NCBI RefSeq assembly: GCF_037042905.1
Contig: NC_087255.1
Coordinates: forward strand, 21,824,001 to 21,888,000
DNA from: Lytechinus pictus
Lineage: Eukaryota
Length of the DNA stretch: 64,000 nt
Direction of reading: 5' to 3'
In this document: one piece after another, positions 1 through 64,000 of the stretch
Numbering within the stretch: position 1 is the first letter of the stretch
Layout: each line of letters begins with the position of its first letter
The notes under the pieces: model-generated
Databases searched by the model: none
The model's input: only the letters and a program-made list of their open reading frames with translations
What the model was told of the DNA's origin: nothing
Made by a program: the position numbers and the translations under genes

Positions 1-997
1 ATGCAATTTTTTGATCGGATGGATGGAACAAGGACGGAGGAAAGGAGGGGGGGGGGCCGGGGGGGGGGGTGGGGCTGAATAGACGGTGTGTATCTAATCA
101 AACACGAGTCGGCCTCAAATGCACCTTCTAAGAAATGGCATTCATGTGTTATACCGGGGTGTTATATCCACGGAATGTTGCTAGCTCCATATAGTAATCT
201 TGAACTGTCCATCTTTTTAGACATCTTCACTATGATTAAAACGGGTAAAATCAGCTCTCAAACGATGCAAATTGATTGAGATCATATCACTCCAAGAGGA
301 GCGTATTTTGGACCATGTTTGCTTTTTATATTAAGAGAATTGTTATAATAATTATTATGATGATAATGAAATTCATATTCCACTCAATAAAAAAAAACCA
401 CTTTGGGGAGGGGTCCTATTTTATCATGTTACTCTTCAGTTCCAATGATTTTCGTATATTGTTGATAAGATAACGCTGGATTTTGTATAATGTATTCCAG
501 ACACGCAATTACCACGATAACAAAGGAAGTAAGTGAACATGACAAGATTGAGAGATTTCCTCGCTGTAATCTCAGACCCTGAAAAAATGTGAAAAAACAA
601 GTTTGATTTTTTTTTTAAGAAAGAGATAATGCAGACTTAATAGGCATCAAACTTCAATAAAAAGTAGCTCGTATATCGACGAGCATCATAGGCCTAAACA
701 CAAGTATTATTATTATCATTATTATTATTATTGGTAGTAATTTGCATTGTACGATATATAAATGTAACGATCACACGACACGTGAAGACAAGAAAAAACG
801 ATTAAAAAAGTAAACATTATAGTGAGATAAGCGACAAGGATGAGGAGAAGGGGGGGGGGGTGAGGGTGAAAAAGAGGAATGCAGAGGATTAAAAGATGTC
901 GAGAAGGAACATGAGAAATAGACGGGAACATAAAATGAAAAAAGAGGAATACGTAAAGAAGACATAGTATCATGGGAAGGGAGTATAAAACGACATG

Positions 998-1011
998 GTT
1001 ACCATGGCAAC
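998..1011. promoter_or_regulatory. RFX X-box motif GTTACCATGGCAAC
   Basis: One mismatch from palindromic GTTGCCATGGCAAC; TATAAAA at 984-990. Confidence 0.4.
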
Positions 1012-1198
1012 TGTTAAAGCTCTTGGATCTGTTCCTTGCTCGACCGGAGAATCCCCTTACATTACAACGCCCCCGTAGATGGACACATGAATACCCAATT
1101 TATAAACAGTCTCTGCGATAACGAAAACCCATTAACCTACACAAATGTATCTAATAACAAAATATCGAAACGAATGTTCAGCTCCGTTCAAGTAAGCG

Positions 1199-1484
1199 CA
1201 GAAGCGGATCTAGAGGGGGGGTTGGGGGGGTTGCAACCCCCCCCCCCAAAAAAAAAAAATCCGGGGACCATTTTTTTTAATCTTATCTTTTTTTTTAAAC
1301 TTGTAATTTTAGAAAACGCCATTTTCACACACAGATTTTCAAAAATTTTCCCTACTGTGGGAGGGGGGACACCCCCCTCCCACACCCTCCCCCCTCGCTC
1401 GCTCCGCTCGCTTGGACTCGGTCGCTACGCTCCCTCGCATACCACCCCAACCCCCCCCTTTATAAAAAGCTGGATCCGCCCCTG
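1199..1484. mobile_element. MITE with GCGGATC termini
   Basis: cagaagcggatctag / ctggatccgcccctg; flanking 5-bp direct repeat AAGCG; related short copy at about 5768-5917. Confidence 0.7.
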
Positions 1485-4126
1485 AAGCGGTTGTTTCTTT
1501 CCAATATAATTGCACTGAACGTCGAACGTTTACATGATTTGGAGAAAGTAGGTCCTATATTGAAACACAGAGTAAACGATATTTTCAATAATTTCATACA
1601 CGTAAAGAGTCGGCCGGGGCTCGCGGACGTTTTTGCGAAGGACGCGAATGTCAAAGACTTAGAAGTACAACAGTTCAATTCTTATTTTAGGCAACAAATG
1701 ACCTCTAAATGTGCGCTTTTATTCGGGAAACCTCACCGATTGTTCGCGGGATTTTTTTGTTGTTCTGCACACATGACATGAAAATTTAAACTACTTGCGA
1801 ACATTTATCGCATGTTAGGACGCTTTTTATCCGCAAACATGCCTAAAAGGTGTCGTGATATGCGCAGGACCATCGCAAAACTACGCAATGTTTGCAAACC
1901 TCTTTACAAACCTTTCGTAAATCCAAATACTCAATCACAAATGTTTCGCGTAAGCTTCTGAGTTGGCGCACATAGCTTGCGATTCTTTGAACCGACGCTA
2001 TTCGCATTTTATTCGTGCTTTATTCTTGTTTACTTCTGACTTTGGCATATCACTGTCTCATAACTACCGTGATGACTTCGCATTAACTGCGCAAGAATTG
2101 TTTTGGGACTCAATTGTCGCAATGTATTCGCAGAAAAAAAAACTCAGAATTTTTGCTATTTTTGTCTAAAATTGTATCTTTCGCAGACTGTTCTCGCGTC
2201 CAATGTAAACCCAACTTTACAAGATATACGTTGTCATGGGTACGCCATTTGACAAAATAAACTTTGAATACAACATGAATATCGGAGCAGACAAAACAGG
2301 AATATAGGAAGTTGCCGCTTTGATACATCCATTAATGTTCTAAAACAAGCAATTTCACAAAGCATATCTTTCTGTTAAAATTCAGGAAGTTCACTCTTTT
2401 TTGCACAAATGTCTTCCCTAATTGTCAATCCATGTCAAAGGTGACTGTTTGATCATAAACACATTCAACTATGATGTATTCCAGATTTTATTTCAAAAGA
2501 AAGTACGTCTTCACACAAATCCAAGCATGATGAAAACACGATGCACTTTCCAATTTTTGTTTTATTCTTCTTTATTCATATTTGAAAAAAAATTGTCGGC
2601 TTTTGAAATATACATATATTTTTTATTGTACAGGGCCCTCAGTGATATCAGTTTGTCAACTTACTGAAGAGACTACCGTGTGGAAGTAAACCTGGAATAA
2701 ATAAAATAAGATATATAAATTTATGGTCCTTAATCGTTCGAACAATTCTGCCATATTGATGCAGAAGGTATATATTGTTAGGCGGAAGTACAGTATATGA
2801 AAGTTTCTTATGAAAACAGGTGCCTTTTCTTAATATTGCACTCTCAGAAATGTTTTAACCAACCTACCGGGTTGATTAACATGAACTTACCAACTGTTGG
2901 TTAATAAAAATCTTCATTCGTTTGACATACCATTTTCTTTTAACCAGCAGTTTTCAGGTTCATATGTCAACCAACCTAATATATTTTGATATTGTAGAAA
3001 TCAAATTAAAAGAAAACCCAATTCAGTTTGGTTTTTTGTAAGCAACCCGAGGGGAAACACAAAAAAGTAGCCCAAAGAGTCAAAATAAAAAAGTGAATTA
3101 TTCGTAGACATAATGATGTATAGACTAGTGTGAAATCAACCGTTTCATTTTTCTGATTTCACAAATTACCAGGAACGATCATGACTTTCGACCTGAACAT
3201 TATACGCGGGACAAAGTTGAACTTGAAAACATGCTTTACTCGTCTGATCCAAGACATTAAGTTAGATTTGTAGCAGGAGTAGATTTTTACCAACGTTAGT
3301 ATTGATTTCGTCTCGCCATATCGTGAGTCCCCCACCCCCACCCAATCCCGCCCACATTCGGCATCATTTCTAAAACGGCCGTTTTTTTAATGTAGACATT
3401 TCTTTAGTTAAAATGATTTGGCAAATTTCAAGTGAGAGATGTTTTATATTGGTGAGCAGTATAAGGCAGGAGTATATATTTAAAAAAAAAAATGAAAATT
3501 ATGATGGCGCGAACGGTAGTTTCTTTGCTGTAACACAACCCGATGTGATTTCACCTGTAAACTAAATAAGGAAAACAGCGGACCATGTAGATTATTTAAA
3601 CAGCGTTACAGTGTTCATAATTTCAATTAGGAATATCATACAGTCTAATAACCGTAAATTTAGACTTGATTAAAAAAAATATATCTTGATTTTTTTTCTC
3701 TTGGTAATATTTTTAATTCACCTACTTGAAGAAATCTTTATAGAACACAGACTAATCAAACGGCAGGATGCCATGCAGCATGTGTTTGTCTGCTTTCCTT
3801 TCCCTACACGTGTTTCCTATTTGTTAAGCAAAAATGAGTCTCAGGTTTCCTCTCCTGGTGGCACAAGAAAAGATGGGGAAAATAATGAAAATTGATAGGG
3901 GAAATATTGGGCACCCGCTGTCCTTAACCAGTGCAGGTTTGGAGTACAATGCAGCGGTGGTTTTAAGGATTGTAGAACAAAATGCCCGGCTTTTGGATGG
4001 AGCAAAGGGAACTGTCAATAACTTTGAATGTTGGTCGATTGGCGGCAGTGAGAAAGGAAAAGTAGGGCATCAGATCAAAAGAGGAAGGAGAGGGAGAGAG
4101 AGAGAGAGAGAGCGGGGGGGGGGGGG

Positions 4127-4623
4127 TTAAAGGGGAAGTTCACATTGACAAAAAGTTTATTGTAAAAATAGCAGAAAAAAATAATAAAAAATATTGCCGA
4201 AGTTTTGAGAAAAATCCATCAAAGAATAAAACAGTTATTAGCATTTCAATTATTCAATTTGTGACGTCATATGCTTTCCTACATGGTAACAAAATCAATG
4301 AAATGTCATTTTCTCAGAAAATTGAAAATATTTTTTTACTGTGCCTTCAGTATATCAATAGACAAATTATTTTACACCCGATTCTAAAAAGAAAACAAAA
4401 TACAAGTAATCAAGAACCATTAAAGATTTGAAATTTATGCATTTTATATTACATAACATATGGGGCAGCTGCTCGTTTATGACGTCACAAATCCAAAACT
4501 TTAAATTCTAATAACTTTCTTAATCTTTAATGGATTTTCCTCAAACGTTCACCAATATTTTTTATCATTTTTTTTGTTCTATTTTTACAACAAACTCTTC
4601 TTCAGGGTGAACTTTCCCTTTAA
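4127..4623. mobile_element. Kolobok-like MITE family A
   Basis: TTAA|AGGGGAAGTTCAC...GTGAACTTTCCCT|TTAA with long internal IRs; second copy at 18930-19407. Confidence 0.8.
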
Positions 4624-6594
4624 ACATTTAGGCAGCTTTAATTTTAAATTTAAAGATGGTAAGTTTTATCCACAATTAGTGAGAAAACGTGCCATAACCA
4701 TACATTCCTTCTTGTGCTTTATGGTATGAAATTTCTAATATTCATTTTTAATAAAAAATCTCCTTTTTGGATTAAAGCTATGATAATGATCATGATTTCA
4801 GACTTCCACGAGTCAAACAAATCATAATTTCATTCCTTGGAGCAAAAAAATAAATATAATAACTATAGTCTTGATAAGGTGATTTATCATGCCAATCTAT
4901 TTCAAATCCATACAATAAATCCTCTGGACAATAAGAATGACAAGTTTCAAAAATGATTTTTGCCATCGCCAAATATAATTGAAAAATGCTCACATGGACG
5001 CACCACAAAAGAAGAAAAAAGAAAAGAAAAGATAAGGAAAAAAAACAAACTTAAAATAGAANNNNNNNNNNNNNNNNNNNNNNNNNNNNNNNNNNNNNNN
5101 NNNNNNNNNNNNNNNNNNNNNNNNNNNNNNNNNNNNNNNNNNNNNNNNNNNNNNNNNNNNNNNNNNNNNNNNNNNNNNNNNNNNNNNNNNNNNNNNNNNN
5201 NNNNNNNNNNNNNNNNNNNNNNNNNNNNNNNNNNNNNNNNNNNNNNNNNNNNNNNNNNNNNNNNNNNNNNNNNNNNNNNNNNNNNNNNNNNGTACAGTAA
5301 AGTAAAGTAAAGTAACGGAAAGGAACGGAATGGAAAGGATCAAAGGAAAGGAAAGGGAAGGAAAGAAATGAAAATAAAAGGGAACAAAAGGAAAAAAGGA
5401 AAATAAAAGAAAAGAAAAAGAAACGACGTTGTATGAAATCAATGCCAAGGTCAATGCACTATAAGATTGGAAGTATAACTGCTGTCTGGATTTGATGAAT
5501 GGCTGGATTTATTCAGACCAACATAATACTTTGAAACCGCAAAGTAAATTATCTTAAAGAATATGATGAGGAAAAAAAAAGCTATGTCACGACGTTCGTT
5601 AAGTATTATGAAAGTAAATCATCACTATATTGTGATAAGCTGCAGTAAGCCTATATATGCAATCATCATGATGATGATCACAGACCTTCGTGATTTAATG
5701 TACGAGTGGATTGCCCTGACACATGAATATAACCACATATGAATTACAAATTAGCTATATCGATAGGCACTGGCGGATCAAGAGGGGGGGGGGGGGCACA
5801 GCCGGCCCGTGCCCCCTTTTTGAGAGGCACAATTAAAATTGGTAATGTGAATATGCCGGTTTTTTTTTGCTTGTTAAAATTTGCCCCCCCCCTTGGAAAA
5901 TCCTGGATCCGCCACATGTCGCTATATGCAGTCAAAAGTCAGACGGGAGTGATCTAAGGACTGGAGAAGGTTCTGCTCCCGTTTATAATACATGGGTTCA
6001 ATTAGTTTGTGTTTAGATCTATGGAAGGCAAGTGTCAATTATTGTGTATTATTAAAATTTTACTGCATTTCTCTTATACTACTCGAAATTCGATCACTGA
6101 TACAATTAAAAAGAGTGAATATTTTTTTCATTCTTGAGGGAGTGAATTTGGATAGAAAGAAAGTTAGGAACGAATTTAGAGTTAATTAAGATTTCATCCC
6201 GTTTCCTCCATTCTTCATTCATGACTCTTTTCTTTCATTGACCACTGTCCTTACTCCATAACTGAGTGAAAATAAACGTAAAGCCAATTAGTATATATCC
6301 TAAATTCACTCCAAAAAGAAGGAATATTTTTATTCTATATACTTCATTCATTTCATTTTGAGTAAGAATGAATTTGGACTTTTAATTTTCCATCGATATC
6401 TACATACATGTACATTATTTGAAAATTGTATTTTTCTTTGAGAGGAAAAAGCAGCAATTGCTGACATGAATTGCATGATGGCGAGAGTGAAAATCTACTC
6501 TTTATTTTTTTCAGAGAGTAAGCCTTTGGTATTAAAGGTCAGAATATCATTAATTCTTGACGTTTGATCAGTATTCATTTGCACTGGAGACATT

Positions 6595-6899
6595 GGCCCG
6601 TATTCTGAACTCGGGTTTAAATTAAACCCTGGTTTAAAGTTGTGGTTTAACTATGGAGAGCCAATTGGAGCACAGATCCCTTACAATACACATTCAATTT
6701 ATTAACTCATTTGACACCCAATTTGTTCGTCTGGGAATGGTAACTGAAGTATTTTTTTCGTTATGAAAGCAAAATGAAACAAAATAGTAAACATAAGAAA
6801 TAAACAACATAAACATAATTTTTTTTATTTGTGGCTCCCCATAATTTTAGCACAGAGTTAGACCGTGGTCTAAGTTAAACCTGACTTCAGAATACGGGA
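6595..6899. mobile_element. MITE
   Basis: TIR cccgtattctgaactcgggtttaa / ttaaacctgacttcagaatacggg. Confidence 0.7.
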
Positions 6900-7662
6900 T
6901 AGCATTTACCTCTATCATCAACACTCTTTATTAATAAAAAAAAACGATATAGCATTTTGATTGTTCTTTGTAAGGGGCGGGGGAAGAGGCCATTGGGTCA
7001 TAGGGATAACCTCTTCTCTTATGTTGTCTGGTTAAAGAAGTGTGAGTTAAAAGCAACAAATATCTTAGGTCATTTTGTTTATTTACTTAGCAACGCATAT
7101 TTTGTCTGGTTTCCCTTTTAACACAAACCCCCATTCTTCCTCATTGATTTTCTAAAAAAAAACTTAGGGCCTACAACTCTTGAGACGTTAAGTGTTGCAG
7201 TGCATGCCATTATGCCCCCGATAATTTGAATTATATCCTCAGAACATTGTTGGACTTTGTTCGTGGGAAACATGCTGAAAAACTCAAATAATTATTCTGT
7301 TTGCCCTAATAACCGTTTTCATATTTGAATAATGGAAATGCACGAATTCGCTCTCTGGGTGTGTATGTGTGCATGTTTAAGCCTAACAAGGTCGCGTGCA
7401 TTCAGAACTATACCATTAATCAAATTTCAATTTGGGAATACGATTACGTAGCTTTGTGGAACTATTTCATCAATCATAGGCGATCGGAATCAGAAATACC
7501 ATTATTACAAGCGATTTTCTTTGTGAATGTCAGTGTATTTGGGATAGGGAAATGGAGGAGAAAAGAAAAGAAAAACTCTTGATAAGGTATTTCGCATTAG
7601 CTAATAAGTAGTGGTTAAACCAAGGAGATATCACCTCTAGATGTGATATCTCCTTGGTTATA

Positions 7663-7814
7663 TACCTCAGTCACATTTCCCTACGGCGGCCGTACGGCGA
7701 GTCGAAAAAAAAACGTTTTAACATAACCAGTTGTAGGTGGTTTGAATCAAAATGAATAAAACGGCTGTTTTCGACTCGCCGTACGGCCGCCGAAGGGGAA
7801 ATATGATTGAGGTA
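7663..7814. mobile_element. Short palindromic MITE
   Basis: cggcggccgtacggcgagtcgaaaa / ttttcgactcgccgtacggccgccg. Confidence 0.7.
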
Positions 7815-9869
7815 TTTTAGGTTGTATAATTTTTTTTTCAAAGAAATATGGGGGACAGTATGCATAAAGATAAAAATATGCACTCTCAGTATCATTTGAT
7901 TACTTCTTATTACAAAGTTACAGTTAAGCACTTTCTACAGAGACCGTGAAACGATTATAAAAGTCTTGGCTGACCAGTGCCAATATAATTTTGACGTTTT
8001 GCATACGTTTATTGAAGACTACCCCCAACCACCCCCAATAGCCAAAAGATACAACCCAAAACACACAAAGGCAAAACAAAGTCGAAGAAACCAATCCTGA
8101 ATCCACCGTCATTACAACAAAAAAGAAAGTTTGCAGAGTGTTTTCAATACAGTTGAAAAGAAACTCTGGTCAAGGGAAATGCTAAATATGTCCTTTGCTC
8201 ACAGCAGGAGTATAAACATTTGGCCTGCAATGATTGCGAGTGGTTTTAATACTACATTTAGATCTGTGTCATTGATAATACCCAAGTCACATCGAGCAGA
8301 ATTCAATATTTGATATCATCATCTCGAATGGCAAAGAATGATCGATTTGATATCGTTGTGGCTGTGTCAGTCAGGGTATGAGTCACCCCAAGGAAAGTAG
8401 ACTCCAGCTATATAGCTCGAGCCAACAATGGAACAAAACTAAAAACATTACGTAACCTCCGCCGATTGTAGTTTTGGCGCCGAATTGAAGATATAATTGA
8501 GTTTGTTTGACCATGAAGCTATATAACTCCATGGTTTGACCATGGAAAAGATATTCATGATATCTGTTTCGATTGATTAATTCACCAGTTTATCAATTCG
8601 CTGTTATAGCATGAATTTAATTCCTATACAGTTGTATCAATTCAATAGAGTATCTGATATATTGTTCATATCCATGATTCATCGATCAATGACAATGATT
8701 TCATGTTTACCCCATAAATGTATTTCTCTTTCAACCTATTCATTCCATTTCCATTACATTTTGCATTAGCCTACTGGATTTGTTGATAAAGTCGTTTTAC
8801 TTGGGGGCTTGTTCGATCACTTTTTATCAGTATGACCAAAGCTAAGTGAAACAGCTTTATCATGTTTATGTCAACTACTTAATCCATCCCGGATAACATA
8901 TTTTTTAAATAGAAATAAGGTGAATAGAGTGAAAAGGAAATAATTCCATGGTATAAACGTTTAATCGCACAACCAATCAGTTAGGCCTGCTTGTAAAATA
9001 AGAAGTGAAAAAAAACTATGTGAAATTACTAATGACTGCAATTAATTAGTCAGTAAATCGGTTAGTGTAAATGAAGTCATCATATATTATTAAGTGGATA
9101 AACTTACGTCATAAAGCATAAACTAAGTACTTTATTACTGATATGAACGATCGTTCAGTTTGGTATCGGTATTATGTGTATAAATTGGCTGATGCATCAC
9201 TAGATATAAATGTAAATACACACACTGACTCATTGAAAAGCAAGTATGATCAACATACGTGAACTTTGAGATTTGGAGGGAAACGTCATTTGTATAAATT
9301 TGGCAATCTTGTCCAAATTCGTCTGCTCGATACAGCAGACGAATGGTGATATTAAAAATAAGAGGAAAATGGGATGGTCATAAGAAGTTTGGAAATAATT
9401 AATTTGCAAAGTTTGGTTTTCACTTGTAATATATTTCAGTCAGGGTGCATGTATTTCAAGCACTAAACGATTCAGTCCAATAAACTTTATTAGATTGATA
9501 TCCATCTACACGTCATGACCTGCCCCTTTCATAAACGCATATTGCATCATTATGCTACGAATAATGTTTACTCATTAAGTAGAGAGATAAAGATCGTTGG
9601 ATTTTATATCCTTCTCTAGTGATACAGTAATAAATATATTCAAAACAGTGCCAATTTTTTTTCATAACAGATTCGTCACTTTACACGACTTAAAAAAGCG
9701 TGAGAATTAAGATTGTATACCAAGATTATTCCTTACATGATACCATAAAACTCGACAAAATGATGCAAATATGTGTAGTCAATGTAGCACACACCAATAA
9801 AGGTCAAATCACGATAAAACTTATTTGAAGGTCAAAACTAATTATTATAAATATTCATGTATAGCCTAC

Positions 9870-10024
9870 CTTTTCTTCATGTGAGATTGAATTATCCGTC
9901 CCGTTGGAGGGGTAGAGTTCCTTCCCCGGCGCCCTGACAATAACTGTTTGTTTTGGAAGGATCCCGTCTGACTTGAATCAAGTTGTTGGCTCTTGAATGA
10001 GAGTTGATCGCCCAACCAAGACAT
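9870..10024 (-). CDS. Possible first coding exon of a second, unidentified gene
   Basis: GC-richer island; part of 157-codon ORF 9866-10339 ending at donor AAAAG|gtaggc; MSWLGDQLSFKSQQ...SHMKK; no homology recognised. Confidence 0.3.
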
Positions 10025-11033
10025 GAAACAGCGCGCAAAGAAGGCGCTTACTCGATCGCTATGATGGCAAAGAGTTCCATGGCAAATTGTTTTTTGAGGA
10101 GCAATATGTGTCCTGCTGCCAGATACCGTCTCACTAGCTGCCGAGATGGTGGCGGTGGTGATGGTGGCGGATCGAGGAGGGGGTGGTGAGTGGTTGAAGA
10201 AGGCTTGGCGGGTGCGATGAATATTCGATGAATAAGAAACATCGTGATTGATTGGGAGGTAATTTATTTTGATCTTTGAAGCTTGGATTGAAACTTGGAT
10301 CTGTTTTTTTTTAAGCCATAAAGGTTCTCTGCAGTTCATTATATATTTTCATTTGGAAGGGAAATTAAACCCTTTTCTCTCTATAAATAATCATATAATA
10401 CTATTATTACAAACCGTCCATCTTGATGACAAATTCTCAAATTTCTAGCACACTTTCCTAAGTGGGAGCTTTACACTTTTGTATATCGGCCAAATAGGCC
10501 AGCATGTATTTGTAGGTGCGAACAGCCCAACTTGAATGTTTATTATTTATTTTAGCATTCGCGCTCTCGGTGGATTGTTTTAATAAAAAAGATGTATATT
10601 TAGATATTTCAGCTATAGGTTTGAGCTGTGAAAAGATGTTTATTGAAACATTCGTGTACTGAGTGTGTTTTTGCAAAATAATCATGTAGGGCCTATTATG
10701 TTTATTGGAATGTTTGTGCACTATTTCGTTGATACCATATGGAAAGGAAAGTTCTACAATCTAAGCTTGAGTTAAATCGGTCGCAAAAATCTTACTCTAT
10801 TTTCCGGGTTTTTTTTTTACATTGGGATGTGGCNNNNNNNNNNNNNNNNNNNNNNNNNNNNNNNNNNNNNNNNNNNNNNNNNNNNNNNNNNNNNNNNNNN
10901 NNNNNNNNNNNNNNNNNNNNNNNNNNNNNNNNNNNNNNNNNNNNNNNNNNNNNNNNNNNNNNNNNNNNNNNNNNNNNNNNNNNNNNNNNNNNNNNNNNNN
11001 NNNNNNNNNNNNNNNNNNNNNNNNNNNNTAAAT

Positions 11034-11108
11034 TGATAGATAGATAGATAGATAGAAAGATAGATAGATAAATAAATAGATAGATAGCTTAGAAAGATAG
11101 AGAGAGAG
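11034..11108. repeat. (GATA)n microsatellite next to an N-gap
   Basis: Seen directly. Confidence 0.9.
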
Positions 11109-11856
11109 AATGGGATTACTTAGTTATAATGAAATGTAAAATTAAGGCAAATTAAAAGTAACACAGAAGAGGAGGGGCAGAGGTTGAGTGTAGGCCGAAG
11201 AATAAAGAGACAGAGAGGCATATCATTAAAATGATGTATACACTTCATCAGAGATGAAATAATTACCTCGCAAGGATACATCTCTCGCTATGCCCTAAAT
11301 GCATTCCTTACCAGGTCATTTTGATTTAATTTAATCTCAACGCATCTCTGTCGACTGTCAACGGTGACAGGTATTTCGGCATCACACAAGCTCATGAGAC
11401 ACGAAAAGTGCTAGACAAAAATCATATTGACACGCGGATTTGAATAATGTTGATCTAATGACACGCCGCTTGAAGACGTTATTGTCACGGCCCCTTCCTC
11501 TTTCTTTAACCCCCCCTCTCATTTCGAGGCTTCTTTTGATGTTAAACCTACATCCCTTCTTTCATCAGAACCACGACTGTTTAAAAAGAAGGATGGAGTG
11601 CGCTCTCTTTTGTTCGTTCTCTGTTCGGGCTACTCCAAGGAAAACATTTATAATTGATGGGTAAGCATAGGCCTTGGTGCGAAAGAATGGGGGATAAATA
11701 TGACTTTATACTTTGGGGACTAATTGAAATCGTAACCACAAGACAGAGAAAAACACAGGTCACCAATTTGAGTAATCACATCATATTACAGGTCTTTGTA
11801 ATAAAGTTGAGTATAGAGAATTCCTACGTATGGATTTGTTTGCAGAGTTAAAGAGT

Positions 11857-12467
11857 TTAAAGGGGTACTCCGGGCTAAAAATATTCAAATCTAAATAAAA
11901 AGAGTAAAATTCACGGAGCAAAATGCTGAAAATTTCATCAAAATCGGATAACAAATAACGAAGCTATTGAATTTTAAAGTTTATCAATATTTTGTGAAGA
12001 CAGTTATATTCACATCGTCATTAATATTCATTAGGTGGGCTGATGATGTCACATCCCCACTTTCCTTTTTCGTATGTTATTACATTAAAATCATAAATGT
12101 TTCATTTTTTTATACATGTGTAAATGATGTGTCTCCATTATGATGAAATAAGTTGCGGCAGTAAATAACTAATGCACTTAATCAGTTGTCAATCCAATTG
12201 TTTTAGTTCTTGGTAGAAAATATTTGAATAAACCTAATTTCATATAATACAATACAAAAGAACAAGTGGGGATATGACATCATCAGCCCACCTAATGTAT
12301 ATTAATAAAGACATGCCTAGAATGGTTTCACCGGAGTAATGCAAATCTTTAAAATTTAATAACTTCGTTATTCGTCATCCGATTTTGATCAAATTTTCAG
12401 CATTTTGCTTTGTGGATTTTACTTTATTTTTTTGAGATATAAAAAAAAACCTGGAACATCCCTTTAA
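11857..12467. mobile_element. Kolobok-like MITE
   Basis: TTAA|AGGGG...CCCT|TTAA; long IR caaaatgctgaaaatttcatcaaaatcgga / tccgattttgatcaaattttcagcattttg. Confidence 0.8.
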
Positions 12468-15026
12468 TCATCATGCAGACAGATTTTGGATTGTCCGATT
12501 ATCTAATGACCTATCTACCCCTCCCCCCCCCCAAAAAAAAAAAAATCATATTGGTAGATGACATGAAGAGCAACAATTAATTTACGTTGCCGAAACATGT
12601 CACTTATGTTTTGTTTCCCTTTTCGTTAAAAACGTTTAAGTGAAATACTGTCAATCGCATGGCTATATCTGACATTTTTTCCCTTGCATTTCATTTCTGT
12701 TAGTGATTCATTTTTTATCGAAATTGCTAGAATTATATTGCAAGATTGTGTTGGTTAGTGCGTGAATTCAATGGTAACACAGAATTCACTTTCGTTAATG
12801 GCATTTCAGTATTTTATGATAATTGGTAACCCATAGACTTCATTTTCGAACCACTATCGACTTCCAAGCTGAACAATTTTGTCTGTGCTAGAAAAGGGAT
12901 ATTATTTGATCGACAGTTTGAATTTTACAGCTCGAGTCCTCCAATCTAGTGAAGCGAAATATTGTCCAATCTGACAAATGGAGTACTTACCAAAACAGAC
13001 TGAATTGGGTTATACTTTTTTAAGACCTTGAATTAGGAATTTCAGATGAGATGTGTTAGTTCAAAACATCTCAAACCATTTATCAAACTAGTTTAATGAA
13101 TGGTTTCGACTTGATATTTCCAAACCCCTTTTTGCCCTGATCTCACAACCTCATTCGGGCATAATTGTCTCTTTGACAGACAGAGTATAAGTCAAATAGA
13201 CTGAAGAGGCATTATTTAGAAAAAACCTTTATGACACTCCAAAAAAGAAACTGTTTAAGCTTTTCAAAGTGGGGGATTTTTGCTTTTCAAATACTACAAT
13301 TGGATGAAATGACAATCGAAGGAGAATTTCTGCTGACCAACAAATAATGGGGTGAAAAATGAACCGGGAAATTGAATGGCACTTCAACGAGCCGTGAATA
13401 GCATGTCAACAGCTAGTAAATGCCGACAGGATCAAGCATTGATAAGGAGGATGCTTTTGAAAAGGTCACAGACTTCCCAATGATACTTTGATTTTGCGGG
13501 AGTTGACAAATAACTATCTCAATAGACAATAGGGAATTTTCAAACATTTTGGCCCAAATATTCAATGGGAAACATGCATTCTCGGAAGTAAAGCAAGATC
13601 TCAGAAAATGAAACTTTCTCTACAAAAAAAAATCTCCGGGGCCCGTCTTACAAAGGTTTAGGATTGATCCGATCAACCTCAACTGTAAACTTGCACAATG
13701 TCCTTTGTAAGCAAAGAGAAGCACTCTGGATTTTCAATGAATGTATGAATTTACACCATTTCTAGAAAATATGTGCAAACATGAATTTAGGTGTTGATGT
13801 TGCTGGCTTTCCATAGTTATGGTTGATCCAGAGTTATGGTGGCCCAGGTGGTGATGTTTAATGTAAATGCATACAAGGAAAGACTCTTTCAAGCTCTCTT
13901 TTAATAGTCACTATCTATAATCAAATATAGTTTCATATAAAATTCATTGCAAATGGCACCATTTCGTTCAAATGTTGAACGTTTTATTATCATTTTTATA
14001 ATTGAAAAAGAAAATTATGAGGATGGGAAGAAAGAAAGAACACATAGTACATGAGATTGAGTTTATGCAATTAACTTTATTCAATAGTTCATGGCACACA
14101 ACTCTTTGTGTCTCTATCAATTAAAAAAAATTAATATATGGATTGTACAAGTAAAACAAATTAACCTGCTTCACTATCTTCCCCCCCAAAAAAAAATACA
14201 CAAATGAGAAATTGGAATAGCCAACTGACTCATTAATCACTTAAGAGAGGAAAAAAATAACTACACATAACTTATACGGGACCAAATCATTCTGTAGAGA
14301 GCTAGGGTGCAAGTGAAAACAATTGTGATTTGAAGGAAAAATACTGAAAAATTGATAATATTGTATACATTTTATTTCAATGTAGAAAAGAGAAATCTAA
14401 AATGTTATCAAAATAAAGAACATAAAAGTCCATCTTTCTAAATGTCAAGGCTTACAATACTGGGAGGAAAAGAATGCTACAAAAATAGGTAAAATTTAAA
14501 CATATTTTTTTTGCTTGTTAATTCACTTTGCAATTGAATTTTTCATTTTGTAAACAACGAATATAGATGTACATGTAATATTTGTCTATATCTAAAAAGA
14601 AAAGATAAAGACAAAACAGAACCAGATAAACATGTATAAAATCGAAAGAGCAAATATTAAGAAGGGAAAGATGAGGAAAAGAATAAGAGGAAGAGCAAAG
14701 CATAAGGGACAGAAAAAGCAGAACCAAATAAGACTCAAAATATATAGGAAAATGATAAGATGAAGATTTTTAATGCCTTGTTAGTTCATGGACAATTGAA
14801 CAAAGAACAAATGTTCAGAATATGACATTTCTAGTAACATAACCTTTAAGAAATATAGTACTACACTTTTGAAATTGCATTTCTTGCATATACTTGCATT
14901 TTTTTCTTTAAAAAAAAGTAGGAATACACTTTCTTAAAAGTTTATTTAATTTATTGAAGAGATCACCTTTTACCAATACTAACACTAACATACAGGTGTA
15001 CATTCCTTACATGCATTGAATGAAAG

Positions 15027-16448
15027 TTAAAGGTCAAGTCCACCTCAGAAAAATGTTGATTTGAATCAATAGAGAAAAATCAGACAAGCACAATGCTGAA
15101 AATTTCATCAAAATCGGATGTAAAATAAGAAAGTTATGACATTTCTCAGTTTCGCTTATTTTTAACAAAATAGTTATATGAACGAGCCAGTTACATCCAA
15201 ATGAGAGAGTCGATGATGTCACTCACTCAATTTCAATTTTTACGAATTTGACGATTGGGACCTCCTTGCCTGAAGCACAAAATGTTAAAATAATGGAATT
15301 CCACGTGTTCAGGGAGGAATGAAACTTCATTTCACATGACAATGACGAGAAAATAAAAATATTTCATATTTCATATGATAAAATACAAAAGAAATAGTGA
15401 GTGAGTGATGTCATCAGTTCCTCATTTGCATACCGACCGAGATGTGCATATAACCATGGACCTATTACGAATGGACATTCAACGAGAGCATTTTATGACC
15501 ACCACCTGTTTCCAGCTGTCAAAATTGCTGTCTAACCCTTAACTTTCTCTTTACGCGGTTTTTACAATGACCGCCCGGTGTGATTGTTTACACAAGCTCC
15601 TTTCGCCCGATGATCGTCACCGATCGATCACTGGCCCTCTTTCGACCAAAGACGGTCATGTTGTAGCCCCGATTGCCAATAGGGAAAGTCCTTACATTAC
15701 CTAGAATGCAATGCGCTATTCATATCCGGTTTTTCAGTACATTATTTTAGGCTCTCTATAATGTGCGATTGTCGTCTGTCCATCAAAAAAAATCCCGTTA
15801 AATTTCATCAATCCTGTGGAATTTTATGCCCAAATGAAAATCAACTTCTGACCGAAGGTAAGCGCTACTATCGACATCGATACTGTCCGAAAAAGCTGAG
15901 ATTTTAACGTTTTTCCGCAGATTTTTTCGTCGAATTTCAACTGCTTTTTTGCCGTAGATATACGGATCTGCAAGGTGATGTCAATGCATTTCATTTCCGG
16001 TTGTTAGCGATGTACGTAAAAAATACGTTTATGCACGCCTGTTTTCTTGTTTCTGCTATCATTTTCATAGCGCTAACGTTCGCTGCTGTGCGTTGCTTTT
16101 GATAAAGTGAACGAACAACATCGCAATGGGTAGGAGCAGCGTACAATTGATTTCCGCTGTCAATCAGTGAGAGCATGTTTTACGACCGGCTTGATGGGTG
16201 TCAGCTGCCAGCGCTCTGTTTATAAAAGGATTAGCGGCGACGGTCTCTGTGTCAAAGGAGGGGATTCGTTGAATGTCCATTCGTAATAGGTCCATGATAT
16301 AACTGTTTTGTGAAATGAAGCGAAACTTTAAAATGCCATAACTTTCTTATTTTACATCCGATTTTGATGAAATTTTCAGTGTTATGCTTGTTGAATTTTT
16401 CTCTTTTTATTCAAATCAAGTTTTTGTTGGGGTGGACTTGTCCTTTAA
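15027..16448. mobile_element. Kolobok-like MITE interrupted by a nested element
   Basis: TTAA|AGGTCAAGTCCACC...GGTGGACTTGTCCT|TTAA. Confidence 0.85.
15455..16296. mobile_element. Non-autonomous P-element-like transposon (nested)
   Basis: Perfect 31-bp TIR CATGGACCTATTACGAATGGACATTCAACGA; 7-bp TSD ATATAAC at 15448-15454 and 16297-16303. Confidence 0.85.
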
Positions 16449-16690
16449 AAACCCCCAAATAAACAAAAAATTAATTCCATACAGATACATGTATAGTATA
16501 GGCCAATACTGGTACTAGTTTTTTGTTTTCTAAATATTATTGCTAACATGTTATATGTAACTTGTTACACTAAAACATACACCTTATACAAGAACAAACA
16601 TATACAGATAATATATAGGGTAAGCAATAACAAGAATTTTATAAACAAATAATGGAAGTTCCAGACAAGAAACTGTCATAAGGAGCAGTA

Positions 16691-16730
16691 TCAAAATTTA
16701 GTGTTTTCTCCGTTGTCAAAGCCTTCATTA
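16691..16730 (-). CDS. Terminal coding exon with stop; PDZ-type C-terminus
   Basis: Strong acceptor tctttattttctattcacag|, phase 2; (D)NEGFDNGENTKF-TGA. Confidence 0.7.
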
Positions 16731-19700
16731 CTGTGAATAGAAAATAAAGAGAGGGAGAAAATAGATGAGTAATTTAATTGAAGAATGAAACAAATGCTAG
16801 TATACATTTGGTTGAACTCCTCCTCCTCTAATTCTTCTTTCACTGAGTCTTCTCCTTCTGTCCATCAATCCACCTTCTTACTTGTTATTTTTCTTCCTCT
16901 GTCTTCTCCTTTCTCACTACTCTTCTTTTCATCCTTTTCCTTTCTTCTTCTTCCCTTCCCTCCCTCTCCATCTTTCTTCCTTCCCCTTTCCTCCTCCTTA
17001 CTTACCATTGTTCTCCCTTCTCCTCCCTCCTCCTTCTGCCTCCTCCTCCAGCTCCTCATCCTCTGCCTCCTCCACCAACTCCTCATCCTCTGCCTCCTCC
17101 TCCTCCACCACCTCCTCCATCTCTGCCTCCTCCTCCTCCACCACCTCCTCCTTCTTCTCCATCTCTGCCTCCTCTTTCCTCTCCACTCTCCTTCTTCCCC
17201 TTATTCACTATCTTTTTGCACCCCCCCACAAAACAACCACCATCTCAGAACTGGAAGCCACAGATTACACAAATGACAATGAAACATATCTTGTTTGACG
17301 GTTCGCATGGTGGAATAAAAAAAAATTGCTGAAGCGGTTTACAGTACACCATGTGTAAGATCCTGGACTTTACACATGGTATAGCGTAAACCACTTCCGC
17401 GAATGAAAGATATCTTACTCTTCGCCAGGAGTAGCAGCATCAGAATAAGTTGCATCAGAATAAGTTGCATTGGTAAAAGTTGATGTTGACGGCCTCTCAG
17501 ATTGCTTTAATGGCACTGCGTAGTCCGATTCTTCTTCATATTCTGAAATTCAAAAGATGAAAATATTGAGAAGCGTGTTGTGCATAAGTATTGAGAGTTA
17601 AGTTTGTTTCTTACTGAATAAACTAGAATGAAGTCAGTGGTGTCGAACAAATGTACCCCCCCTCCCAACATCTTACAAATAGGTCATCAGTTGATGTACT
17701 TCAAGGAGCAAGTGGACTAGACAACTCTGACACCTTTACCCAAAATGATCCCCACAAATATATAAGCAGAAAGCTTGGGGCCCTTACGAGTCTGATCAGC
17801 ACTGAGGAAAACATGTGCCTAATCACTGGGCTTTAGAAAAGTTCACAAAAGCGGTTGATATGAGTCCGCAAAATTTAAGGTTGGTAAAAGCTTCCAAATT
17901 ACAGTAGACAAAACAGAAGTGTATGGAACATCAAATCACCATCTTATGGTGTGGAGCATTGTGGCCCAGTGGATTAGTCTTCGGACTCTGAAACAGAGTG
18001 TCGTGGGTTAGAATCCCAGCCATGGCGTAATTTCCTTCGGCAAGAAATTTATCCACATTATGCTGCACTCGACCCAGGTGAGGTAAATGGGTACCTGGCA
18101 GGAATTTATTCCTTGAAATGCCACCGCGCTGTAAAAGACTGCGGGGACTAAAGCCAGGGAAATAATATCCAATCAAGCGCATACATGTAGGGACGCATTT
18201 GGCAGTGATATGCGCTATATAAGCATTTTGATTTTTTGATTTGATTTATTGTTTTCTTCTGCATCCATAACATTCGTATAATACATTTTTTATAACATAA
18301 TAAACATAATATGCTAGCATTTTTGGCATGAATCATAAATAAAGAGTATTAAAAAGATAATTTCAGACAAAAATGATTAACTATATGATATTCACAATTT
18401 GCAGGAGAAGGATTGTCATCATAAGCAGATTGCTTGAAAAAAATGACAATCCCAAACTTATACTAATTGAATTAATTAATACATTTATAAAGCAGAATGG
18501 GCATACATTTTCAAATACAAAACATGAATTCATGCAATATTATAGTATGAAGATGAAGATGATAAAGCTTAGGGTGACGGTGATATGATGATGTTGATGA
18601 TGATGATGATGATGATGATTATGAAGGCCATGGAGATGATGGTGGTCATGATGGTATAATTATTATCAACACAGTTTGATTTCCATTTTTTTTCTAAAAC
18701 ATGTGAGATTAGCATGAATTTAGTGAAATACTATGATCAGAAGGGTACAAGATGACTGTGACCTGAATTTAAAATGAGTCTGAGTTGAGTTTGCGATACT
18801 GCCAATCTGAGAAGAGTGTGGGCTTGGTGTGAAAGGGTTCATAAAAACACTACGTCTGAGATGAGATTGAGATGAATCTTAGCTACCGTAAGACAAATGT
18901 TGATTTGCATCAGATAAGTCCGAGACATGCTAAAGGGGAAAATCAGCCTGAAGAAAAGTTTGTTGTAAAAATAGCATAAAAATAATATTGGTGAAGATTT
19001 GAAAAAAATTCATTAAAGATTAAGAAAGTTATTAGAATTTTAAATCTGGGATTTATGGCATCATAAACAAGCTACCCCATAATGCATAAATTTCAATTTT
19101 TTGAATTGTACATGAGGACTTAATTTTGTTTTATTTTATGAACGGATGTGAAATGATTTGTCTATTGATATACTGAAAGTACAGTAAAAACCATTTTCGA
19201 TTTTCTAAGAAAATGACTTTTCATTAATTTTTCACCATGCATTAGATAAGAAAGCTGCTTGCATATGACGTCACAAATCAAATAATTAAAATTGTAATAA
19301 CTTTTTTATTCTTTGATGGATTTTTCTCAAACCTTCGGCAATATATTTTTTTAATTTTTCTACTATTTTTGCAATAAACTTTTTGCTAGGGCAAACTTCC
19401 CCTTTAAGTGTGAGATGAGTTTGCGATCTTGTACGACTGATAATAGTTTGTGAAATGGGTACGATAGAGAGTACATCTGATATAAGGTTTAGACTAATGT
19501 GAAATGATTCAGAGATTAAAAAAACATGACTGAGATGGGTCAAAGACGAGTGTGAGATAAGTTTGCAATACTATAAGTATGAGAAGTGTGTGAAGTAAGT
19601 GCGAAGTACGGAAGATATACAGGAAGTCCGAGAATAATTTTTGACATTGATAAGAGATACAGTACATATGAGAGATGATTCAGAGATTAAAAATTATGAC

Positions 19701-22700
19701 TGAGATGGGTCAAAGACGAGTGTGAGATAAGTTTGCAATACTATAAGTATGAGAAGTGTGTGAAGTAAGTGCGAAGTACGGAAGATATACAGGAAGTCCG
19801 AGAATAATTTTTGACATTGATAAGAGATACAGTACATATGAGAGATGATTCAGAGATTAAAAATTATGACTGAGATGGGTCTAAGATGAGTGTGAGATAA
19901 GTTTGCAATACTGTAAGTATGAGAAGTGTGTGAAGTAATTGTGAAGTAACGAAGATATACAGAAAGTCCAAGAATAATTTTTGACATTGGTAAGAGATAC
20001 AGTACATATGAGAGATGATTAAGAGATTAAAAATTATGACTGAGATGGGTCTAAGATGAGTGTGAGATAAGTTTGCAATACTGTAAGTATGAGAAGTGTG
20101 TGAAGTAAGGAAGATATACAGGAAGTCCAAGAGTAATTTTTGACAGTGATAAGAGATACAGTACACATGAGACAAGAATTAAATCTGAGATAACGTAAGA
20201 CTGAGAAGAGTCTGAGATGGGTATGCAACTGCTTTGCTCTTGATAATTCAATGACCTTTCTCAAAAGTCAGATCCTCTTCTTTCCCACAGGACTCCTGCA
20301 AGCAGCTTTTCATTACAAATCATCACAGTAAAAATAGACAAAACGGTTTATTTCCGATTCGTCTAATGCCAATTCGTCCACTCACCACATGGTCTACTTT
20401 CATTTAGTCTAATGCCATTCCGTCTAATAACCAGTTGGTCCAATAGCCATTTAGTCCATAATTAGACCAAATGTTAAATTGTGCAAAATGAATGAAAATG
20501 AAATGGATATTAGACCAATTGGTTATTAGACGAAATGGTCATAGACCAAATGGTGATTAGACGTAGTGATAATTGGACCAAATGGCTAATGGATCAAATG
20601 GTTGTTAGACGAAATGTTGATGGACAGAATGGCATTAGACTAAATGAAAGTAGACCATGTGGTGAGTGGATGAGTCGGCATACACGAATTGGCAATTTAC
20701 CAACAAAACAATGGGGATTGCAGGAAAGCTGCAATGAAAAGACACATCGTGCCTTTATAGTGGGATCCTGCTAAAAAACATACTGAGACTTTTGATATGG
20801 TACCTAACTAAAACTGAACATGAACTGAAACTCAATTATTAGTTCTCACTGTATGTTTGCAAATCCTGCGAGTTCATGAGACCATCACCAGTCTGCATTT
20901 TTCCTTTCTTCCGTCGATGTCTGGAGAAAGGAAGTAAAACAATAAAAGTGATATTACAAATTTACAACAAAAGAAAACAAATTAGCTGTAGCAGCAGAAG
21001 TAGCATCATTTCTGCCAATTGCCGTAGAAACACAAATTGCCAAAGGAATATCATTTTAAATTTACGTACAAAGAAACAAAGTTTACACCACACAAATCAG
21101 TGTTTTTTTTCTCAAATCCAGACATATTTTGATACAAGTATACCTTTATTTTCCCTTCTTCTAAATAAATCAGAAAATAAATCACATATTCCAGCCACAG
21201 TACCCTGGGGGTGTGACTTAAAGCCATGCTTAACCCTAAACAGGCCGGGGGGGTTGAATCAACCCCCCCTCAACATTTTCTGTGATCATTCCGCCGCGCG
21301 AGATTTTTTGACCGCGCCACTCGCAGAGTTTGCACTTTTAAGTCTCGCGCATCTTTTGAGACCAAATTTACGACACCCGGGTACGCGGTTCCGAAATTAC
21401 ACAACATTTTGTAAGTGCAAGTCAGACCAAAAATTGTTCCAAACGGTGATTTTGTGTACAAAGTCAAAGCAAATTGAGTTTTCTCATCTTATTCATAAAG
21501 ATATGAATATTTTTTACTTTAAACAGCTGAAATCAATTGATTTTAGCATAATTATGCTTCAAAAAGGTTGTGCAATAAATCTGGTGAAAAAAACAAAGAA
21601 ATACATAAGAAATTCATAAAACAATAAAATACATAAGAAATTGATTTCCAAACTGAAGTTTTTTTCAATTGCGATTGTTAAGAATGCTACAAAGAATATT
21701 TTTACCAAAAAGAAGCATTCTAGGAGCTTTATTTAGTGAATAAGAGCAAAAAGTATGATTTATGCATAAATTAGCATAATTAATTCATATAAAATAAAAT
21801 CTCATTATTTTGGAAAATTTTACCATACAGCCTTTTAGATTACATTGCACACTACCAGCGTGCAAATTTTTGCGGCGCTCGCGCAATCGGCGGCCGAGAT
21901 CTCAGGGGGGGGGGTTGAATCAACCCACCGGCCACAGAACAGCCAAAAAAGCCCGGCCTAGTTAGGGTTTAAGGCCGATGCTCACATGATTTTTAAATCC
22001 CATTGATTTAACGCGAGTCCCCTAAGCATGATTTCACCAATGATGTGATACGTTTTATACAGCAAACAACTACGAGTTTACGTGTGGCTTAAGGCTCTGT
22101 GAAAATTTCTGCGAAACAACCCCAGATACCTACTGCACAAAGCTCATGGGAAATCAGAAGTCAACAGGTTTACACTATTCCACATACCTGACCTCTATTC
22201 CCACCACTGTTGATACGACTAAAGCGAAGCTCCCAACCACTATCAATGAGATGGCCCAAGGTTCAAGCCCCTGTGTAGGGGGATCGGTCCTTGGTCCATC
22301 GGTCGTAGGTTGTGCACTGGGGGTGACGGTGTACTCAAACCCCTCCCCCATGATGTCCTTGATCGTGGTCTGCGAAGTCTCCTCCATGAGAGAGGTTTGT
22401 ACAATCTCGGGTTCGATGCCCATGATGATGTCCTCGTCAGCCATGCTGGGGTTGCCTACCCAGGTGGTGATATGGAGGTCGTTCTCAACGGCAACAGTGT
22501 CAAGGAATTCAACATCGCTGGCACTAAGATTAAAAGAAATAAAGACTGTATCTTCTGTTTGGATATGCAAAATTTGCTTATTCATACACACATTAAACAA
22601 ATCTTTCTCTTTATTTTTCAGTACAATAGCCATTAGGTGGTACACAGTTTACTCTATTTTGTATTGAGACCTTTGTTAAATATGCTTTAAATATACAATC

Positions 22701-25700
22701 TATTATCAATGCAATATCCTCAAATTCATACAAAAACACAACAAATCCTATCCATTGACTTTTCAGAGCATAGCTATTGAGCAATGCATGATATACCCCA
22801 CAACTATGCAATATAAACACATAAATACATCATTGGAAATAAGCCATGTCAGCTTTCATGAACTATCCTGTAATGGTATTTTTGATGATTTATGTTATAC
22901 TTTTATCTGTTGTATCATACCGGAAAATGAAATAAAATTGATCAATAAATATAATCAATTAATAAAACTTAACAGATATTAGTAAATATATTATTGTAGA
23001 TTTATCACAAAGTTCCAACCAAAATAATTTCATGACATACAATGTACCTGAAGGTTAGCTCCAGAATACTTGCATCTCTTCTTCTTCGTTGCAGCGCTTC
23101 ACAGGTATCGGATTTATCCCTGCAGTAATCAGTCATCGATGTAGCTATACCAGTGGCAAGGTCTTCCTGACGATCATGAGTGAACTACAAAAGAAAAAAA
23201 AATTATGTACTTTATATAAAACAGTAAAATAAGGAAACTCAACAAAATTCTGAGCCAGTATTGCTTCTTTTAGCAGAAATCCCTCCAAGTGCCTTTGCTT
23301 TTAAACATCCAGTCTACAAAAGAGTTTTGGATTGGGTAAGCCACTCAGAATCCTGCAATGGAGCGGAAGGTCATGACATTTGTTTAAGAACATAAACACT
23401 GGTTTGAAATTTTTCAACTCGAAATACTGCCATGAATATCATAACAAATATTATTTTTATTTTAGAGCAGCACTGAGCTAAATATGCTTTACAGATATAT
23501 TATTACATCAAACAAAAGATTCTGTACCCTGTTCATGTAGGAAATTGATGAAAGGTTGATGAAAGCAATGAGACAAAAAATCCCCCAAACTCCAACAATG
23601 TTCTCAGTAAAGGCCTCAATACTTTAAGAAATATAATGTCAACATAAAAAAGAAGAAATACATACTGCATGATTCATAAATTTCTCTTCTTTATCATAAT
23701 ATAATGGCAAGTTAAATGCATTAATGACTATATCAGAAACAAATGATATATTCTTTGATAATCCCCAACATAATGCTTTCAATTGGGACTATTCATGATG
23801 AAAGGCAGAACGGTCAATGACTCACCCATCCAATAGGTTCATTCTGAACGATGAAGATTACAGAATCAGCTATCTCATTGTAAGGTGTAGGTGGTTCTGT
23901 ATTGGACGGAATGACATGTGTGTGTTAGGATCCTTGCATCAATGGAGGCACATACATGGAATAATTGCATTGATCTAAGTACTACAGTAGAACATGTGTA
24001 ACGCTAGGATGTTAATATGAAGTGATCAAGTTTTGTGTGATCTTAACATACCTCTGGGTCCCACCTTATACACACTGTGAATGACTCAATCAATGTAAAC
24101 TATGACAAGCCAGTAACACCATAATTTGTAATCTAGAACATGCATGCATGTTTGAGTGTTAAGCTGAATTGATGGCATATACTCTGCATCTTTGCAATCT
24201 GACAGGTGTATTGAAAGAACGACATTAGCGTGTTAGGATCCTTTTGTCAATGGAGATACATACAGTACATGAGATAATTGCATTGAATGTAGCACTAATG
24301 CATGTTGATATGAAGCCATAATGTGTTTAGTGATATAACATATTTCAGGGTCCAATCTTACAAATAAAATGTGAATGACTCAATTAATCTCAACTATGGT
24401 AAGCCAGTAACATCACAATTTGTAATCTAGAACATGCATGTAAGAGTGTAGATCTTGAAATTGATGACATATACTCTGCAACCTTGTAACTTGACAGGTA
24501 TATTATATTGGAAAGAAGTGACTTTAAAGAGAAATTCCAGTAGTTGCAGTAAACACTGATTTCATGAGAAAGTCTGTAAAACCAGGCTTAATTGTCAGTA
24601 TATCATCGAGGATCTAGATCTGGTACAGTTACATGAACTGAACTTTGTGAAATCTTGAAATCTACGCTGAAAAATGTTCAGACTGAACTTCCCCAACACA
24701 GATAAGCGCACGTGGGACAGTGTATAATTATTGCTTTGAGCGTCGGGCCCGACGCTCTACCCGAATCCTGTGCTTATTTGCTGATTTCTCAGCAATTACA
24801 CAATTTCTTCCAGAATCCTTTGGCACATGCGTTTTATTTATACAAACAGACACTTTGGTGGTCATTTCATTGGATTCTGTACGAACTCATTTTGATATCG
24901 TTACCAAAACTAGAATTTACCTTTAAGATGTTAGGATCCTTGTGTCAATGGAGACACATACATGGGATAATAGACCAGTTCGTAGTTACTCATGGACAAT
25001 TTTGGTCAAATGACCTTTCATTTCTTTCATTATGATAGGCAGATTTCAAAGCAAAATATTACGTAAGCTTGCCTTACATAGCAGGATGAAGAAATTAAAT
25101 AGACCAGGTGACTAGAATAGCACAACAATGAACACTTTATGAAGGTATCCGTTGCATTCCTACTTTGAATGCATATCATAGCATGTTGCACAATGTACTT
25201 GGCAAACTGTGAAAACCAGACGTTCATGGACGCGTTTTTGTTTTTTGTGGATGTAAATGGAAAACCACAATTCAAAAGAATATATGAATAATCAAGACAT
25301 CAAAGTTGGTGCTTATCTCATTAGATTTTAAACCACCATGTCACTTTATTACAAATGACCTTCCTCTGATCATGCGTAGAATCTTTTGATCATGCGCAGA
25401 AAGAAACTACGAACTGGCTTATTGCATTGAATGAAATACCACTACATGTGCATGCTAATATGAAGCCATCAGGTTTATTGTGATCTAAACATACCTCTGG
25501 GTCCCACCTTAAACACACTGTGAATGACTCAATCAATGTAAACTACCACAAGCTAGTAACACCATAATTTTTAATCTAGAACATGCATCTATGAGGTGAG
25601 TGTAGATCTCAAATTGATGGCATATACTCTGCAACCTTGTAATTTGACAGGTATATTTTATTGGAAAGAAGTGACATGTGAGGATCCTTGTGTCAATGGA

Positions 25701-28700
25701 GACACATACATGGGATAATTGCATTGAATGTAGCACTACTTACTACCTGTGTATGTTAATATGAAGCCATAATGTGTATTGTGGTATAACATATTTCTGG
25801 ATTCAATCGTATTCACTAAACAATATGTGACTCAATCAATCTCAACAATGGCAAGCCAGTAAAATCATAATTTGTAATATAGATCATGCATGAGTGTAGA
25901 GCTACAAAAAGATGACAAATTCGTTGCCAATTTGACCAATATTTTATTATTCAAGTATTGTGTAATTATGGAAATTATCATCATGTTTGTATTGATGTAC
26001 TCGTCTTATAAAACATCCTGCAATTCAGCCTTTAGCTGTAAATGTATTCTTCAATAAACCATTACCAAAACTATACATTGCATTGGAGAGAACAACATTA
26101 ACAAGCATGTTAGGATCATTACAATAATGGAGACACATACATGCGATACAAGGAAATGTATGTAAATATGAAACCATTTTGTTTCTGTTGATGGAACAAT
26201 ATCACCCTTGGACCTTTGGATGATTGAATCAGCCCCAACTATGGAAAGCTACAGTGTAGTGACACCATTATACAGAATCTAGAACATGCATGTATGAGTG
26301 CAGAGTTCCCAGAGTTGATATATACTTTGCCACAAGTCATAAATTTGACAACTTTTGTGGTTTCCATAGTTGACAATGTTTAGAATTAAACCGATGGCTA
26401 CTGCAACCAGGTGTCTCCTGATTTGGCCCCCTTAGTCCTTACTCTTTGAATTACAAGAATGAACAAATTTACAATGACAATGTTACCTGGATTGTCTATG
26501 CTACTATACTCCAGTGAAAATCCTGTAGATGAGAAGGATTCGTCAGATTTGAACTGCAGCCACATTCTATAGCTTGCACTCTGCACAGGGGCCGGTAGAG
26601 TGTCTCCGGTTAGTATGACGATTACTTCCTCATTGATCGTCTTGCCAGTACCGAGCACTAAGAAATCATGGCTGTTTTATTGTGGAGGGAAAAAAATTGT
26701 ATGCAAAAACTGAGTGGAAAATAGAATAGGCATCAGCAACTTAAAATATGCAAGATATGGCTTGCATTATTTCTCAAATGAAATTCATTTCAGACACAAA
26801 TTCAGTGCAGAACATTATACATGTAACTAATCTGTGAAAAGAGATCTGACTTCATTTTTTTAAATTTCAAAATCTAAATATCAGATATTCAATATTTATT
26901 ATCATCCACAAAATAAAAATAAATCAACAATGGCATAAAGTCATGTTCTGGCTATTGGTATACAAAATATACAATACATAATCAATATATAAATATGACA
27001 ATTGTTCAAGGATCTATTTCTTTATACACATCAATTACTAAAAGCCTTGAACTTTAAAAGACAAGGTGTCGTTTTTGATCACCAGTGTGCTCTTTTGTTT
27101 ACAAATGGATAAGATTTTGAATAATGACACTGATGGCTTTCCATAGATCATGAGATTAAGCCATGAACTTACTTTTCTTCCAGAGAGAATGCATTGAACT
27201 CAACCCTGACAAGATTATTCATACTGGGTAGTCTGATGAACCAGGTACACTCTTGGTTGTCAGGGTACGGTTGAGGATAGTTGGGGGACATCACCGACCC
27301 TGAACCTTCAAGCAATTCCTGGCTCCCACAGGAAGCTACAAGTACAACAAAAATAGTGTTCATTATGAGTTAACCATTGCACATTCATTTCAGTTGCCTT
27401 GTACTAGACCAATTTACCCATGGTTAAATGGAAACTCAAGTTGGTTGGTGGTGATTTTTTACCTGATTGCTAAGAAAGCATGAATGCTTGTAAGCAAGCA
27501 ACCAGAGGACCGACGGCTTAAGGTCCTCTCCGAAGGACCTGTTACTGAGGACTAATGCCTTACCAAAGGGCACTAGCGCACCAAGTGGGAATTGAACCCG
27601 GGTCACCGGAATACGAATCCCCCGCTCTCCCGACTGAGCTATCGCACATGCTCAAGTTGTGGGAGCAGTGATCTTTCAGATGCTTCTCATCTTATTTTTA
27701 ATAAAATGAATAAAATTGTCCACTCCAACGGATTGCGCTTTAGATGTCCTCACATGAAATTTGAAACAAAATGCTGCAGAAATTATCTGGCCGAACATCT
27801 GTTTGTAATCCCACAAACATATTTCTGCAATCTCAGCAAAATTAAGTTTTTGATAAATAAGGGATTCCAAACTTTAAAAGCATGCAAGTACACTAAATCA
27901 TAGGTGCATCACAATAAAATATACCAGACATCTCCAGTGACTCACATAGATACTGTTCTTATCATTACAGGCTTATTTTCTTTTCATGTTGGTTATCAAC
28001 AACTTTTGAATCTAAGACAATTCGAGTAATATATCTGGTTCTGATTTGCTTCAAAGCACTGTTATGATGGCAAAAGGTATTGCAGTGTGACCTGAAAGCT
28101 CTTATCAAATGGGGTATGAGCCCTTAGCTGATCATAAGTTGAAGTTGTTTTCAAAAATGAAATAATGGACCTGCTTTAATGATAAAGGCGATATCTTCTT
28201 GCTATACATTGTTAATGAGGTAAATAAAGAGCAAAATAGAATACATGTGGTTCATAAAATAAAGAAAGAGTACAATACCTTGATCATCAAAAGATTCCCA
28301 ATAGAGGGTGAAACCCTTATTAGCTACGGTCTCATCTGCTTTGAAGCGTACCCAGAAATTATAGGTTGGTGACGATATTTCTTCATCGGATTTAAAATCC
28401 CCAGTGTAGGTAGCAATAACCGAAGAGTCAGGGTTTCCGTAACCAACGGTCAGCGTGTCATAACCACTCTCGAGGACGCCTTCAATGGAGTTCATTCGGA
28501 CACGACCAGTCTTTGGGCCAATCAGGGTCCACGTCATGTCCTGGTTTTTTAGAAGGAAGATTGGTTGGTTAAATTTTTGTCCTGTGTGTTATATAACCTG
28601 AGGATCCTGAGTTATGTTCAAAGGTAGTGTAGTCAACCATAAGATGAAAGTGATTTATTTTGAAAATCAAATGAAAACAATTTTCTCATGGGCAATATGA

Positions 28701-31700
28701 ATATGGGCAATGAATCTAAGAGTGTTAAAAGTTTACAGTGAATGATAAGGGCGCTTTTACGATCAATACAATTGAAAGGCACTACTTCTTATTGCTCTAT
28801 GAGGGGTTTCAACTACAGTCAACAGAAGCTAGCAGTTGTGTTGGTAGTTGACCACAGTAGGGAAGAGTTGGATTTTTATCTGACTGTTAAGAAAGCAAGA
28901 GTAAGAAAAGAGGAAGAAACCAGAGGACTGACGGTTCTTCATCATCTCCAAGGGATGTGGTATTTAGGATCAATACCTATAAGAAGACATTTTATGTGTC
29001 CATCGAGCACAGACACCCCTGCTTATTGAGCTGAAATATGTTTAAGTCATTGCAAATTCAGTTCCTGTGAACTCTTACATTTTCCTTGAATACATTGTGA
29101 AATGCTGCATGCCCTAAAATTAGCGGTTAAATTAAAAGCTTGGATCCCTTACCACAAAGTTTGGATGGTTATCTGGCCACCCTGGTGACGTCAATGTACC
29201 TTCTTCTGTTATCTCATCATATTCTCTTGTTGGTTCTCCAGGACCTTAAGACACAATGCCAAAGACATATATGGATTTTCATTTCAATGACAGTCTAATA
29301 ATAATCATGCGCATAAAGCCCTAACAGAATCACTCAGTCCTGCACACAGTGTATGCCCTATTCCACTCCCTAGGGAGTGTTCCAGCCAGTCACCAATGAG
29401 GCATACACAATGCTGGAAAAGCTACAACGACTTTCACGTCACACTGGGTACTCATTTAACACCTGGGTGGAAAGTGGCAAAGTGTGGATTAATGCCATAT
29501 GATACAAGATTTTGGGTGAAAATTGATATCTGATGGTTTATACAGGTGAGTAATTGGAGAGTGCATAATTAAAGTTTGATCTGACAATCTCCAAAGATGA
29601 AGTCACAATTGCCCTTTAAGGTAATTAAAATACACACATGTAGGTAATAGCTGTTGCACCCTGGGTAAGGAACCAATTTTGTACTTTGGGTAATTAGCTG
29701 GCGAGTGTTTCATATTGCTATTCGGAAGTTTGCAAACGACTGGTTATCCTTTCTTAGGAGATATATCAACACCACTTAAAATCTTGTGTGTATCATTTAC
29801 CGCAAGAAAGGATCACCAGTCTTTGTAAAGTTGCTCATAACTTACGAACAGCTTTATGAAACACCCACCTGGTGCTTTTCAAAGGGGCTGCGGTATACTG
29901 ATTTTCAACATCATTGTAATTGATGATGACTAGTCCTAACTGGAAGCTGGGGAGCATTTCATGAGACAAGCATTCAGTGATTTTCACCAACTATTGCTAT
30001 GAGCTATACCAAATCACTGCATCTGATTGGCTTAGAGCAAATAAGTCAGTGAAAATCACAGACTAACTGCTTCATGAAATTCTCCAGATAAAACTAAGGT
30101 AAATTGTTAATTCATCTATTATCAACTCGTCCACTAGTCACATTTTATTATTAATGCCATTACGTCCATCAACATTTCGTCTAATAACCATTTGGTCCAA
30201 TAACCATTTGGTCCAATCATCACTTTGTCTAATCACCAGTTGGTCTAATATCCATTTTATTTTTATTCATTTTGCCTAATTAACATTTAATCCAATTAGA
30301 CCAAGTGGAATATGGATTAAATGGCTATTGGACCGACTGGTTATTAGAAGAAATGCTGAGGGGACGAAATGGCAATTAGACCAAGTGGATAGTAGACGAA
30401 CTGATAGTTGACCAAATGATAGTAGACGAGTTGGTAATTGGACGAGTTGGCATTAGGCCAATTGGAAATAAACGATCTCTATGACCTCACCTTGAGTGAC
30501 CATTGTAACATTCATCAAGAACCCTGCGTAATCAAGGGTTGCTTCTGAAGTCTTGAAGGATATCCACATGTGTTGACCAGGACTGAGGATCTTGTCAGGG
30601 ATGGGTGTGGTTCCAGCGTTGTCCCTGGACCCTGACAGAACATAGAGGGTGCTCTCTGAAGAGAAGTCAACACCGCTACCGATCACCACAAAGTCAACTC
30701 CAGCGCGGGTGTCAAAATTCAGGATCTAGACATCACAAATAATAACAAGATAAGAAGAGTCAACAAATATTTATTAATACCCTAAATTCTTTCAGACCAG
30801 TTTCATGTTGTTCATCTAGCAACAAATATTCCTTGACACTCTAAAAACATGTTATTTTGAAGAATGAATGTCAATGTATGGAGAAAATACTTTATGGAAT
30901 AATGCCCACATATAAAAATGTATGCATTAATCTAATACATGGTTGAAACCTCAACATTTATCTCTTTACTTGTCTCTTTCCTCCTCTCTCTCTCTGTATT
31001 TCTGTCTCTATATACATTGTATTTCTCTCCCTCCCTCCCTCTCTGTCTCTCCATCCTAACACATCTTCATCTTAAAAATCAATCTAGCTAACAACTGAAA
31101 TACACTTGAATACATGCACTTTTCCACATAAGCACTACATTAAACAATCAAGGGCCTTGTTACAATAATAACATAATCAATTCTACAATTGGACATTGCT
31201 GTAAATCTATGGCAAGCCATGAACAAAATGTAGCAAGTATTGATTTCAACTGTTTATGTAACATGGTTATTATTATCGATTATTATGATTCCCTATTAGT
31301 ATTAATATTGAAACAATTCTTTAAATTGAGGCCTATTCCTGTTTTAACATGATTTCATATCGATGTACAAAACCTCTTTCTTTTTCCTTCACTCCTTTAT
31401 CTTACTATGATATAAATCTTATTATTTGTTCTTTTTTCTTTCTGATGTTTCACTTTTAGCATTATTTGTATTTCAGTTTTGCTGTATATAATTACACGTA
31501 TTCCTAATTATTTGTAATCTTCCCTTTTAATATGTGTATTTCTCTCTTTATGCAGGACCATGGCTATGTGAAACAGCCTGCGCGCTGATTAATGTTTTAT
31601 CCTGTTGAAAGATGGTTTTATTAATAAATAAATAATAAAGGGAGGATGATTTACCTGTAATAATACAAACTGGTTGACGGGAGCACTGATGAGCCATTCA

Positions 31701-34700
31701 CACGTTTCGGGTCCATAATATCCATTAGGATAGTCAGCACTCATAATCATCCCATCCCCGTCAACTATGATACGTCCACACTCTGAAGAATAATATAAGA
31801 TAATAAATGATAATTAGATTTGTTTAGTAAATGAAGAGGCTTTAATAGGAGGAAATTATAATTTGTTTACAAATTTTCGGCATTACTCCTATTTTGTTTA
31901 AGATCAGTAAGCTCAATCTGTAATGAAAATCATAAGTCAGAAAAAATTGGAACCAGTGGGATTCGAACCTGTCATCTACTGCTTTCCGGGCAGCGATATA
32001 TTTGTTTGTTTATATTGCTTTACACCTACCTTATCAGAAGTCTCTAAGCCCTCTACAGTAATGCAGCATAATTACCCTGGCTTTAGCAGAGCAGCTGTTA
32101 CAAGCGCTGCGTTTAAGGAATAAATTCCTATCAGGTACCCATTCACCTCACCTGGGTTGCGTGCAGCACAATGTGGGTAACTTTCTTGCTGATGGAAAAC
32201 ACGCCATGGCTTGGAATCGCACCCCCGTCCTTCAGATTGAAAGACGAGAGTCATAACCACTAGACCACAATGCCCCCACAAAGAATATGCATCATTGTTT
32301 TTAAAAGTTTGAGACCAACTTTCACAAGGGAATCACACAGTTCATGATGAAGGAGAGAGAAAACAGATTTTCCCACAGAACTTCCATGGCTAACAATCTC
32401 AATCAGTCAGGGATATAACATCTATTTTTTAATGATCCCATCATGCATATGTTGCATAATAAAGGAATGAATTCAAATACATTACATACATGTTTCAGGA
32501 CTGCAACAACAAATTTACCTGTTGGCTATGGGAACTGGGTGGTCTATATACAAAATCAATGAGAATTACGGAATACTGTAGACAACAGGGTAATACAGGC
32601 CAAAGACGGGATAGCATTTTTAATTCATTCTCATTTAATTTTTAGAAAATATAATATTCAATGGATTCAGAAGAACTTTATACCATGAAACCAAAATAAC
32701 TTAATTAATTCCAAGTCATTTTGATCTGGACCCATAACCTAATTTTAACATCATCATTAAAAAAAAATCACTGGTGAAAAATAAGTACAGTATCACCCCC
32801 AAGGGCATTTTTACCACATAGTTTTATGTGGATGTATTTACCTGAAAATGTGGTTGCATTAGCTGGTCCAATTCTTGGCAGTTCCAGTCGATCTGGGATC
32901 AAAGCAGCAACATGGAACTCATAGGTCATCGATGGAGATAGATTAGGCACAGTCAGAGATGATAAGTTACCACCGTAGACTACATGGAACTGTGTAACTG
33001 AAAGATATGTAATTAAGATGCAATATAGATCACACATGAAAGAGAGAAAAAGACACAATAGCTAGATAAATTTACATCGATTCTAAGATAAATGAAAGTA
33101 GTTGCAGTTAACACTGATATCATGAGAAAGTCTGTTAAACCAAGTTTAATTGTCACTCTATCATCCTACATCTACATGTAGGTGTGGCACATTTACATAT
33201 ACTGAACTTTGTAAAATAAAAAAAAATCTTAGCTAAAGGACATTCACACTGAAGATCGCCAACTCAGATATGCACATGTGGGGCATTAAATTTTCATTGC
33301 TTGGAAGAAGATCCAACGATTTGCCAGGATATTTCGCTAATTTCTCAGCAATTACACAATTTCTTCCAGATTGATTTGGCACATATTTTTACATACAGAC
33401 ACCTCCGTGGTCACTTTATTGGATTCTGTATGAACTCATGATGAAATCATCACCACAGCTCACATTTATCTTTGATTCATTTTATTTCATGAAATATGGA
33501 GAAAAAAAAACCAGTAACAGCAAAATTGAGCATCATACTAAATTTAATGCATGGCTTTCCATGAAGGTTATAATAAACTGACAAGGCTAGAGGGCCCAAA
33601 GTAAAGTGAAAAACATTATAAAACAAGTGGAACACCTCTGGCAGTCTCGCCTGCATTACGCAATTTAATATCGCAGCAGTGCTAACTTTGAAAACTACTA
33701 TAAAATAATCATTCACAAAAACATCATTCATATAATGACATAATACTACGTTCATTGACCATAAATGACATTTGAACAGAGACTTAAGACTGTCAACTAC
33801 ACCCATGTCCACATTTCATTCACTCTATCCATAAACTTTCAAAGTTATGATGGCACTTAAACAATTACCCCAACATGGCCTAAGTTTATTGACCTTAACT
33901 GACCTTTGACTTGGTTCTGTGACCTGAAACTCACAGGGGATGTTCAGTGATGCTTGATTACTCTTATATCCCAAGTTTTATGAACTAGATCCATAAACTT
34001 TCAGAGTTAGGATGGTAATTCAACAAATACCCCCAACACGGCCAAAGTTCATTGACCTTTAATGACCTTTGACCATGGTCATGTGACCTGAAACTCGTAC
34101 AGGATGTTCAGTCATACTTGATTACTCTTATGTCCAAGTTTTATGAACTAGATCCATAAACTTTCAGAATTAGGATGGTAATTTAACAAATACCCCCAAC
34201 ACGGCCAAAGTTCATTGACCTCAAATGACCATTGACCATAGTCATGTGACCTGAAACTCGTACAGGATGTTCAGTGATACTTGATTACTCTTATGTCCAA
34301 GTTTTATGAACTAGATCCATAAACTTTCAGAGTTAGGATGGTAATTCAACAAATACCCAACACGGCCAAAGTTCATTGACCCTAAATGACCTTTGACCTT
34401 AGTCACGTGACCTGAAACTCAAGCAGGATGTTCACTAATACTTGATTAACCTTATGCCCAAGTTTCATGAACTAGGTCCATATACTTTCTAAGTTATGAT
34501 GTCATTTCAAAAACTTAACCTTCGGTTAAGATTTTGAAAATAATTTTCCCAACATGGTCTAAGTTCATTGACCCTAAATGACCTTTGACCTTGGTCATGT
34601 GACCTGAAACTCAGGCAGGATGTTCAGTAATACTTGATTAACCTTATGTCCAAGTTTCATGAACTAGGTCCATATACTTTCTAAGTTATGATGTCATTTA

Positions 34701-37700
34701 AAAAACTTAACCTTAGGTTAAGATTTGATGTTGACGCCGCCGCCGCCGTCGGAAAAGCGGCGCCTATAGTCTCGCTCTGCTATGCAGGCGAGACAAAAAT
34801 GATAAAAAATAAAACACAAAGTTTCCTAGGCACACTCTGCTTCCAGATTCCTGGAATTTTCCTGAAAAAACAGAACCAAATAAATAATTCAATATCGTCC
34901 TGTTTTGGAAAAAGTTAGGCACACTGCAAAGACTGGGAAACATAAATGATAGTAATACATATTTAAAGCTCAAGTATTAAATTTGAAATGACAAATTGGT
35001 TTTTCTTTAATACAAAAACTCCTACATTCAACAAAACAAATTTATGAAAACCCTTAAAGACAAAACTAAAAGTTTCTCTGGAAAAAAAAAAAGTTAAACA
35101 AATAAAATGTATAGAAATCTACAAGACTATTGTGCAATAATTCTTACTATCCAATGGTTCTCCTTGCAGTCCATAGTAGATCTTATATCCATAGACATCA
35201 CATGTGATATTAGATAGAACCCAAGAAACATGTATCTCTGTGTTTGATAGAGGGGATGCCATCACATCACGGACATTCATATCGGCAGAGGTGAAGTCTG
35301 TAACATCAAGTAACAGGATATCCACATTGGTCTGTATTCTGGTTAAATCTAATCTCTGATCCAAATTTGTGGTTAAACCCTTATTAAACTGGGGGGGGGG
35401 GGGGGCGGTCAATTTGACCCCCCTAGACAAATTTTGTCACTACGCCGTTGCACTAATATTCTTTACTGCGCCGCTCACTGAATTTTCATTTTCACATCTT
35501 GCGCATCTTTTGAGACCAAATTTGCGACGCCCAGGTAAGTGGTTCCGAAATTAGGCAACATTTGTAAGTGCATGTCAGACCCAAATTTGCTTTAAAACAC
35601 GTGATTCCACGTACAAAGTCAATGCAAATTGTGTTTTACAAACCAAATATCATAATGTATGATTATTTTTACTTTTGTTGGTTTAAATGGAATTATTTTA
35701 TGCTATTCATGATCGCAAAAGGGTCCCCGACAAAGTTCATTGGAAAAAACACAGGTTAAAAAAACAATAAAATACATAAGAAATTAATTATATATTTGCA
35801 ATTTTTTATGGATATTTGTCCGAAATGTAAATATTGACACTCTCACCAAAAATTAGCATTCTTCTAGCTATATTAATTGAGTTAAAGGCAAAAACATACA
35901 CAAAAACCCAAATTTAGGGCAAATTTCAATACGCTTATTTGCATAAATTAATAAAAAAGTATAAACAATTAATTTTTTAAAGTCTTGTAGTTTACATCTG
36001 GCTCTACTCTACGCATGTGCAAATTTTTGTGGCCATCGCGCAATCAGCGGCCGAGATCTGAGGGGGGGGGGTCAAATTGACCCCCCCAGTATATCCTGGT
36101 CTGAAAAAGCCCAGTTAAGATAGGGTTAACTATGGAAAGCCAAATGTGACACTAATCTCCAGCAGTAGAGGTACATTTGGTGTCCAATTAATTCATTACT
36201 GTCTGGAAATGATAATGGAATACAAGGCTAGGAATGCTGATTTTTTTTTATCAAATCATAATGGAAATCCACACTGTTATGTATACATATTAACCTATCA
36301 AGATTTTAAGATACAGTGTATTTTAATTCAAAATTATGATCATGAACTATTGGATCATGCATGATTGCTTGACTGTTTCATAAATGACATGCAGGAAAAG
36401 GAATATTGTTCAACCAATTATGAAATATTTCTCATTGAAATATAATATTCTGATTATCAGATCAATATGGTGTCCTTCCATTTTTATTTTGGTGAAAAAG
36501 GATGATATCTGGGTCAAATAACATCCACTATCAACCTGGAGGTTTTACAATGTAAGGTTTCTGGAGAGATAAGAAAATTCTAAAGTAACAATGCAACTTT
36601 AAATTCTGGGTCCACCTGCACCCCCAAATCACCCCCAATCAGTTATATCTAGAGGAGAGACCTGCAGGTCATAGTGATTCAGTTTGCATTTCGCCTCCCA
36701 GGCACAGGTGAAGCCAAACAAATATTAACAATAACAATAATATTATTAATAAATAAACTTGCCTTTAGGTGTAATCTCACAGATATAATAGTTTGGTTTG
36801 TCGCAGATATCATCAATGACCTGTCCGCTAGTTGAACTGAGAGCACCGCAGTCATGGAGACCGTTTCTAGGGTAACCCGTCTCCCAGATGGTATTTTGCC
36901 AATCAGTAGGGGCATCACAGGTCACCCAGCGCCAGTCAGACTCAACCGAGAAATCAGAAAAACCTACCAGAAAAGGAAAAAATATATCTCATTTATCAAA
37001 GTAATATATTTACAACATTGAATATTAACTCGTTATTAGTGGTTTCAGTATGAGTATCATAATTTATGTATGATTGTTTATTTTCCTCTTTATCGGTTAC
37101 AGGAGCAAATCTTCCAGATATATTGACACTTGTGGATTTATACTCCCTCACATTTCTGACATGCATAGCAAAAAGGCACCAACATAAGAGAAACAATTTC
37201 CTTACAGATACACAAATACTTCTTTTAACACAATTTACATCTTATCTGTTAGTTGACATGTCCACATCTAATGTAGATTACTTTACAAAATATTTAAGAT
37301 TCTCTCACAGAATCTGATATGCCCAAGACACAGGCACCAATATAAGAGAGAGAAAAAAATATATATTTACAGATACACACATCCGTCTTTCAACAGAATT
37401 TACCTCTTATCTGTTAGTTGACATGTCCACATCTAATGTAGATTACTAAACAAAATATTTAAGATTCTCTCACAGAATCTGATATGCCCAAGACACAGGC
37501 ACCAATATAAGAGAGATAAAAAATATATATTTACAGATACACACATCCTTCTTTCAACAGAATTTACCTCTTATCTGTTAGTATGACATGTCCACATCTA
37601 ATGTAGATTACTAAACAAAATATTTAAGATTCTCTCACAGAATCTGATATGCCCAAGATATAGGCACCAATACAAGAGAGAGAAAAATATATTTACAGAT

Positions 37701-40700
37701 ACACACATCCGTCTTTCAACAGAATTTACCTCTTATCTGTTAGTTGACATGTCCACATCTAATGTAGATTACTAACAAAATATTTAAGATTCTCTCACAG
37801 AATCTAATATGCCCAAGATAGAGGCACCAATACAGGAGAAAAAAAGTATATTCCTCCATAGATATGCATCAGTAAGTGCAGGGTCAGGAGTCCATTTCAT
37901 AAAACTTGTTGCAATAACAAACTTGCAATAACAGTTAAAAGCTACTTAAATCCTTCTATCTGATTGGCTGATGGTAAATTTGTTACAGAAATTGTGCATT
38001 TGTTATTATAATAATACTTTATGAAACAGGACCCAATTGTTTAAGATTCACCCATTGGATACCGAACCTACATGTATATGTATGAACGCTGTAGTCTTTG
38101 GAAAAAGAGTGATGAAGCACATCTAGCCAGTCTCCAACTGGTCTAAATAATAAATCCTAGTACACTCACCTATCCACCAATCCTTGATGGGATAGAAATA
38201 CTCGGTGCGATTGACGATGAACTCAAACTCTGCCTGGTCATCGATGATCACCAAGTCTGAGTCTTCGACGACTGCACAACCACTCCTGCCGCTGGACCAG
38301 ATAGATCCATACTCGCTAGTGACGAACCGGTAACAACCGCCATTAGGACCAGATTCATAGTAAGCAGGACAAGGCCCTAGAAGGGGAGAAGGGAAGGAGG
38401 AAAAAATTGACTACTCTTTATTAGGGCTGAGTCAAAACGTTTTAATGCTGTTCAACGACCGTTAAATGAATAAAAGTTTAGCCATTTTGACAGCCATATA
38501 TTAGATCAAGGGAAAAAAAACCTCGCCCAAATTTGCTAAAATTTCATGTTTTACATACATGAAATGGCCAGATATTCTTAATATTTCCTTGAAATTCTAA
38601 GTTCTTGAGTCTAATTTACACTTAATTCTTTGTGAAACACCCCCCCCCCCCCCCCCGATGTAGCAACTTAATTCTTGCTCTTTCTTTTACTCTTGTTAAC
38701 ATGGGTATGAAATTATTTTTATTGATTCAAATTTGTTTATGCATTCTTTTCATCTGGGTTTAACCTTGAAGTTGGTGGCTTAGTGCTATCCACAATAATC
38801 ACTAGAGTAACACAAACAAAGTCATGTAGATATCAAAAATTTCAGTCAGTACTTAAAGTTTTCAATGACACTCAAGAATATGAATTTCTGTGACCCGTAC
38901 GGTACCTGTACCAAGAAAATTCAAATACAGCTTTGAGGGAAAATGATCACTGTAATAGAAGGAACACTGTGTCATCAATAATTTTTCAAAGCCAATTGTT
39001 ATGTTTTCCTTTCATTTGCCTTAATTAGATACAGTTACGAAATGTGTACCCATTGGCTTCAACACATGCAAAACTTCACTGCTCATTCCCCAACCTCCCA
39101 CTGCTTTGTTCAAGCAGAAACTGGAGGATTGAAAGGGAAAAGATGCAGACCTTTGCCAGAGGAACTTAACCCATTGCCTACTGCGACTACATGATCCCTG
39201 TACAAAGCCTATGGGAACTACAAGCTTCGGTAGACAAAGGGTTAGTTCTGTAGTCTTCAATAAAATGTGAAGATCACCTTCAGGTGTGGTGACGTAGACC
39301 GGTCCGACCTGAGGAAGCTCTGCATCAATCCTCTCACCAGCCACAGTGATGCTGTAACGGGTGCTTGGTTGTAACATGGTCAGGTCATAGCTGTCAACGC
39401 CTCCGCCATACACCAAAGCTAGATCGATTGAAACAAAACACTATAGAATATGTATAAGTTGGAATTAAAGTGGAATAGGAAAATAGGTGTTGACTTGAAT
39501 GGAAGACCAGCCAAATTCATTCGGTAAAAAATTACGAATTCAATCTACATTTTGTTTTTGTAAATAAAGATAGGAAAGATAAAATATATAACGATAGAAG
39601 TAATGATGGTGATGATGATGATAATATTGCTGTTGCTCCTCCTCCTCCTACTACTACTACGAATGCTGCTGCTACTACTACTATTACTACTCATTCCTTC
39701 TAATACCACTACTAATNNNNNNNNNNNNNNNNNNNNNNNNNNNNNNNNNNNNNNNNNNNNNNNNNNNNNNNNNNNNNNNNNNNNNNNNNNNNNNNNNNNN
39801 NNNNNNNNNNNNNNNNNNNNNNNNNNNNNNNNNNNNNNNNNNNNNNNNNNNNNNNNNNNNNNNNNNNNNNNNNNNNNNAAATCTATATCTTGAGTAGATA
39901 AGCAAACTAAATTTTTCATTATATCATTCAAAACAGAAAATATTTGGACAGAAAAAACGGCAGATATCAGAATTTTGAACCCAAGTGCACAACATCAAAT
40001 GAATATACAAAATGTTGAATAATGATGCTTTACATATTGTCACGATTCAGACAATGATAGATGAAAAATGAAAAGACATACCCCACTCTGGCTTTCCTCC
40101 AAGGAACGTATCGAGATAGTAGATGTTGTATAGGACGACATCACAATTGTATTCAGATACATTCCATGTGACTCGTACAGTGTCCCATGCAATGGCCGTG
40201 GCATTGACGTTGAACACATTCTCATCCCCTATATTGAAGTCTGGGTAAAAGCAGAAACAAGAAATGAAGAACTATCAAAGACATAGGCTTACATTACTGG
40301 TGGGTGTTTCATAAAGCTTTGGTAAGTTAAGAGCGACTTTAAGAACGACTGGTAATCCTTTCTAGTGGCAAATGGTGTATTTATTGGGGATGGTTTAGCG
40401 CGTAAGAAAGGTTCACCAGTCGTTCTTAAAGTCGCTCTTAACCTACGGACAGCTTTATGAAACGGCCCAGGTTTAATTTCAAAACATATTGAACTTTGAG
40501 TCATGTTGTATTTACTATTGTTCATATGAATGAAAAAAACAAAACACCTAGGACTCAAAGTAGCGGAAACACTTTCAAGATATCTGTAACTGAAAAATCA
40601 TCATTTAATAAATCTCCTGAGGAGATTAATATAATATGTGTTATATCAATTTTGACTGTAGCAAATCAGATTACACTCCCTTGTCTACAGAAGCAGAGTA

Positions 40701-43700
40701 GCGATAAATACCAAATTCACAATTGATTTCAAGACTTATGATCAATTTAGGGACTGAAAACAGACTTGTGATTGATTGCGAGTATCTTGCAATGCCCCAT
40801 AAATGTATCTCACCTTTAGGAGTGACTTCACAGATGTAGTTAATGTTCATCGTATCACAGACCTGATCGTAGACGGTCATGGTGTCTGGGTCGAACACTC
40901 CACAGTCGTCCAGACCATTCTGAGGGTAACCTTCTGCCCAGAGACTTTTCTGCCAATCGTTGGATGACGCACATGTGATCCACCTCCAATCTCCCTCAAC
41001 CGAGAGATCAGAATATCCTTAGAGATCATTTTTTAAAAGTTAGAGTTTAATTGAGACTTAAATATGAAGAGATCACATTGATGCGCATGTGATGCAATTG
41101 AAAACCTTCTCAATGGATCAGAGTAGCCTTTTAATTTTTTTTTTAAGTATTAGAAGAAAAGTAGCCTTCAATAAAAATCAAATGTATTACAATTCCATTA
41201 GATTTTATTTCATTCATCATACAAAATGTAAAATACAAAAATCGCATAAGAAACAGAGAGCAAATAAGAGGTAGGAAAATATATTCAAGAGCAAGAAATT
41301 TAATGAGAATGAGGGTCAGCAGGGTAGACAGCGTTTTATCAATAAATGCTGACCCTGAATATATATATAAAAAAAAACTAAATATTTGTGTTTGAAAGTG
41401 AAAGATAGGTACCCTACAAGCACTTATATCTTCAAAGAAAATTGATAATCTGTAATAGAATTTTCATAAACTACTGACGACCCTCTACATAGGGGTCGAT
41501 CTGAAAATTATATTTTTTTTCCAGTTTACATGGACATTAATCCATTGACCACCAAATTCTCTGTATCCTATTCCAAACTTGGTTCCTGATGGCAGCAGAT
41601 TAAACATATTTTTTTGTGTTTAAACTCACCTATTCTCCAATCTCTGCTATCATTGAACTCTTTAGTCCTATTAGTGATATATTCCAACTCCCATTCATCA
41701 TCAATGATCATCAGGTCATGTTCAAAGTTGTCTCCTGCTTCAGAGCAGTAGAATCTGTGGAAGAGTGAATAATAAATTTACTCACGGGGAACACTGCTCT
41801 CACATCCTTTCTGCCTCAAACAGAAAGAGAGAGGGCGACATATCCGGCACTGTGCTGGTCAGCATAGCCGAACGTGAAAAGTGAATACCACAAGGTCTCT
41901 TGCCTAAATAAAATTACAGATCTGACATGAAGCTTGTCAGCATTGGTGAGTTGGCATTCGTACAGAGAACAGTACTTCCTCAGCCCATGAAAATCAACTA
42001 GGATTTCAGTCACATAGTCAGAGATGATAATTTAGTCAGTGCTGACAACTTCCTTGAAATCACCCCACCCCCCGGTCGAGTTGGCATTCATGGTAATAAC
42101 ATAATAAAATTCAGACACCAACGCATCTCTGAAAATCAAAACTGTCTAAGGATTTCAGTCAAATTGTAAGAGCTGATAATTTAGTCTGCACTGACAACTT
42201 CCTTGAAATATCTGCCCAGTTTAGTAAATTGTGTGAAGTCCCTTGTTCCCTTAAGTTCTGATTTATCCGATCATCCTCAACTATGTGAATGCATCAATAC
42301 CATAACTATTGAACAGAAAATTTGTACAAAGTCCTTTTTTTGTACAAAGAGAAGCACACTGGATAGCCAAGATAATGATGCGCACATGAATATATTAAAG
42401 TCATATTAAAAAATGTTTTAAACAGACATATTCATTTTCGATGTTGGGGCTGCTGGCTTTCTACAGTTGCGGTTGATTGGATTAATCAAAACTCTCTGTT
42501 TGACAGGACACAGAATTTACTGCATTGCCAGGGTTCAAAGACAATGAATTGTGACACATTTGCTCTTGCGACTGTTGCTCCGGTCTTAATATCTCAAAGG
42601 GCATAGGGATTGTAATAGAGGATATGGTTCAGAAAAATGTAAAGATGAGGATTAGGGTTTATTTAGTGTGGGATGTTAGGTTTTATGTCTGGCTTAATAT
42701 GCAGATTTTCCATCAGAGCAACTGTCACTGGAGCAAATGTCATGGAACCTTCCAGATAGGCTACAGAGAAAGCCATCTGCCTCCAAAGAATTGACAGACC
42801 TTACTAAAGTTAAAATTTATCCACTGAAATGTTGCATCTCTCTATACTTTCTTCCATCCCTTCTTCCTGAAACCATCCCTTTGAGCTGTCTGGAATTCTC
42901 CCCCTCCCTTGGCCGCCAATGTCTGATTGACAAGCTCTACTGCAGCCGCCCACCCTTACAGAGTCACTGTCCCCACATGTAAGTCAAACACTTCTCTCAA
43001 TCAATCTTCGTACATACCAAGGACGGCTTGGCCTTGGAACTCACTTCCTGCCATCACATTACCTTAAGCTCCCAACATGGACAGATTTAAGAATTGTGTT
43101 CGGTCGTATTAAATCATTTTGATTTAAAAACTTCGTATTTATTTCAGTCATGGTTTATAATTTGGTAAATACTGTATGGGCCATTTTCATCATTTTTTTA
43201 TGGCAATAAGTGGCCGAAAGAGAAAAACTAAAGTAAAAGTATATCACAAGGAATTGATGCTTATTAGAACTCGTAGCACACACCTTGTATTGTCCCAGTC
43301 GTTACCATAGCGACCAAAGTCTTGGAACCAGTAGCACCGCCCATTTGCTGCTTCCTCATAGCCAGTTGGACATGGGTCTGGATAGGGCACAGCAAGATCA
43401 ATAAATGTATATAATAACATGAACCTGACAAGTTTTCAAGTAGGACAGCATATAAGGAAACAAGCACTCAAAGAAATACAATGTATTTGAATGAATGATA
43501 AAAAGAAAAAATTCTTCAGAAACTTCTTTTACGCCTTCTTTACAAAGGGAGCTCAGGTGGTAGAGCGGGGTTTTGTTTTCCAGTAACCCGAGTTCGATTC
43601 CCAATTGGTGCGCTAGTGCCCTTTGGTAAGGCATTTAAATTCTCATCACCATGCAGGTCCCTCGGAGAGGACCTTAAGCCGTCAATAATAATAATAGTTG

Positions 43701-46700
43701 GATTTATAAAGCGCTTTTTGCCAGAGGATACAAAGCGCTGCTATTATTACCCCGGCTTTAGCTCGAGCTACCTCGATCATCTAATCTAAAAAATCTAATC
43801 TAATTCATGCTTTCTTAGCAATCAGAAAAAAAATCACTACCATTTACCATTTTAAAAACGTCTTCAAATCATGATTCCAGGGTAGAAAAGTGGCAATGAA
43901 ACACATCCCTGGATGTAGATCTCAGACTTACCTGATTGGCCCATGACTGGTCCAACTCTGTCCAGTTCACCAGCAGAGATGAGGACAGCTACACTGATAT
44001 TCACAGTGGTGTTTGGTAATAGGCCTTGAATACGTGCTCCAGAAGAATCTCCACCGTAGATGATTTCTGAATATCAAATAATGAAAACATAAAAAGTCAA
44101 TAGAATTACTATTTTGCCAATAATAAGCTTTTATACTTCAACCTAATGGACACTAAAGTATAAGATATCTTGTGTTGAATTCTACGGAAAAAGAGTGTTA
44201 TAGTGATATCAAATAATTTCCAACAATTAAATAATTGTGTTCCATTGCTAATTGGATTCTTATTGTGCCAAAACTAATTCCATTTATAAGTCAGTCTAAG
44301 TCAGTGCACAAAATCTTGTTTTTTTTTACATGTTTTGAATGGGACAATGGCAGACCTCATAAAATTGTATTGATCTATAACTGAAGAACATAATTATTTT
44401 CTGGTTTGAATGCAGATAGATATTAAAATGATAAAGAACGATATGATTTATTCTATTTTATCAATACCATTACCAGCTGGACCATTGTGTGCAATGTTAG
44501 GCAAGGCATTCAAGAAATTAACAGGAAATATTGTAACCAAAAGCCATGTTTGAATAGAGAGAAGGGCGTACCTTGGAAATCACACAGTAAAGCCATGTTA
44601 AGATTTGGTGCGACAAGGCTCAGCAACATTTTTCTTTTTTTTTAATTCTGTTCACACATGGCAATATAAAATGCTTCACTTTTGCTTAAATACACACATC
44701 CTTAAATCTCAAGACTATGGTCAAAGGTATGGTAACAAATCTCATGAAACATGACAATTCCATAATGATGTGATGATTCAAGTTAAATACATAATGTGTC
44801 TATTTTGTGCTAATGTTGTTAAGGAAGTTGACTGGTCACCAGTCTTCTTAACGTCTCATATCTGAAAGACTACGTACAGAAAATGTTGTTTTGTAGTGCC
44901 AGGTCGAAAAAAGGACTTAAATGAACATAACATAATTTCTTCGTAAATGCTGATTTTCAAAATCAAAGAGAGGCAAAATAAAAATAAATAAAACTTACTG
45001 AAAATAAACAAAGTTAAATTTCGTTTTAGGTCGGATACCTTGCAAAAAGTCAGTGTCTTCAGGTGGATTCCACTATAAAGGCACTCTGCAACTTCTTGTA
45101 GCTGCTTTTCTGAATTCCCCATTGTTTTGTCTATGATGAAGTAATAATAATAATATTCCGCATTTTTATAGCGCTTAGCACATCGAGCGACATCTCTAAG
45201 CGCTTTACAGATACATTATTATCCTGGTCATCGGATCGGCCTTGCATGACCACATACAATGTATGCACCTTCTCCACTCCCTGGGGAGCGTTACAACAAG
45301 AATTCCAAGATTCAATTGCTAGGCATACTACATAGGATTTTGCATCCTACCGCGTACCCAATCAACAAGTGGGTGGAGAGTGGCAAATTGTGGATTGACG
45401 CCTTGCCAAAGGACGCTAGGCTATGGTGGGATTCGAACACACAACCCTCTGATTACAAGGCGAGAGTCAGAACAGCTACACCATGGCGCTTCCGCGACAA
45501 TTGGTAATGAAAGAAAATAAACACATTATCATCTTTCCAGAGCTTGTGAGCTTTCACCTACTCATTTCTGCAGGCTTCTTCAGACTAGCGCTCACTCGCC
45601 GTAGATGGAGTAACATCGGCAGCACGGCAGTCCAAGAGAATGTGAATGTACGTAGTAGAAAGTCTGTATTTTCCAGTGTCTCGGCTCACGGAATGTACGA
45701 TGAATCGAGACGCTGGACAATACAAACTTTCTACTACGTACATTCCCATTCTTACCGACTGCCGCTTCTACCCCATCTACATTGAGTCAGCATTAGTCTG
45801 AAGAAGCCTGCAGAACAAGCAGACGAAAGCTCATTGATTGTGGAAAGATGAAAAAATGTGTTTTATTTGAGTTCTACCAATCAGATGAATCTCTTTACAA
45901 GTAATGAAAGGCCGCTTGCGGAATCCCTGCGAAACAGAGGCGGCTCTGACTCTTTGCAAGGTACCTTACATTCAATGCTTACTGGATTCTTCCCTGTCAT
46001 TCTCCATCTCTTGATAATATATCTTATAGCCATAGACATCACATGCATTCTCTGGCACAGTCCATGATATCTCCACACCGTATGAAGCACCACTTGTCTC
46101 CAAATTCTCTACCTTCAGTTCAGTAGGATCAAAACCTGCAATGATAAAAACATTCAGAAATATAATTTTGCTGTAGATGCATTATTTCGATTATGCTGTA
46201 TATTCAAATCATACATCGTTGTATCATTTATATAATTAAGTATTTTATGTTTATGTTATGTTTTATATGGTCGAAAGCTATTTTGAAATTAATATGATTT
46301 GAAAAAGAAAACAAAAAATGGATCAGAAACAACAGGTCACTGGCCTTTTGTTGATCGCCCACATCCACTGAGATCACCTCCCGGCAGAACCTCACGCTTC
46401 GTAAATTTCTTTTTGTCCTGCTTCAATTTGTACATTTGATAGCTATACCTAAAATGGTATTACCCCCCCCCCCCCAGCCTTTATCTTAATTTCACTTATC
46501 TTTGTTTGTTGATTTGTATACTGTTTATGTATCATGTAATCTTTGTGTGTATCATAAGAAATTCTGAATTGATTTGTGCAAACAAATTAAATTTCCATTT
46601 GTACTTGATTGCATTATGGACAATAAAAATATCTGAATCTGTGAATGACTTAATGCGAGTCTTGTCATATCTACGGCTGTGTATGTGACCTATATGTGGC

Positions 46701-49700
46701 AATGTGAATGAGAGTAGCGCACATATATCTGTCCATGTTCTCGTGATGATTTGGGGTGTGTAAATGTCAGAATGTTAGTTAGTGAATAGAAAATTGGATG
46801 TTCATGCACATGTATATTCGGAGTAATATGTCATTCAGATCACTTTGTGTAGGAGTCCCTATTTAGTTGGGAATCCCCCCTTTTCCCCCATAATTGTAAG
46901 AAAAAGTAAGGAGAAAAAAAGGGCATTTGGAAAATAGAGATCTCGATAAAAAGGGAGGAAGGATAAGAGAGGTTGGAATGTATCAAATTGATTATCAAAA
47001 AGGAAAAGAATATGTACCATTACCTTTAGGAGATACCTCACAGACGAAATTAAACCTGACGTCGCAGACTTGAGCCTCGATCTCTCCAGAAGATGTCAGA
47101 GATCCACAGTCTGCCATCTCGTTGCTAGGGGAACCGGGAGCCCACAGGTTCATCTGCCAATTGTCCGACTCGGTGCAGTCCACCCATCTCCATTCACCCT
47201 CCACAGAAGTATCATGATAACCTTTTATAGAAATAAGGAATGGTTCAAAGAGCTTCCCTGGTTACCGGTCCAAAAGAGCAGTGGTGGTAAAAAGTTAGTG
47301 AACACTACCAGAAAATGTACTGCTCCATGCTGAGTGTTTAATGGAGACAACAACACTACAATGTTTGGTGAGCCAAGAGACATAAACTTTATTGAATGCA
47401 ATATTTTATCACCTGACTTCACAATTGAATATCTAAAACATGGCAGAACTTGAACACTTTAAATATTTTCATTTTCTGATGGGGTTCACTAACTTATTAG
47501 CACCACTGTACATATAAGATTGCTTTGCTTGTTTACACGTCCATAAGTGGTGACACAACATTTTCTCCTGCGACAGTTGCTCCGAGCTTTATTTTGTCTA
47601 AGATCAAAGGATTAGGGTTGCAATAGGGTTTTATGTTAGGTTTGAAGTTTTATTTATCTTTACAAATTGAAATTTTGAAAGCATGAAGAAAAATCATTCT
47701 TTCACATGAGCTAATTTTATGTTTTTGCATTTTGAAGACCAAATTACTATTTTGGTTATTTACAGAGAACCCTCCCTGGCGACTTATTGTTAAATTTGGG
47801 GTGGTAGGTCACATAGAGGCTTTTTTAATACTGTACCTATCCACCAGTTATTTGTATCCCCAGTAGCGTTTATCTGTTGCATGATATAGTCCAGCTCCTC
47901 TTGATCGTTAATGATCGCGAGATCAGAGTCCTTACGCATCCAACAGGTTTCACGTGTGTAGTGCCAGAAAGATGGGCTGCCCTCAACAAAGCGGTAGCAT
48001 CTTCCATTGGGAGCAAGGCTGTAGCCATCCGGGCAAGGTTCTGTGAAAGTACACATGATTTAAAGCGACCTTTCATTGACAAATCATGGGGAAATCAAGG
48101 CTAATCTCAGAACAGAGAAGGAATTCAAGTCTTTCACTCGGCTGCATGCCTGGGGGTGTTATGTAATAGACGCCGGCATGTCTGGGAGGTCTATAGGAGA
48201 GCAATAGTTAGTAGACTAACCAACCAGAAGTAAACTGCGTGTTTTCAATTTGAAACATGTAACTTCACAGAGGTTATTGATTTTGGTTAAGCAATCAAGA
48301 GACCTGCTACAAGTCTAGGAATTTGGATTGTTGGAAACTGGAACTGCGATGATCCGAAGTAAATAACCATCACAAGTTCGGTCAAATTTGTGCTGTCCGA
48401 ACTTTTATCGCATTAGTCCGAAGGGCGCTCATGATGGACGGATTATATTATGCAAGTCAATTAGCCTTTTGCAATTTTCGCATTGCAGTCAGTCCGCAAG
48501 CCCCTGTGTTAATGAGCAAATGAGCAAAATTTATCCAAGTCTTCTCGTGGCTGAATTCATGTCCCTGCAAAATCTCGTGAATTGTGAGACTTCTTTCTCA
48601 AAGAATTTAACCACTTTCTCCTTGAGTAATATTGATTATTTTTGTACCATGGGCAAGAGTAAATGTTACTCTTTCATATTGGTCATTTCTTTTGAATGAA
48701 ATATTTTGATAAATAAGTGAATTTTTTACCTGAAAAGATGCATCAAACAGAATTTTCTTCCTCTGTTTTCACTTGCAAATTGTGCAACATTTTGTGTTTT
48801 AGGCACCAACATTATTTATATCATCAGAAAGCTCAAACTCTATACTTTCTTACAATGTCACTCTTGATATGTGGCATCTTTTAGATGGGTCAGCAGCCAG
48901 CTTTTTCCATCAAGATGCAAGACGAGATTTCTGAAATTTCTGAGTAACATAAAATCCAGAGTTCTGATTGGCTGAATACTGTTTTCAAAACAAACAGGCG
49001 CGGGTAATTTGAAGAGATTACCACATGGTGAGTGTGACCTTGCAGAGGCCCAGTGTGGGGAACATTGGAATTTGCGTGGGTGTGTGGTCTCTATGACCAA
49101 TCAGAGTGCAGTATTCTTGTTTTTGAGCTGCAAAATGTACTTGGCCTATGAAAAGCTGGCTGCTGACCCATCTAAAATACATCTTCTTATAAAAATTATA
49201 TCATATTAAAGCTTAGATCTTCAGCTTTATCATGATCTAAAAATCATTTGTGCCCAAACAGAAATTAAGTGTGAAAACAACAACTTTTGTTGCATGAAAA
49301 AAATATTTTGTTTCATGTTTTAGATCAAAAGTTTTTCCTATATTACAACATTCTTTTAAAAATCCAAACACATTTATTTATTTTATTTATTGATATATTC
49401 ATATTCCACAATCATCAAAGTACATTTATAATAAATCATTTTAACATTTGAAAAAAATGCATAACACACAGGATTGAAACGTAGCAATGAAATGAAAAAA
49501 GTGGAGGGGCCTACTAAAAAGCAAAGCTTGTAAAATGTAGACCCCCTATCAAAATTTTATACAAGGGTAATATGATATAAGTAGAGTAAAATAATCAGCA
49601 AAATTCTATGAAATTATATATAAACACTGTAACACAAATGTATTTACACTATATACAAAATTAAATATTGACTTTAAAATAATCAATACTACCGTGGGTA

Positions 49701-52700
49701 AGTATGAGGTTCACAAAACATTTGATTGAATCAATAAGAATTCAGAATAAATTTTTTGATGAGTAATTTAAATCGGTTTAGATTAGCTGCCTCTTTTATT
49801 ACTCTGTCCAGAGAATTCCAGAGTTTTGGTCCTGTGAAAAATACAGTTTTGCTAGAAAATACTGTTCTACTTTTGGGTAAGTGATAGTCATTTGAATGTC
49901 TCGTATTATATGAATGTAAAGAAAGAATGATTCTTCTTCTTTACAAAGATACCAAAAACATGAAATTTGGTCAATATTTAGAGCAGCAATGGCCGAATAA
50001 AAAGAGGTGTTTTGGTTCGCACCAAGCTCATTAACTATGCAAAAACCCTCTAGTCATGAATATCACTTGGATAAAAGAAGCTAGTTTTTCAGGGCTTGCG
50101 GACTGACTGATTGACTCAATTTCCCCATAATTTGTCAGTTGGGCTCTTTAAGATGATGAAATTGTTGATATTGTAATAATAGCATAATAACTATGATTGG
50201 ATGATGTTTGAAGGTTTGCATGGTGGTATGAGCAATCGCGGAAGAGGTTTACGGTACAACATGTGTAAAGTCCTGAGATAAGAAGACAGACAGTCGGAAC
50301 ATCGAGTCTACTCTCCTGCTCCTGCTATTACTGTATTCGCCGACTCAAGCCATCCTTCTCTCACCTACTCAAGCCTTCTACCCAAGCCTGCCTACTACTC
50401 AGCTTTCCACTCCTGGTTTACAGTCCTAAGGACTACACTCATTTCGAAAAGAATACTCTACTTTCTAATCTCCACTTTCTTGCCTTTCCAATTCACCCCC
50501 TATTCTATCCACTTTTCTTATCTCAGTCCTTCCAGGACTTTACACATAGTGTACCGTAAACCTCTTCCGAGATTAAATATATTTGGTATCGATAGTGACT
50601 TGAATCTCATAGAAATACAACAAACATATTTGATGTATAAAATGAAATGAATTGACAACTTATCAAAACAGCTAGGACATATCTAAGAATCACATAAAAT
50701 ACATTAAATCAAACTAAATCCCGTCAGTTGAAATTTAATTGAATCATATATTGAACAATGAGGGATGATTATCCACGAGACTCGTCTTCATATAACCTCA
50801 ATAGCCCTGTGGCATAAATATTAATATTGTTAATGAATCTTTGCCATCCAATTGTAACTTCCATGGTAATAATGCCTCACAGCCAATCAATTTCAAGGAT
50901 TTCTTGAAGTCACAACTTATTGATGGCAAAGTTATCATAATAGACCTTATGCATGTGACATCCTAATCTCATAGCGCCCTCCCTCAGAGGATATAGGAAT
51001 AGGTGTAAATGGAGTTGTCAGAGATGAGCCAGCAGCAGCTCACCAGCGTATGCAAGGCAATGGCTTCAGCCTCTAAGATGGTGGCGCAGTGATGTCAATG
51101 CATAAGGTGTATGGTAACTTTTACACAATGGGGTCCATATTCAGTATCAATGCTTTTTAATCAAATGAGGTCATTTCCACATTAATAAAATCATAGAAAA
51201 TCAATATATATCCCATCTTTATGGTCTGGTGGTTATGACTCTTGTCTTTCATTCTGAGGGATGTGGGTTCAATTCCCAGCCATGGCATGCTTTCCTTCAG
51301 CAAGAAATTTGCCCACATTGTGCTGCACTCAACCCAGGTGAGGTGAATGGGTACCCGGTAGGAAGAAATTCCTTGAATGCATCAGCGCCTATATGGCAGC
51401 ACGGCCAAAGCCGGGATAATCATAGTTGCGCTTTGTATCCTCAGCCAAATTAAATCCAGCTATTATTATTATTATTTTATTTTCAAATAACAGTAAAATT
51501 TTCAGCAATACCTGTTGTCGCTGTAATAGGGCCTACTGGACTAAGCTCTATATCTTTGCTAGTATGTGCAGCTATTGTGACATCATACGTCGTGTTTGGT
51601 AGCATGCCTCTGACCACTGCACTAGAGGTATCCCCACCGTAGACAAAAACTGATAATTGCAACAACAACAAAAAAGAAGTTAAATTAATTCTATAAAAAA
51701 GGCAAAACTGACGTAATATGGCATGAAGAAGATTATTACAAAAACGAAAAGAACTTTGCAGATTACACGTGGATATTTAACACCCTCCCCCCTTTAAAAA
51801 AAAGAAAAAAAGACAGACGGTACAAATGAAAATGGAGATAAGGAATTTAAATTTGTCCTATTTCGCATACTTATACTATCATTTGGTCTACCATCAGTTC
51901 GTCCACTATCCACATGGTCTAATTGCCATTTGGTCCACTCACCATTTTGTCTAATAGCCAGTTGGTCCAATAGCCATTTAGTCCAAATACCATTTGGTCT
52001 AATTAGATCAAGTGATAATTGGGTGAAACAAATGAAAATGAAATGGGTATTAGACCAACTGGTTTGGGACGAAATGGTCATAGACGAACTGGTGATTAGA
52101 CGAAGTGATTATTAGACCAAATATTTATTGGACCAAATGGCTGTTAGACGAAATATTGATGGACGGACTGGCATAAGACTAAATGAAGGTAGACCATATG
52201 ATGATTGGATGAGTTGGCAGTAGACGAATCGGCAGTTTACCAGTCATTGCAGTTCACCTAATTTATGTTTACCTTTTCTTATATTTTCATGTACTATACT
52301 GAACTATTTGTGATATTTTGAAAACGTCCTGTTACTTTGATTGTACTTTGTTTTATTTTGTTACACAAAAATGAATAAACTCTAAATATAAATCTAATCT
52401 GATTGTAACTGGCCTAAATAAAGGAAAGAAGGAAAACAATATTCAAGATCAGTGCAGTAATAATTACATGTATAGAGTTATTCAAGGTCTAGAAACATGA
52501 ACTGTAGCTTATAAATAGATATAAATAGATATTTTGCAGAAGTAGAGGGATAACTTGATGACTAGAAAGCTTGTCATCCCAGAATTTTATTGCAACAACT
52601 TTTTTGATTTCATTTCATCAACCTTTTGTGTTGATAAAAGGACATTTGTTTGCATTTGTATTAATTCTTGTTTGCTTGAAGCACTTAAAAACATTGTACA

Positions 52701-55700
52701 TGTATTACATGTGATATAAATGTTGCATTTTGTTACTATTACAACAAATTTAGAGAAAAATACTACAACATTAATAATCAAATAAACATCATACATAATT
52801 CTTGTAGCACATTTCATCTTACTTGAAGCCCTGGTAGAGATATCTCCAGTCAAGTAATAGTAAATACGATAGCCAATCACATCACAGCTTGTCATAGATA
52901 CAGTCCATGTGACCTCTAGGCCATAGGTTGTTGCCGTGGCATTAAGGTCATGAGGATTAGCATCTTCATCCCTGAATCCTAAAGGTCGTAAGAATTGAAA
53001 ATATAGTGACAAATTTAATTTGCAGTTTAATGTTTCACCAAAGAAGACAAAGTAAAAAAATGTTTGAAGTTACACTAAGGTAAAGTCTGACATAAAAAAA
53101 TGATGATGAAGAATGAATAATAAAGCAAAAAAATATATACATATATATAATAAGCTCTCTCATCAAATGATCAATTGTTAAACCTTCTCAAGGAAAATAT
53201 TCGTCATCAGATTAGGCATTTAACATTTAGGTGCTATCTCACACAGATAATTGAGAGGGGTATCAAAAACCAGATCAACAATCAATTGTTGGCTTTCCTC
53301 ATTTAAGATTACTTAAAATGAAATCTTTTTGTTACTTATCTTTCAGAGCACATCAAAAGTAATTATAATCTAAACCCTATGTGATAGGAACTCATTGAAT
53401 TTTTTTATCATTATCATTATTTTCACAACAATTAAATCAAACTAATAATGTCTTTCCTTAATACTTTGCAACTATCAGATAATTGAAATAAACTCACCAA
53501 ATGCCTTTATTATTTCAAAACACTGCTATGATTGTATATGTAAGTAATATCATCTTTAATGTCATGTTCCAAATGCAGATGGTTCCATGACAATTGCTCC
53601 GTAAAGACTTGCTCCGATGGAAAATCGACACATTAAGCCAAACATAAAACCTAACCCCCAAGACTAAATAAACCCTAATCCTCAGCCTCACATTATTCTG
53701 AACCAAAAACTCTATTGCAATCCTAACCCTATACCGTCAGAGATATTAAGACCGGAGCAAATGTCGCGGGAGCAAATGTCATGTCACCATGCAGATTGTA
53801 TAGTCATATATATAATTTTTTTATTTGTTGTTTTTATGTTCAAGAACCATTTGTTGTTTTTATGTTCAAGATGAATTTCCACTTCTAGAAATAAATACTT
53901 AAACTTACTTATATACTTATACAAATCCAAGACATAATAAGTCCATACCTTTTGGTGCAATCTCACACAGATAACTCAGAGGAGTATCACAGACCAGATC
54001 AACAATCTGACCGTCAGGCTGCAATGCTGCACAGTCTAGACGACCGTTACCAGGGTGACCAGGTACCCATAATGCATCCTGCCAACGAGACGATTCACTG
54101 CAGTCGATCCATCGCCAATCGCCTTCAACAGACTGGTCGGAATAACCTGAAAAATGGTTAGAAATATCGTAAGACTCAAGACGGTTGATGAGGTGAATCA
54201 CTCATGAAGACGGACAATCAGTCTGCCCAAAATGTCTGGTCTTCTCTCCCGCTCCTGCTCTACAGCTCCATTCGCCGACTCATGCCAGCCTTTTCTAATC
54301 GACTCGAGCCTCTCTCACCTCTCCAGCTCAACCAGCCTTCTACTCAAGCCTCTCATCCTGCCTGCTACATGTATTACTCAAGCTTTCCACTCCTTCTGGT
54401 TTACAGTCCTAAGGACTACACTCGATTACGACATACTCTACTTCCTAACTTCCACTTTCTCGCCTCTCCATTTCACCATGATCTCAGTCCTTTCTATGGT
54501 GTACTGTAAACCACTTCTGCAATTGTTCATATCCCCATGCAAACCTTCAAAAATCATCTGAGATGAATCAAGTAAAAAAAACAACTATTAGACAGTTGAA
54601 ATAAAAATTGAAATAAATAAATAGATAAATAATAATAATAGTACGGAAGATGTTGATCATCGTTGTTCATTGTGTAAGTATAGAATCGGTAAAGGAAATA
54701 ATCTCTTGTCTCACGATGCAGCTTACGGTATAAAAGGCGCACGCAGCGAGTGTCCACTTCATTGCCTGACGAAGAATAGCAATTGCAGTCGAAACGTCGC
54801 AATTTCAGTTTGCCGCATCGTGAGACAACAGATTATTTCCTTTACTGATAATAATAATAATAACAATAATACAAATAATATTTATAATAACAATAATACA
54901 AATAATATTAATAATAACAATAAAAATAATTATAATAATGATAATATTAATGATAATAACGATAATAATGCTACTACTAATAATAATATCATTAATAATT
55001 ACATATTGCGCTTATAAAGCACCAAATCTACTCTGTAGCGATCTCAAGATGCTATTTAATAATTATGAAGGAAATTACGAAGCATTTAAAAGAAGTTTTT
55101 TCGGTGTTATTTTTTTAAGTTTCAGAAATTAAATTTCTTTCAATGACATCAGCAGGCAAAACAAATTTTTCTTTCCAGGGGCTATTTTTCACAACTTACT
55201 GCCCAAATCTGCAACATTGGACAAGCTTTAACATTGCAATTAATGGGGATTTCCTGGGCTCTTTTGAGCATTTTGGGGACTACATTGCCCCCAGACACTG
55301 TGTAACCTTTTCCCTGAAAATCAGGAAAACTGTTCCATAACTTAGAAGATGAGTGCACAAATGATCTTTCCCCTCCAGGTTTCGGAAACTCTGGGGGTGA
55401 CAAGAGAACCGGAAGTGGAGGTACGTAAGGATCTTGAAGGGGGTAATGCTCATTACCTATCCACCACATGATGTTCGGATCAATCTCAGCTGTTCTATTA
55501 ATCAAGAAATCCAGCTCCATCGGATCATCGATGATGACCAGGTCAGAGTCGGGCTCGTTGTCGCAGGTCCTTCGTCCCGTGGGCCACCAGGAACCATATT
55601 CCAGGATTCTGAATCGATAGCAGTGGCCATTGGGCCCCTCCTCGTAGTTTTGAGGGCATGGAACTGGACAGTTGTAAGCAAGGAAAACAGATTAATCATT

Positions 55701-58700
55701 GGCAAACTTGGTTGATGCACTAAGGAAGTCTTTAAATCCTGGCTAAAGCTTTGGTACAGGTAAAAAATGTGAATTACACTAGAGTATCAACTAACATGAA
55801 AATCTTTGAAGTGTCGGACCACTTATTTTCAACTGCCTATTCTCTGTGAAATTTCAATATTCAAATCTTGAATTACTAGCGCCCTCTCTCAAATATGTTT
55901 ATATCTTTCTTTAAGAAGGTTCTTTGAGCACTTATCTTACAAATGAAGTGATTGGTTATCAGAAAACTATAAAGATTATATCCTGCATTTTCAACCAATT
56001 TCATGGTCTGGAGCAGGTTATGAATTTATCAAAAAGAATTACCCACACAGATATTTTATATCCATCGAGCACCTGATTAAAATAAGTTTTCATGTAAAAT
56101 TGCAAAAATTAATTCTGTAAAGCGACCCACGGCATACACAACAAATGTTTATGATCAAATTCTTTGAAAAATCTCATTACTTAATTTATGCAAAAAATCA
56201 AAGGTTCGCTCTGATTCATTCTCTGCTAATTATTTTATTGACAGACTCTTTGTAGGATTCTGATTTAATGTACTGAAAAAAAATCTTACAAATTTTTTGT
56301 TTGCTTTTAAATTTTATCTGGATTTCTGTGTTTTCATATTTTTGGTTTTACATCATTTTTTCGATGGAAACCGTCAGCAACTTTATTCTGATCATAAACA
56401 AGCTGAAACTGATTGAGTTCAATCAGTAAAAATAGAAATAATGATATATATATATATATATATATGAATTCTAACTTAAAACACAATTTGGACTGTCTTT
56501 GTACACATATTCATGTTTTGGAGCAATTTGGTGTCATGACATGCATTTACAAAATGTGTAATTTGAGAAAGAGGTACCCTGGGGTTGCAGATTTGGTTTT
56601 AGAAGTTGTACAAAACTTGAATATAAAGATATGAGATGGCATGGCGCCAGCTTTTCGCGTTACAGACTTATTGCAAAAAATGTTGAGGGGTGGGTGGGGG
56701 GGGGGGGGGACTGAATAAAAAAAATGAACAAGTTCAGATCTTGTGAAGATAACACTAACCTGTAGATAAAGTGATTGGTTCTGTTCTACCAAGCTCAATA
56801 TCTTTGCTCGTCATAATAGTAACTGTGATGTCATAGGATGTGTTGGCATGGAGACCAGTGACAGCGCCGCTCATAGATTCACCACCATTCACATACACTG
56901 TGGATGATTACAAAAAGAGAAACAATGGGTGATTTCAAGTCTGGTGTTGGCCTTGGTGTTGGTGTTGAAATTTGGATTGCTTCCCCTGGCTCCAAAACTT
57001 ATTCATACTTTGTAAAACTGATCCAGGTCACATTATTAACACCTCAACAACTAGTGAGTTACTTTTCAGGACCATCTTCATTTTATGTTTGGTGTTATAC
57101 TCTTGTAAAAAATGACCTAACACCAACACCAGAAGGTCAACACCGTACTTGAAATCACCCATTAAGATGATTAGGTCATCATCAATAAGACTCTTGATAT
57201 TCATCAATCATGTATTAAATTAGACATTTAAATTTTAAAACACAGACCAAACTTTCAGATGCAGAAACTCATATATACACTGGTTTCATGCTACTATGGA
57301 TTTACAATTAAGATAACGGCATTACAGTTGATAGATAATAACATATTTACATGTATTCATTTATTCAATTTCTGAATTAGAGTAGCCCTATTAGTAGTTA
57401 AGTACAGTTCTACTGGGGACATTTGTGTGTACATGCACATAAATCTGTATGCACTTCATAATGTGTAATCACTAATTGACAAGGCTTGATATTTTGACAT
57501 TTCTAGGGCAAGGCTCCTTTTTAATAGGATGTATTTCTATATTACAGCACAAATGGGTAAAATAAAAATAAAAGGGGCATCAATTCCAATCAATAGGGTA
57601 TCCACCCTCATAGAATATGATTAATTTAAAGGTAAAAGACAAAAGTTGCAGCAAACAATTATTTCATGAGAAAGTCTTTTAAATCATGGTTAATCGTAAA
57701 AATATTATCATACATCTAGATCTGGTACATTAATGTAAACTTATCTTTGTAAAATCATGAAATCTTAGCTCAAAATCGATAATTCTGATATCTAGCATAG
57801 AAAAGCATATGTGGGACAATGTATCAATATTGCTTTGAAAAATACCTGACATTTGATGGAATTCGGTGCTTATTTCGCTCAATTCTCAGTGATTACCCAT
57901 TTTCTTCCAGAGTTATTTGGCACATATTTTTTTATTAATACATACAAACACTTTGGTGGTAATTTGATTGGATTATCTTCAAACTCATTTTGAGATCTTT
58001 ACCACAACTAGTATTTATCTTTAAGCCCTGATTGGAATCATCGAGATCACAAGCATTAAGTGTAAACAAAGGTCAAAATTAAAATCTTGGCCACATGCAG
58101 GAACATTATGACCATTATGATCGTAATCATAAAAACTATTATCATTATAACCATCATGCAGGAATCCACAATATATTTCCTGATTCCTGTTGTTTTGTCT
58201 AGATCAGAAGTTGGGGGATTGAAAGTTGTAAAAGTAGAAAGTGTGATCCCCACTAAAAAAAAAAATCCTGAAATTTAAAGCTTATTGATGTTTTCTGAAA
58301 AGAGATTCAATCCAAAGTACACGAAATACAGAGATCTTAAACAATGGAGCAAACCTGATGTAATCACATCACTGTCTTCTCCTGTTATTTCATAGTAGAT
58401 CTTGTATCCTACAGCATTGCATCCATTCTCTGGTAGGTCCCATGTGACGTCGATGGTATACATCCCTCCTGTTCCTCTTACATTCTCAACAACTTGAGAA
58501 TTAAGATCAAAATCTGAAAATATGATTTTAAAATGTTATCAGTTTCACCATCATCATCATCATCATCACTGTCACCATCAGCAACATCATCATCATCATC
58601 GTCATTATCTTCGTAATCTTCATCATCATCATCAACGCTATCATTGTCACCATCATCATCATCATCATTGTCATCATCATATTATCACTCCTATCATCCC

Positions 58701-61700
58701 CCTCCTCCTCATNNNNNNNNNNNNNNNNNNNNNNNNNNNNNNNNNNNNNNNNNNNNNNNNNNNNNNNNNNNNNNNNNNNNNNNNNNNNNNNNNNNNNNNN
58801 NNNNNNNNNNNNNNNNNNNNNNNNNNNNNNNNNNNNNNNNNNNNNNNNNNNNNNNNNNNNNNNNNNNNNNNNNNNNNNNNNNNNNNNNNNNNNNNNNNNN
58901 NNNNNNNNNNNNNNNNNNNNNNNNNNNNNNNNNNNNNNNNNNNNNNNNNNNNNNNNNNNNNNNNNNNNNNNNNNNNNNNNNNNNNNCCATTATCATCATC
59001 ATCAACAACAACCTCATCATCCCCCTCCCCCTCCTCATCATCCTCATCATCACCCTCCCCCTCCTCATCATCTTCATCATTATCCTCCCCCTCATTATCC
59101 TCATCATCACTAATTATCATCATAAAATAGAGCAGCTTTGCACCTGTAGGATACAGTTCACACAGATAGCTGAATTTTCCATCACAGGAAAGATTGATGA
59201 TGTCACCGCTTGGCTGAAGAGCAGCACAGGTAAGATCACCATCAGAGGGGTAATCTGGAGCCCAGAGAGTATCCTGGTAGCCGGTAGTGGTAGTACAGTC
59301 CACCCATCTCCATTCTCCAGCAACATGAAGGTCAGATAAACCTAGAAGAACAAGTAAGAGCTTTAGACCAAGCGATGTATTCTGGAGCCCATCAGCTATC
59401 CTGATAATTTGTAATGGTAGAACAATCCAACCATCTCCATTTTCTAGGATCACCTAAATGCCAATAATCTTCCAATTCTGTGGTTCATGAAGAATCAAAC
59501 TCCTCTCTTGGGTCGAGTGCAGCCAATGTGGATATATTTCTTGCTGAAGGAAATTAACGCTTGGAGTTGGATTCAAACTGATGCTCCTCTGATTAAAAAG
59601 CCAGATACAGTGGATCGCATTACCGAACACTTTTCATAAATTCAATCGTATCAAACACAATTTACAACTATACCGGGTGTGAGAAAGTAAAATGGAATTA
59701 TTTAATCAGAGGTAGGTTTAGCAATTACTTTCTTTCCCAGGGGCAAAGCCCCCGAGAGAAATTTGTTACATTACCAGACCAACCGAGGATGAATACTTCC
59801 CACTATGCTTTTGAAAGAAACGGCCGGTACATTTGTTTTATATCCCTTCCGTATCAAAGTTTGAACGAAAAATCATTGTTATCTAGTCCTAATTAACCCA
59901 TCTTCATGATCTGGAAAGAAACCTAGATTGGCTAAGCTCTAATACAGGGTATATGCAAAATTGGCTTATCATCTAAGCTGGCCAATTCCCACTATGCTTT
60001 CGAAAGAAACGTCTGGTATATTTGTTTTATATCCCTTCTATATAAGTTTGAATGATAAAATATTTGTTATCTATTCCTGATTGACCCATCTCCATGATCT
60101 GGAAAAAATCTAGATTGGCTAAGCTCTAATTTATGCAAAATTGGCTTATCATCTAAGCTGGCCAGTTCCTGGATAGACTGTGCGTGGCTGCTACCAGCCC
60201 AACCCAGCTCACTCATGGTGGTGTGGTGTTGAGTGGCAGCTGTGAGCGCTTATACAATTTCACTTACCGGTTGTGAAGGTTTTGAACGATTCCTGCAGAA
60301 CTAAACTTGAGCAACCCAAATCTTTTGATGATCAAATGATGGCCATCATAAATTTTATTTCAGCATGCAGATTCATTATAAACAAGCAAGACGCAATTTC
60401 ACATTGACATTTGAAATTTATGATTCAGCTATTGCGCTGCACTCAACGGAACCTGATGAAGCGTCTGAGCCAACGCATCACTATACTTACCCGGTGGACA
60501 CAGCCCGTTGTGTGCTGTTTCTGATTGCATTGTTTCCAGTCGGACGCAAAATAGAAAAAAAAATACTATTCTATTCTGACATCACAAACTATTTTGATCT
60601 CCAATGAATTTAATTTTTCTGGTAAAATTATTATAAGTCACATGAAGGGCTCTCGACCAATCCAATAGCAAAAAATATTTAGTAATGGATATAGTATTTT
60701 TCTATATAAGCCGGTCGGTTTTATGCAATACTCAGCATGGATCAAATTTGAGATTTCACTTACCAATCCACCATGTCATATTTGGGTTTATCTCCACACT
60801 TCTGTTGACAAGAAAAGCAAGTTCCTCAGGATCGTTGATGACAGCTAGATCAGAGTCTTCTACATTGTCACATGTCCTTCGACCAGTCGGCCAAGTAGAA
60901 CCATAGTCTAGTATCCTGAATCGGTAACAGTGACCATTGGGGCCTTCCTCGTAATTGTCTGGACATTCATCTGTGGAATGGAAACAAACATGCATGTCAT
61001 GGTTACTGGAGGATCTAATCAAAGGCAAACATGAAATCTGTTACATGAAAATTATGTTGATGAAAATGAGGAATATGTTGAGGCTAGCTCAAATTAAATT
61101 TCCAAAGGTTACTTTTTTTTCAAATTATTAATCAAAATTGAATTCTTGGAATGATAACACCAATATTTTATAATCCTTTTCATCAAAATGGCAAATTATT
61201 TAAAGCTTGATCATAGCTTACCTAGAAATGAAACTATGACTTAGAGTATGATGTGAATATCAAAAAAATACCAAGCTACATAACAATAAAGATAATACCC
61301 AAGCTGAAAAAAAAATGGTAAAACCGCTACATGTATTTGGCAAGTTAAGCACGATGATCTAACAAGCCTGTGACCATAATGGCGTTATGAGGTGAGGCAC
61401 AACTGATATTATGCTGAAGTCTTACCAAAGTTGACATTGCTTGGCAATGTGACTTCCATGGTACCTTTCACCGACAATTTCCAGTGCATCAAGGAACTTT
61501 GTTAAAGCTTTGAATACCCCTTTTACTCAAATTTTGATATTTAGTCTTAACAAATCAAGTATTATCTACACAAGATATGAACATGCTTATAATTGTTTTT
61601 ACATTTACCTGCTATACATGTACAAACAATTGTTCTACTTCTCAAAATTAAAGTGTCTAATACCACATACATGTAGGTTAAACCCATTTGGCCACCTACA

Positions 61701-62724
61701 ATTTGGTCCACAACAATTGGTCTAATACCCAGATGGTCCAATTTCTATTCATCGAACCATATAGAATAAGTGATATCAGACCAAGTGTATATACTGTAGA
61801 TGACATGGGTATAGCCTTAACCCTAATTTAACTGGGCTATTTCAGACCAAGATAAATGGAGGGAGTGGTCAATTTGAACCCCCTTCAGATCCCAGCCGCT
61901 GATTGCTTGATCGCCGCAAAAATTTGCAGGCGCATAGAGAACATGTAAACAAGAGTATACAGTAAAATTTTCAAAAAATTTATTGTTTTAATTATTTCAT
62001 TAATTAATAATGCAAATAAGAGTATGAAATTTGCCCTAAATTTGTTGTTTTTGTTCATGTTTCTGCCTTTAACTCACTTAATATAGCTAGTAGAATGCAA
62101 ATTTTTTGTGAAAATATCAATTTATATATTTCTAACATATATCTACCAAAAATTGCAAAACATAAATAATTTCCTAAGTATTTCATTGTTTATTTAATTC
62201 TTATGTACATGTATTTCTTTGTTTTTTCAAATCTTTGTTTTTATCGTTTTTTCAATTCACTTCGTCGCGACCCTTTGTGATCACAAATAGCATAAAGTAA
62301 ATCCATTTAAACCGACAAAAGTAGAAATAATCATACAAGTACATTTCTGATTTTTGGTTGAAAAACACAATTTGCATTGACTTGGTACACGGAATCACAT
62401 TTTGGAGAAATTTTGGGTCTGACATGCGTTTACAGAATGTTCTGTAATTTCGGAACTGCGTACCAAATGCATCACAAATTTAGTCTCAAAAGACTTAAAA
62501 GTAAAAAGTCAGCGAGCGGCATAGCAACCCCCACCCTTCCCAAGTAAGGGTTAATGGATATAAAAGAAAATGGTGAATGGGCATACCTGTAGAGAGAATG
62601 ACTGGTTCAGTTCTAGCAAGCTCAATATCTTTGCTTGTCACAATAGCAACTGTGATGTTATAGGAAGTATTTGCACGGAGGTCAGAGACGGTCCCGTTGA
62701 CAGAGTCACCACCATTGACATATA
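16691..62724 (-). CDS. Multi-exon gene (34 coding exons in window, 5' truncated): (CTLD-FN3)n-CUBx3-SEA-like-TM type I membrane receptor/adhesion protein
   Basis: Manual splicing of GT/GC-AG-bounded exons gives one open frame of 5510 nt with matching phases at all 33 junctions. Domain motifs: CTLD WIG/WRW/Cys pattern, FN3 W...Y-x-I-x-Y...L-x-P-N-T-x-Y, CUB SP-x-Y/WP...W...F-x-SD...GF, hydrophobic TM followed by RHRRKK. Confidence 0.9.
16816..17200. repeat. Pyrimidine-rich (CCT/TCT) low-complexity tract in the last intron
   Basis: Nearly pure C/T; source of spurious poly-S/L/E ORFs. Confidence 0.9.
17419..17542 (-). CDS. Exon: cytoplasmic tail 2 (tyrosine motifs)
   Basis: tttcag|..|gtaaga, 124 nt, phase 1-2; (K)YEEESDYAVPLKQSERPSTSTFTNATYSDATYSDAATPGE. 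Confidence 0.75.
17951..18225 (+). mobile_element. tRNA-derived SINE family 1; copies at about 32025-32279(-), 51222-51475(+), 59505-59600(-)
   Basis: A box TGGCCCAGTGG, B box GGTTAGAATCCC, shared core ccacattntgctgcactcnacccaggtgaggtnaatgggtacc. Confidence 0.8.
18930..19407. mobile_element. Kolobok-like MITE family A, opposite orientation
   Basis: AGGGGAA...TTCCCCT|TTAA; internal sequence is the reverse complement of 4127-4623. Confidence 0.75.
19504..20172. repeat. Tandem repeat, ~170-bp unit x ~4
   Basis: atgatt..gagattaaaaa recurs at 19504, 19675, 19845 and 20015. Confidence 0.92.
20344..20702. mobile_element. Foldback element built from ~15-bp TAGACCAA subrepeats; copies at about 30098-30474 and 51855-52241
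   Basis: ttggtctaat repeats on the left, attagaccaa repeats on the right, ends ggtaaattg / caatttacc. Confidence 0.65.
20850..20920 (-). CDS. Exon: cytoplasmic tail 1 (basic stop-transfer)
   Basis: ctttctccag|..|gtgaga, 71 nt, phase 2-1; (R)HRRKKGKMQTGDGLMNSQDLQTY. Confidence 0.8.
21230..21972. mobile_element. piggyBac-like MITE
   Basis: TTAA|CCCTAAACAGGCCGGG...CCCGGCCTAGTTAGGG|tTTAA; family copies at 35373-36129, 56040-56710 and 61817-62554. Confidence 0.8.
22188..22523 (-). CDS. Exon: SEA-like C-part, T/P-rich stalk, transmembrane helix
   Basis: 336 nt, phase 2-2; ASDVEFLDTVAVENDLHITTWVGNP...PTTDGPRTDPPTQGLEPWAISLIVVGSFALVVSTVVGIEV. Confidence 0.9.
23048..23184 (-). CDS. Exon: SEA-like domain with Cys pair and RRRR furin site
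   Basis: 137 nt, phase 0-2; FTHDRQEDLATGIATSMTDYCRDKSDTCEALQRRRRDASILELTF. Confidence 0.85.
23826..23896 (-). CDS. Exon: linker and start of juxtamembrane SEA-like domain
   Basis: 71 nt, phase 1-0, atacag|..|gtgagt; EPPTPYNEIADSVIFIVQNEPIGW. Confidence 0.82.
24524..24926. mobile_element. Kolobok-like MITE family C; copies at about 33082-33474 and 57626-58024
   Basis: TTAA|AGAGAAATTCCAGT...ACTAGAATTTACCT|TTAA; shared catgagaaagtct core. Confidence 0.78.
24972..25420. mobile_element. MITE with apparent AT target duplication
   Basis: TIR ccagttcgtagtt / aactacgaactgg; splits the host tandem unit GGGATAAT^TGCATTGA. Confidence 0.7.
26487..26671 (-). CDS. Exon: CUB3 C-part
   Basis: 185 nt, phase 2-1; HDFLVLGTGKTINEEVIVILTGDTLPAPVQSASYRMWLQFKSDESFSSTGFSLEYSSIDNP. 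Confidence 0.92.
27173..27335 (-). CDS. Exon: CUB3 N-part
   Basis: 163 nt, phase 1-2; ASCGSQELLEGSGSVMSPNYPQPYPDNQECTWFIRLPSMNNLVRVEFNAFSLEE. Confidence 0.93.
27449..27650 (-). mobile_element. tRNA-derived SINE family 2; second copy at about 43545-43848(+)
   Basis: A box TAGCTCAGTCGG, B box GGTTCAATTCCC, shared tggtgcgctagtgccctttggtaaggcatt and cggagaggaccttaagccgtc. Confidence 0.8.
28279..28540 (-). CDS. Exon: CUB2 C-part
   Basis: 262 nt, phase 0-1; DMTWTLIGPKTGRVRMNSIEGVLESGYDTLTVG...FWVRFKADETVANKGFTLYWESFDDQ. Confidence 0.9.
29153..29244 (-). CDS. Exon: CUB2 N-part
   Basis: 92 nt, phase 1-0; GPGEPTREYDEITEEGTLTSPGWPDNHPNFV. Confidence 0.87.
30491..30725 (-). CDS. Exon: CUB1 C-part
   Basis: 235 nt, phase 0-1; ILNFDTRAGVDFVVIGSG...LSPGQHMWISFKTSEATLDYAGFLMNVTMVTQ. 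Confidence 0.9.
31655..31782 (-). CDS. Exon: CUB1 N-part
   Basis: 128 nt, phase 1-0; ECGRIIVDGDGMIMSADYPNGYYGPETCEWLISAPVNQFVLLQ. Confidence 0.9.
32842..32997 (-). CDS. Exon: FN3 C-half (unit 5)
   Basis: 156 nt; TQFHVVYGGNLSSLTVPNLSPSMTYEFHVAALIPDRLELPRIGPANATTFS. Confidence 0.9.
33622..34794. mobile_element. Helentron-associated (HINE/DINE-1-like) element with internal ~163-bp tandem array
   Basis: AACAAG start in an A-run, subterminal IR gtctcgcctgcat / atgcaggcgagac, terminal hairpin 34769-34794, (GCC)n, about 5.5 internal repeats. Confidence 0.7.
35148..35297 (-). CDS. Exon: FN3 N-half (unit 5)
   Basis: 150 nt; DFTSADMNVRDVMASPLSNTEIHVSWVLSNITCDVYGYKIYYGLQGEPLD. Confidence 0.9.
35373..36129. 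mobile_element. piggyBac-like MITE (same family)
   Basis: TTAA..CCCT...AGGG|TTAA; shares gcgcatcttttgagaccaaattt with the 21230 copy. Confidence 0.78.
36763..36963 (-). CDS. Exon: CTLD C-half (unit 5), GC donor
   Basis: 201 nt; GFSDFSVESDWRWVTCDAPTDWQNTIWETGYPRNGLHDCGALSSTSGQVIDDICDKPNYYICEITPK; donor AAG|gcaagt. Confidence 0.9.
37170..37865. repeat. Tandem repeat, ~164-bp unit x ~4
   Basis: ttacagatacac recurs at 37202, 37367, 37531 and 37693. Confidence 0.92.
38170..38376 (-). CDS. Exon: CTLD N-half (unit 5)
   Basis: 207 nt; GPCPAYYESGPNGGCYRFVTSEYGSIWSSGRSGCAVVEDSDLVIIDDQAEFEFIVNRTEYFYPIKDWWIG (missed by the ORF track). Confidence 0.93.
39278..39418 (-). CDS. Exon: FN3 C-half (unit 4)
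   Basis: 141 nt; ALVYGGGVDSYDLTMLQPSTRYSITVAGERIDAELPQVGPVYVTTPE. Confidence 0.9.
40082..40240 (-). CDS. Exon: FN3 N-half (unit 4)
   Basis: 159 nt; DFNIGDENVFNVNATAIAWDTVRVTWNVSEYNCDVVLYNIYYLDTFLGGKPEW. Confidence 0.9.
40814..41017 (-). CDS. Exon: CTLD C-half (unit 4)
   Basis: 204 nt; GYSDLSVEGDWRWITCASSNDWQKSLWAEGYPQNGLDDCGVFDPDTMTVYDQVCDTMNINYICEVTPK. Confidence 0.92.
41630..41754 (-). CDS. Exon: CTLD N-half part b (unit 4)
   Basis: 125 nt, phase 2-1; FYCSEAGDNFEHDLMIIDDEWELEYITNRTKEFNDSRDWRIG. Confidence 0.88.
43284..43377 (-). CDS. Exon: CTLD N-half part a (unit 4)
   Basis: 94 nt, phase 1-2; DPCPTGYEEAANGRCYWFQDFGRYGNDWDNTR. Confidence 0.88.
43932..44066 (-). CDS. Exon: FN3 C-half (unit 3)
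   Basis: 135 nt; KIIYGGDSSGARIQGLLPNTTVNISVAVLISAGELDRVGPVMGQS. Confidence 0.9.
45143..45493 (-). mobile_element. tRNA-derived SINE family 3; partial copy at about 29310-29497
   Basis: B box GTTCGAATCCC, ctccccagggagtgga core, (TTA)n tail. Confidence 0.7.
45542..45589 (-). ncRNA. Minimal type I hammerhead ribozyme motif, sense to the host pre-mRNA
   Basis: Minus strand gctagt-CTGAAGA-a-gcctgc(agaaatga)gtaggt-GAAA-gc-TC-acaagc. Confidence 0.68.
45792..45838 (+). ncRNA. Minimal type I hammerhead ribozyme motif (Penelope-type)
   Basis: attagt-CTGAAGA-a-gcctgc(agaacaa)gcagac-GAAA-gc-TC-attgat; palindromic AGCT stem III. Confidence 0.7.
45983..46135 (-). CDS. Exon: FN3 N-half (unit 3)
   Basis: 153 nt; GFDPTELKVENLETSGASYGVEISWTVPENACDVYGYKIYYQEMENDREES. 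Confidence 0.9.
47024..47221 (-). CDS. Exon: CTLD C-half (unit 3)
   Basis: 198 nt; GYHDTSVEGEWRWVDCTESDNWQMNLWAPGSPSNEMADCGSLTSSGEIEAQVCDVRFNFVCEVSPK. Confidence 0.92.
47837..48040 (-). CDS. Exon: CTLD N-half (unit 3)
   Basis: 204 nt; EPCPDGYSLAPNGRCYRFVEGSPSFWHYTRETCWMRKDSDLAIINDQEELDYIMQQINATGDTNNWWIG. Confidence 0.93.
48486..50109. mobile_element. DNA-transposon remnant with a nested LINE fragment
   Basis: TIR cagtcagtccgcaagccc / gggcttgcggactgactg, flanking ATTG direct repeat, internal IR ttttagatgggtcagcagccagctttt. Confidence 0.7.
49370..49935 (-). mobile_element. CR1/L2-type LINE 3' end
   Basis: Minus frame HSYNTRHSNDYHLPKSRTVFSSKTVFFTGPKLWNSL...NRFK, followed by 3' UTR and (AAAAT)n tail. 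Confidence 0.75.
50234..50574 (+). mobile_element. Interspersed repeat with inverted end, probably Penelope-like; relatives at 54190-54522 and 17331-17400
   Basis: Shared ctcagctttccactcctggtttacagtcctaaggactacactc; IR cggaagaggtttacggtac / gtaccgtaaacctcttccg. Confidence 0.5.
51512..51649 (-). CDS. Exon: FN3 C-half (unit 2)
   Basis: 138 nt; FVYGGDTSSAVVRGMLPNTTYDVTIAAHTSKDIELSPVGPITATT. Confidence 0.92.
52823..52978 (-). CDS. Exon: FN3 N-half (unit 2)
   Basis: 156 nt; GFRDEDANPHDLNATATTYGLEVTWTVSMTSCDVIGYRIYYYLTGDISTRAS. Confidence 0.9.
53225..53294 (-). pseudogene. Relic copy of the 3' end of a CTLD C-half exon
   Basis: Reads IVDLVFDTPLNYLCEIAPK versus IVDLVCDTPLSYLCEIAPK in exon 53949-54146. 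Confidence 0.8.
53949..54146 (-). CDS. Exon: CTLD C-half (unit 2)
   Basis: 198 nt; GYSDQSVEGDWRWIDCSESSRWQDALWVPGHPGNGRLDCAALQPDGQIVDLVCDTPLSYLCEIAPK. Confidence 0.93.
54689..54845 (+). mobile_element. Penelope-like terminal repeat remnant with inverted end
   Basis: IR gtaaaggaaataatctcttgtctcacgatgc / gcatcgtgagacaacagattatttccttttac enclosing TATAAAA and a hammerhead core. Confidence 0.6.
54761..54803 (+). ncRNA. Minimal type I hammerhead ribozyme motif (Penelope-type)
   Basis: attgc-CTGACGA-agaatagcaattgcagtc-GAAA-cg-TC-gcaat; perfect 5-bp stem I, palindromic ACGT stem III, imperfect stem II. Confidence 0.62.
54848..55000. repeat. (AAT)n microsatellite
   Basis: Seen directly. Confidence 0.9.
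54990..55435 (-). mobile_element. Degenerate L2-type LINE 3' end
   Basis: GERSFVHSSSKLWNS motif; tail runs into (TTA)n. Confidence 0.5.
55457..55663 (-). CDS. Exon: CTLD N-half (unit 2)
   Basis: 207 nt; VPCPQNYEEGPNGHCYRFRILEYGSWWPTGRRTCDNEPDSDLVIIDDPMELDFLINRTAEIDPNIMWWIG. Confidence 0.93.
56040..56710. mobile_element. Degenerate piggyBac-like MITE, reverse orientation
   Basis: aaaatgttgagggg end and internal similarity to the reverse complement of the 21230 copy; left boundary uncertain. Confidence 0.55.
56760..56897 (-). CDS. Exon: FN3 C-half (unit 1)
   Basis: 138 nt; VYVNGGESMSGAVTGLHANTSYDITVTIMTSKDIELGRTEPITLST. Confidence 0.92.
58355..58513 (-). CDS. Exon: FN3 N-half (unit 1)
   Basis: 159 nt; DFDLNSQVVENVRGTGGMYTIDVTWDLPENGCNAVGYKIYYEITGEDSDVITS. 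Confidence 0.9.
58548..59122. repeat. (CAT/CCT)n microsatellite spanning N-gap 58713-58986
   Basis: Seen directly; other gaps at 5062-5291, 10834-11028 and 39717-39878. Confidence 0.9.
59144..59341 (-). CDS. Exon: CTLD C-half (unit 1)
   Basis: 198 nt, phase 1-1; GLSDLHVAGEWRWVDCTTTTGYQDTLWAPDYPSDGDLTCAALQPSGDIINLSCDGKFSYLCELYPT. Confidence 0.92.
59380..59453 (-). pseudogene. Degenerate partial duplicate of the CTLD C-half exon with its own AG acceptor and in-frame stop
   Basis: catttag|GT GAT CCT... reads GDPRKWRWLDCSTITNYQDS*WAPEY versus the real exon AGEWRWVDCTTTTGYQDTLWAPDY. Confidence 0.8.
59797..60166. repeat. Direct duplication, ~189-bp unit x2
   Basis: ttcccactatgcttt..gaaagaaacg...ggcttatcatctaagctggcca occurs twice. 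Confidence 0.85.
60764..60970 (-). CDS. Exon: CTLD N-half (unit 1)
   Basis: 207 nt, phase 1-1; DECPDNYEEGPNGHCYRFRILDYGSTWPTGRRTCDNVEDSDLAVINDPEELAFLVNRSVEINPNMTWWIG. Confidence 0.93.
61817..62554. mobile_element. piggyBac-like MITE, reverse orientation
   Basis: TTAA|CCCT...AGGG|TTAA; reverse complement of the 35373 copy. Confidence 0.78.
62587..62724 (-). CDS. Exon: FN3 C-terminal half (unit 0)
   Basis: ccgcag|..|gtatgc, 138 nt, phase 1-1; YVNGGDSVNGTVSDLRANTSYNITVAIVTSKDIELARTEPVILST. Confidence 0.9.
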
Positions 62725-63719
62725 CTGCGGAGAAATGAGAGAGTTAATTTTACCTCTTTACATGCCACTTCCATCAACTGGCATAAAATGATACACATAA
62801 GCCATACAGAGCTTCAGATTAGCTGGCACATGAAAAGGTGAGATAAAAAAAACGAGTTTCATCTAAGTAATAAAAAAAGGAAAAAAATTGTAGCTATTCT
62901 CATGATTTTGATTAACTTAAAGCAGGGATTCTGCATCCTAGAATAAGAACATACAATCTTAGATACGTTCCTGTATTGTTTTTTTTTTTCATTGTTGGCA
63001 GCCTCATCATCTATGGGCAAGTTTCAAGTTTATTTTCAATTCTACAAAACATTGTACATGTCATCAATGAAGTAACAATTAATTAGCAATAATTAAAATG
63101 TAGAACTGAGGTTATGTTTCTTGTTATCTTTGCAAGGTCAAATGGAGGTCACTCTTTATTGTGTATTGACTGGCTGTTGATATGTATTTTTTATCCATAT
63201 ATAATATATACCTTGTTTGTATATTTGCGTTTTTGGTCAATTTATATGTCATTTTATTTTACCTTGTATTAGCATTTGCAATTCAGCCTTTGGCTGCAAC
63301 GAATGCTTTTTTGATGTATCAATAAAGACCATTATTATTATCATTACTTATGAATAAGCACAGCTTAAAGACATAGATAACATGTGAAACATATATACAG
63401 TGCATAGATACATAAGAATACATACAAATACATCATGTAAGCGAACAGAATAGGAGAGAGGAAATTGTAGAGGGCAGAAGTTTAAGGAAAAGAATTAAGA
63501 AAAAAGGCAGAGCTACGAGGTATTGTAATTCATTTTTGTCTTTACCTGAGTACATGTACCTTTTATTTGAAATTTGAACAGATACATGTATATCTGTGCT
63601 CCCTAACATAAAGGTTTGCAATCAATTGCTAAATGCCAATTACCAATCAAGATCATTGATGCATGTGCACTTTGATCAAAACACTGACTCCTAATAAGAA
63701 ATCGAAAAAACAAGCAATT

Positions 63720-64000
63720 GGATTATGTATCAATGGTACAATGGAATTAGATACAAATAAAATAGCCCAGGCATTTAATAGCTTCTTCCTTTCTTCTGGA
63801 TCTGGTCCGAAACCCGACAATCCTACCTCATGTAGGAATGTTAGACTTGAGACAAATGATACTGAGTTTCACTTTGAGGAAATCACTGAAGCATTTGTGC
63901 TTGCTGAATTGAACAAAATACAAACCTCAAAGTCCTCTGGACCTGACGGATTACCCCCTAAACTATTAAAAACAGCAGCACCTATTATTTCATCTCATCT
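63720..64000 (+). mobile_element. LINE ORF2 fragment (pre-RT region), runs off the window
   Basis: KIAQAFNSFF...(frameshift)...FHFEEITEAFVLAELNKIQTSKSSGPDGLPPKLLKTAAPIISSH. Confidence 0.8.

What the first reader, a model, noticed from the sequence alone, without database searches (positions are those of the whole stretch)
16691..62724. Giant receptor with an unfamiliar (C-type lectin-FN3)n-CUB3-SEA-TM architecture
Seen: 34 phase-consistent exons give at least 5.5 strictly alternating CTLD/FN3 pairs, three CUBs, a cleavable juxtamembrane domain, one TM helix and a signalling-type tail. Knowledge: the mannose receptor family has tandem CTLDs with FN2 rather than FN3; sea urchin EBR1 uses CUB/TSP1 repeats; REJ proteins put CTLDs on a polycystin scaffold. 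None has this alternation. Inference: an undescribed lineage-specific recognition, adhesion or endocytic receptor (immune, gamete or larval surface).
Basis: partly seen in the sequence, partly recalled or inferred. Interest (0 to 1): 0.85.

Follow-up and report, generated by a model that had tools for sequence, protein, structure and literature searches.

The report
Echinoderm giant lectin-FN3-CUB membrane receptor
This is a real, transcribed sea-urchin gene for a giant single-pass membrane protein built of strictly alternating C-type-lectin-like and fibronectin-III domains, three CUB domains and a membrane-adjacent SEA-like domain; the design is shared by echinoderm classes, has no characterised member, and was not found outside the phylum.

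Summary
On the minus strand, 34 exons (62724 to 16691) splice into one open frame of 1835 codons. It is 96.7% identical to Lytechinus pictus LOC129271967. The order is half an FN3, five CTLD-FN3 pairs, three CUBs, a juxtamembrane domain, one TM helix and a 78-residue tail.

Both N gaps lie in introns, and orthologues read straight across them. Spliced RNA contigs from three runs join the last FN3 exon to the first CUB exon at the predicted sites, so both halves belong to one transcript.

The gene continues about 35 kb beyond the window with six more pairs, giving about 11 in all.

Predicted orthologues with the same order occur in sea urchins, sea stars and a brittle star, with a variant in a feather star. 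All are named "uncharacterized", and no paper was found.

- The "SEA" domain has no Pfam SEA match and no G/SVVV site. Its predicted fold is closest to cadherin membrane-adjacent domains. The basic RRRR site is not conserved.
- The lectin domains lack the Ca2+/sugar motif.

Function is inferred only: a multivalent protein-binding receptor coupled through an FxNxxY tail motif to endocytic or cytoskeletal adaptors.

This scan has not noted the gene on other DNA.

The parts
62587..62724 (-). Exon 1 in window: second half of the FN3 of the unit whose first three exons lie beyond 64000
   Evidence: fn3 profile positions 50-80
60764..60970 (-). Unit 1 CTLD, first exon (phase 1-1)
   Evidence: Lectin_C positions 3-45
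59144..59341 (-). Unit 1 CTLD, second exon
   Evidence: Lectin_C positions 44-106
58713..58986 (.). Assembly gap inside the intron between unit 1 CTLD and FN3 exons
   Evidence: orthologue continuous across the junction
58355..58513 (-). Unit 1 FN3, first exon
56760..56897 (-). Unit 1 FN3, second exon
55457..55663 (-). Unit 2 CTLD, first exon
53949..54146 (-). Unit 2 CTLD, second exon
52823..52978 (-). Unit 2 FN3, first exon
51512..51649 (-). Unit 2 FN3, second exon
47837..48040 (-). Unit 3 CTLD, first exon
47024..47221 (-). Unit 3 CTLD, second exon
45983..46135 (-). Unit 3 FN3, first exon
43932..44066 (-). Unit 3 FN3, second exon
43284..43377 (-). Unit 4 CTLD, first exon part a (this unit has an extra phase-2 intron)
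41630..41754 (-). Unit 4 CTLD, first exon part b
40814..41017 (-). Unit 4 CTLD, second exon
40082..40240 (-). Unit 4 FN3, first exon
39717..39878 (.). Assembly gap inside the intron between the two FN3 exons of unit 4
   Evidence: Diadema orthologue continuous across the junction
39278..39418 (-). Unit 4 FN3, second exon. It is full length here. The L. pictus model uses an inner acceptor at 39319, and the S. purpuratus model lacks the exon
38170..38376 (-). Unit 5 CTLD, first exon
36763..36963 (-). Unit 5 CTLD, second exon (GC donor)
35148..35297 (-). Unit 5 FN3, first exon
32842..32997 (-). Unit 5 FN3, second exon, joined in RNA to CUB1
   Evidence: joint 32842|31782
31655..31782 (-). CUB1, first exon
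30491..30725 (-). CUB1, second exon
29153..29244 (-). CUB2, first exon
28279..28540 (-). CUB2, second exon
27173..27335 (-). CUB3, first exon
26487..26671 (-). CUB3, second exon
23826..23896 (-). Juxtamembrane domain, exon 1 (first beta strand)
23048..23184 (-). Juxtamembrane domain, exon 2 (helix 1 and the loop with RRRR at 23077-23088)
22188..22523 (-). Juxtamembrane domain, exon 3, then a Pro/Thr linker and the TM helix (about 22190-22258)
20850..20920 (-). Cytoplasmic tail, exon 1 (basic stop-transfer stretch)
17419..17542 (-). Cytoplasmic tail, exon 2, with the integrin-beta-like / FxNxxY motif at 17460-17495
16691..16730 (-). Last coding exon, with stop codon at 16691-16693

Best explanation
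What it is (shown). This is one expressed gene of a Lytechinus-like sea urchin, the orthologue of L. pictus LOC129271967 and S. purpuratus LOC577309. It encodes a giant type I membrane glycoprotein. About 11 CTLD-FN3 pairs (5.5 in the window) are followed by three cubilin-like CUB domains, a membrane-adjacent ferredoxin-like (SEA-like/MAD-type) domain, one TM helix and a 78-residue tail.

How it most likely works (inferred). Each CTLD and its FN3 form one fixed two-domain module, probably stapled by a disulfide between the extra Cys in the CTLD WxWxDC motif and the single Cys in the FN3 B-C loop. The modules would then form a long, stiff stalk. The CTLDs cannot bind sugar through the classical Ca2+ site, so ligands are probably proteins or matrix components. 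They would be captured by CTLD surfaces and by the Ca2+-type acidic sites of CUB2 and CUB3. The tail carries STSTFTNATY, an FxNxxY motif. This resembles the internalisation signals I recall from the LDL and mannose receptors, and it nearly matches the distal NxxY region of this genome's own integrin beta. It would recruit PTB or FERM adaptors. My preferred reading is a multivalent capture and uptake (scavenger or endocytic) receptor.

The anatomy is about 95% certain and this mechanism about 40%.
For: Gene and transcript:
- Open 1835-codon spliced frame, 96.7% identical to P0013.
- RNA joints at five predicted splice sites, including FN3 to CUB.
- Colinear orthologue models in echinoids, asteroids and an ophiuroid, with a variant in a crinoid.

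Module:
- Eight invariant Cys in all 39 units examined, seven in the CTLD and one in the FN3.
- AlphaFold2 model of one unit has pLDDT 93.5 and pTM 0.85.
- Separate-chain test gave weak support: score 0.34 against a best control of 0.05. That mark was reached by 51 of 78 solved complexes and 2 of 108 mismatched pairs. Runs agreed in at least 92% of contacts, and partner pLDDT was at least 81.

Ligand side:
- The EPN and WND positions are not conserved; only the Pro is kept.
- The closest solved CTLDs belong to the endocytic mannose-receptor family: FcRY, MRC1, PLA2R and Endo180, E 1e-14 to 1e-12.
- The closest solved CUBs are cubilin CUB5-8, E 5e-44. The aligned acidic LEE..DF..SD positions are kept in CUB3 and are present in CUB2.

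Tail:
- RPSTSTFTNATY matches KPSTSVFKNPTY of the genome's own integrin beta at 8 of 12 positions. Only 1 of 5000 shuffles of the tail reached that.
- Sea-star tails keep RPTSF...WNPAF.
Against: - No expression site, ligand or binding partner is known.
- The complex test was only 'weak support'.
- The tail motif fits endocytic PTB adaptors and kindlin-type FERM proteins equally well. The juxtamembrane domain is most like those of force-bearing cadherins, which favours the adhesion rival.
- The Pfam integrin-tail model does not hit the tail.
- The tails of the Diadema and S. purpuratus models are truncated or different, probably because of model errors.
- The 5' end and signal peptide were not found. 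It is not shown for this genome that the six upstream units belong to the same transcript.
Confidence: 0.5

Rival explanations
1. A force-bearing adhesion receptor. The stiff (CTLD-FN3)n rod binds matrix or a neighbouring cell. The membrane-adjacent domain acts as in protocadherin-15, cadherin-23 and CELSR. The integrin-beta-like NxxY tail binds kindlin- or talin-type FERM proteins and links to actin.
For: - The juxtamembrane model matches PCDH15 MAD12 (Z 11.3, rmsd 2.4 A over 107 residues), CELSR1 (Z 10.0) and CDH23 MAD28 (Z 9.0), well above true SEA domains.
- The tail matches the genome's own integrin beta distal motif at 8 of 12 positions.
- The Cys pattern and pTM 0.85 suggest rigid modules.
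Against: - No membrane-proximal NPxY (talin site) and no Pfam integrin-tail hit.
- The same motif fits endocytic signals.
- The nearest sequence relatives of the CTLDs and CUBs are endocytic receptors.
- No expression or localisation data.
Confidence: 0.3
2. A classical Ca2+-dependent carbohydrate pattern-recognition receptor of innate immunity.
For: Many CTLDs on one chain would give high avidity. Sea urchins have large immune lectin repertoires (general knowledge). The CTLDs are long-form and closest to mannose-receptor-family and DC-SIGN-type domains.
Against: Across 39 units the Glu and Asn of EPN and the Trp and Asn of WND are not conserved. Orthologous units are kept one-to-one between urchin genera at 70-90% identity, which does not look like a fast-diversifying immune family.
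Confidence: 0.1
3. A gamete or egg-coat recognition protein comparable to EBR1 or suREJ.
For: It is a giant repetitive ectodomain containing CUB and CTLD domains, the domain types used by sea-urchin fertilisation proteins (general knowledge).
Against: No TSP1, ADAMTS, REJ, PKD or GPS domains were found. The architecture is conserved across echinoderm classes with moderate-to-high identity, unlike fast-evolving gamete recognition proteins. RNA contigs carrying the exons were seen in runs from six studies of two species labels, but their tissues are unknown.
Confidence: 0.07
4. An artefact: two adjacent genes, or a decayed repeat array, read as one.
For: The repeats make mis-joining easy. Orthologue models differ in unit number and in one FN3 exon.
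Against: There is no stop codon in 1835 spliced codons. Spliced RNA contigs cross FN3 to CUB and continue about 2.8 kb upstream and more than 1 kb downstream. Models in about ten species are colinear.
Confidence: 0.03

Closest known systems
Mannose receptor family (MRC1, PLA2R1, LY75/DEC-205, MRC2/Endo180, avian FcRY)
   Same: Type I membrane proteins with many CTLDs on one chain, most of which do not bind sugar. They have a short tail with a tyrosine-based signal (FxNxxY type, from my knowledge of MRC1). They are the best sequence matches of these CTLDs among solved structures.
   Different: That family has an N-terminal ricin-type domain and an FN2 domain, then directly tandem CTLDs. Here there is no ricin or FN2 hit. 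Every CTLD is followed by an FN3. Three CUBs and a SEA-like domain sit next to the membrane.
Cubilin and other Ca2+-binding CUB proteins (neuropilins, PCPE-1, MASPs)
   Same: CUB2-CUB3 match cubilin CUB5-8 at E 5e-44, with the acidic positions aligned. Tandem CUBs serve as ligand-binding units.
   Different: Cubilin has 27 CUBs, EGF repeats and no TM helix. Here there are only three CUBs, placed between a lectin/FN3 stalk and the membrane.
Membrane-adjacent domains (MAD) of protocadherin-15, cadherin-23 and CELSR, and the wider SEA-like group (ACE2/collectrin neck, IA-2, dystroglycan, Notch HD, Nup54)
   Same: A beta-alpha-beta-beta-alpha-beta domain directly before the TM helix. Z is 9-11 to MADs, 7.5 to IA-2 and 5-6 to MUC16 SEA. 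Foldseek's top hits are the ACE2 neck plus TM.
   Different: There is no detectable sequence similarity (8-15% identity) and no Pfam hit. There is an extra loop with a basic RRRR site in urchins and the crinoid only.
Classical SEA domain (Pfam PF01390; mucins, enteropeptidase, agrin)
   Same: The same general alpha/beta sandwich and the same position next to the membrane.
   Different: No PF01390 hit. No G/SVVV motif at the beta2-beta3 turn. Structural scores are lower than to MADs.
Integrin beta cytoplasmic tail (distal NxxY, kindlin site)
   Same: A 12-residue stretch is 8/12 identical to the genome's own integrin beta tail.
   Different: No HDRREF membrane-proximal region and no proximal NPxY. 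The ectodomain is unrelated.
Sea urchin EBR1 and suREJ proteins
   Same: Large repetitive echinoderm surface proteins that use CUB or CTLD domains.
   Different: No TSP1, ADAMTS, REJ, PKD or GPS domains here. The domain order and membrane anchorage differ.

Membership tests
C-type lectin-like domain (Pfam PF00059) | Significant match to the Lectin_C profile, with the WIGL motif and the canonical Cys framework | tested here: met
   The two exons of a CTLD hit profile positions 3-45 and 44-106. Orthologues score E 1e-79 to 1e-128 with 7-10 copies. Six framework Cys are near-invariant or invariant.
Ca2+-dependent carbohydrate-recognition domain (functional C-type lectin) | EPN or QPD triplet plus WND motif forming Ca2+ site 2 | tested here: not met
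   In 39 units the first position is E, Y, S, H or Q and the third is S, G, A, R or D. The W of WND is I, V or L, and the N is variable.
Fibronectin type III (PF00041) | Match to the fn3 profile | tested here: met
   Second-half exons hit positions 50-82. Orthologues score E 1e-38 to 1e-61 with 6-9 copies. The AF2 unit model shows seven strands after the CTLD.
CUB (PF00431), Ca2+-binding subtype | Match to the CUB profile; Glu/Asp/Asp acidic triad | tested here: met
   CUB exons score E 1e-5 to 1e-11, with three copies in orthologues. The acidic positions align with cubilin in CUB3 and are present in CUB2. CUB1 is partly substituted. Ca2+ binding itself was not tested.
SEA domain (PF01390) | Match to the SEA profile | tested here: not met
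   There were no Pfam SEA hits at E<=1 on the juxtamembrane regions of three orthologues.
SEA domain (PF01390) | G/SVVV autoproteolysis motif at the beta2-beta3 turn | tested here: not met
   The turn reads AVEND in urchins and VDSD in sea stars.
SEA-like / membrane-adjacent domain (MAD) fold group | Beta-alpha-beta-beta-alpha-beta sandwich immediately before the TM helix, with structural similarity to MAD12/MAD28 | tested here: met
   The AF2 model has pLDDT 79 with the right element order. Z is 11.3 to PCDH15 MAD12, 10.0 to CELSR1 and 9.0 to CDH23 MAD28. This is a predicted structure only.
Mannose receptor family | N-terminal ricin-type domain and FN2 domain followed by directly tandem CTLDs | tested here: not met
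   No ricin or FN2 hits in any orthologue. The sea-star protein starts with a CTLD at residue 34, and CTLDs always alternate with FN3.
EBR1 / REJ-type sea urchin gamete proteins | TSP1/ADAMTS modules (EBR1), or REJ, PKD and GPS modules with multiple TM helices (REJ) | tested here: not met
   None of these families is among the Pfam hits. There is a single TM helix.
Furin-processed receptor | Conserved, exposed R-x-K/R-R site; cleavage shown | tested here: inconclusive
   RRRR is present here and in S. purpuratus, and RRKRR in the crinoid. L. pictus has only RRR, Diadema only RR, and sea stars have none. The loop has pLDDT 63-69. Cleavage cannot be tested here.
Integrin beta tail (PF08725) | Match to the Integrin_b_cyt profile with proximal NPxY and distal NxxY | tested here: not met
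   No Pfam hit on the tail. Only the distal 12-mer is shared.

The most novel reading that the evidence does not exclude
The CTLD-FN3 pair is a single disulfide-stapled composite module found only in echinoderms. Eleven of them form a rigid rod tens of nanometres long, anchored through a cadherin-type membrane-adjacent domain and an integrin-like kindlin-binding tail. That would be a previously unrecognised class of force-bearing adhesion or mechanosensing receptor that arose in the echinoderm stem lineage.
Probability: 0.2. Interest if true: 0.7.

Novelty: new variant of a known kind. Interest (0 to 1): 0.45.

Why it matters
This is a phylum-wide giant surface receptor that nobody has studied. 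Its domain order is kept in sea urchins, sea stars and a brittle star, with a variant in a feather star, so it probably does something basic in echinoderm cell biology. Candidates are uptake of extracellular material and cell-matrix attachment.

It also offers a clean case of how new receptors are made. A four-exon, phase-1 CTLD-FN3 block is copied in tandem, and the number of blocks varies between lineages.

The invariant odd cysteine pair predicts an inter-domain staple. That would be a new way of building stiff extracellular stalks from two common domains.

All of this can be tested in Lytechinus, where gene knock-out is available.

Tried and rejected
- Pfam on the juxtamembrane regions of three orthologues gave no SEA hit or any other significant hit.
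- PF28033 is precomputed on most orthologues, but it is not in the local Pfam copy, so its identity is unknown.
- phmmer of the tail exon against PDB sequences gave nothing.
- The search for homologous proteins with the unit alignment, limited to proteins of 128-408 aa, gave nothing at E<=1e-10. That is uninformative about large proteins.
- Literature searches by LOC and XP identifiers and by domain-word combinations found no relevant paper. 'The echinoderm adhesome' (PMC3565218) is not held.
- Raw RNA reads of run X21 barely cover the exons (depth under 1), so they give no strand or level information.
- The signal-peptide exon upstream of extended coordinate 98638 could not be identified.
- A natural 'unpaired' CTLD or FN3 lacking its extra Cys was sought as a covariation test, but none exists. 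The Cys are invariant, even in a crinoid FN3 that follows a CUB.
- Complex prediction of the CTLD against its FN3 gave weak support only: 0.34 against a best control of 0.05. That mark was reached by 51 of 78 solved complexes and 2 of 108 mismatched pairs.
- Rfam found no family at gathering score anywhere in the window.

Full report
WHAT IS THERE

The window is AT-rich (about 36% G+C) and has four N runs. It is G000:C11:21824001-21888000 of an 812-Mb assembly.

On the minus strand, stop-free stretches recur about every 5.5 kb with obvious CTLD and FN3 signatures. These are followed by CUB-like stretches, a hydrophobic helix and a basic stop-transfer sequence.

Pfam on single open stretches hit matching half-domains:
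- Lectin_C positions 3-45 and 44-106.
- fn3 positions 50-82.
- CUB positions 1-50 and 56-110.

Each domain is therefore split over two exons.

GENE MODEL

A phmmer search with the TM-proximal exon found a 1614-aa sea-star protein. A word search seeded with its longer isoform found relatives in about ten echinoderm species.

The L. pictus protein LOC129271967 (P0013) aligns colinearly with the window. I scored every donor/acceptor pair against it and corrected three boundaries by eye.

The result is 34 exons, from 62724 to 16691:
- All have AG/GT sites except one GC donor.
- All exons of the repeated units are phase 1-1.
- The spliced frame is open for 1835 codons, ends at the TGA at 16691-16693, and is 96.7% identical to P0013 residues 434-2235.

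The only structural difference from P0013 is exon 39418-39278. It is full length here, the L. pictus model uses an inner acceptor, and the S. purpuratus model omits it.

THE N GAPS

Gap 58713-58986 lies in the intron between exons 59341-59144 and 58513-58355. Gap 39717-39878 lies in the intron between exons 40240-40082 and 39418-39278.

Reading frame across them is set by splicing, not by the gap length. The L. pictus protein is continuous across the first junction. The Diadema protein is continuous across the second.

TRANSCRIPTION

RNA-type contigs of three runs, from two species labels, laid on 27100-33099 give joints at 32842|31782, 31655|30725, 30491|29244, 29153|28540 and 28279|27335. 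All have CT..AC ends on the plus strand, which is GT..AG on the minus strand.

One 3323-nt contig runs CUB1b, CUB1a and the last FN3 exon, then continues about 2.8 kb upstream. Others continue more than 1 kb downstream of CUB3a.

They are one transcript.

The contigs differ from the window at 2-5% of exon positions. I attribute this to polymorphism or a sister species.

EXTENT BEYOND THE WINDOW

On the same strand, six more CTLD-FN3 units follow upstream, up to extended coordinate 98638 (C11:21922638).

The S. purpuratus protein LOC577309 (2916 aa) aligns colinearly over them and on into the window. Single units are gained or lost between the two lineages.

The gene thus has about 11 pairs and would encode roughly 3200 residues. 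The signal-peptide exon was not found.

Paralogous clusters lie on C1 (with a juxtamembrane-domain hit), C6 and C9.

CONSERVATION

HMMs built from the window's own domains give these orders:
- (CTLD-FN3)n-CUB3-JM in Lytechinus, Strongylocentrotus, Diadema and Amphiura.
- (CTLD-FN3)n-CUB2-JM in Acanthaster and Patiria.
- No CUB in the Asterias model.
- A variant order in the crinoid Anneissia.

Pfam copy numbers agree. All of these proteins are named 'uncharacterized protein'.

Among 2.3 million AlphaFold DB fold clusters, only one entry matched both domains of the unit together (TM 0.80, rmsd 2.6 A over 220 residues). It is an unnamed 259-aa protein whose accession series I recall as sea cucumber; I did not verify that. 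Every other hit aligned the CTLD alone or had rmsd above 10 A.

No paper was found by gene identifiers or by domain words.

THE CTLD-FN3 UNIT

In 39 units from eight species, eight Cys columns are invariant or nearly so. Six form the long-form CTLD framework. One extra Cys replaces the Gly of the usual WxWxDG motif. One more lies in the FN3 B-C loop.

Seven plus one makes an even number only if the two domains are bridged.

An AlphaFold2 model of one unit, built with a 34-row alignment, has pLDDT 93.5 and pTM 0.85. That indicates a fixed mutual orientation.

Folding the two domains as separate chains gave weak support: score 0.34 against a best control of 0.05. That mark was reached by 51 of 78 solved complexes and 2 of 108 mismatches. 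Runs agreed in at least 92% of contacts, and partner pLDDT was at least 81.

The disulfide itself is an inference.

The Ca2+/sugar residues (EPN, WND) are not conserved; only the cis-Pro is kept. The nearest solved CTLDs are those of the mannose-receptor family.

THE CUBS

CUB2-3 match cubilin CUB5-8 at E 5e-44. Neuropilins, PCPE-1 and MASPs follow. The acidic positions that bind Ca2+ in those proteins (from my knowledge of the cubilin and C1s/MASP structures) are aligned in CUB3 and present in CUB2.

THE JUXTAMEMBRANE DOMAIN

There was no Pfam hit.

An AlphaFold2 model from 12 sequences has pLDDT 79 and the order beta-alpha-beta-beta-alpha-beta, followed by a linker and the TM helix.

An all-against-representatives structural search gave:
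- PCDH15 MAD12: Z 11.3.
- CELSR1: Z 10.0.
- Nup54: Z 9.3.
- CDH23 MAD28: Z 9.0.
- IA-2: Z 7.5.
- Dystroglycan: Z 6.1.
- MUC16 SEA: Z 6.0.
- Notch2 HD: Z 5.1.

Foldseek put the ACE2 collectrin-like neck plus TM first.

This is the divergent SEA-like group, nearest to the cadherin membrane-adjacent domains. It is not a classical SEA domain.

The beta2-beta3 turn has no G/SVVV. A basic site sits in the low-confidence loop before beta2. It reads RRRR here and in S. purpuratus, RRR in L. pictus, RR in Diadema and RRKRR in the crinoid. Sea stars have nothing there. Cleavage is possible in some lineages but is not a family trait.

This agrees with, and limits, the scan's separate note s1-311780.

THE TAIL

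The tail is 78 residues long and has five Tyr.

The stretch RPSTSTFTNATY is 8/12 identical to KPSTSVFKNPTY at the end of this genome's own integrin beta tail. Only 1 of 5000 shuffles of the tail reached 8. Sea-star tails keep RPTSF...WNPAF.

From general knowledge, FxNxxY is the coated-pit signal of the LDL and mannose receptors. The TST-NxxY region of integrin beta is the kindlin site.

So the tail probably recruits a PTB or FERM adaptor. Which one is open.

READING

The anatomy is secure. For function I prefer a multivalent, non-lectin capture and uptake receptor. The reasons are its mannose-receptor-like CTLDs, cubilin-like CUBs and the FxNxxY motif.

A force-bearing adhesion receptor comes next, supported by the MAD-type domain, the integrin-like tail and the rigid modules.

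Classical sugar-binding immunity and gamete recognition are less likely.

NOVELTY

All the domains are known, and the proteins already sit in databases as unnamed predictions. What is new is the description of the architecture:
- Strict CTLD-FN3 pairing with an invariant odd Cys pair.
- A CUB triplet.
- A MAD-type anchor.
- An integrin-like motif.
- Its phylum-wide conservation.

I class it as a new variant of a known kind, the multi-CTLD type I receptors. It is of solid but not exceptional interest.

Noticed in passing
beyond the window: G000:C11:21888001-21922638 (extended window coordinates 64001-98638), minus strand: Six further CTLD-FN3 units of the same gene, colinear with S. purpuratus LOC577309. 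No signal-peptide exon was recognised upstream of 98638.
   Followed up: partly
G000:C1:14486495-14534034; C6:8142962-8151493; C9:26467662-26470071: Paralogous clusters of CTLD/FN3 exons. The C1 cluster also has a juxtamembrane-domain hit (E 2e-7), so at least one more gene of this architecture exists in the genome.
   Followed up: no
window 39278-39418: This second FN3 exon of unit 4 is full length here. It is truncated by an inner acceptor (39319) in the L. pictus model and missing from the S. purpuratus model. It may be alternatively spliced, or the models may be wrong.
   Followed up: partly
window 27300-27699, 29300-29499, 29700-29899, 30100-30499, 31900-32299: Intronic stretches with summed contig word depths of about 10^3 to 3x10^4 in RNA-type runs of both species labels, with many loose ends. 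At 27500-27699, raw reads with first mates on the + strand reach depth about 1450. These look like multi-copy transcribed repeats (transposons), not parts of this gene.
   Followed up: no
window 19512-20270: A tandem repeat of about 170 bp in the intron between the first two tail exons. It shows up as the same peptide-like open frames repeated at least four times.
   Followed up: no
window 37436-37945 and 33988-34270: Further short tandem duplications inside introns: two or three copies of about 160 bp.
   Followed up: no
window 16868-17244 and 58480-59110: Purine-rich GA/GAN microsatellite-like tracts in introns. The second flanks the assembly gap at 58713-58986, which may explain why the assembly broke there.
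   Followed up: no
window 45513-45868: Another note of this scan (s1-311665) proposes hammerhead ribozyme motifs here. Rfam at gathering thresholds found no family anywhere in the window. I did not run the more permissive search.
   Followed up: partly
P0014 (Amphiura) residues 145-708 and P0012 (Asterias) residues 318-881: Several consecutive FN3 domains are identical or nearly so within one protein. This points to very recent unit duplication or to assembly or model collapse in those species.
   Followed up: no
window 1-16600: No convincing coding exons were seen downstream of the gene. It holds only short or low-complexity open frames and two more N gaps (5062-5291, 10834-11028).
   Followed up: partly

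Follow-up and report, generated by a model that had tools for sequence, protein, structure and literature searches.

Gene organization and domain identity

The window, which is the whole 64,000-nucleotide stretch of Lytechinus pictus DNA analysed here, contains five units of a single gene on the minus strand, each consisting of a C-type lectin-like domain (CTLD) followed by an FN3 domain. The gene was rebuilt with 22 exons, from 62724 to 32842. The full gene codes for a signal peptide, 11 CTLD-FN3 units, three CUB domains, a juxtamembrane domain, and a transmembrane segment, and its product shares about 96% identity with Lytechinus pictus LOC129271967 (P0164), which is collinear with the window model. 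The database label of LOC129271967 is only "uncharacterized". The features of the gene are listed below in window coordinates, except for the first line, which is given in contig coordinates.

Contig 21888001-21923572, minus strand: six more units and the signal-peptide exon, upstream beyond the window
62587..62724, minus strand: FN3 exon 2 of the preceding (sixth) unit; gene model
60764..60970, minus strand: unit A CTLD exon 1, with three Cys (C0, C0', C1); Pfam Lectin_C positions 3-44
59144..59341, minus strand: unit A CTLD exon 2, with four Cys, the extra one in WRWVDC; Pfam Lectin_C positions 48-106
58355..58513, minus strand: unit A FN3 exon 1, with the single Cys in GCNAVGY; the upstream intron, between the end of CTLD exon 2 (59144) and the start of this exon (58513), contains the N gap 58713-58986
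56760..56897, minus strand: unit A FN3 exon 2, without Cys; gene model and Pfam
55457..55663, minus strand: unit B CTLD exon 1; RNA junction to the next exon
53949..54146, minus strand: unit B CTLD exon 2, with WRWIDC; RNA junctions on both sides
52823..52978, minus strand: unit B FN3 exon 1, with SCDVIGY; RNA junctions
51512..51649, minus strand: unit B FN3 exon 2; RNA junction 51649/52823
47837..48040, minus strand: unit C CTLD exon 1; gene model
47024..47221, minus strand: unit C CTLD exon 2, with WRWVDC; gene model
45983..46135, minus strand: unit C FN3 exon 1, with ACDVYGY; gene model
43932..44066, minus strand: unit C FN3 exon 2; gene model
43284..43377, minus strand: unit D CTLD exon 1a, followed by an extra phase-2 intron; gene model
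41630..41754, minus strand: unit D CTLD exon 1b; gene model
40814..41017, minus strand: unit D CTLD exon 2, with WRWITC; gene model
40082..40240, minus strand: unit D FN3 exon 1, with NCDVVLY; the downstream intron between the FN3 exons (40082 to 39418) contains the N gap 39717-39878
39278..39418, minus strand: unit D FN3 exon 2; at this gap junction P0164 takes a later acceptor inside the same exon
38170..38376, minus strand: unit E CTLD exon 1; gene model
36763..36963, minus strand: unit E CTLD exon 2, with WRWVTC and a GC donor; gene model
35148..35297, minus strand: unit E FN3 exon 1, with TCDVYGY; gene model
32842..32997, minus strand: unit E FN3 exon 2, the final FN3 before the CUB domains; gene model
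17418..31786, minus strand: 3' portion of this gene; identified by tblastn using the P0164 and Acanthaster P0001 tails, and by three Pfam CUB matches
31786-26488, minus strand: exons of the three CUB domains; tblastn and three Pfam CUB matches
23903-22184, minus strand: exons of the juxtamembrane domain and the transmembrane segment; tblastn with the P0164 and P0001 tails
20922-17418, minus strand: exons of the cytoplasmic tail; tblastn with the P0164 and P0001 tails

The exon borders of the rebuilt model are AG/GT throughout, with the GC donor at 36763 as the sole exception. The exons are phase 1-1 throughout, except for the one extra phase-2 intron within the unit D CTLD. Both N gaps are intronic, and the domains of units A and D are whole without any gap sequence. 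P0164 is collinear with the model across the unit A gap junction. The three unit B junctions were matched exactly by RNA reads and contigs. The gene is transcribed, and its splicing follows the model. A pseudogene or an artefact was ruled out by the open frames, the canonical splice sites, and the RNA junctions.

All six canonical Cys columns of the long-form CTLD (C0, C0', and C1-C4) are filled in the five window CTLDs and in all complete homologous units, which also share a WIGL-type strand motif (WWIG/WRIG). The CTLD exon halves match positions 3-44 and 47-106 of Pfam Lectin_C (PF00059), with E-values from 5e-3 to 2e-6; entire homologues reach 98-293 bits, and the L. pictus protein of about 96% identity carries PF00059. 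The FN3 exon halves match positions 2-38 and 48-82 of Pfam fn3 (PF00041), as halves below the cut-off, and homologues reach 69-122 bits. In the AF2 model, the FN3 domain has seven strands with pLDDT above 90. At the positions which we take to be those of the Ca2+ site 2 motifs, the window units have DYP/GHP/GSP/GYP/GYP in the place of EPN/QPD and INL/VDL/EAQ/YDQ/IDD in the place of WND, so that both motifs are absent. Because these motifs are missing, the CTLDs of this gene are probably protein-binding or structural modules, not sugar binders. A paralogue array on contig C1 retains QPN/QPD-like and WND-like motifs.

Two additional cysteines in each CTLD-FN3 unit

The initial annotation had assigned seven Cys to each CTLD (the six of the long form and one in WxWx(D/T)C) and exactly one Cys, in the B-C loop, to each FN3 domain. 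Exon-by-exon counts agree with both statements: in 5/5 units, CTLD exon 1 has three Cys, CTLD exon 2 has four, FN3 exon 1 has one, and FN3 exon 2 has none. The seventh CTLD Cys occupies a position where Gly is usual, and its five sequence contexts, as well as the five B-C loop motifs of the FN3 Cys, are those given in the list above; the B-C loop motifs agree with those in the initial annotation. DSSP analysis of the AF2 model of a homologous unit likewise located the Cys of the FN3 in the stretch joining strands B and C. The HMM column of the seventh CTLD Cys is Gly in 279 of 423 CTLDs from full-length proteins without FN3. Cys occurs in this column of the FN3-less set in one full-length protein; the other 38 cases are fragments of at most 210 aa.

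The same gene or family includes Acanthaster planci LOC110985794, Patiria miniata LOC119737915, S. purpuratus LOC754003, and hemichordate 'cubilin-like' proteins. In all family members, CTLDs alternate with FN3 domains, the same pair of odd Cys is present, and CUB domains follow. These proteins are database predictions, labelled merely as 'uncharacterized' or 'cubilin-like'. Both odd Cys were found in every complete unit examined, including about 24 units in this genome and about 45 units in 13 other species of echinoderms and hemichordates (about 70 in total). In this genome they are present in 11/11 units of the gene, in 11/11 units of the divergent paralogue array on contig C1, and in two units on contig C6. 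The database proteins with both Cys come from three starfish, a brittle star, two crinoids, five sea urchin species (including L. pictus), and three hemichordates.

In a 25-unit alignment (A6) with a mean column identity of 40%, only 10 columns are invariant, and these include both Cys. Because of this, the Cys pattern is, as judged from the alignment, far beyond chance. In 42 of 46 units, 37-38 residues separate C4, the final Cys of the canonical six, from the FN3 Cys; the linker sequence CE(I/V)xPK(D/G)F is likewise conserved. No lineage without either Cys was found among the approximately 70 complete units, which indicates conservation and not true covariation. The initial annotation had proposed covariation of the two Cys across orthologues as a check. 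No orthologue lost one Cys alone, but the invariance leaves nothing to correlate.

Several candidate exceptions were rejected. The seeming exceptions WQWLDTC and WSQINTC are one-residue shifts, and the candidate exception in Antedon P0002 (412-538) is a one-residue shift. The Cys of the C1 units 39775 and 33347 lie in parts missed by the first scan. The C1 unit 14827, which seemed to have no FN3, contains an FN3 in one exon missed by the same scan.

Two variants of the unit were also observed. Annotated isoforms of Acanthaster (P0001/P0152), Patiria (P0160), and Diadema antillarum (P0003) have a 7-Cys CTLD followed by just the second FN3 half, without Cys. These half-FN3 isoforms, if real, would leave their CTLD Cys unpaired. 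In S. purpuratus, the FN3 of one unit carries three additional Cys, which gives an odd total.

Predicted structure and proposed pairing of the cysteines

The AF2 model of one homologous CTLD-FN3 unit has a pLDDT of 95.3 and a pTM of 0.86. For FN3-CTLD-FN3, the values are 93.7 and 0.73, respectively. In the numbering of P0001:266-500, the two odd Cys are Cys86 and Cys169. The CTLD and FN3 of one unit are predicted to form a single rigid body with a fixed mutual orientation. The pTM of 0.73 is about the value expected of one rigid pair and one free domain, and the FN3(n-1)-CTLD(n) junction appears to be less confidently fixed in the models than the CTLD-FN3 pair. The initial annotation had also suggested that the repeated units would make a rigid rod. 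This repeating rod is not established, nor is it supported as stated: the FN3-CTLD linkers are short, but the orientation across them is not predicted with confidence. The Foldseek search of the three-domain model against the PDB identified tandem FN3 proteins only, with low TM-score, and no solved CTLD-FN3 arrangement. The PDB sequence search identified CTLD or FN3 entries separately, never combined.

The order of the domains bears on the direction of pairing. In this gene and in Acanthaster, Anneissia, and Diadema, a 7-Cys CTLD immediately follows the signal peptide. In isolated hemichordate modules, the CTLD comes directly behind a CUB domain, and both Cys are kept. The final FN3 before the CUB domains still has its Cys. 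Because first or isolated CTLDs keep their Cys without a preceding FN3, the domain order points to pairing within the unit, i.e. CTLD(n)-FN3(n).

We consider it likely that an intra-unit disulfide joins each CTLD and the following FN3 into a stapled two-domain module. An inter-domain disulfide had been suggested by the initial annotation; its intra-unit form is favoured by the co-conservation in about 70 units, the replacement of Gly by Cys in CTLDs followed by this FN3, the terminal and isolated modules, the fixed spacing, and the pTM of 0.86, from which we infer the bond itself. The seventh CTLD Cys replaces the Gly of WxWxDG; the WIGL strand and a short further strand come just before it, and the long-loop region begins there. 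It would bond with the single B-C loop Cys of the next FN3. The B-C loop lies at the FN3 pole beside its own N-terminus, and thus faces the preceding CTLD. The bond would pin the CTLD, whose chain enters and leaves at the same end, against the FN3. The stapled pair would then form a rigidly fixed block of 235 residues, of which the type I membrane protein with the composition given above contains 11.

The odd Cys might instead form intermolecular disulfides, with the same or another protein, so that the protein would form covalent multimers or a surface coat held together by cross-links. Snaclecs of the factor IX/X-binding protein type are a known case of a long-form CTLD with seven Cys whose odd Cys is used between chains, and the annotated half-FN3 isoforms would leave the CTLD Cys without a cis partner. 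Such cross-links are nevertheless unlikely here, since the two Cys are invariably found as a pair in neighbouring domains, with fixed order and spacing, and the seventh Cys is essentially confined to CTLDs preceding this FN3 (with the one full-length FN3-less exception). In addition, AF2 packs the CTLD and FN3 as a single body, and 11 pairs per chain used between chains would lead to uncontrolled cross-linking. There is also little probability that both Cys are free or otherwise used (as metal ligand, redox-sensitive thiol, or in a local structural role) and are conserved independently. Extracellular modules rarely conserve an unpaired Cys, and the joint occurrence in this two-domain combination, together with the predicted rigid packing, would be a coincidence, although invariance alone is no proof of pairing. 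The reverse pairing of the FN3(n-1) Cys with the CTLD(n) Cys, across the unit boundary, is highly improbable: the N- and C-termini of the CTLD are close, so both neighbouring FN3 domains would be near its base, and the FN3-CTLD linkers are short, but the signal-peptide-adjacent CTLD and the hemichordate CUB-CTLD-FN3 modules keep Cys without a preceding FN3, the Cys is retained in the FN3 that adjoins the CUB domains, the B-C loop lies at the N-terminal pole of the FN3, away from the following domain (from the known fold and the AF2 strand order), and the pTM falls from 0.86 to 0.73 when an upstream FN3 is added.

The intra-unit disulfide is the preferred reading. A literature search found no published description of the CTLD-FN3 module, the Cys pair, or a CTLD-FN3 disulfide. 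We lean towards the view that the stapled composite domain is undescribed, that it arose once before the echinoderm/hemichordate split, and that it has been deployed ever since as one unit, both in evolution and in structure. If this is true, the composite is repeated in tandem up to 11 times in giant receptors, occurs singly between CUB domains as well, and represents a new way to fix a CTLD onto a stalk. If the bond exists, it would create a new composite building block from two very common extracellular domains, and would explain the constant co-occurrence and order of both domains in this ambulacrarian family. Constructs for expressing or solving these giant sea urchin surface proteins would then follow the domain boundaries that the bond implies. 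The finding is confined to a structural detail within one protein family, and bears on no long-standing open question.

Comparison with known CTLD systems

In CD93, the CTLD-X interface fixes the CTLD relative to the next domain (bioRxiv 10.1101/2023.06.07.543655). The 'interdomain disulfide' mentioned in the same preprint was rejected as a precedent, since it sits in IGFBP7 and not in the CTLD. The CD93/thrombomodulin group (CTLD and sushi-like domain) and the CTLD-EGF pair of the selectins resemble the proposed module in the fixed orientation of the CTLD relative to the next domain. However, they use hydrophobic/polar interfaces without an inter-domain disulfide, and the partner is not an FN3.

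The best sequence matches of the CTLD part among solved structures belong to the mannose-receptor family (PLA2R, DEC-205, and MRC1/2), which also has tandem long-form CTLDs. However, there is no FN3 between these CTLDs, and the extra-Cys column is Gly in such tandem-CTLD proteins. A CTLD packed on an FN3 or Ig-type β-sandwich is found in 1TDQ and in invasin/intimin. The lectican-tenascin complex 1TDQ, whose FN3 chain was among the fold matches, has a CTLD on an FN3 in a non-covalent contact in trans. Invasin and intimin contain a bacterial Ig-CTLD superdomain, in which the sandwich precedes the CTLD and there is no inter-domain disulfide.

In the snaclecs, such as the factor IX/X-binding protein, another domain is linked covalently through a seventh Cys located within the long-loop region or close to it. 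The snaclecs and the sea urchin units thus share a long-form CTLD with a seventh Cys, and the covalent inter-domain link of the former is proposed here for the latter. However, the snaclec link joins two CTLD chains with loop swapping, whereas the partner proposed here is an FN3 in the same chain. Unlike in the snaclecs, the Cys of the sea urchin CTLDs is at the Gly of WxWxDG.

Organization and expression of the CTLD-FN3 gene

A gene model was built from tblastn searches of the evident ORF pieces against the window, together with splice-site inspection. On the minus strand, the model contains five units (A to E), each consisting of CTLD exon 1, CTLD exon 2, FN3 exon 1, and FN3 exon 2. The exon lengths are divisible by three, the introns are in phase 1, and the boundaries are AG/GT, with two deviations. 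CTLD exon 2 of unit E has a GC donor at 36763 (AAAG/GCAAGT), giving a GC-AG intron; CTLD exon 1 of unit D is interrupted by an additional phase-2 intron of ~1.5 kb (43284/41754), and also has a short insertion, DNFEH. The limits given in the initial annotation (32842 and 60970) coincide exactly with the block's last donor and first acceptor. The half-domains match Pfam Lectin_C at profile positions 3-44 and 47-106 and fn3 at 2-38 and 48-82, and whole homologues far exceed the Pfam cut-offs. Two introns contain runs of N, and two others contain pseudo-exon fragments.

Intronic features of the gene (minus strand)
58713-58986, N run in unit A, between 59144 (end of CTLD exon 2) and 58513 (start of FN3 exon 1)
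39717-39878, N run between the FN3 exons of unit D (40082/39418)
59377-59439, pseudo-exon just upstream of the real acceptor, a copy of the start of unit A CTLD exon 2, reading WRWLDCSTITNYQDS, a stop, and WAPEY
53226-53282, pseudo-exon in the intron following unit B CTLD exon 2, a copy of the end of that exon, IVDLVFDTPLNYLCEIAPK, with C3 changed to F

The exons beside both N runs join in frame, give complete domains, and align column for column with the other units. The annotated L. pictus protein P0164 is collinear over the unit A junction spanning 58713-58986; at the unit D junction spanning 39717-39878, it differs only by a later acceptor of the same exon.

A search of the same genome located the window at G000:C11:21824001-21888000 and identified six additional units directly upstream of these five. 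The signal-peptide exon, MDECIKLIFLALFGTFALTRG, has a phase-1 GTAAGT donor and joins directly to the first CTLD. On the 3' side of unit E, the gene continues to about 17418 with exons that encode three CUB domains, the juxtamembrane and transmembrane parts, and a short tail. The gene thus encodes a type I membrane protein with a signal peptide, 11 CTLD-FN3 units, three CUB domains, a juxtamembrane domain, and a transmembrane segment. This protein is ~96% identical to L. pictus LOC129271967, an 'uncharacterized protein'; the family is represented in the databases by uncharacterised predictions only, and no literature on the CTLD-FN3 module was found.

RNA evidence came from two RNA-seq runs, used as raw reads, and from two RNA contig sets. 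The unit B junctions 51649/52823, 52978/53949, and 54146/55457 were seen in RNA; read on the minus strand, they have GT..AG ends. One RNA contig of 3323 nt contains the four exons of unit B and ~2.4 kb toward the downstream units. Within introns, 51832-52263 and 53560-53847 have RNA depths hundreds of times the exon depth, with many mismatches and loose ends. These stretches are most likely members of an abundant transcribed repeat family, outside the mRNA of the gene.

Conservation of the odd cysteines

In all five units, the two CTLD exons contribute 3 + 4 = 7 Cys, and the two FN3 exons 1 + 0. Six of the CTLD cysteines occupy the canonical long-form columns, and the seventh is the final residue of WRW(V/I)(D/T)C. 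The FN3 Cys lies in the context x-C-(D/N)-(V/A)-x-(G/L)-Y. An AlphaFold2 (AF2) model of a homologous unit places this Cys in the B-C loop, with strand B at 157-163 and strand C at 171-180. The initial annotation had described seven Cys per CTLD and one per FN3, with these motifs and loop; its description is correct in every detail, since the counts, columns, motif, and loop placement all agree.

When 1.84 billion representative proteins were searched with a profile built from the second CTLD exon of each of the five units, echinoderms and hemichordates were the only groups to yield proteins in which CTLD and FN3 alternate. Patiria, Asterias, Amphiura, Diadema setosum, and L. pictus were added by a further search. 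Every complete unit of the recovered proteins keeps both odd cysteines. Units that seemed to be exceptions either have the Cys shifted by one residue (WSQINTC, WQWLDTC) or come from truncated gene models. In the L. pictus genome, both are kept in the 11 units of this gene, in two units on contig C6, and in a far more divergent paralogous array on contig C1 (11 units, 30-62 bits); for two FN3 exons and the start of one further exon, this tally rests on visual inspection rather than on the scan. An alignment of 25 units, with 40% mean column identity, has only 10 invariant columns: both odd Cys, five canonical Cys (the remaining canonical one being near-invariant), two Trp and one Gly of the core, and one Tyr. 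Among FN3-less proteins from the same search, the extra-Cys column is Gly in 279 of 423 CTLDs. Cys occurs there in 1 of 385 domains of full-length CTLD-only proteins; the remaining 38 Cys-bearing matches are single-exon fragments of ≤210 aa with the WRWVDC signature of the family.

Across these alignments, the pattern shows that the joint constraint on the two odd cysteines is very strong. Covariation across orthologues had been proposed as a check. Joint conservation is found, but strict covariation is not what is seen, because shared ancestry, rather than repeated co-change, underlies the joint presence.

Proposed inter-domain disulfide and probable domain pairing

The initial annotation proposed a disulfide within each CTLD-FN3 pair and a rigid repeating rod. 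AF2 runs used alignments of 25-28 natural units. A single unit gave a mean pLDDT of 95.3 and a pTM of 0.86, which is high for domains of 135 and 100 residues, so the mutual orientation is confidently fixed in the model. FN3-CTLD-FN3 gave a pLDDT of 93.7 and a pTM of 0.73, roughly as expected for a rigid 235-residue body and one domain of uncertain orientation. On these two pTM values, the predicted unit looks rigid, but the rod is unproven. Fold and sequence comparison with the PDB found no CTLD-FN3 pair among solved structures. An inter-domain disulfide is the best explanation of the two odd cysteines, and we consider it likely.

Pairing of each CTLD with the FN3 that follows it is favoured by three independent arguments. 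The domain next to the signal peptide is a 7-Cys CTLD in this gene and in Acanthaster, Anneissia, and Diadema, and the final FN3 ahead of the CUB domains still carries its Cys; pairing across unit boundaries would leave both over. In hemichordate 'cubilin-like' proteins, CTLD-FN3 modules come right after CUB, with no FN3 before them, and both cysteines are kept. In the FN3 fold, the B-C loop lies at the pole adjoining the domain's own N-terminus, a position on which the strand order in the AF2 model bears, and it therefore faces the preceding domain. The last canonical CTLD Cys and the FN3 Cys are 37-38 residues apart in 42 of 46 units, and the linker CE(I/V)xPK(D/G)F is conserved.

Against the disulfide, several annotated isoforms have a 7-Cys CTLD followed by the second FN3 exon only.

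Half FN3 after a 7-Cys CTLD (protein positions)
P0001 (Acanthaster), 635-678
P0152 (Acanthaster), 635-678 and 817-860
P0160 (Patiria), 659-702; absent from isoforms X1/X2
P0003 (Diadema antillarum), 395-437

Skips of FN3 exons stay in frame because all the exons are phase 1-1. They may be prediction artefacts in which an exon was skipped or missed, or genuine isoforms that leave a Cys unpaired. The FN3 of one S. purpuratus unit also has three additional Cys.

Ligand motifs, paralogues, and copies

The C1 array (L006-L011, G000:C1:14488001-14548000, minus strand) has at least 11 CTLD-FN3 units with both odd cysteines; the FN3 of one unit is encoded by one exon alone (14147-13779 in the joined stretch, base 1 = G000:C1:14488001). 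Units D/E have a nearly identical but partial copy (FN3 exon 2, CTLD exons 1 and 2) on contig C9 (L014-L015, G000:C9:26458001-26478000) at ~26467665-26471981, minus strand. Its CTLD exon 2 has a broken frame between WRWV and DAPTD, exactly at the extra-Cys position; the copy is probably a pseudogene fragment or segmental duplication.

The EPN/QPD and WND motifs are absent from the five window CTLDs, which, judging from this loss, probably mediate protein contacts or act as structural beads. The C1 paralogues retain QPN/QPD-like and WND-like motifs, and their CTLDs may be sugar-binding. The motif (Y/L/F)SDxxVEG, which follows the WIG strand, has an Asp and a Glu that are nearly invariant in the family (D74 and E78 of the 25-unit alignment), as in YSDQSVEGDW at the start of a CTLD exon 2 (54120-54146). 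These residues would correspond to ligands of site 1, an auxiliary Ca2+ site in classical CTLDs, so a structural Ca2+ may be kept despite the loss of site 2.
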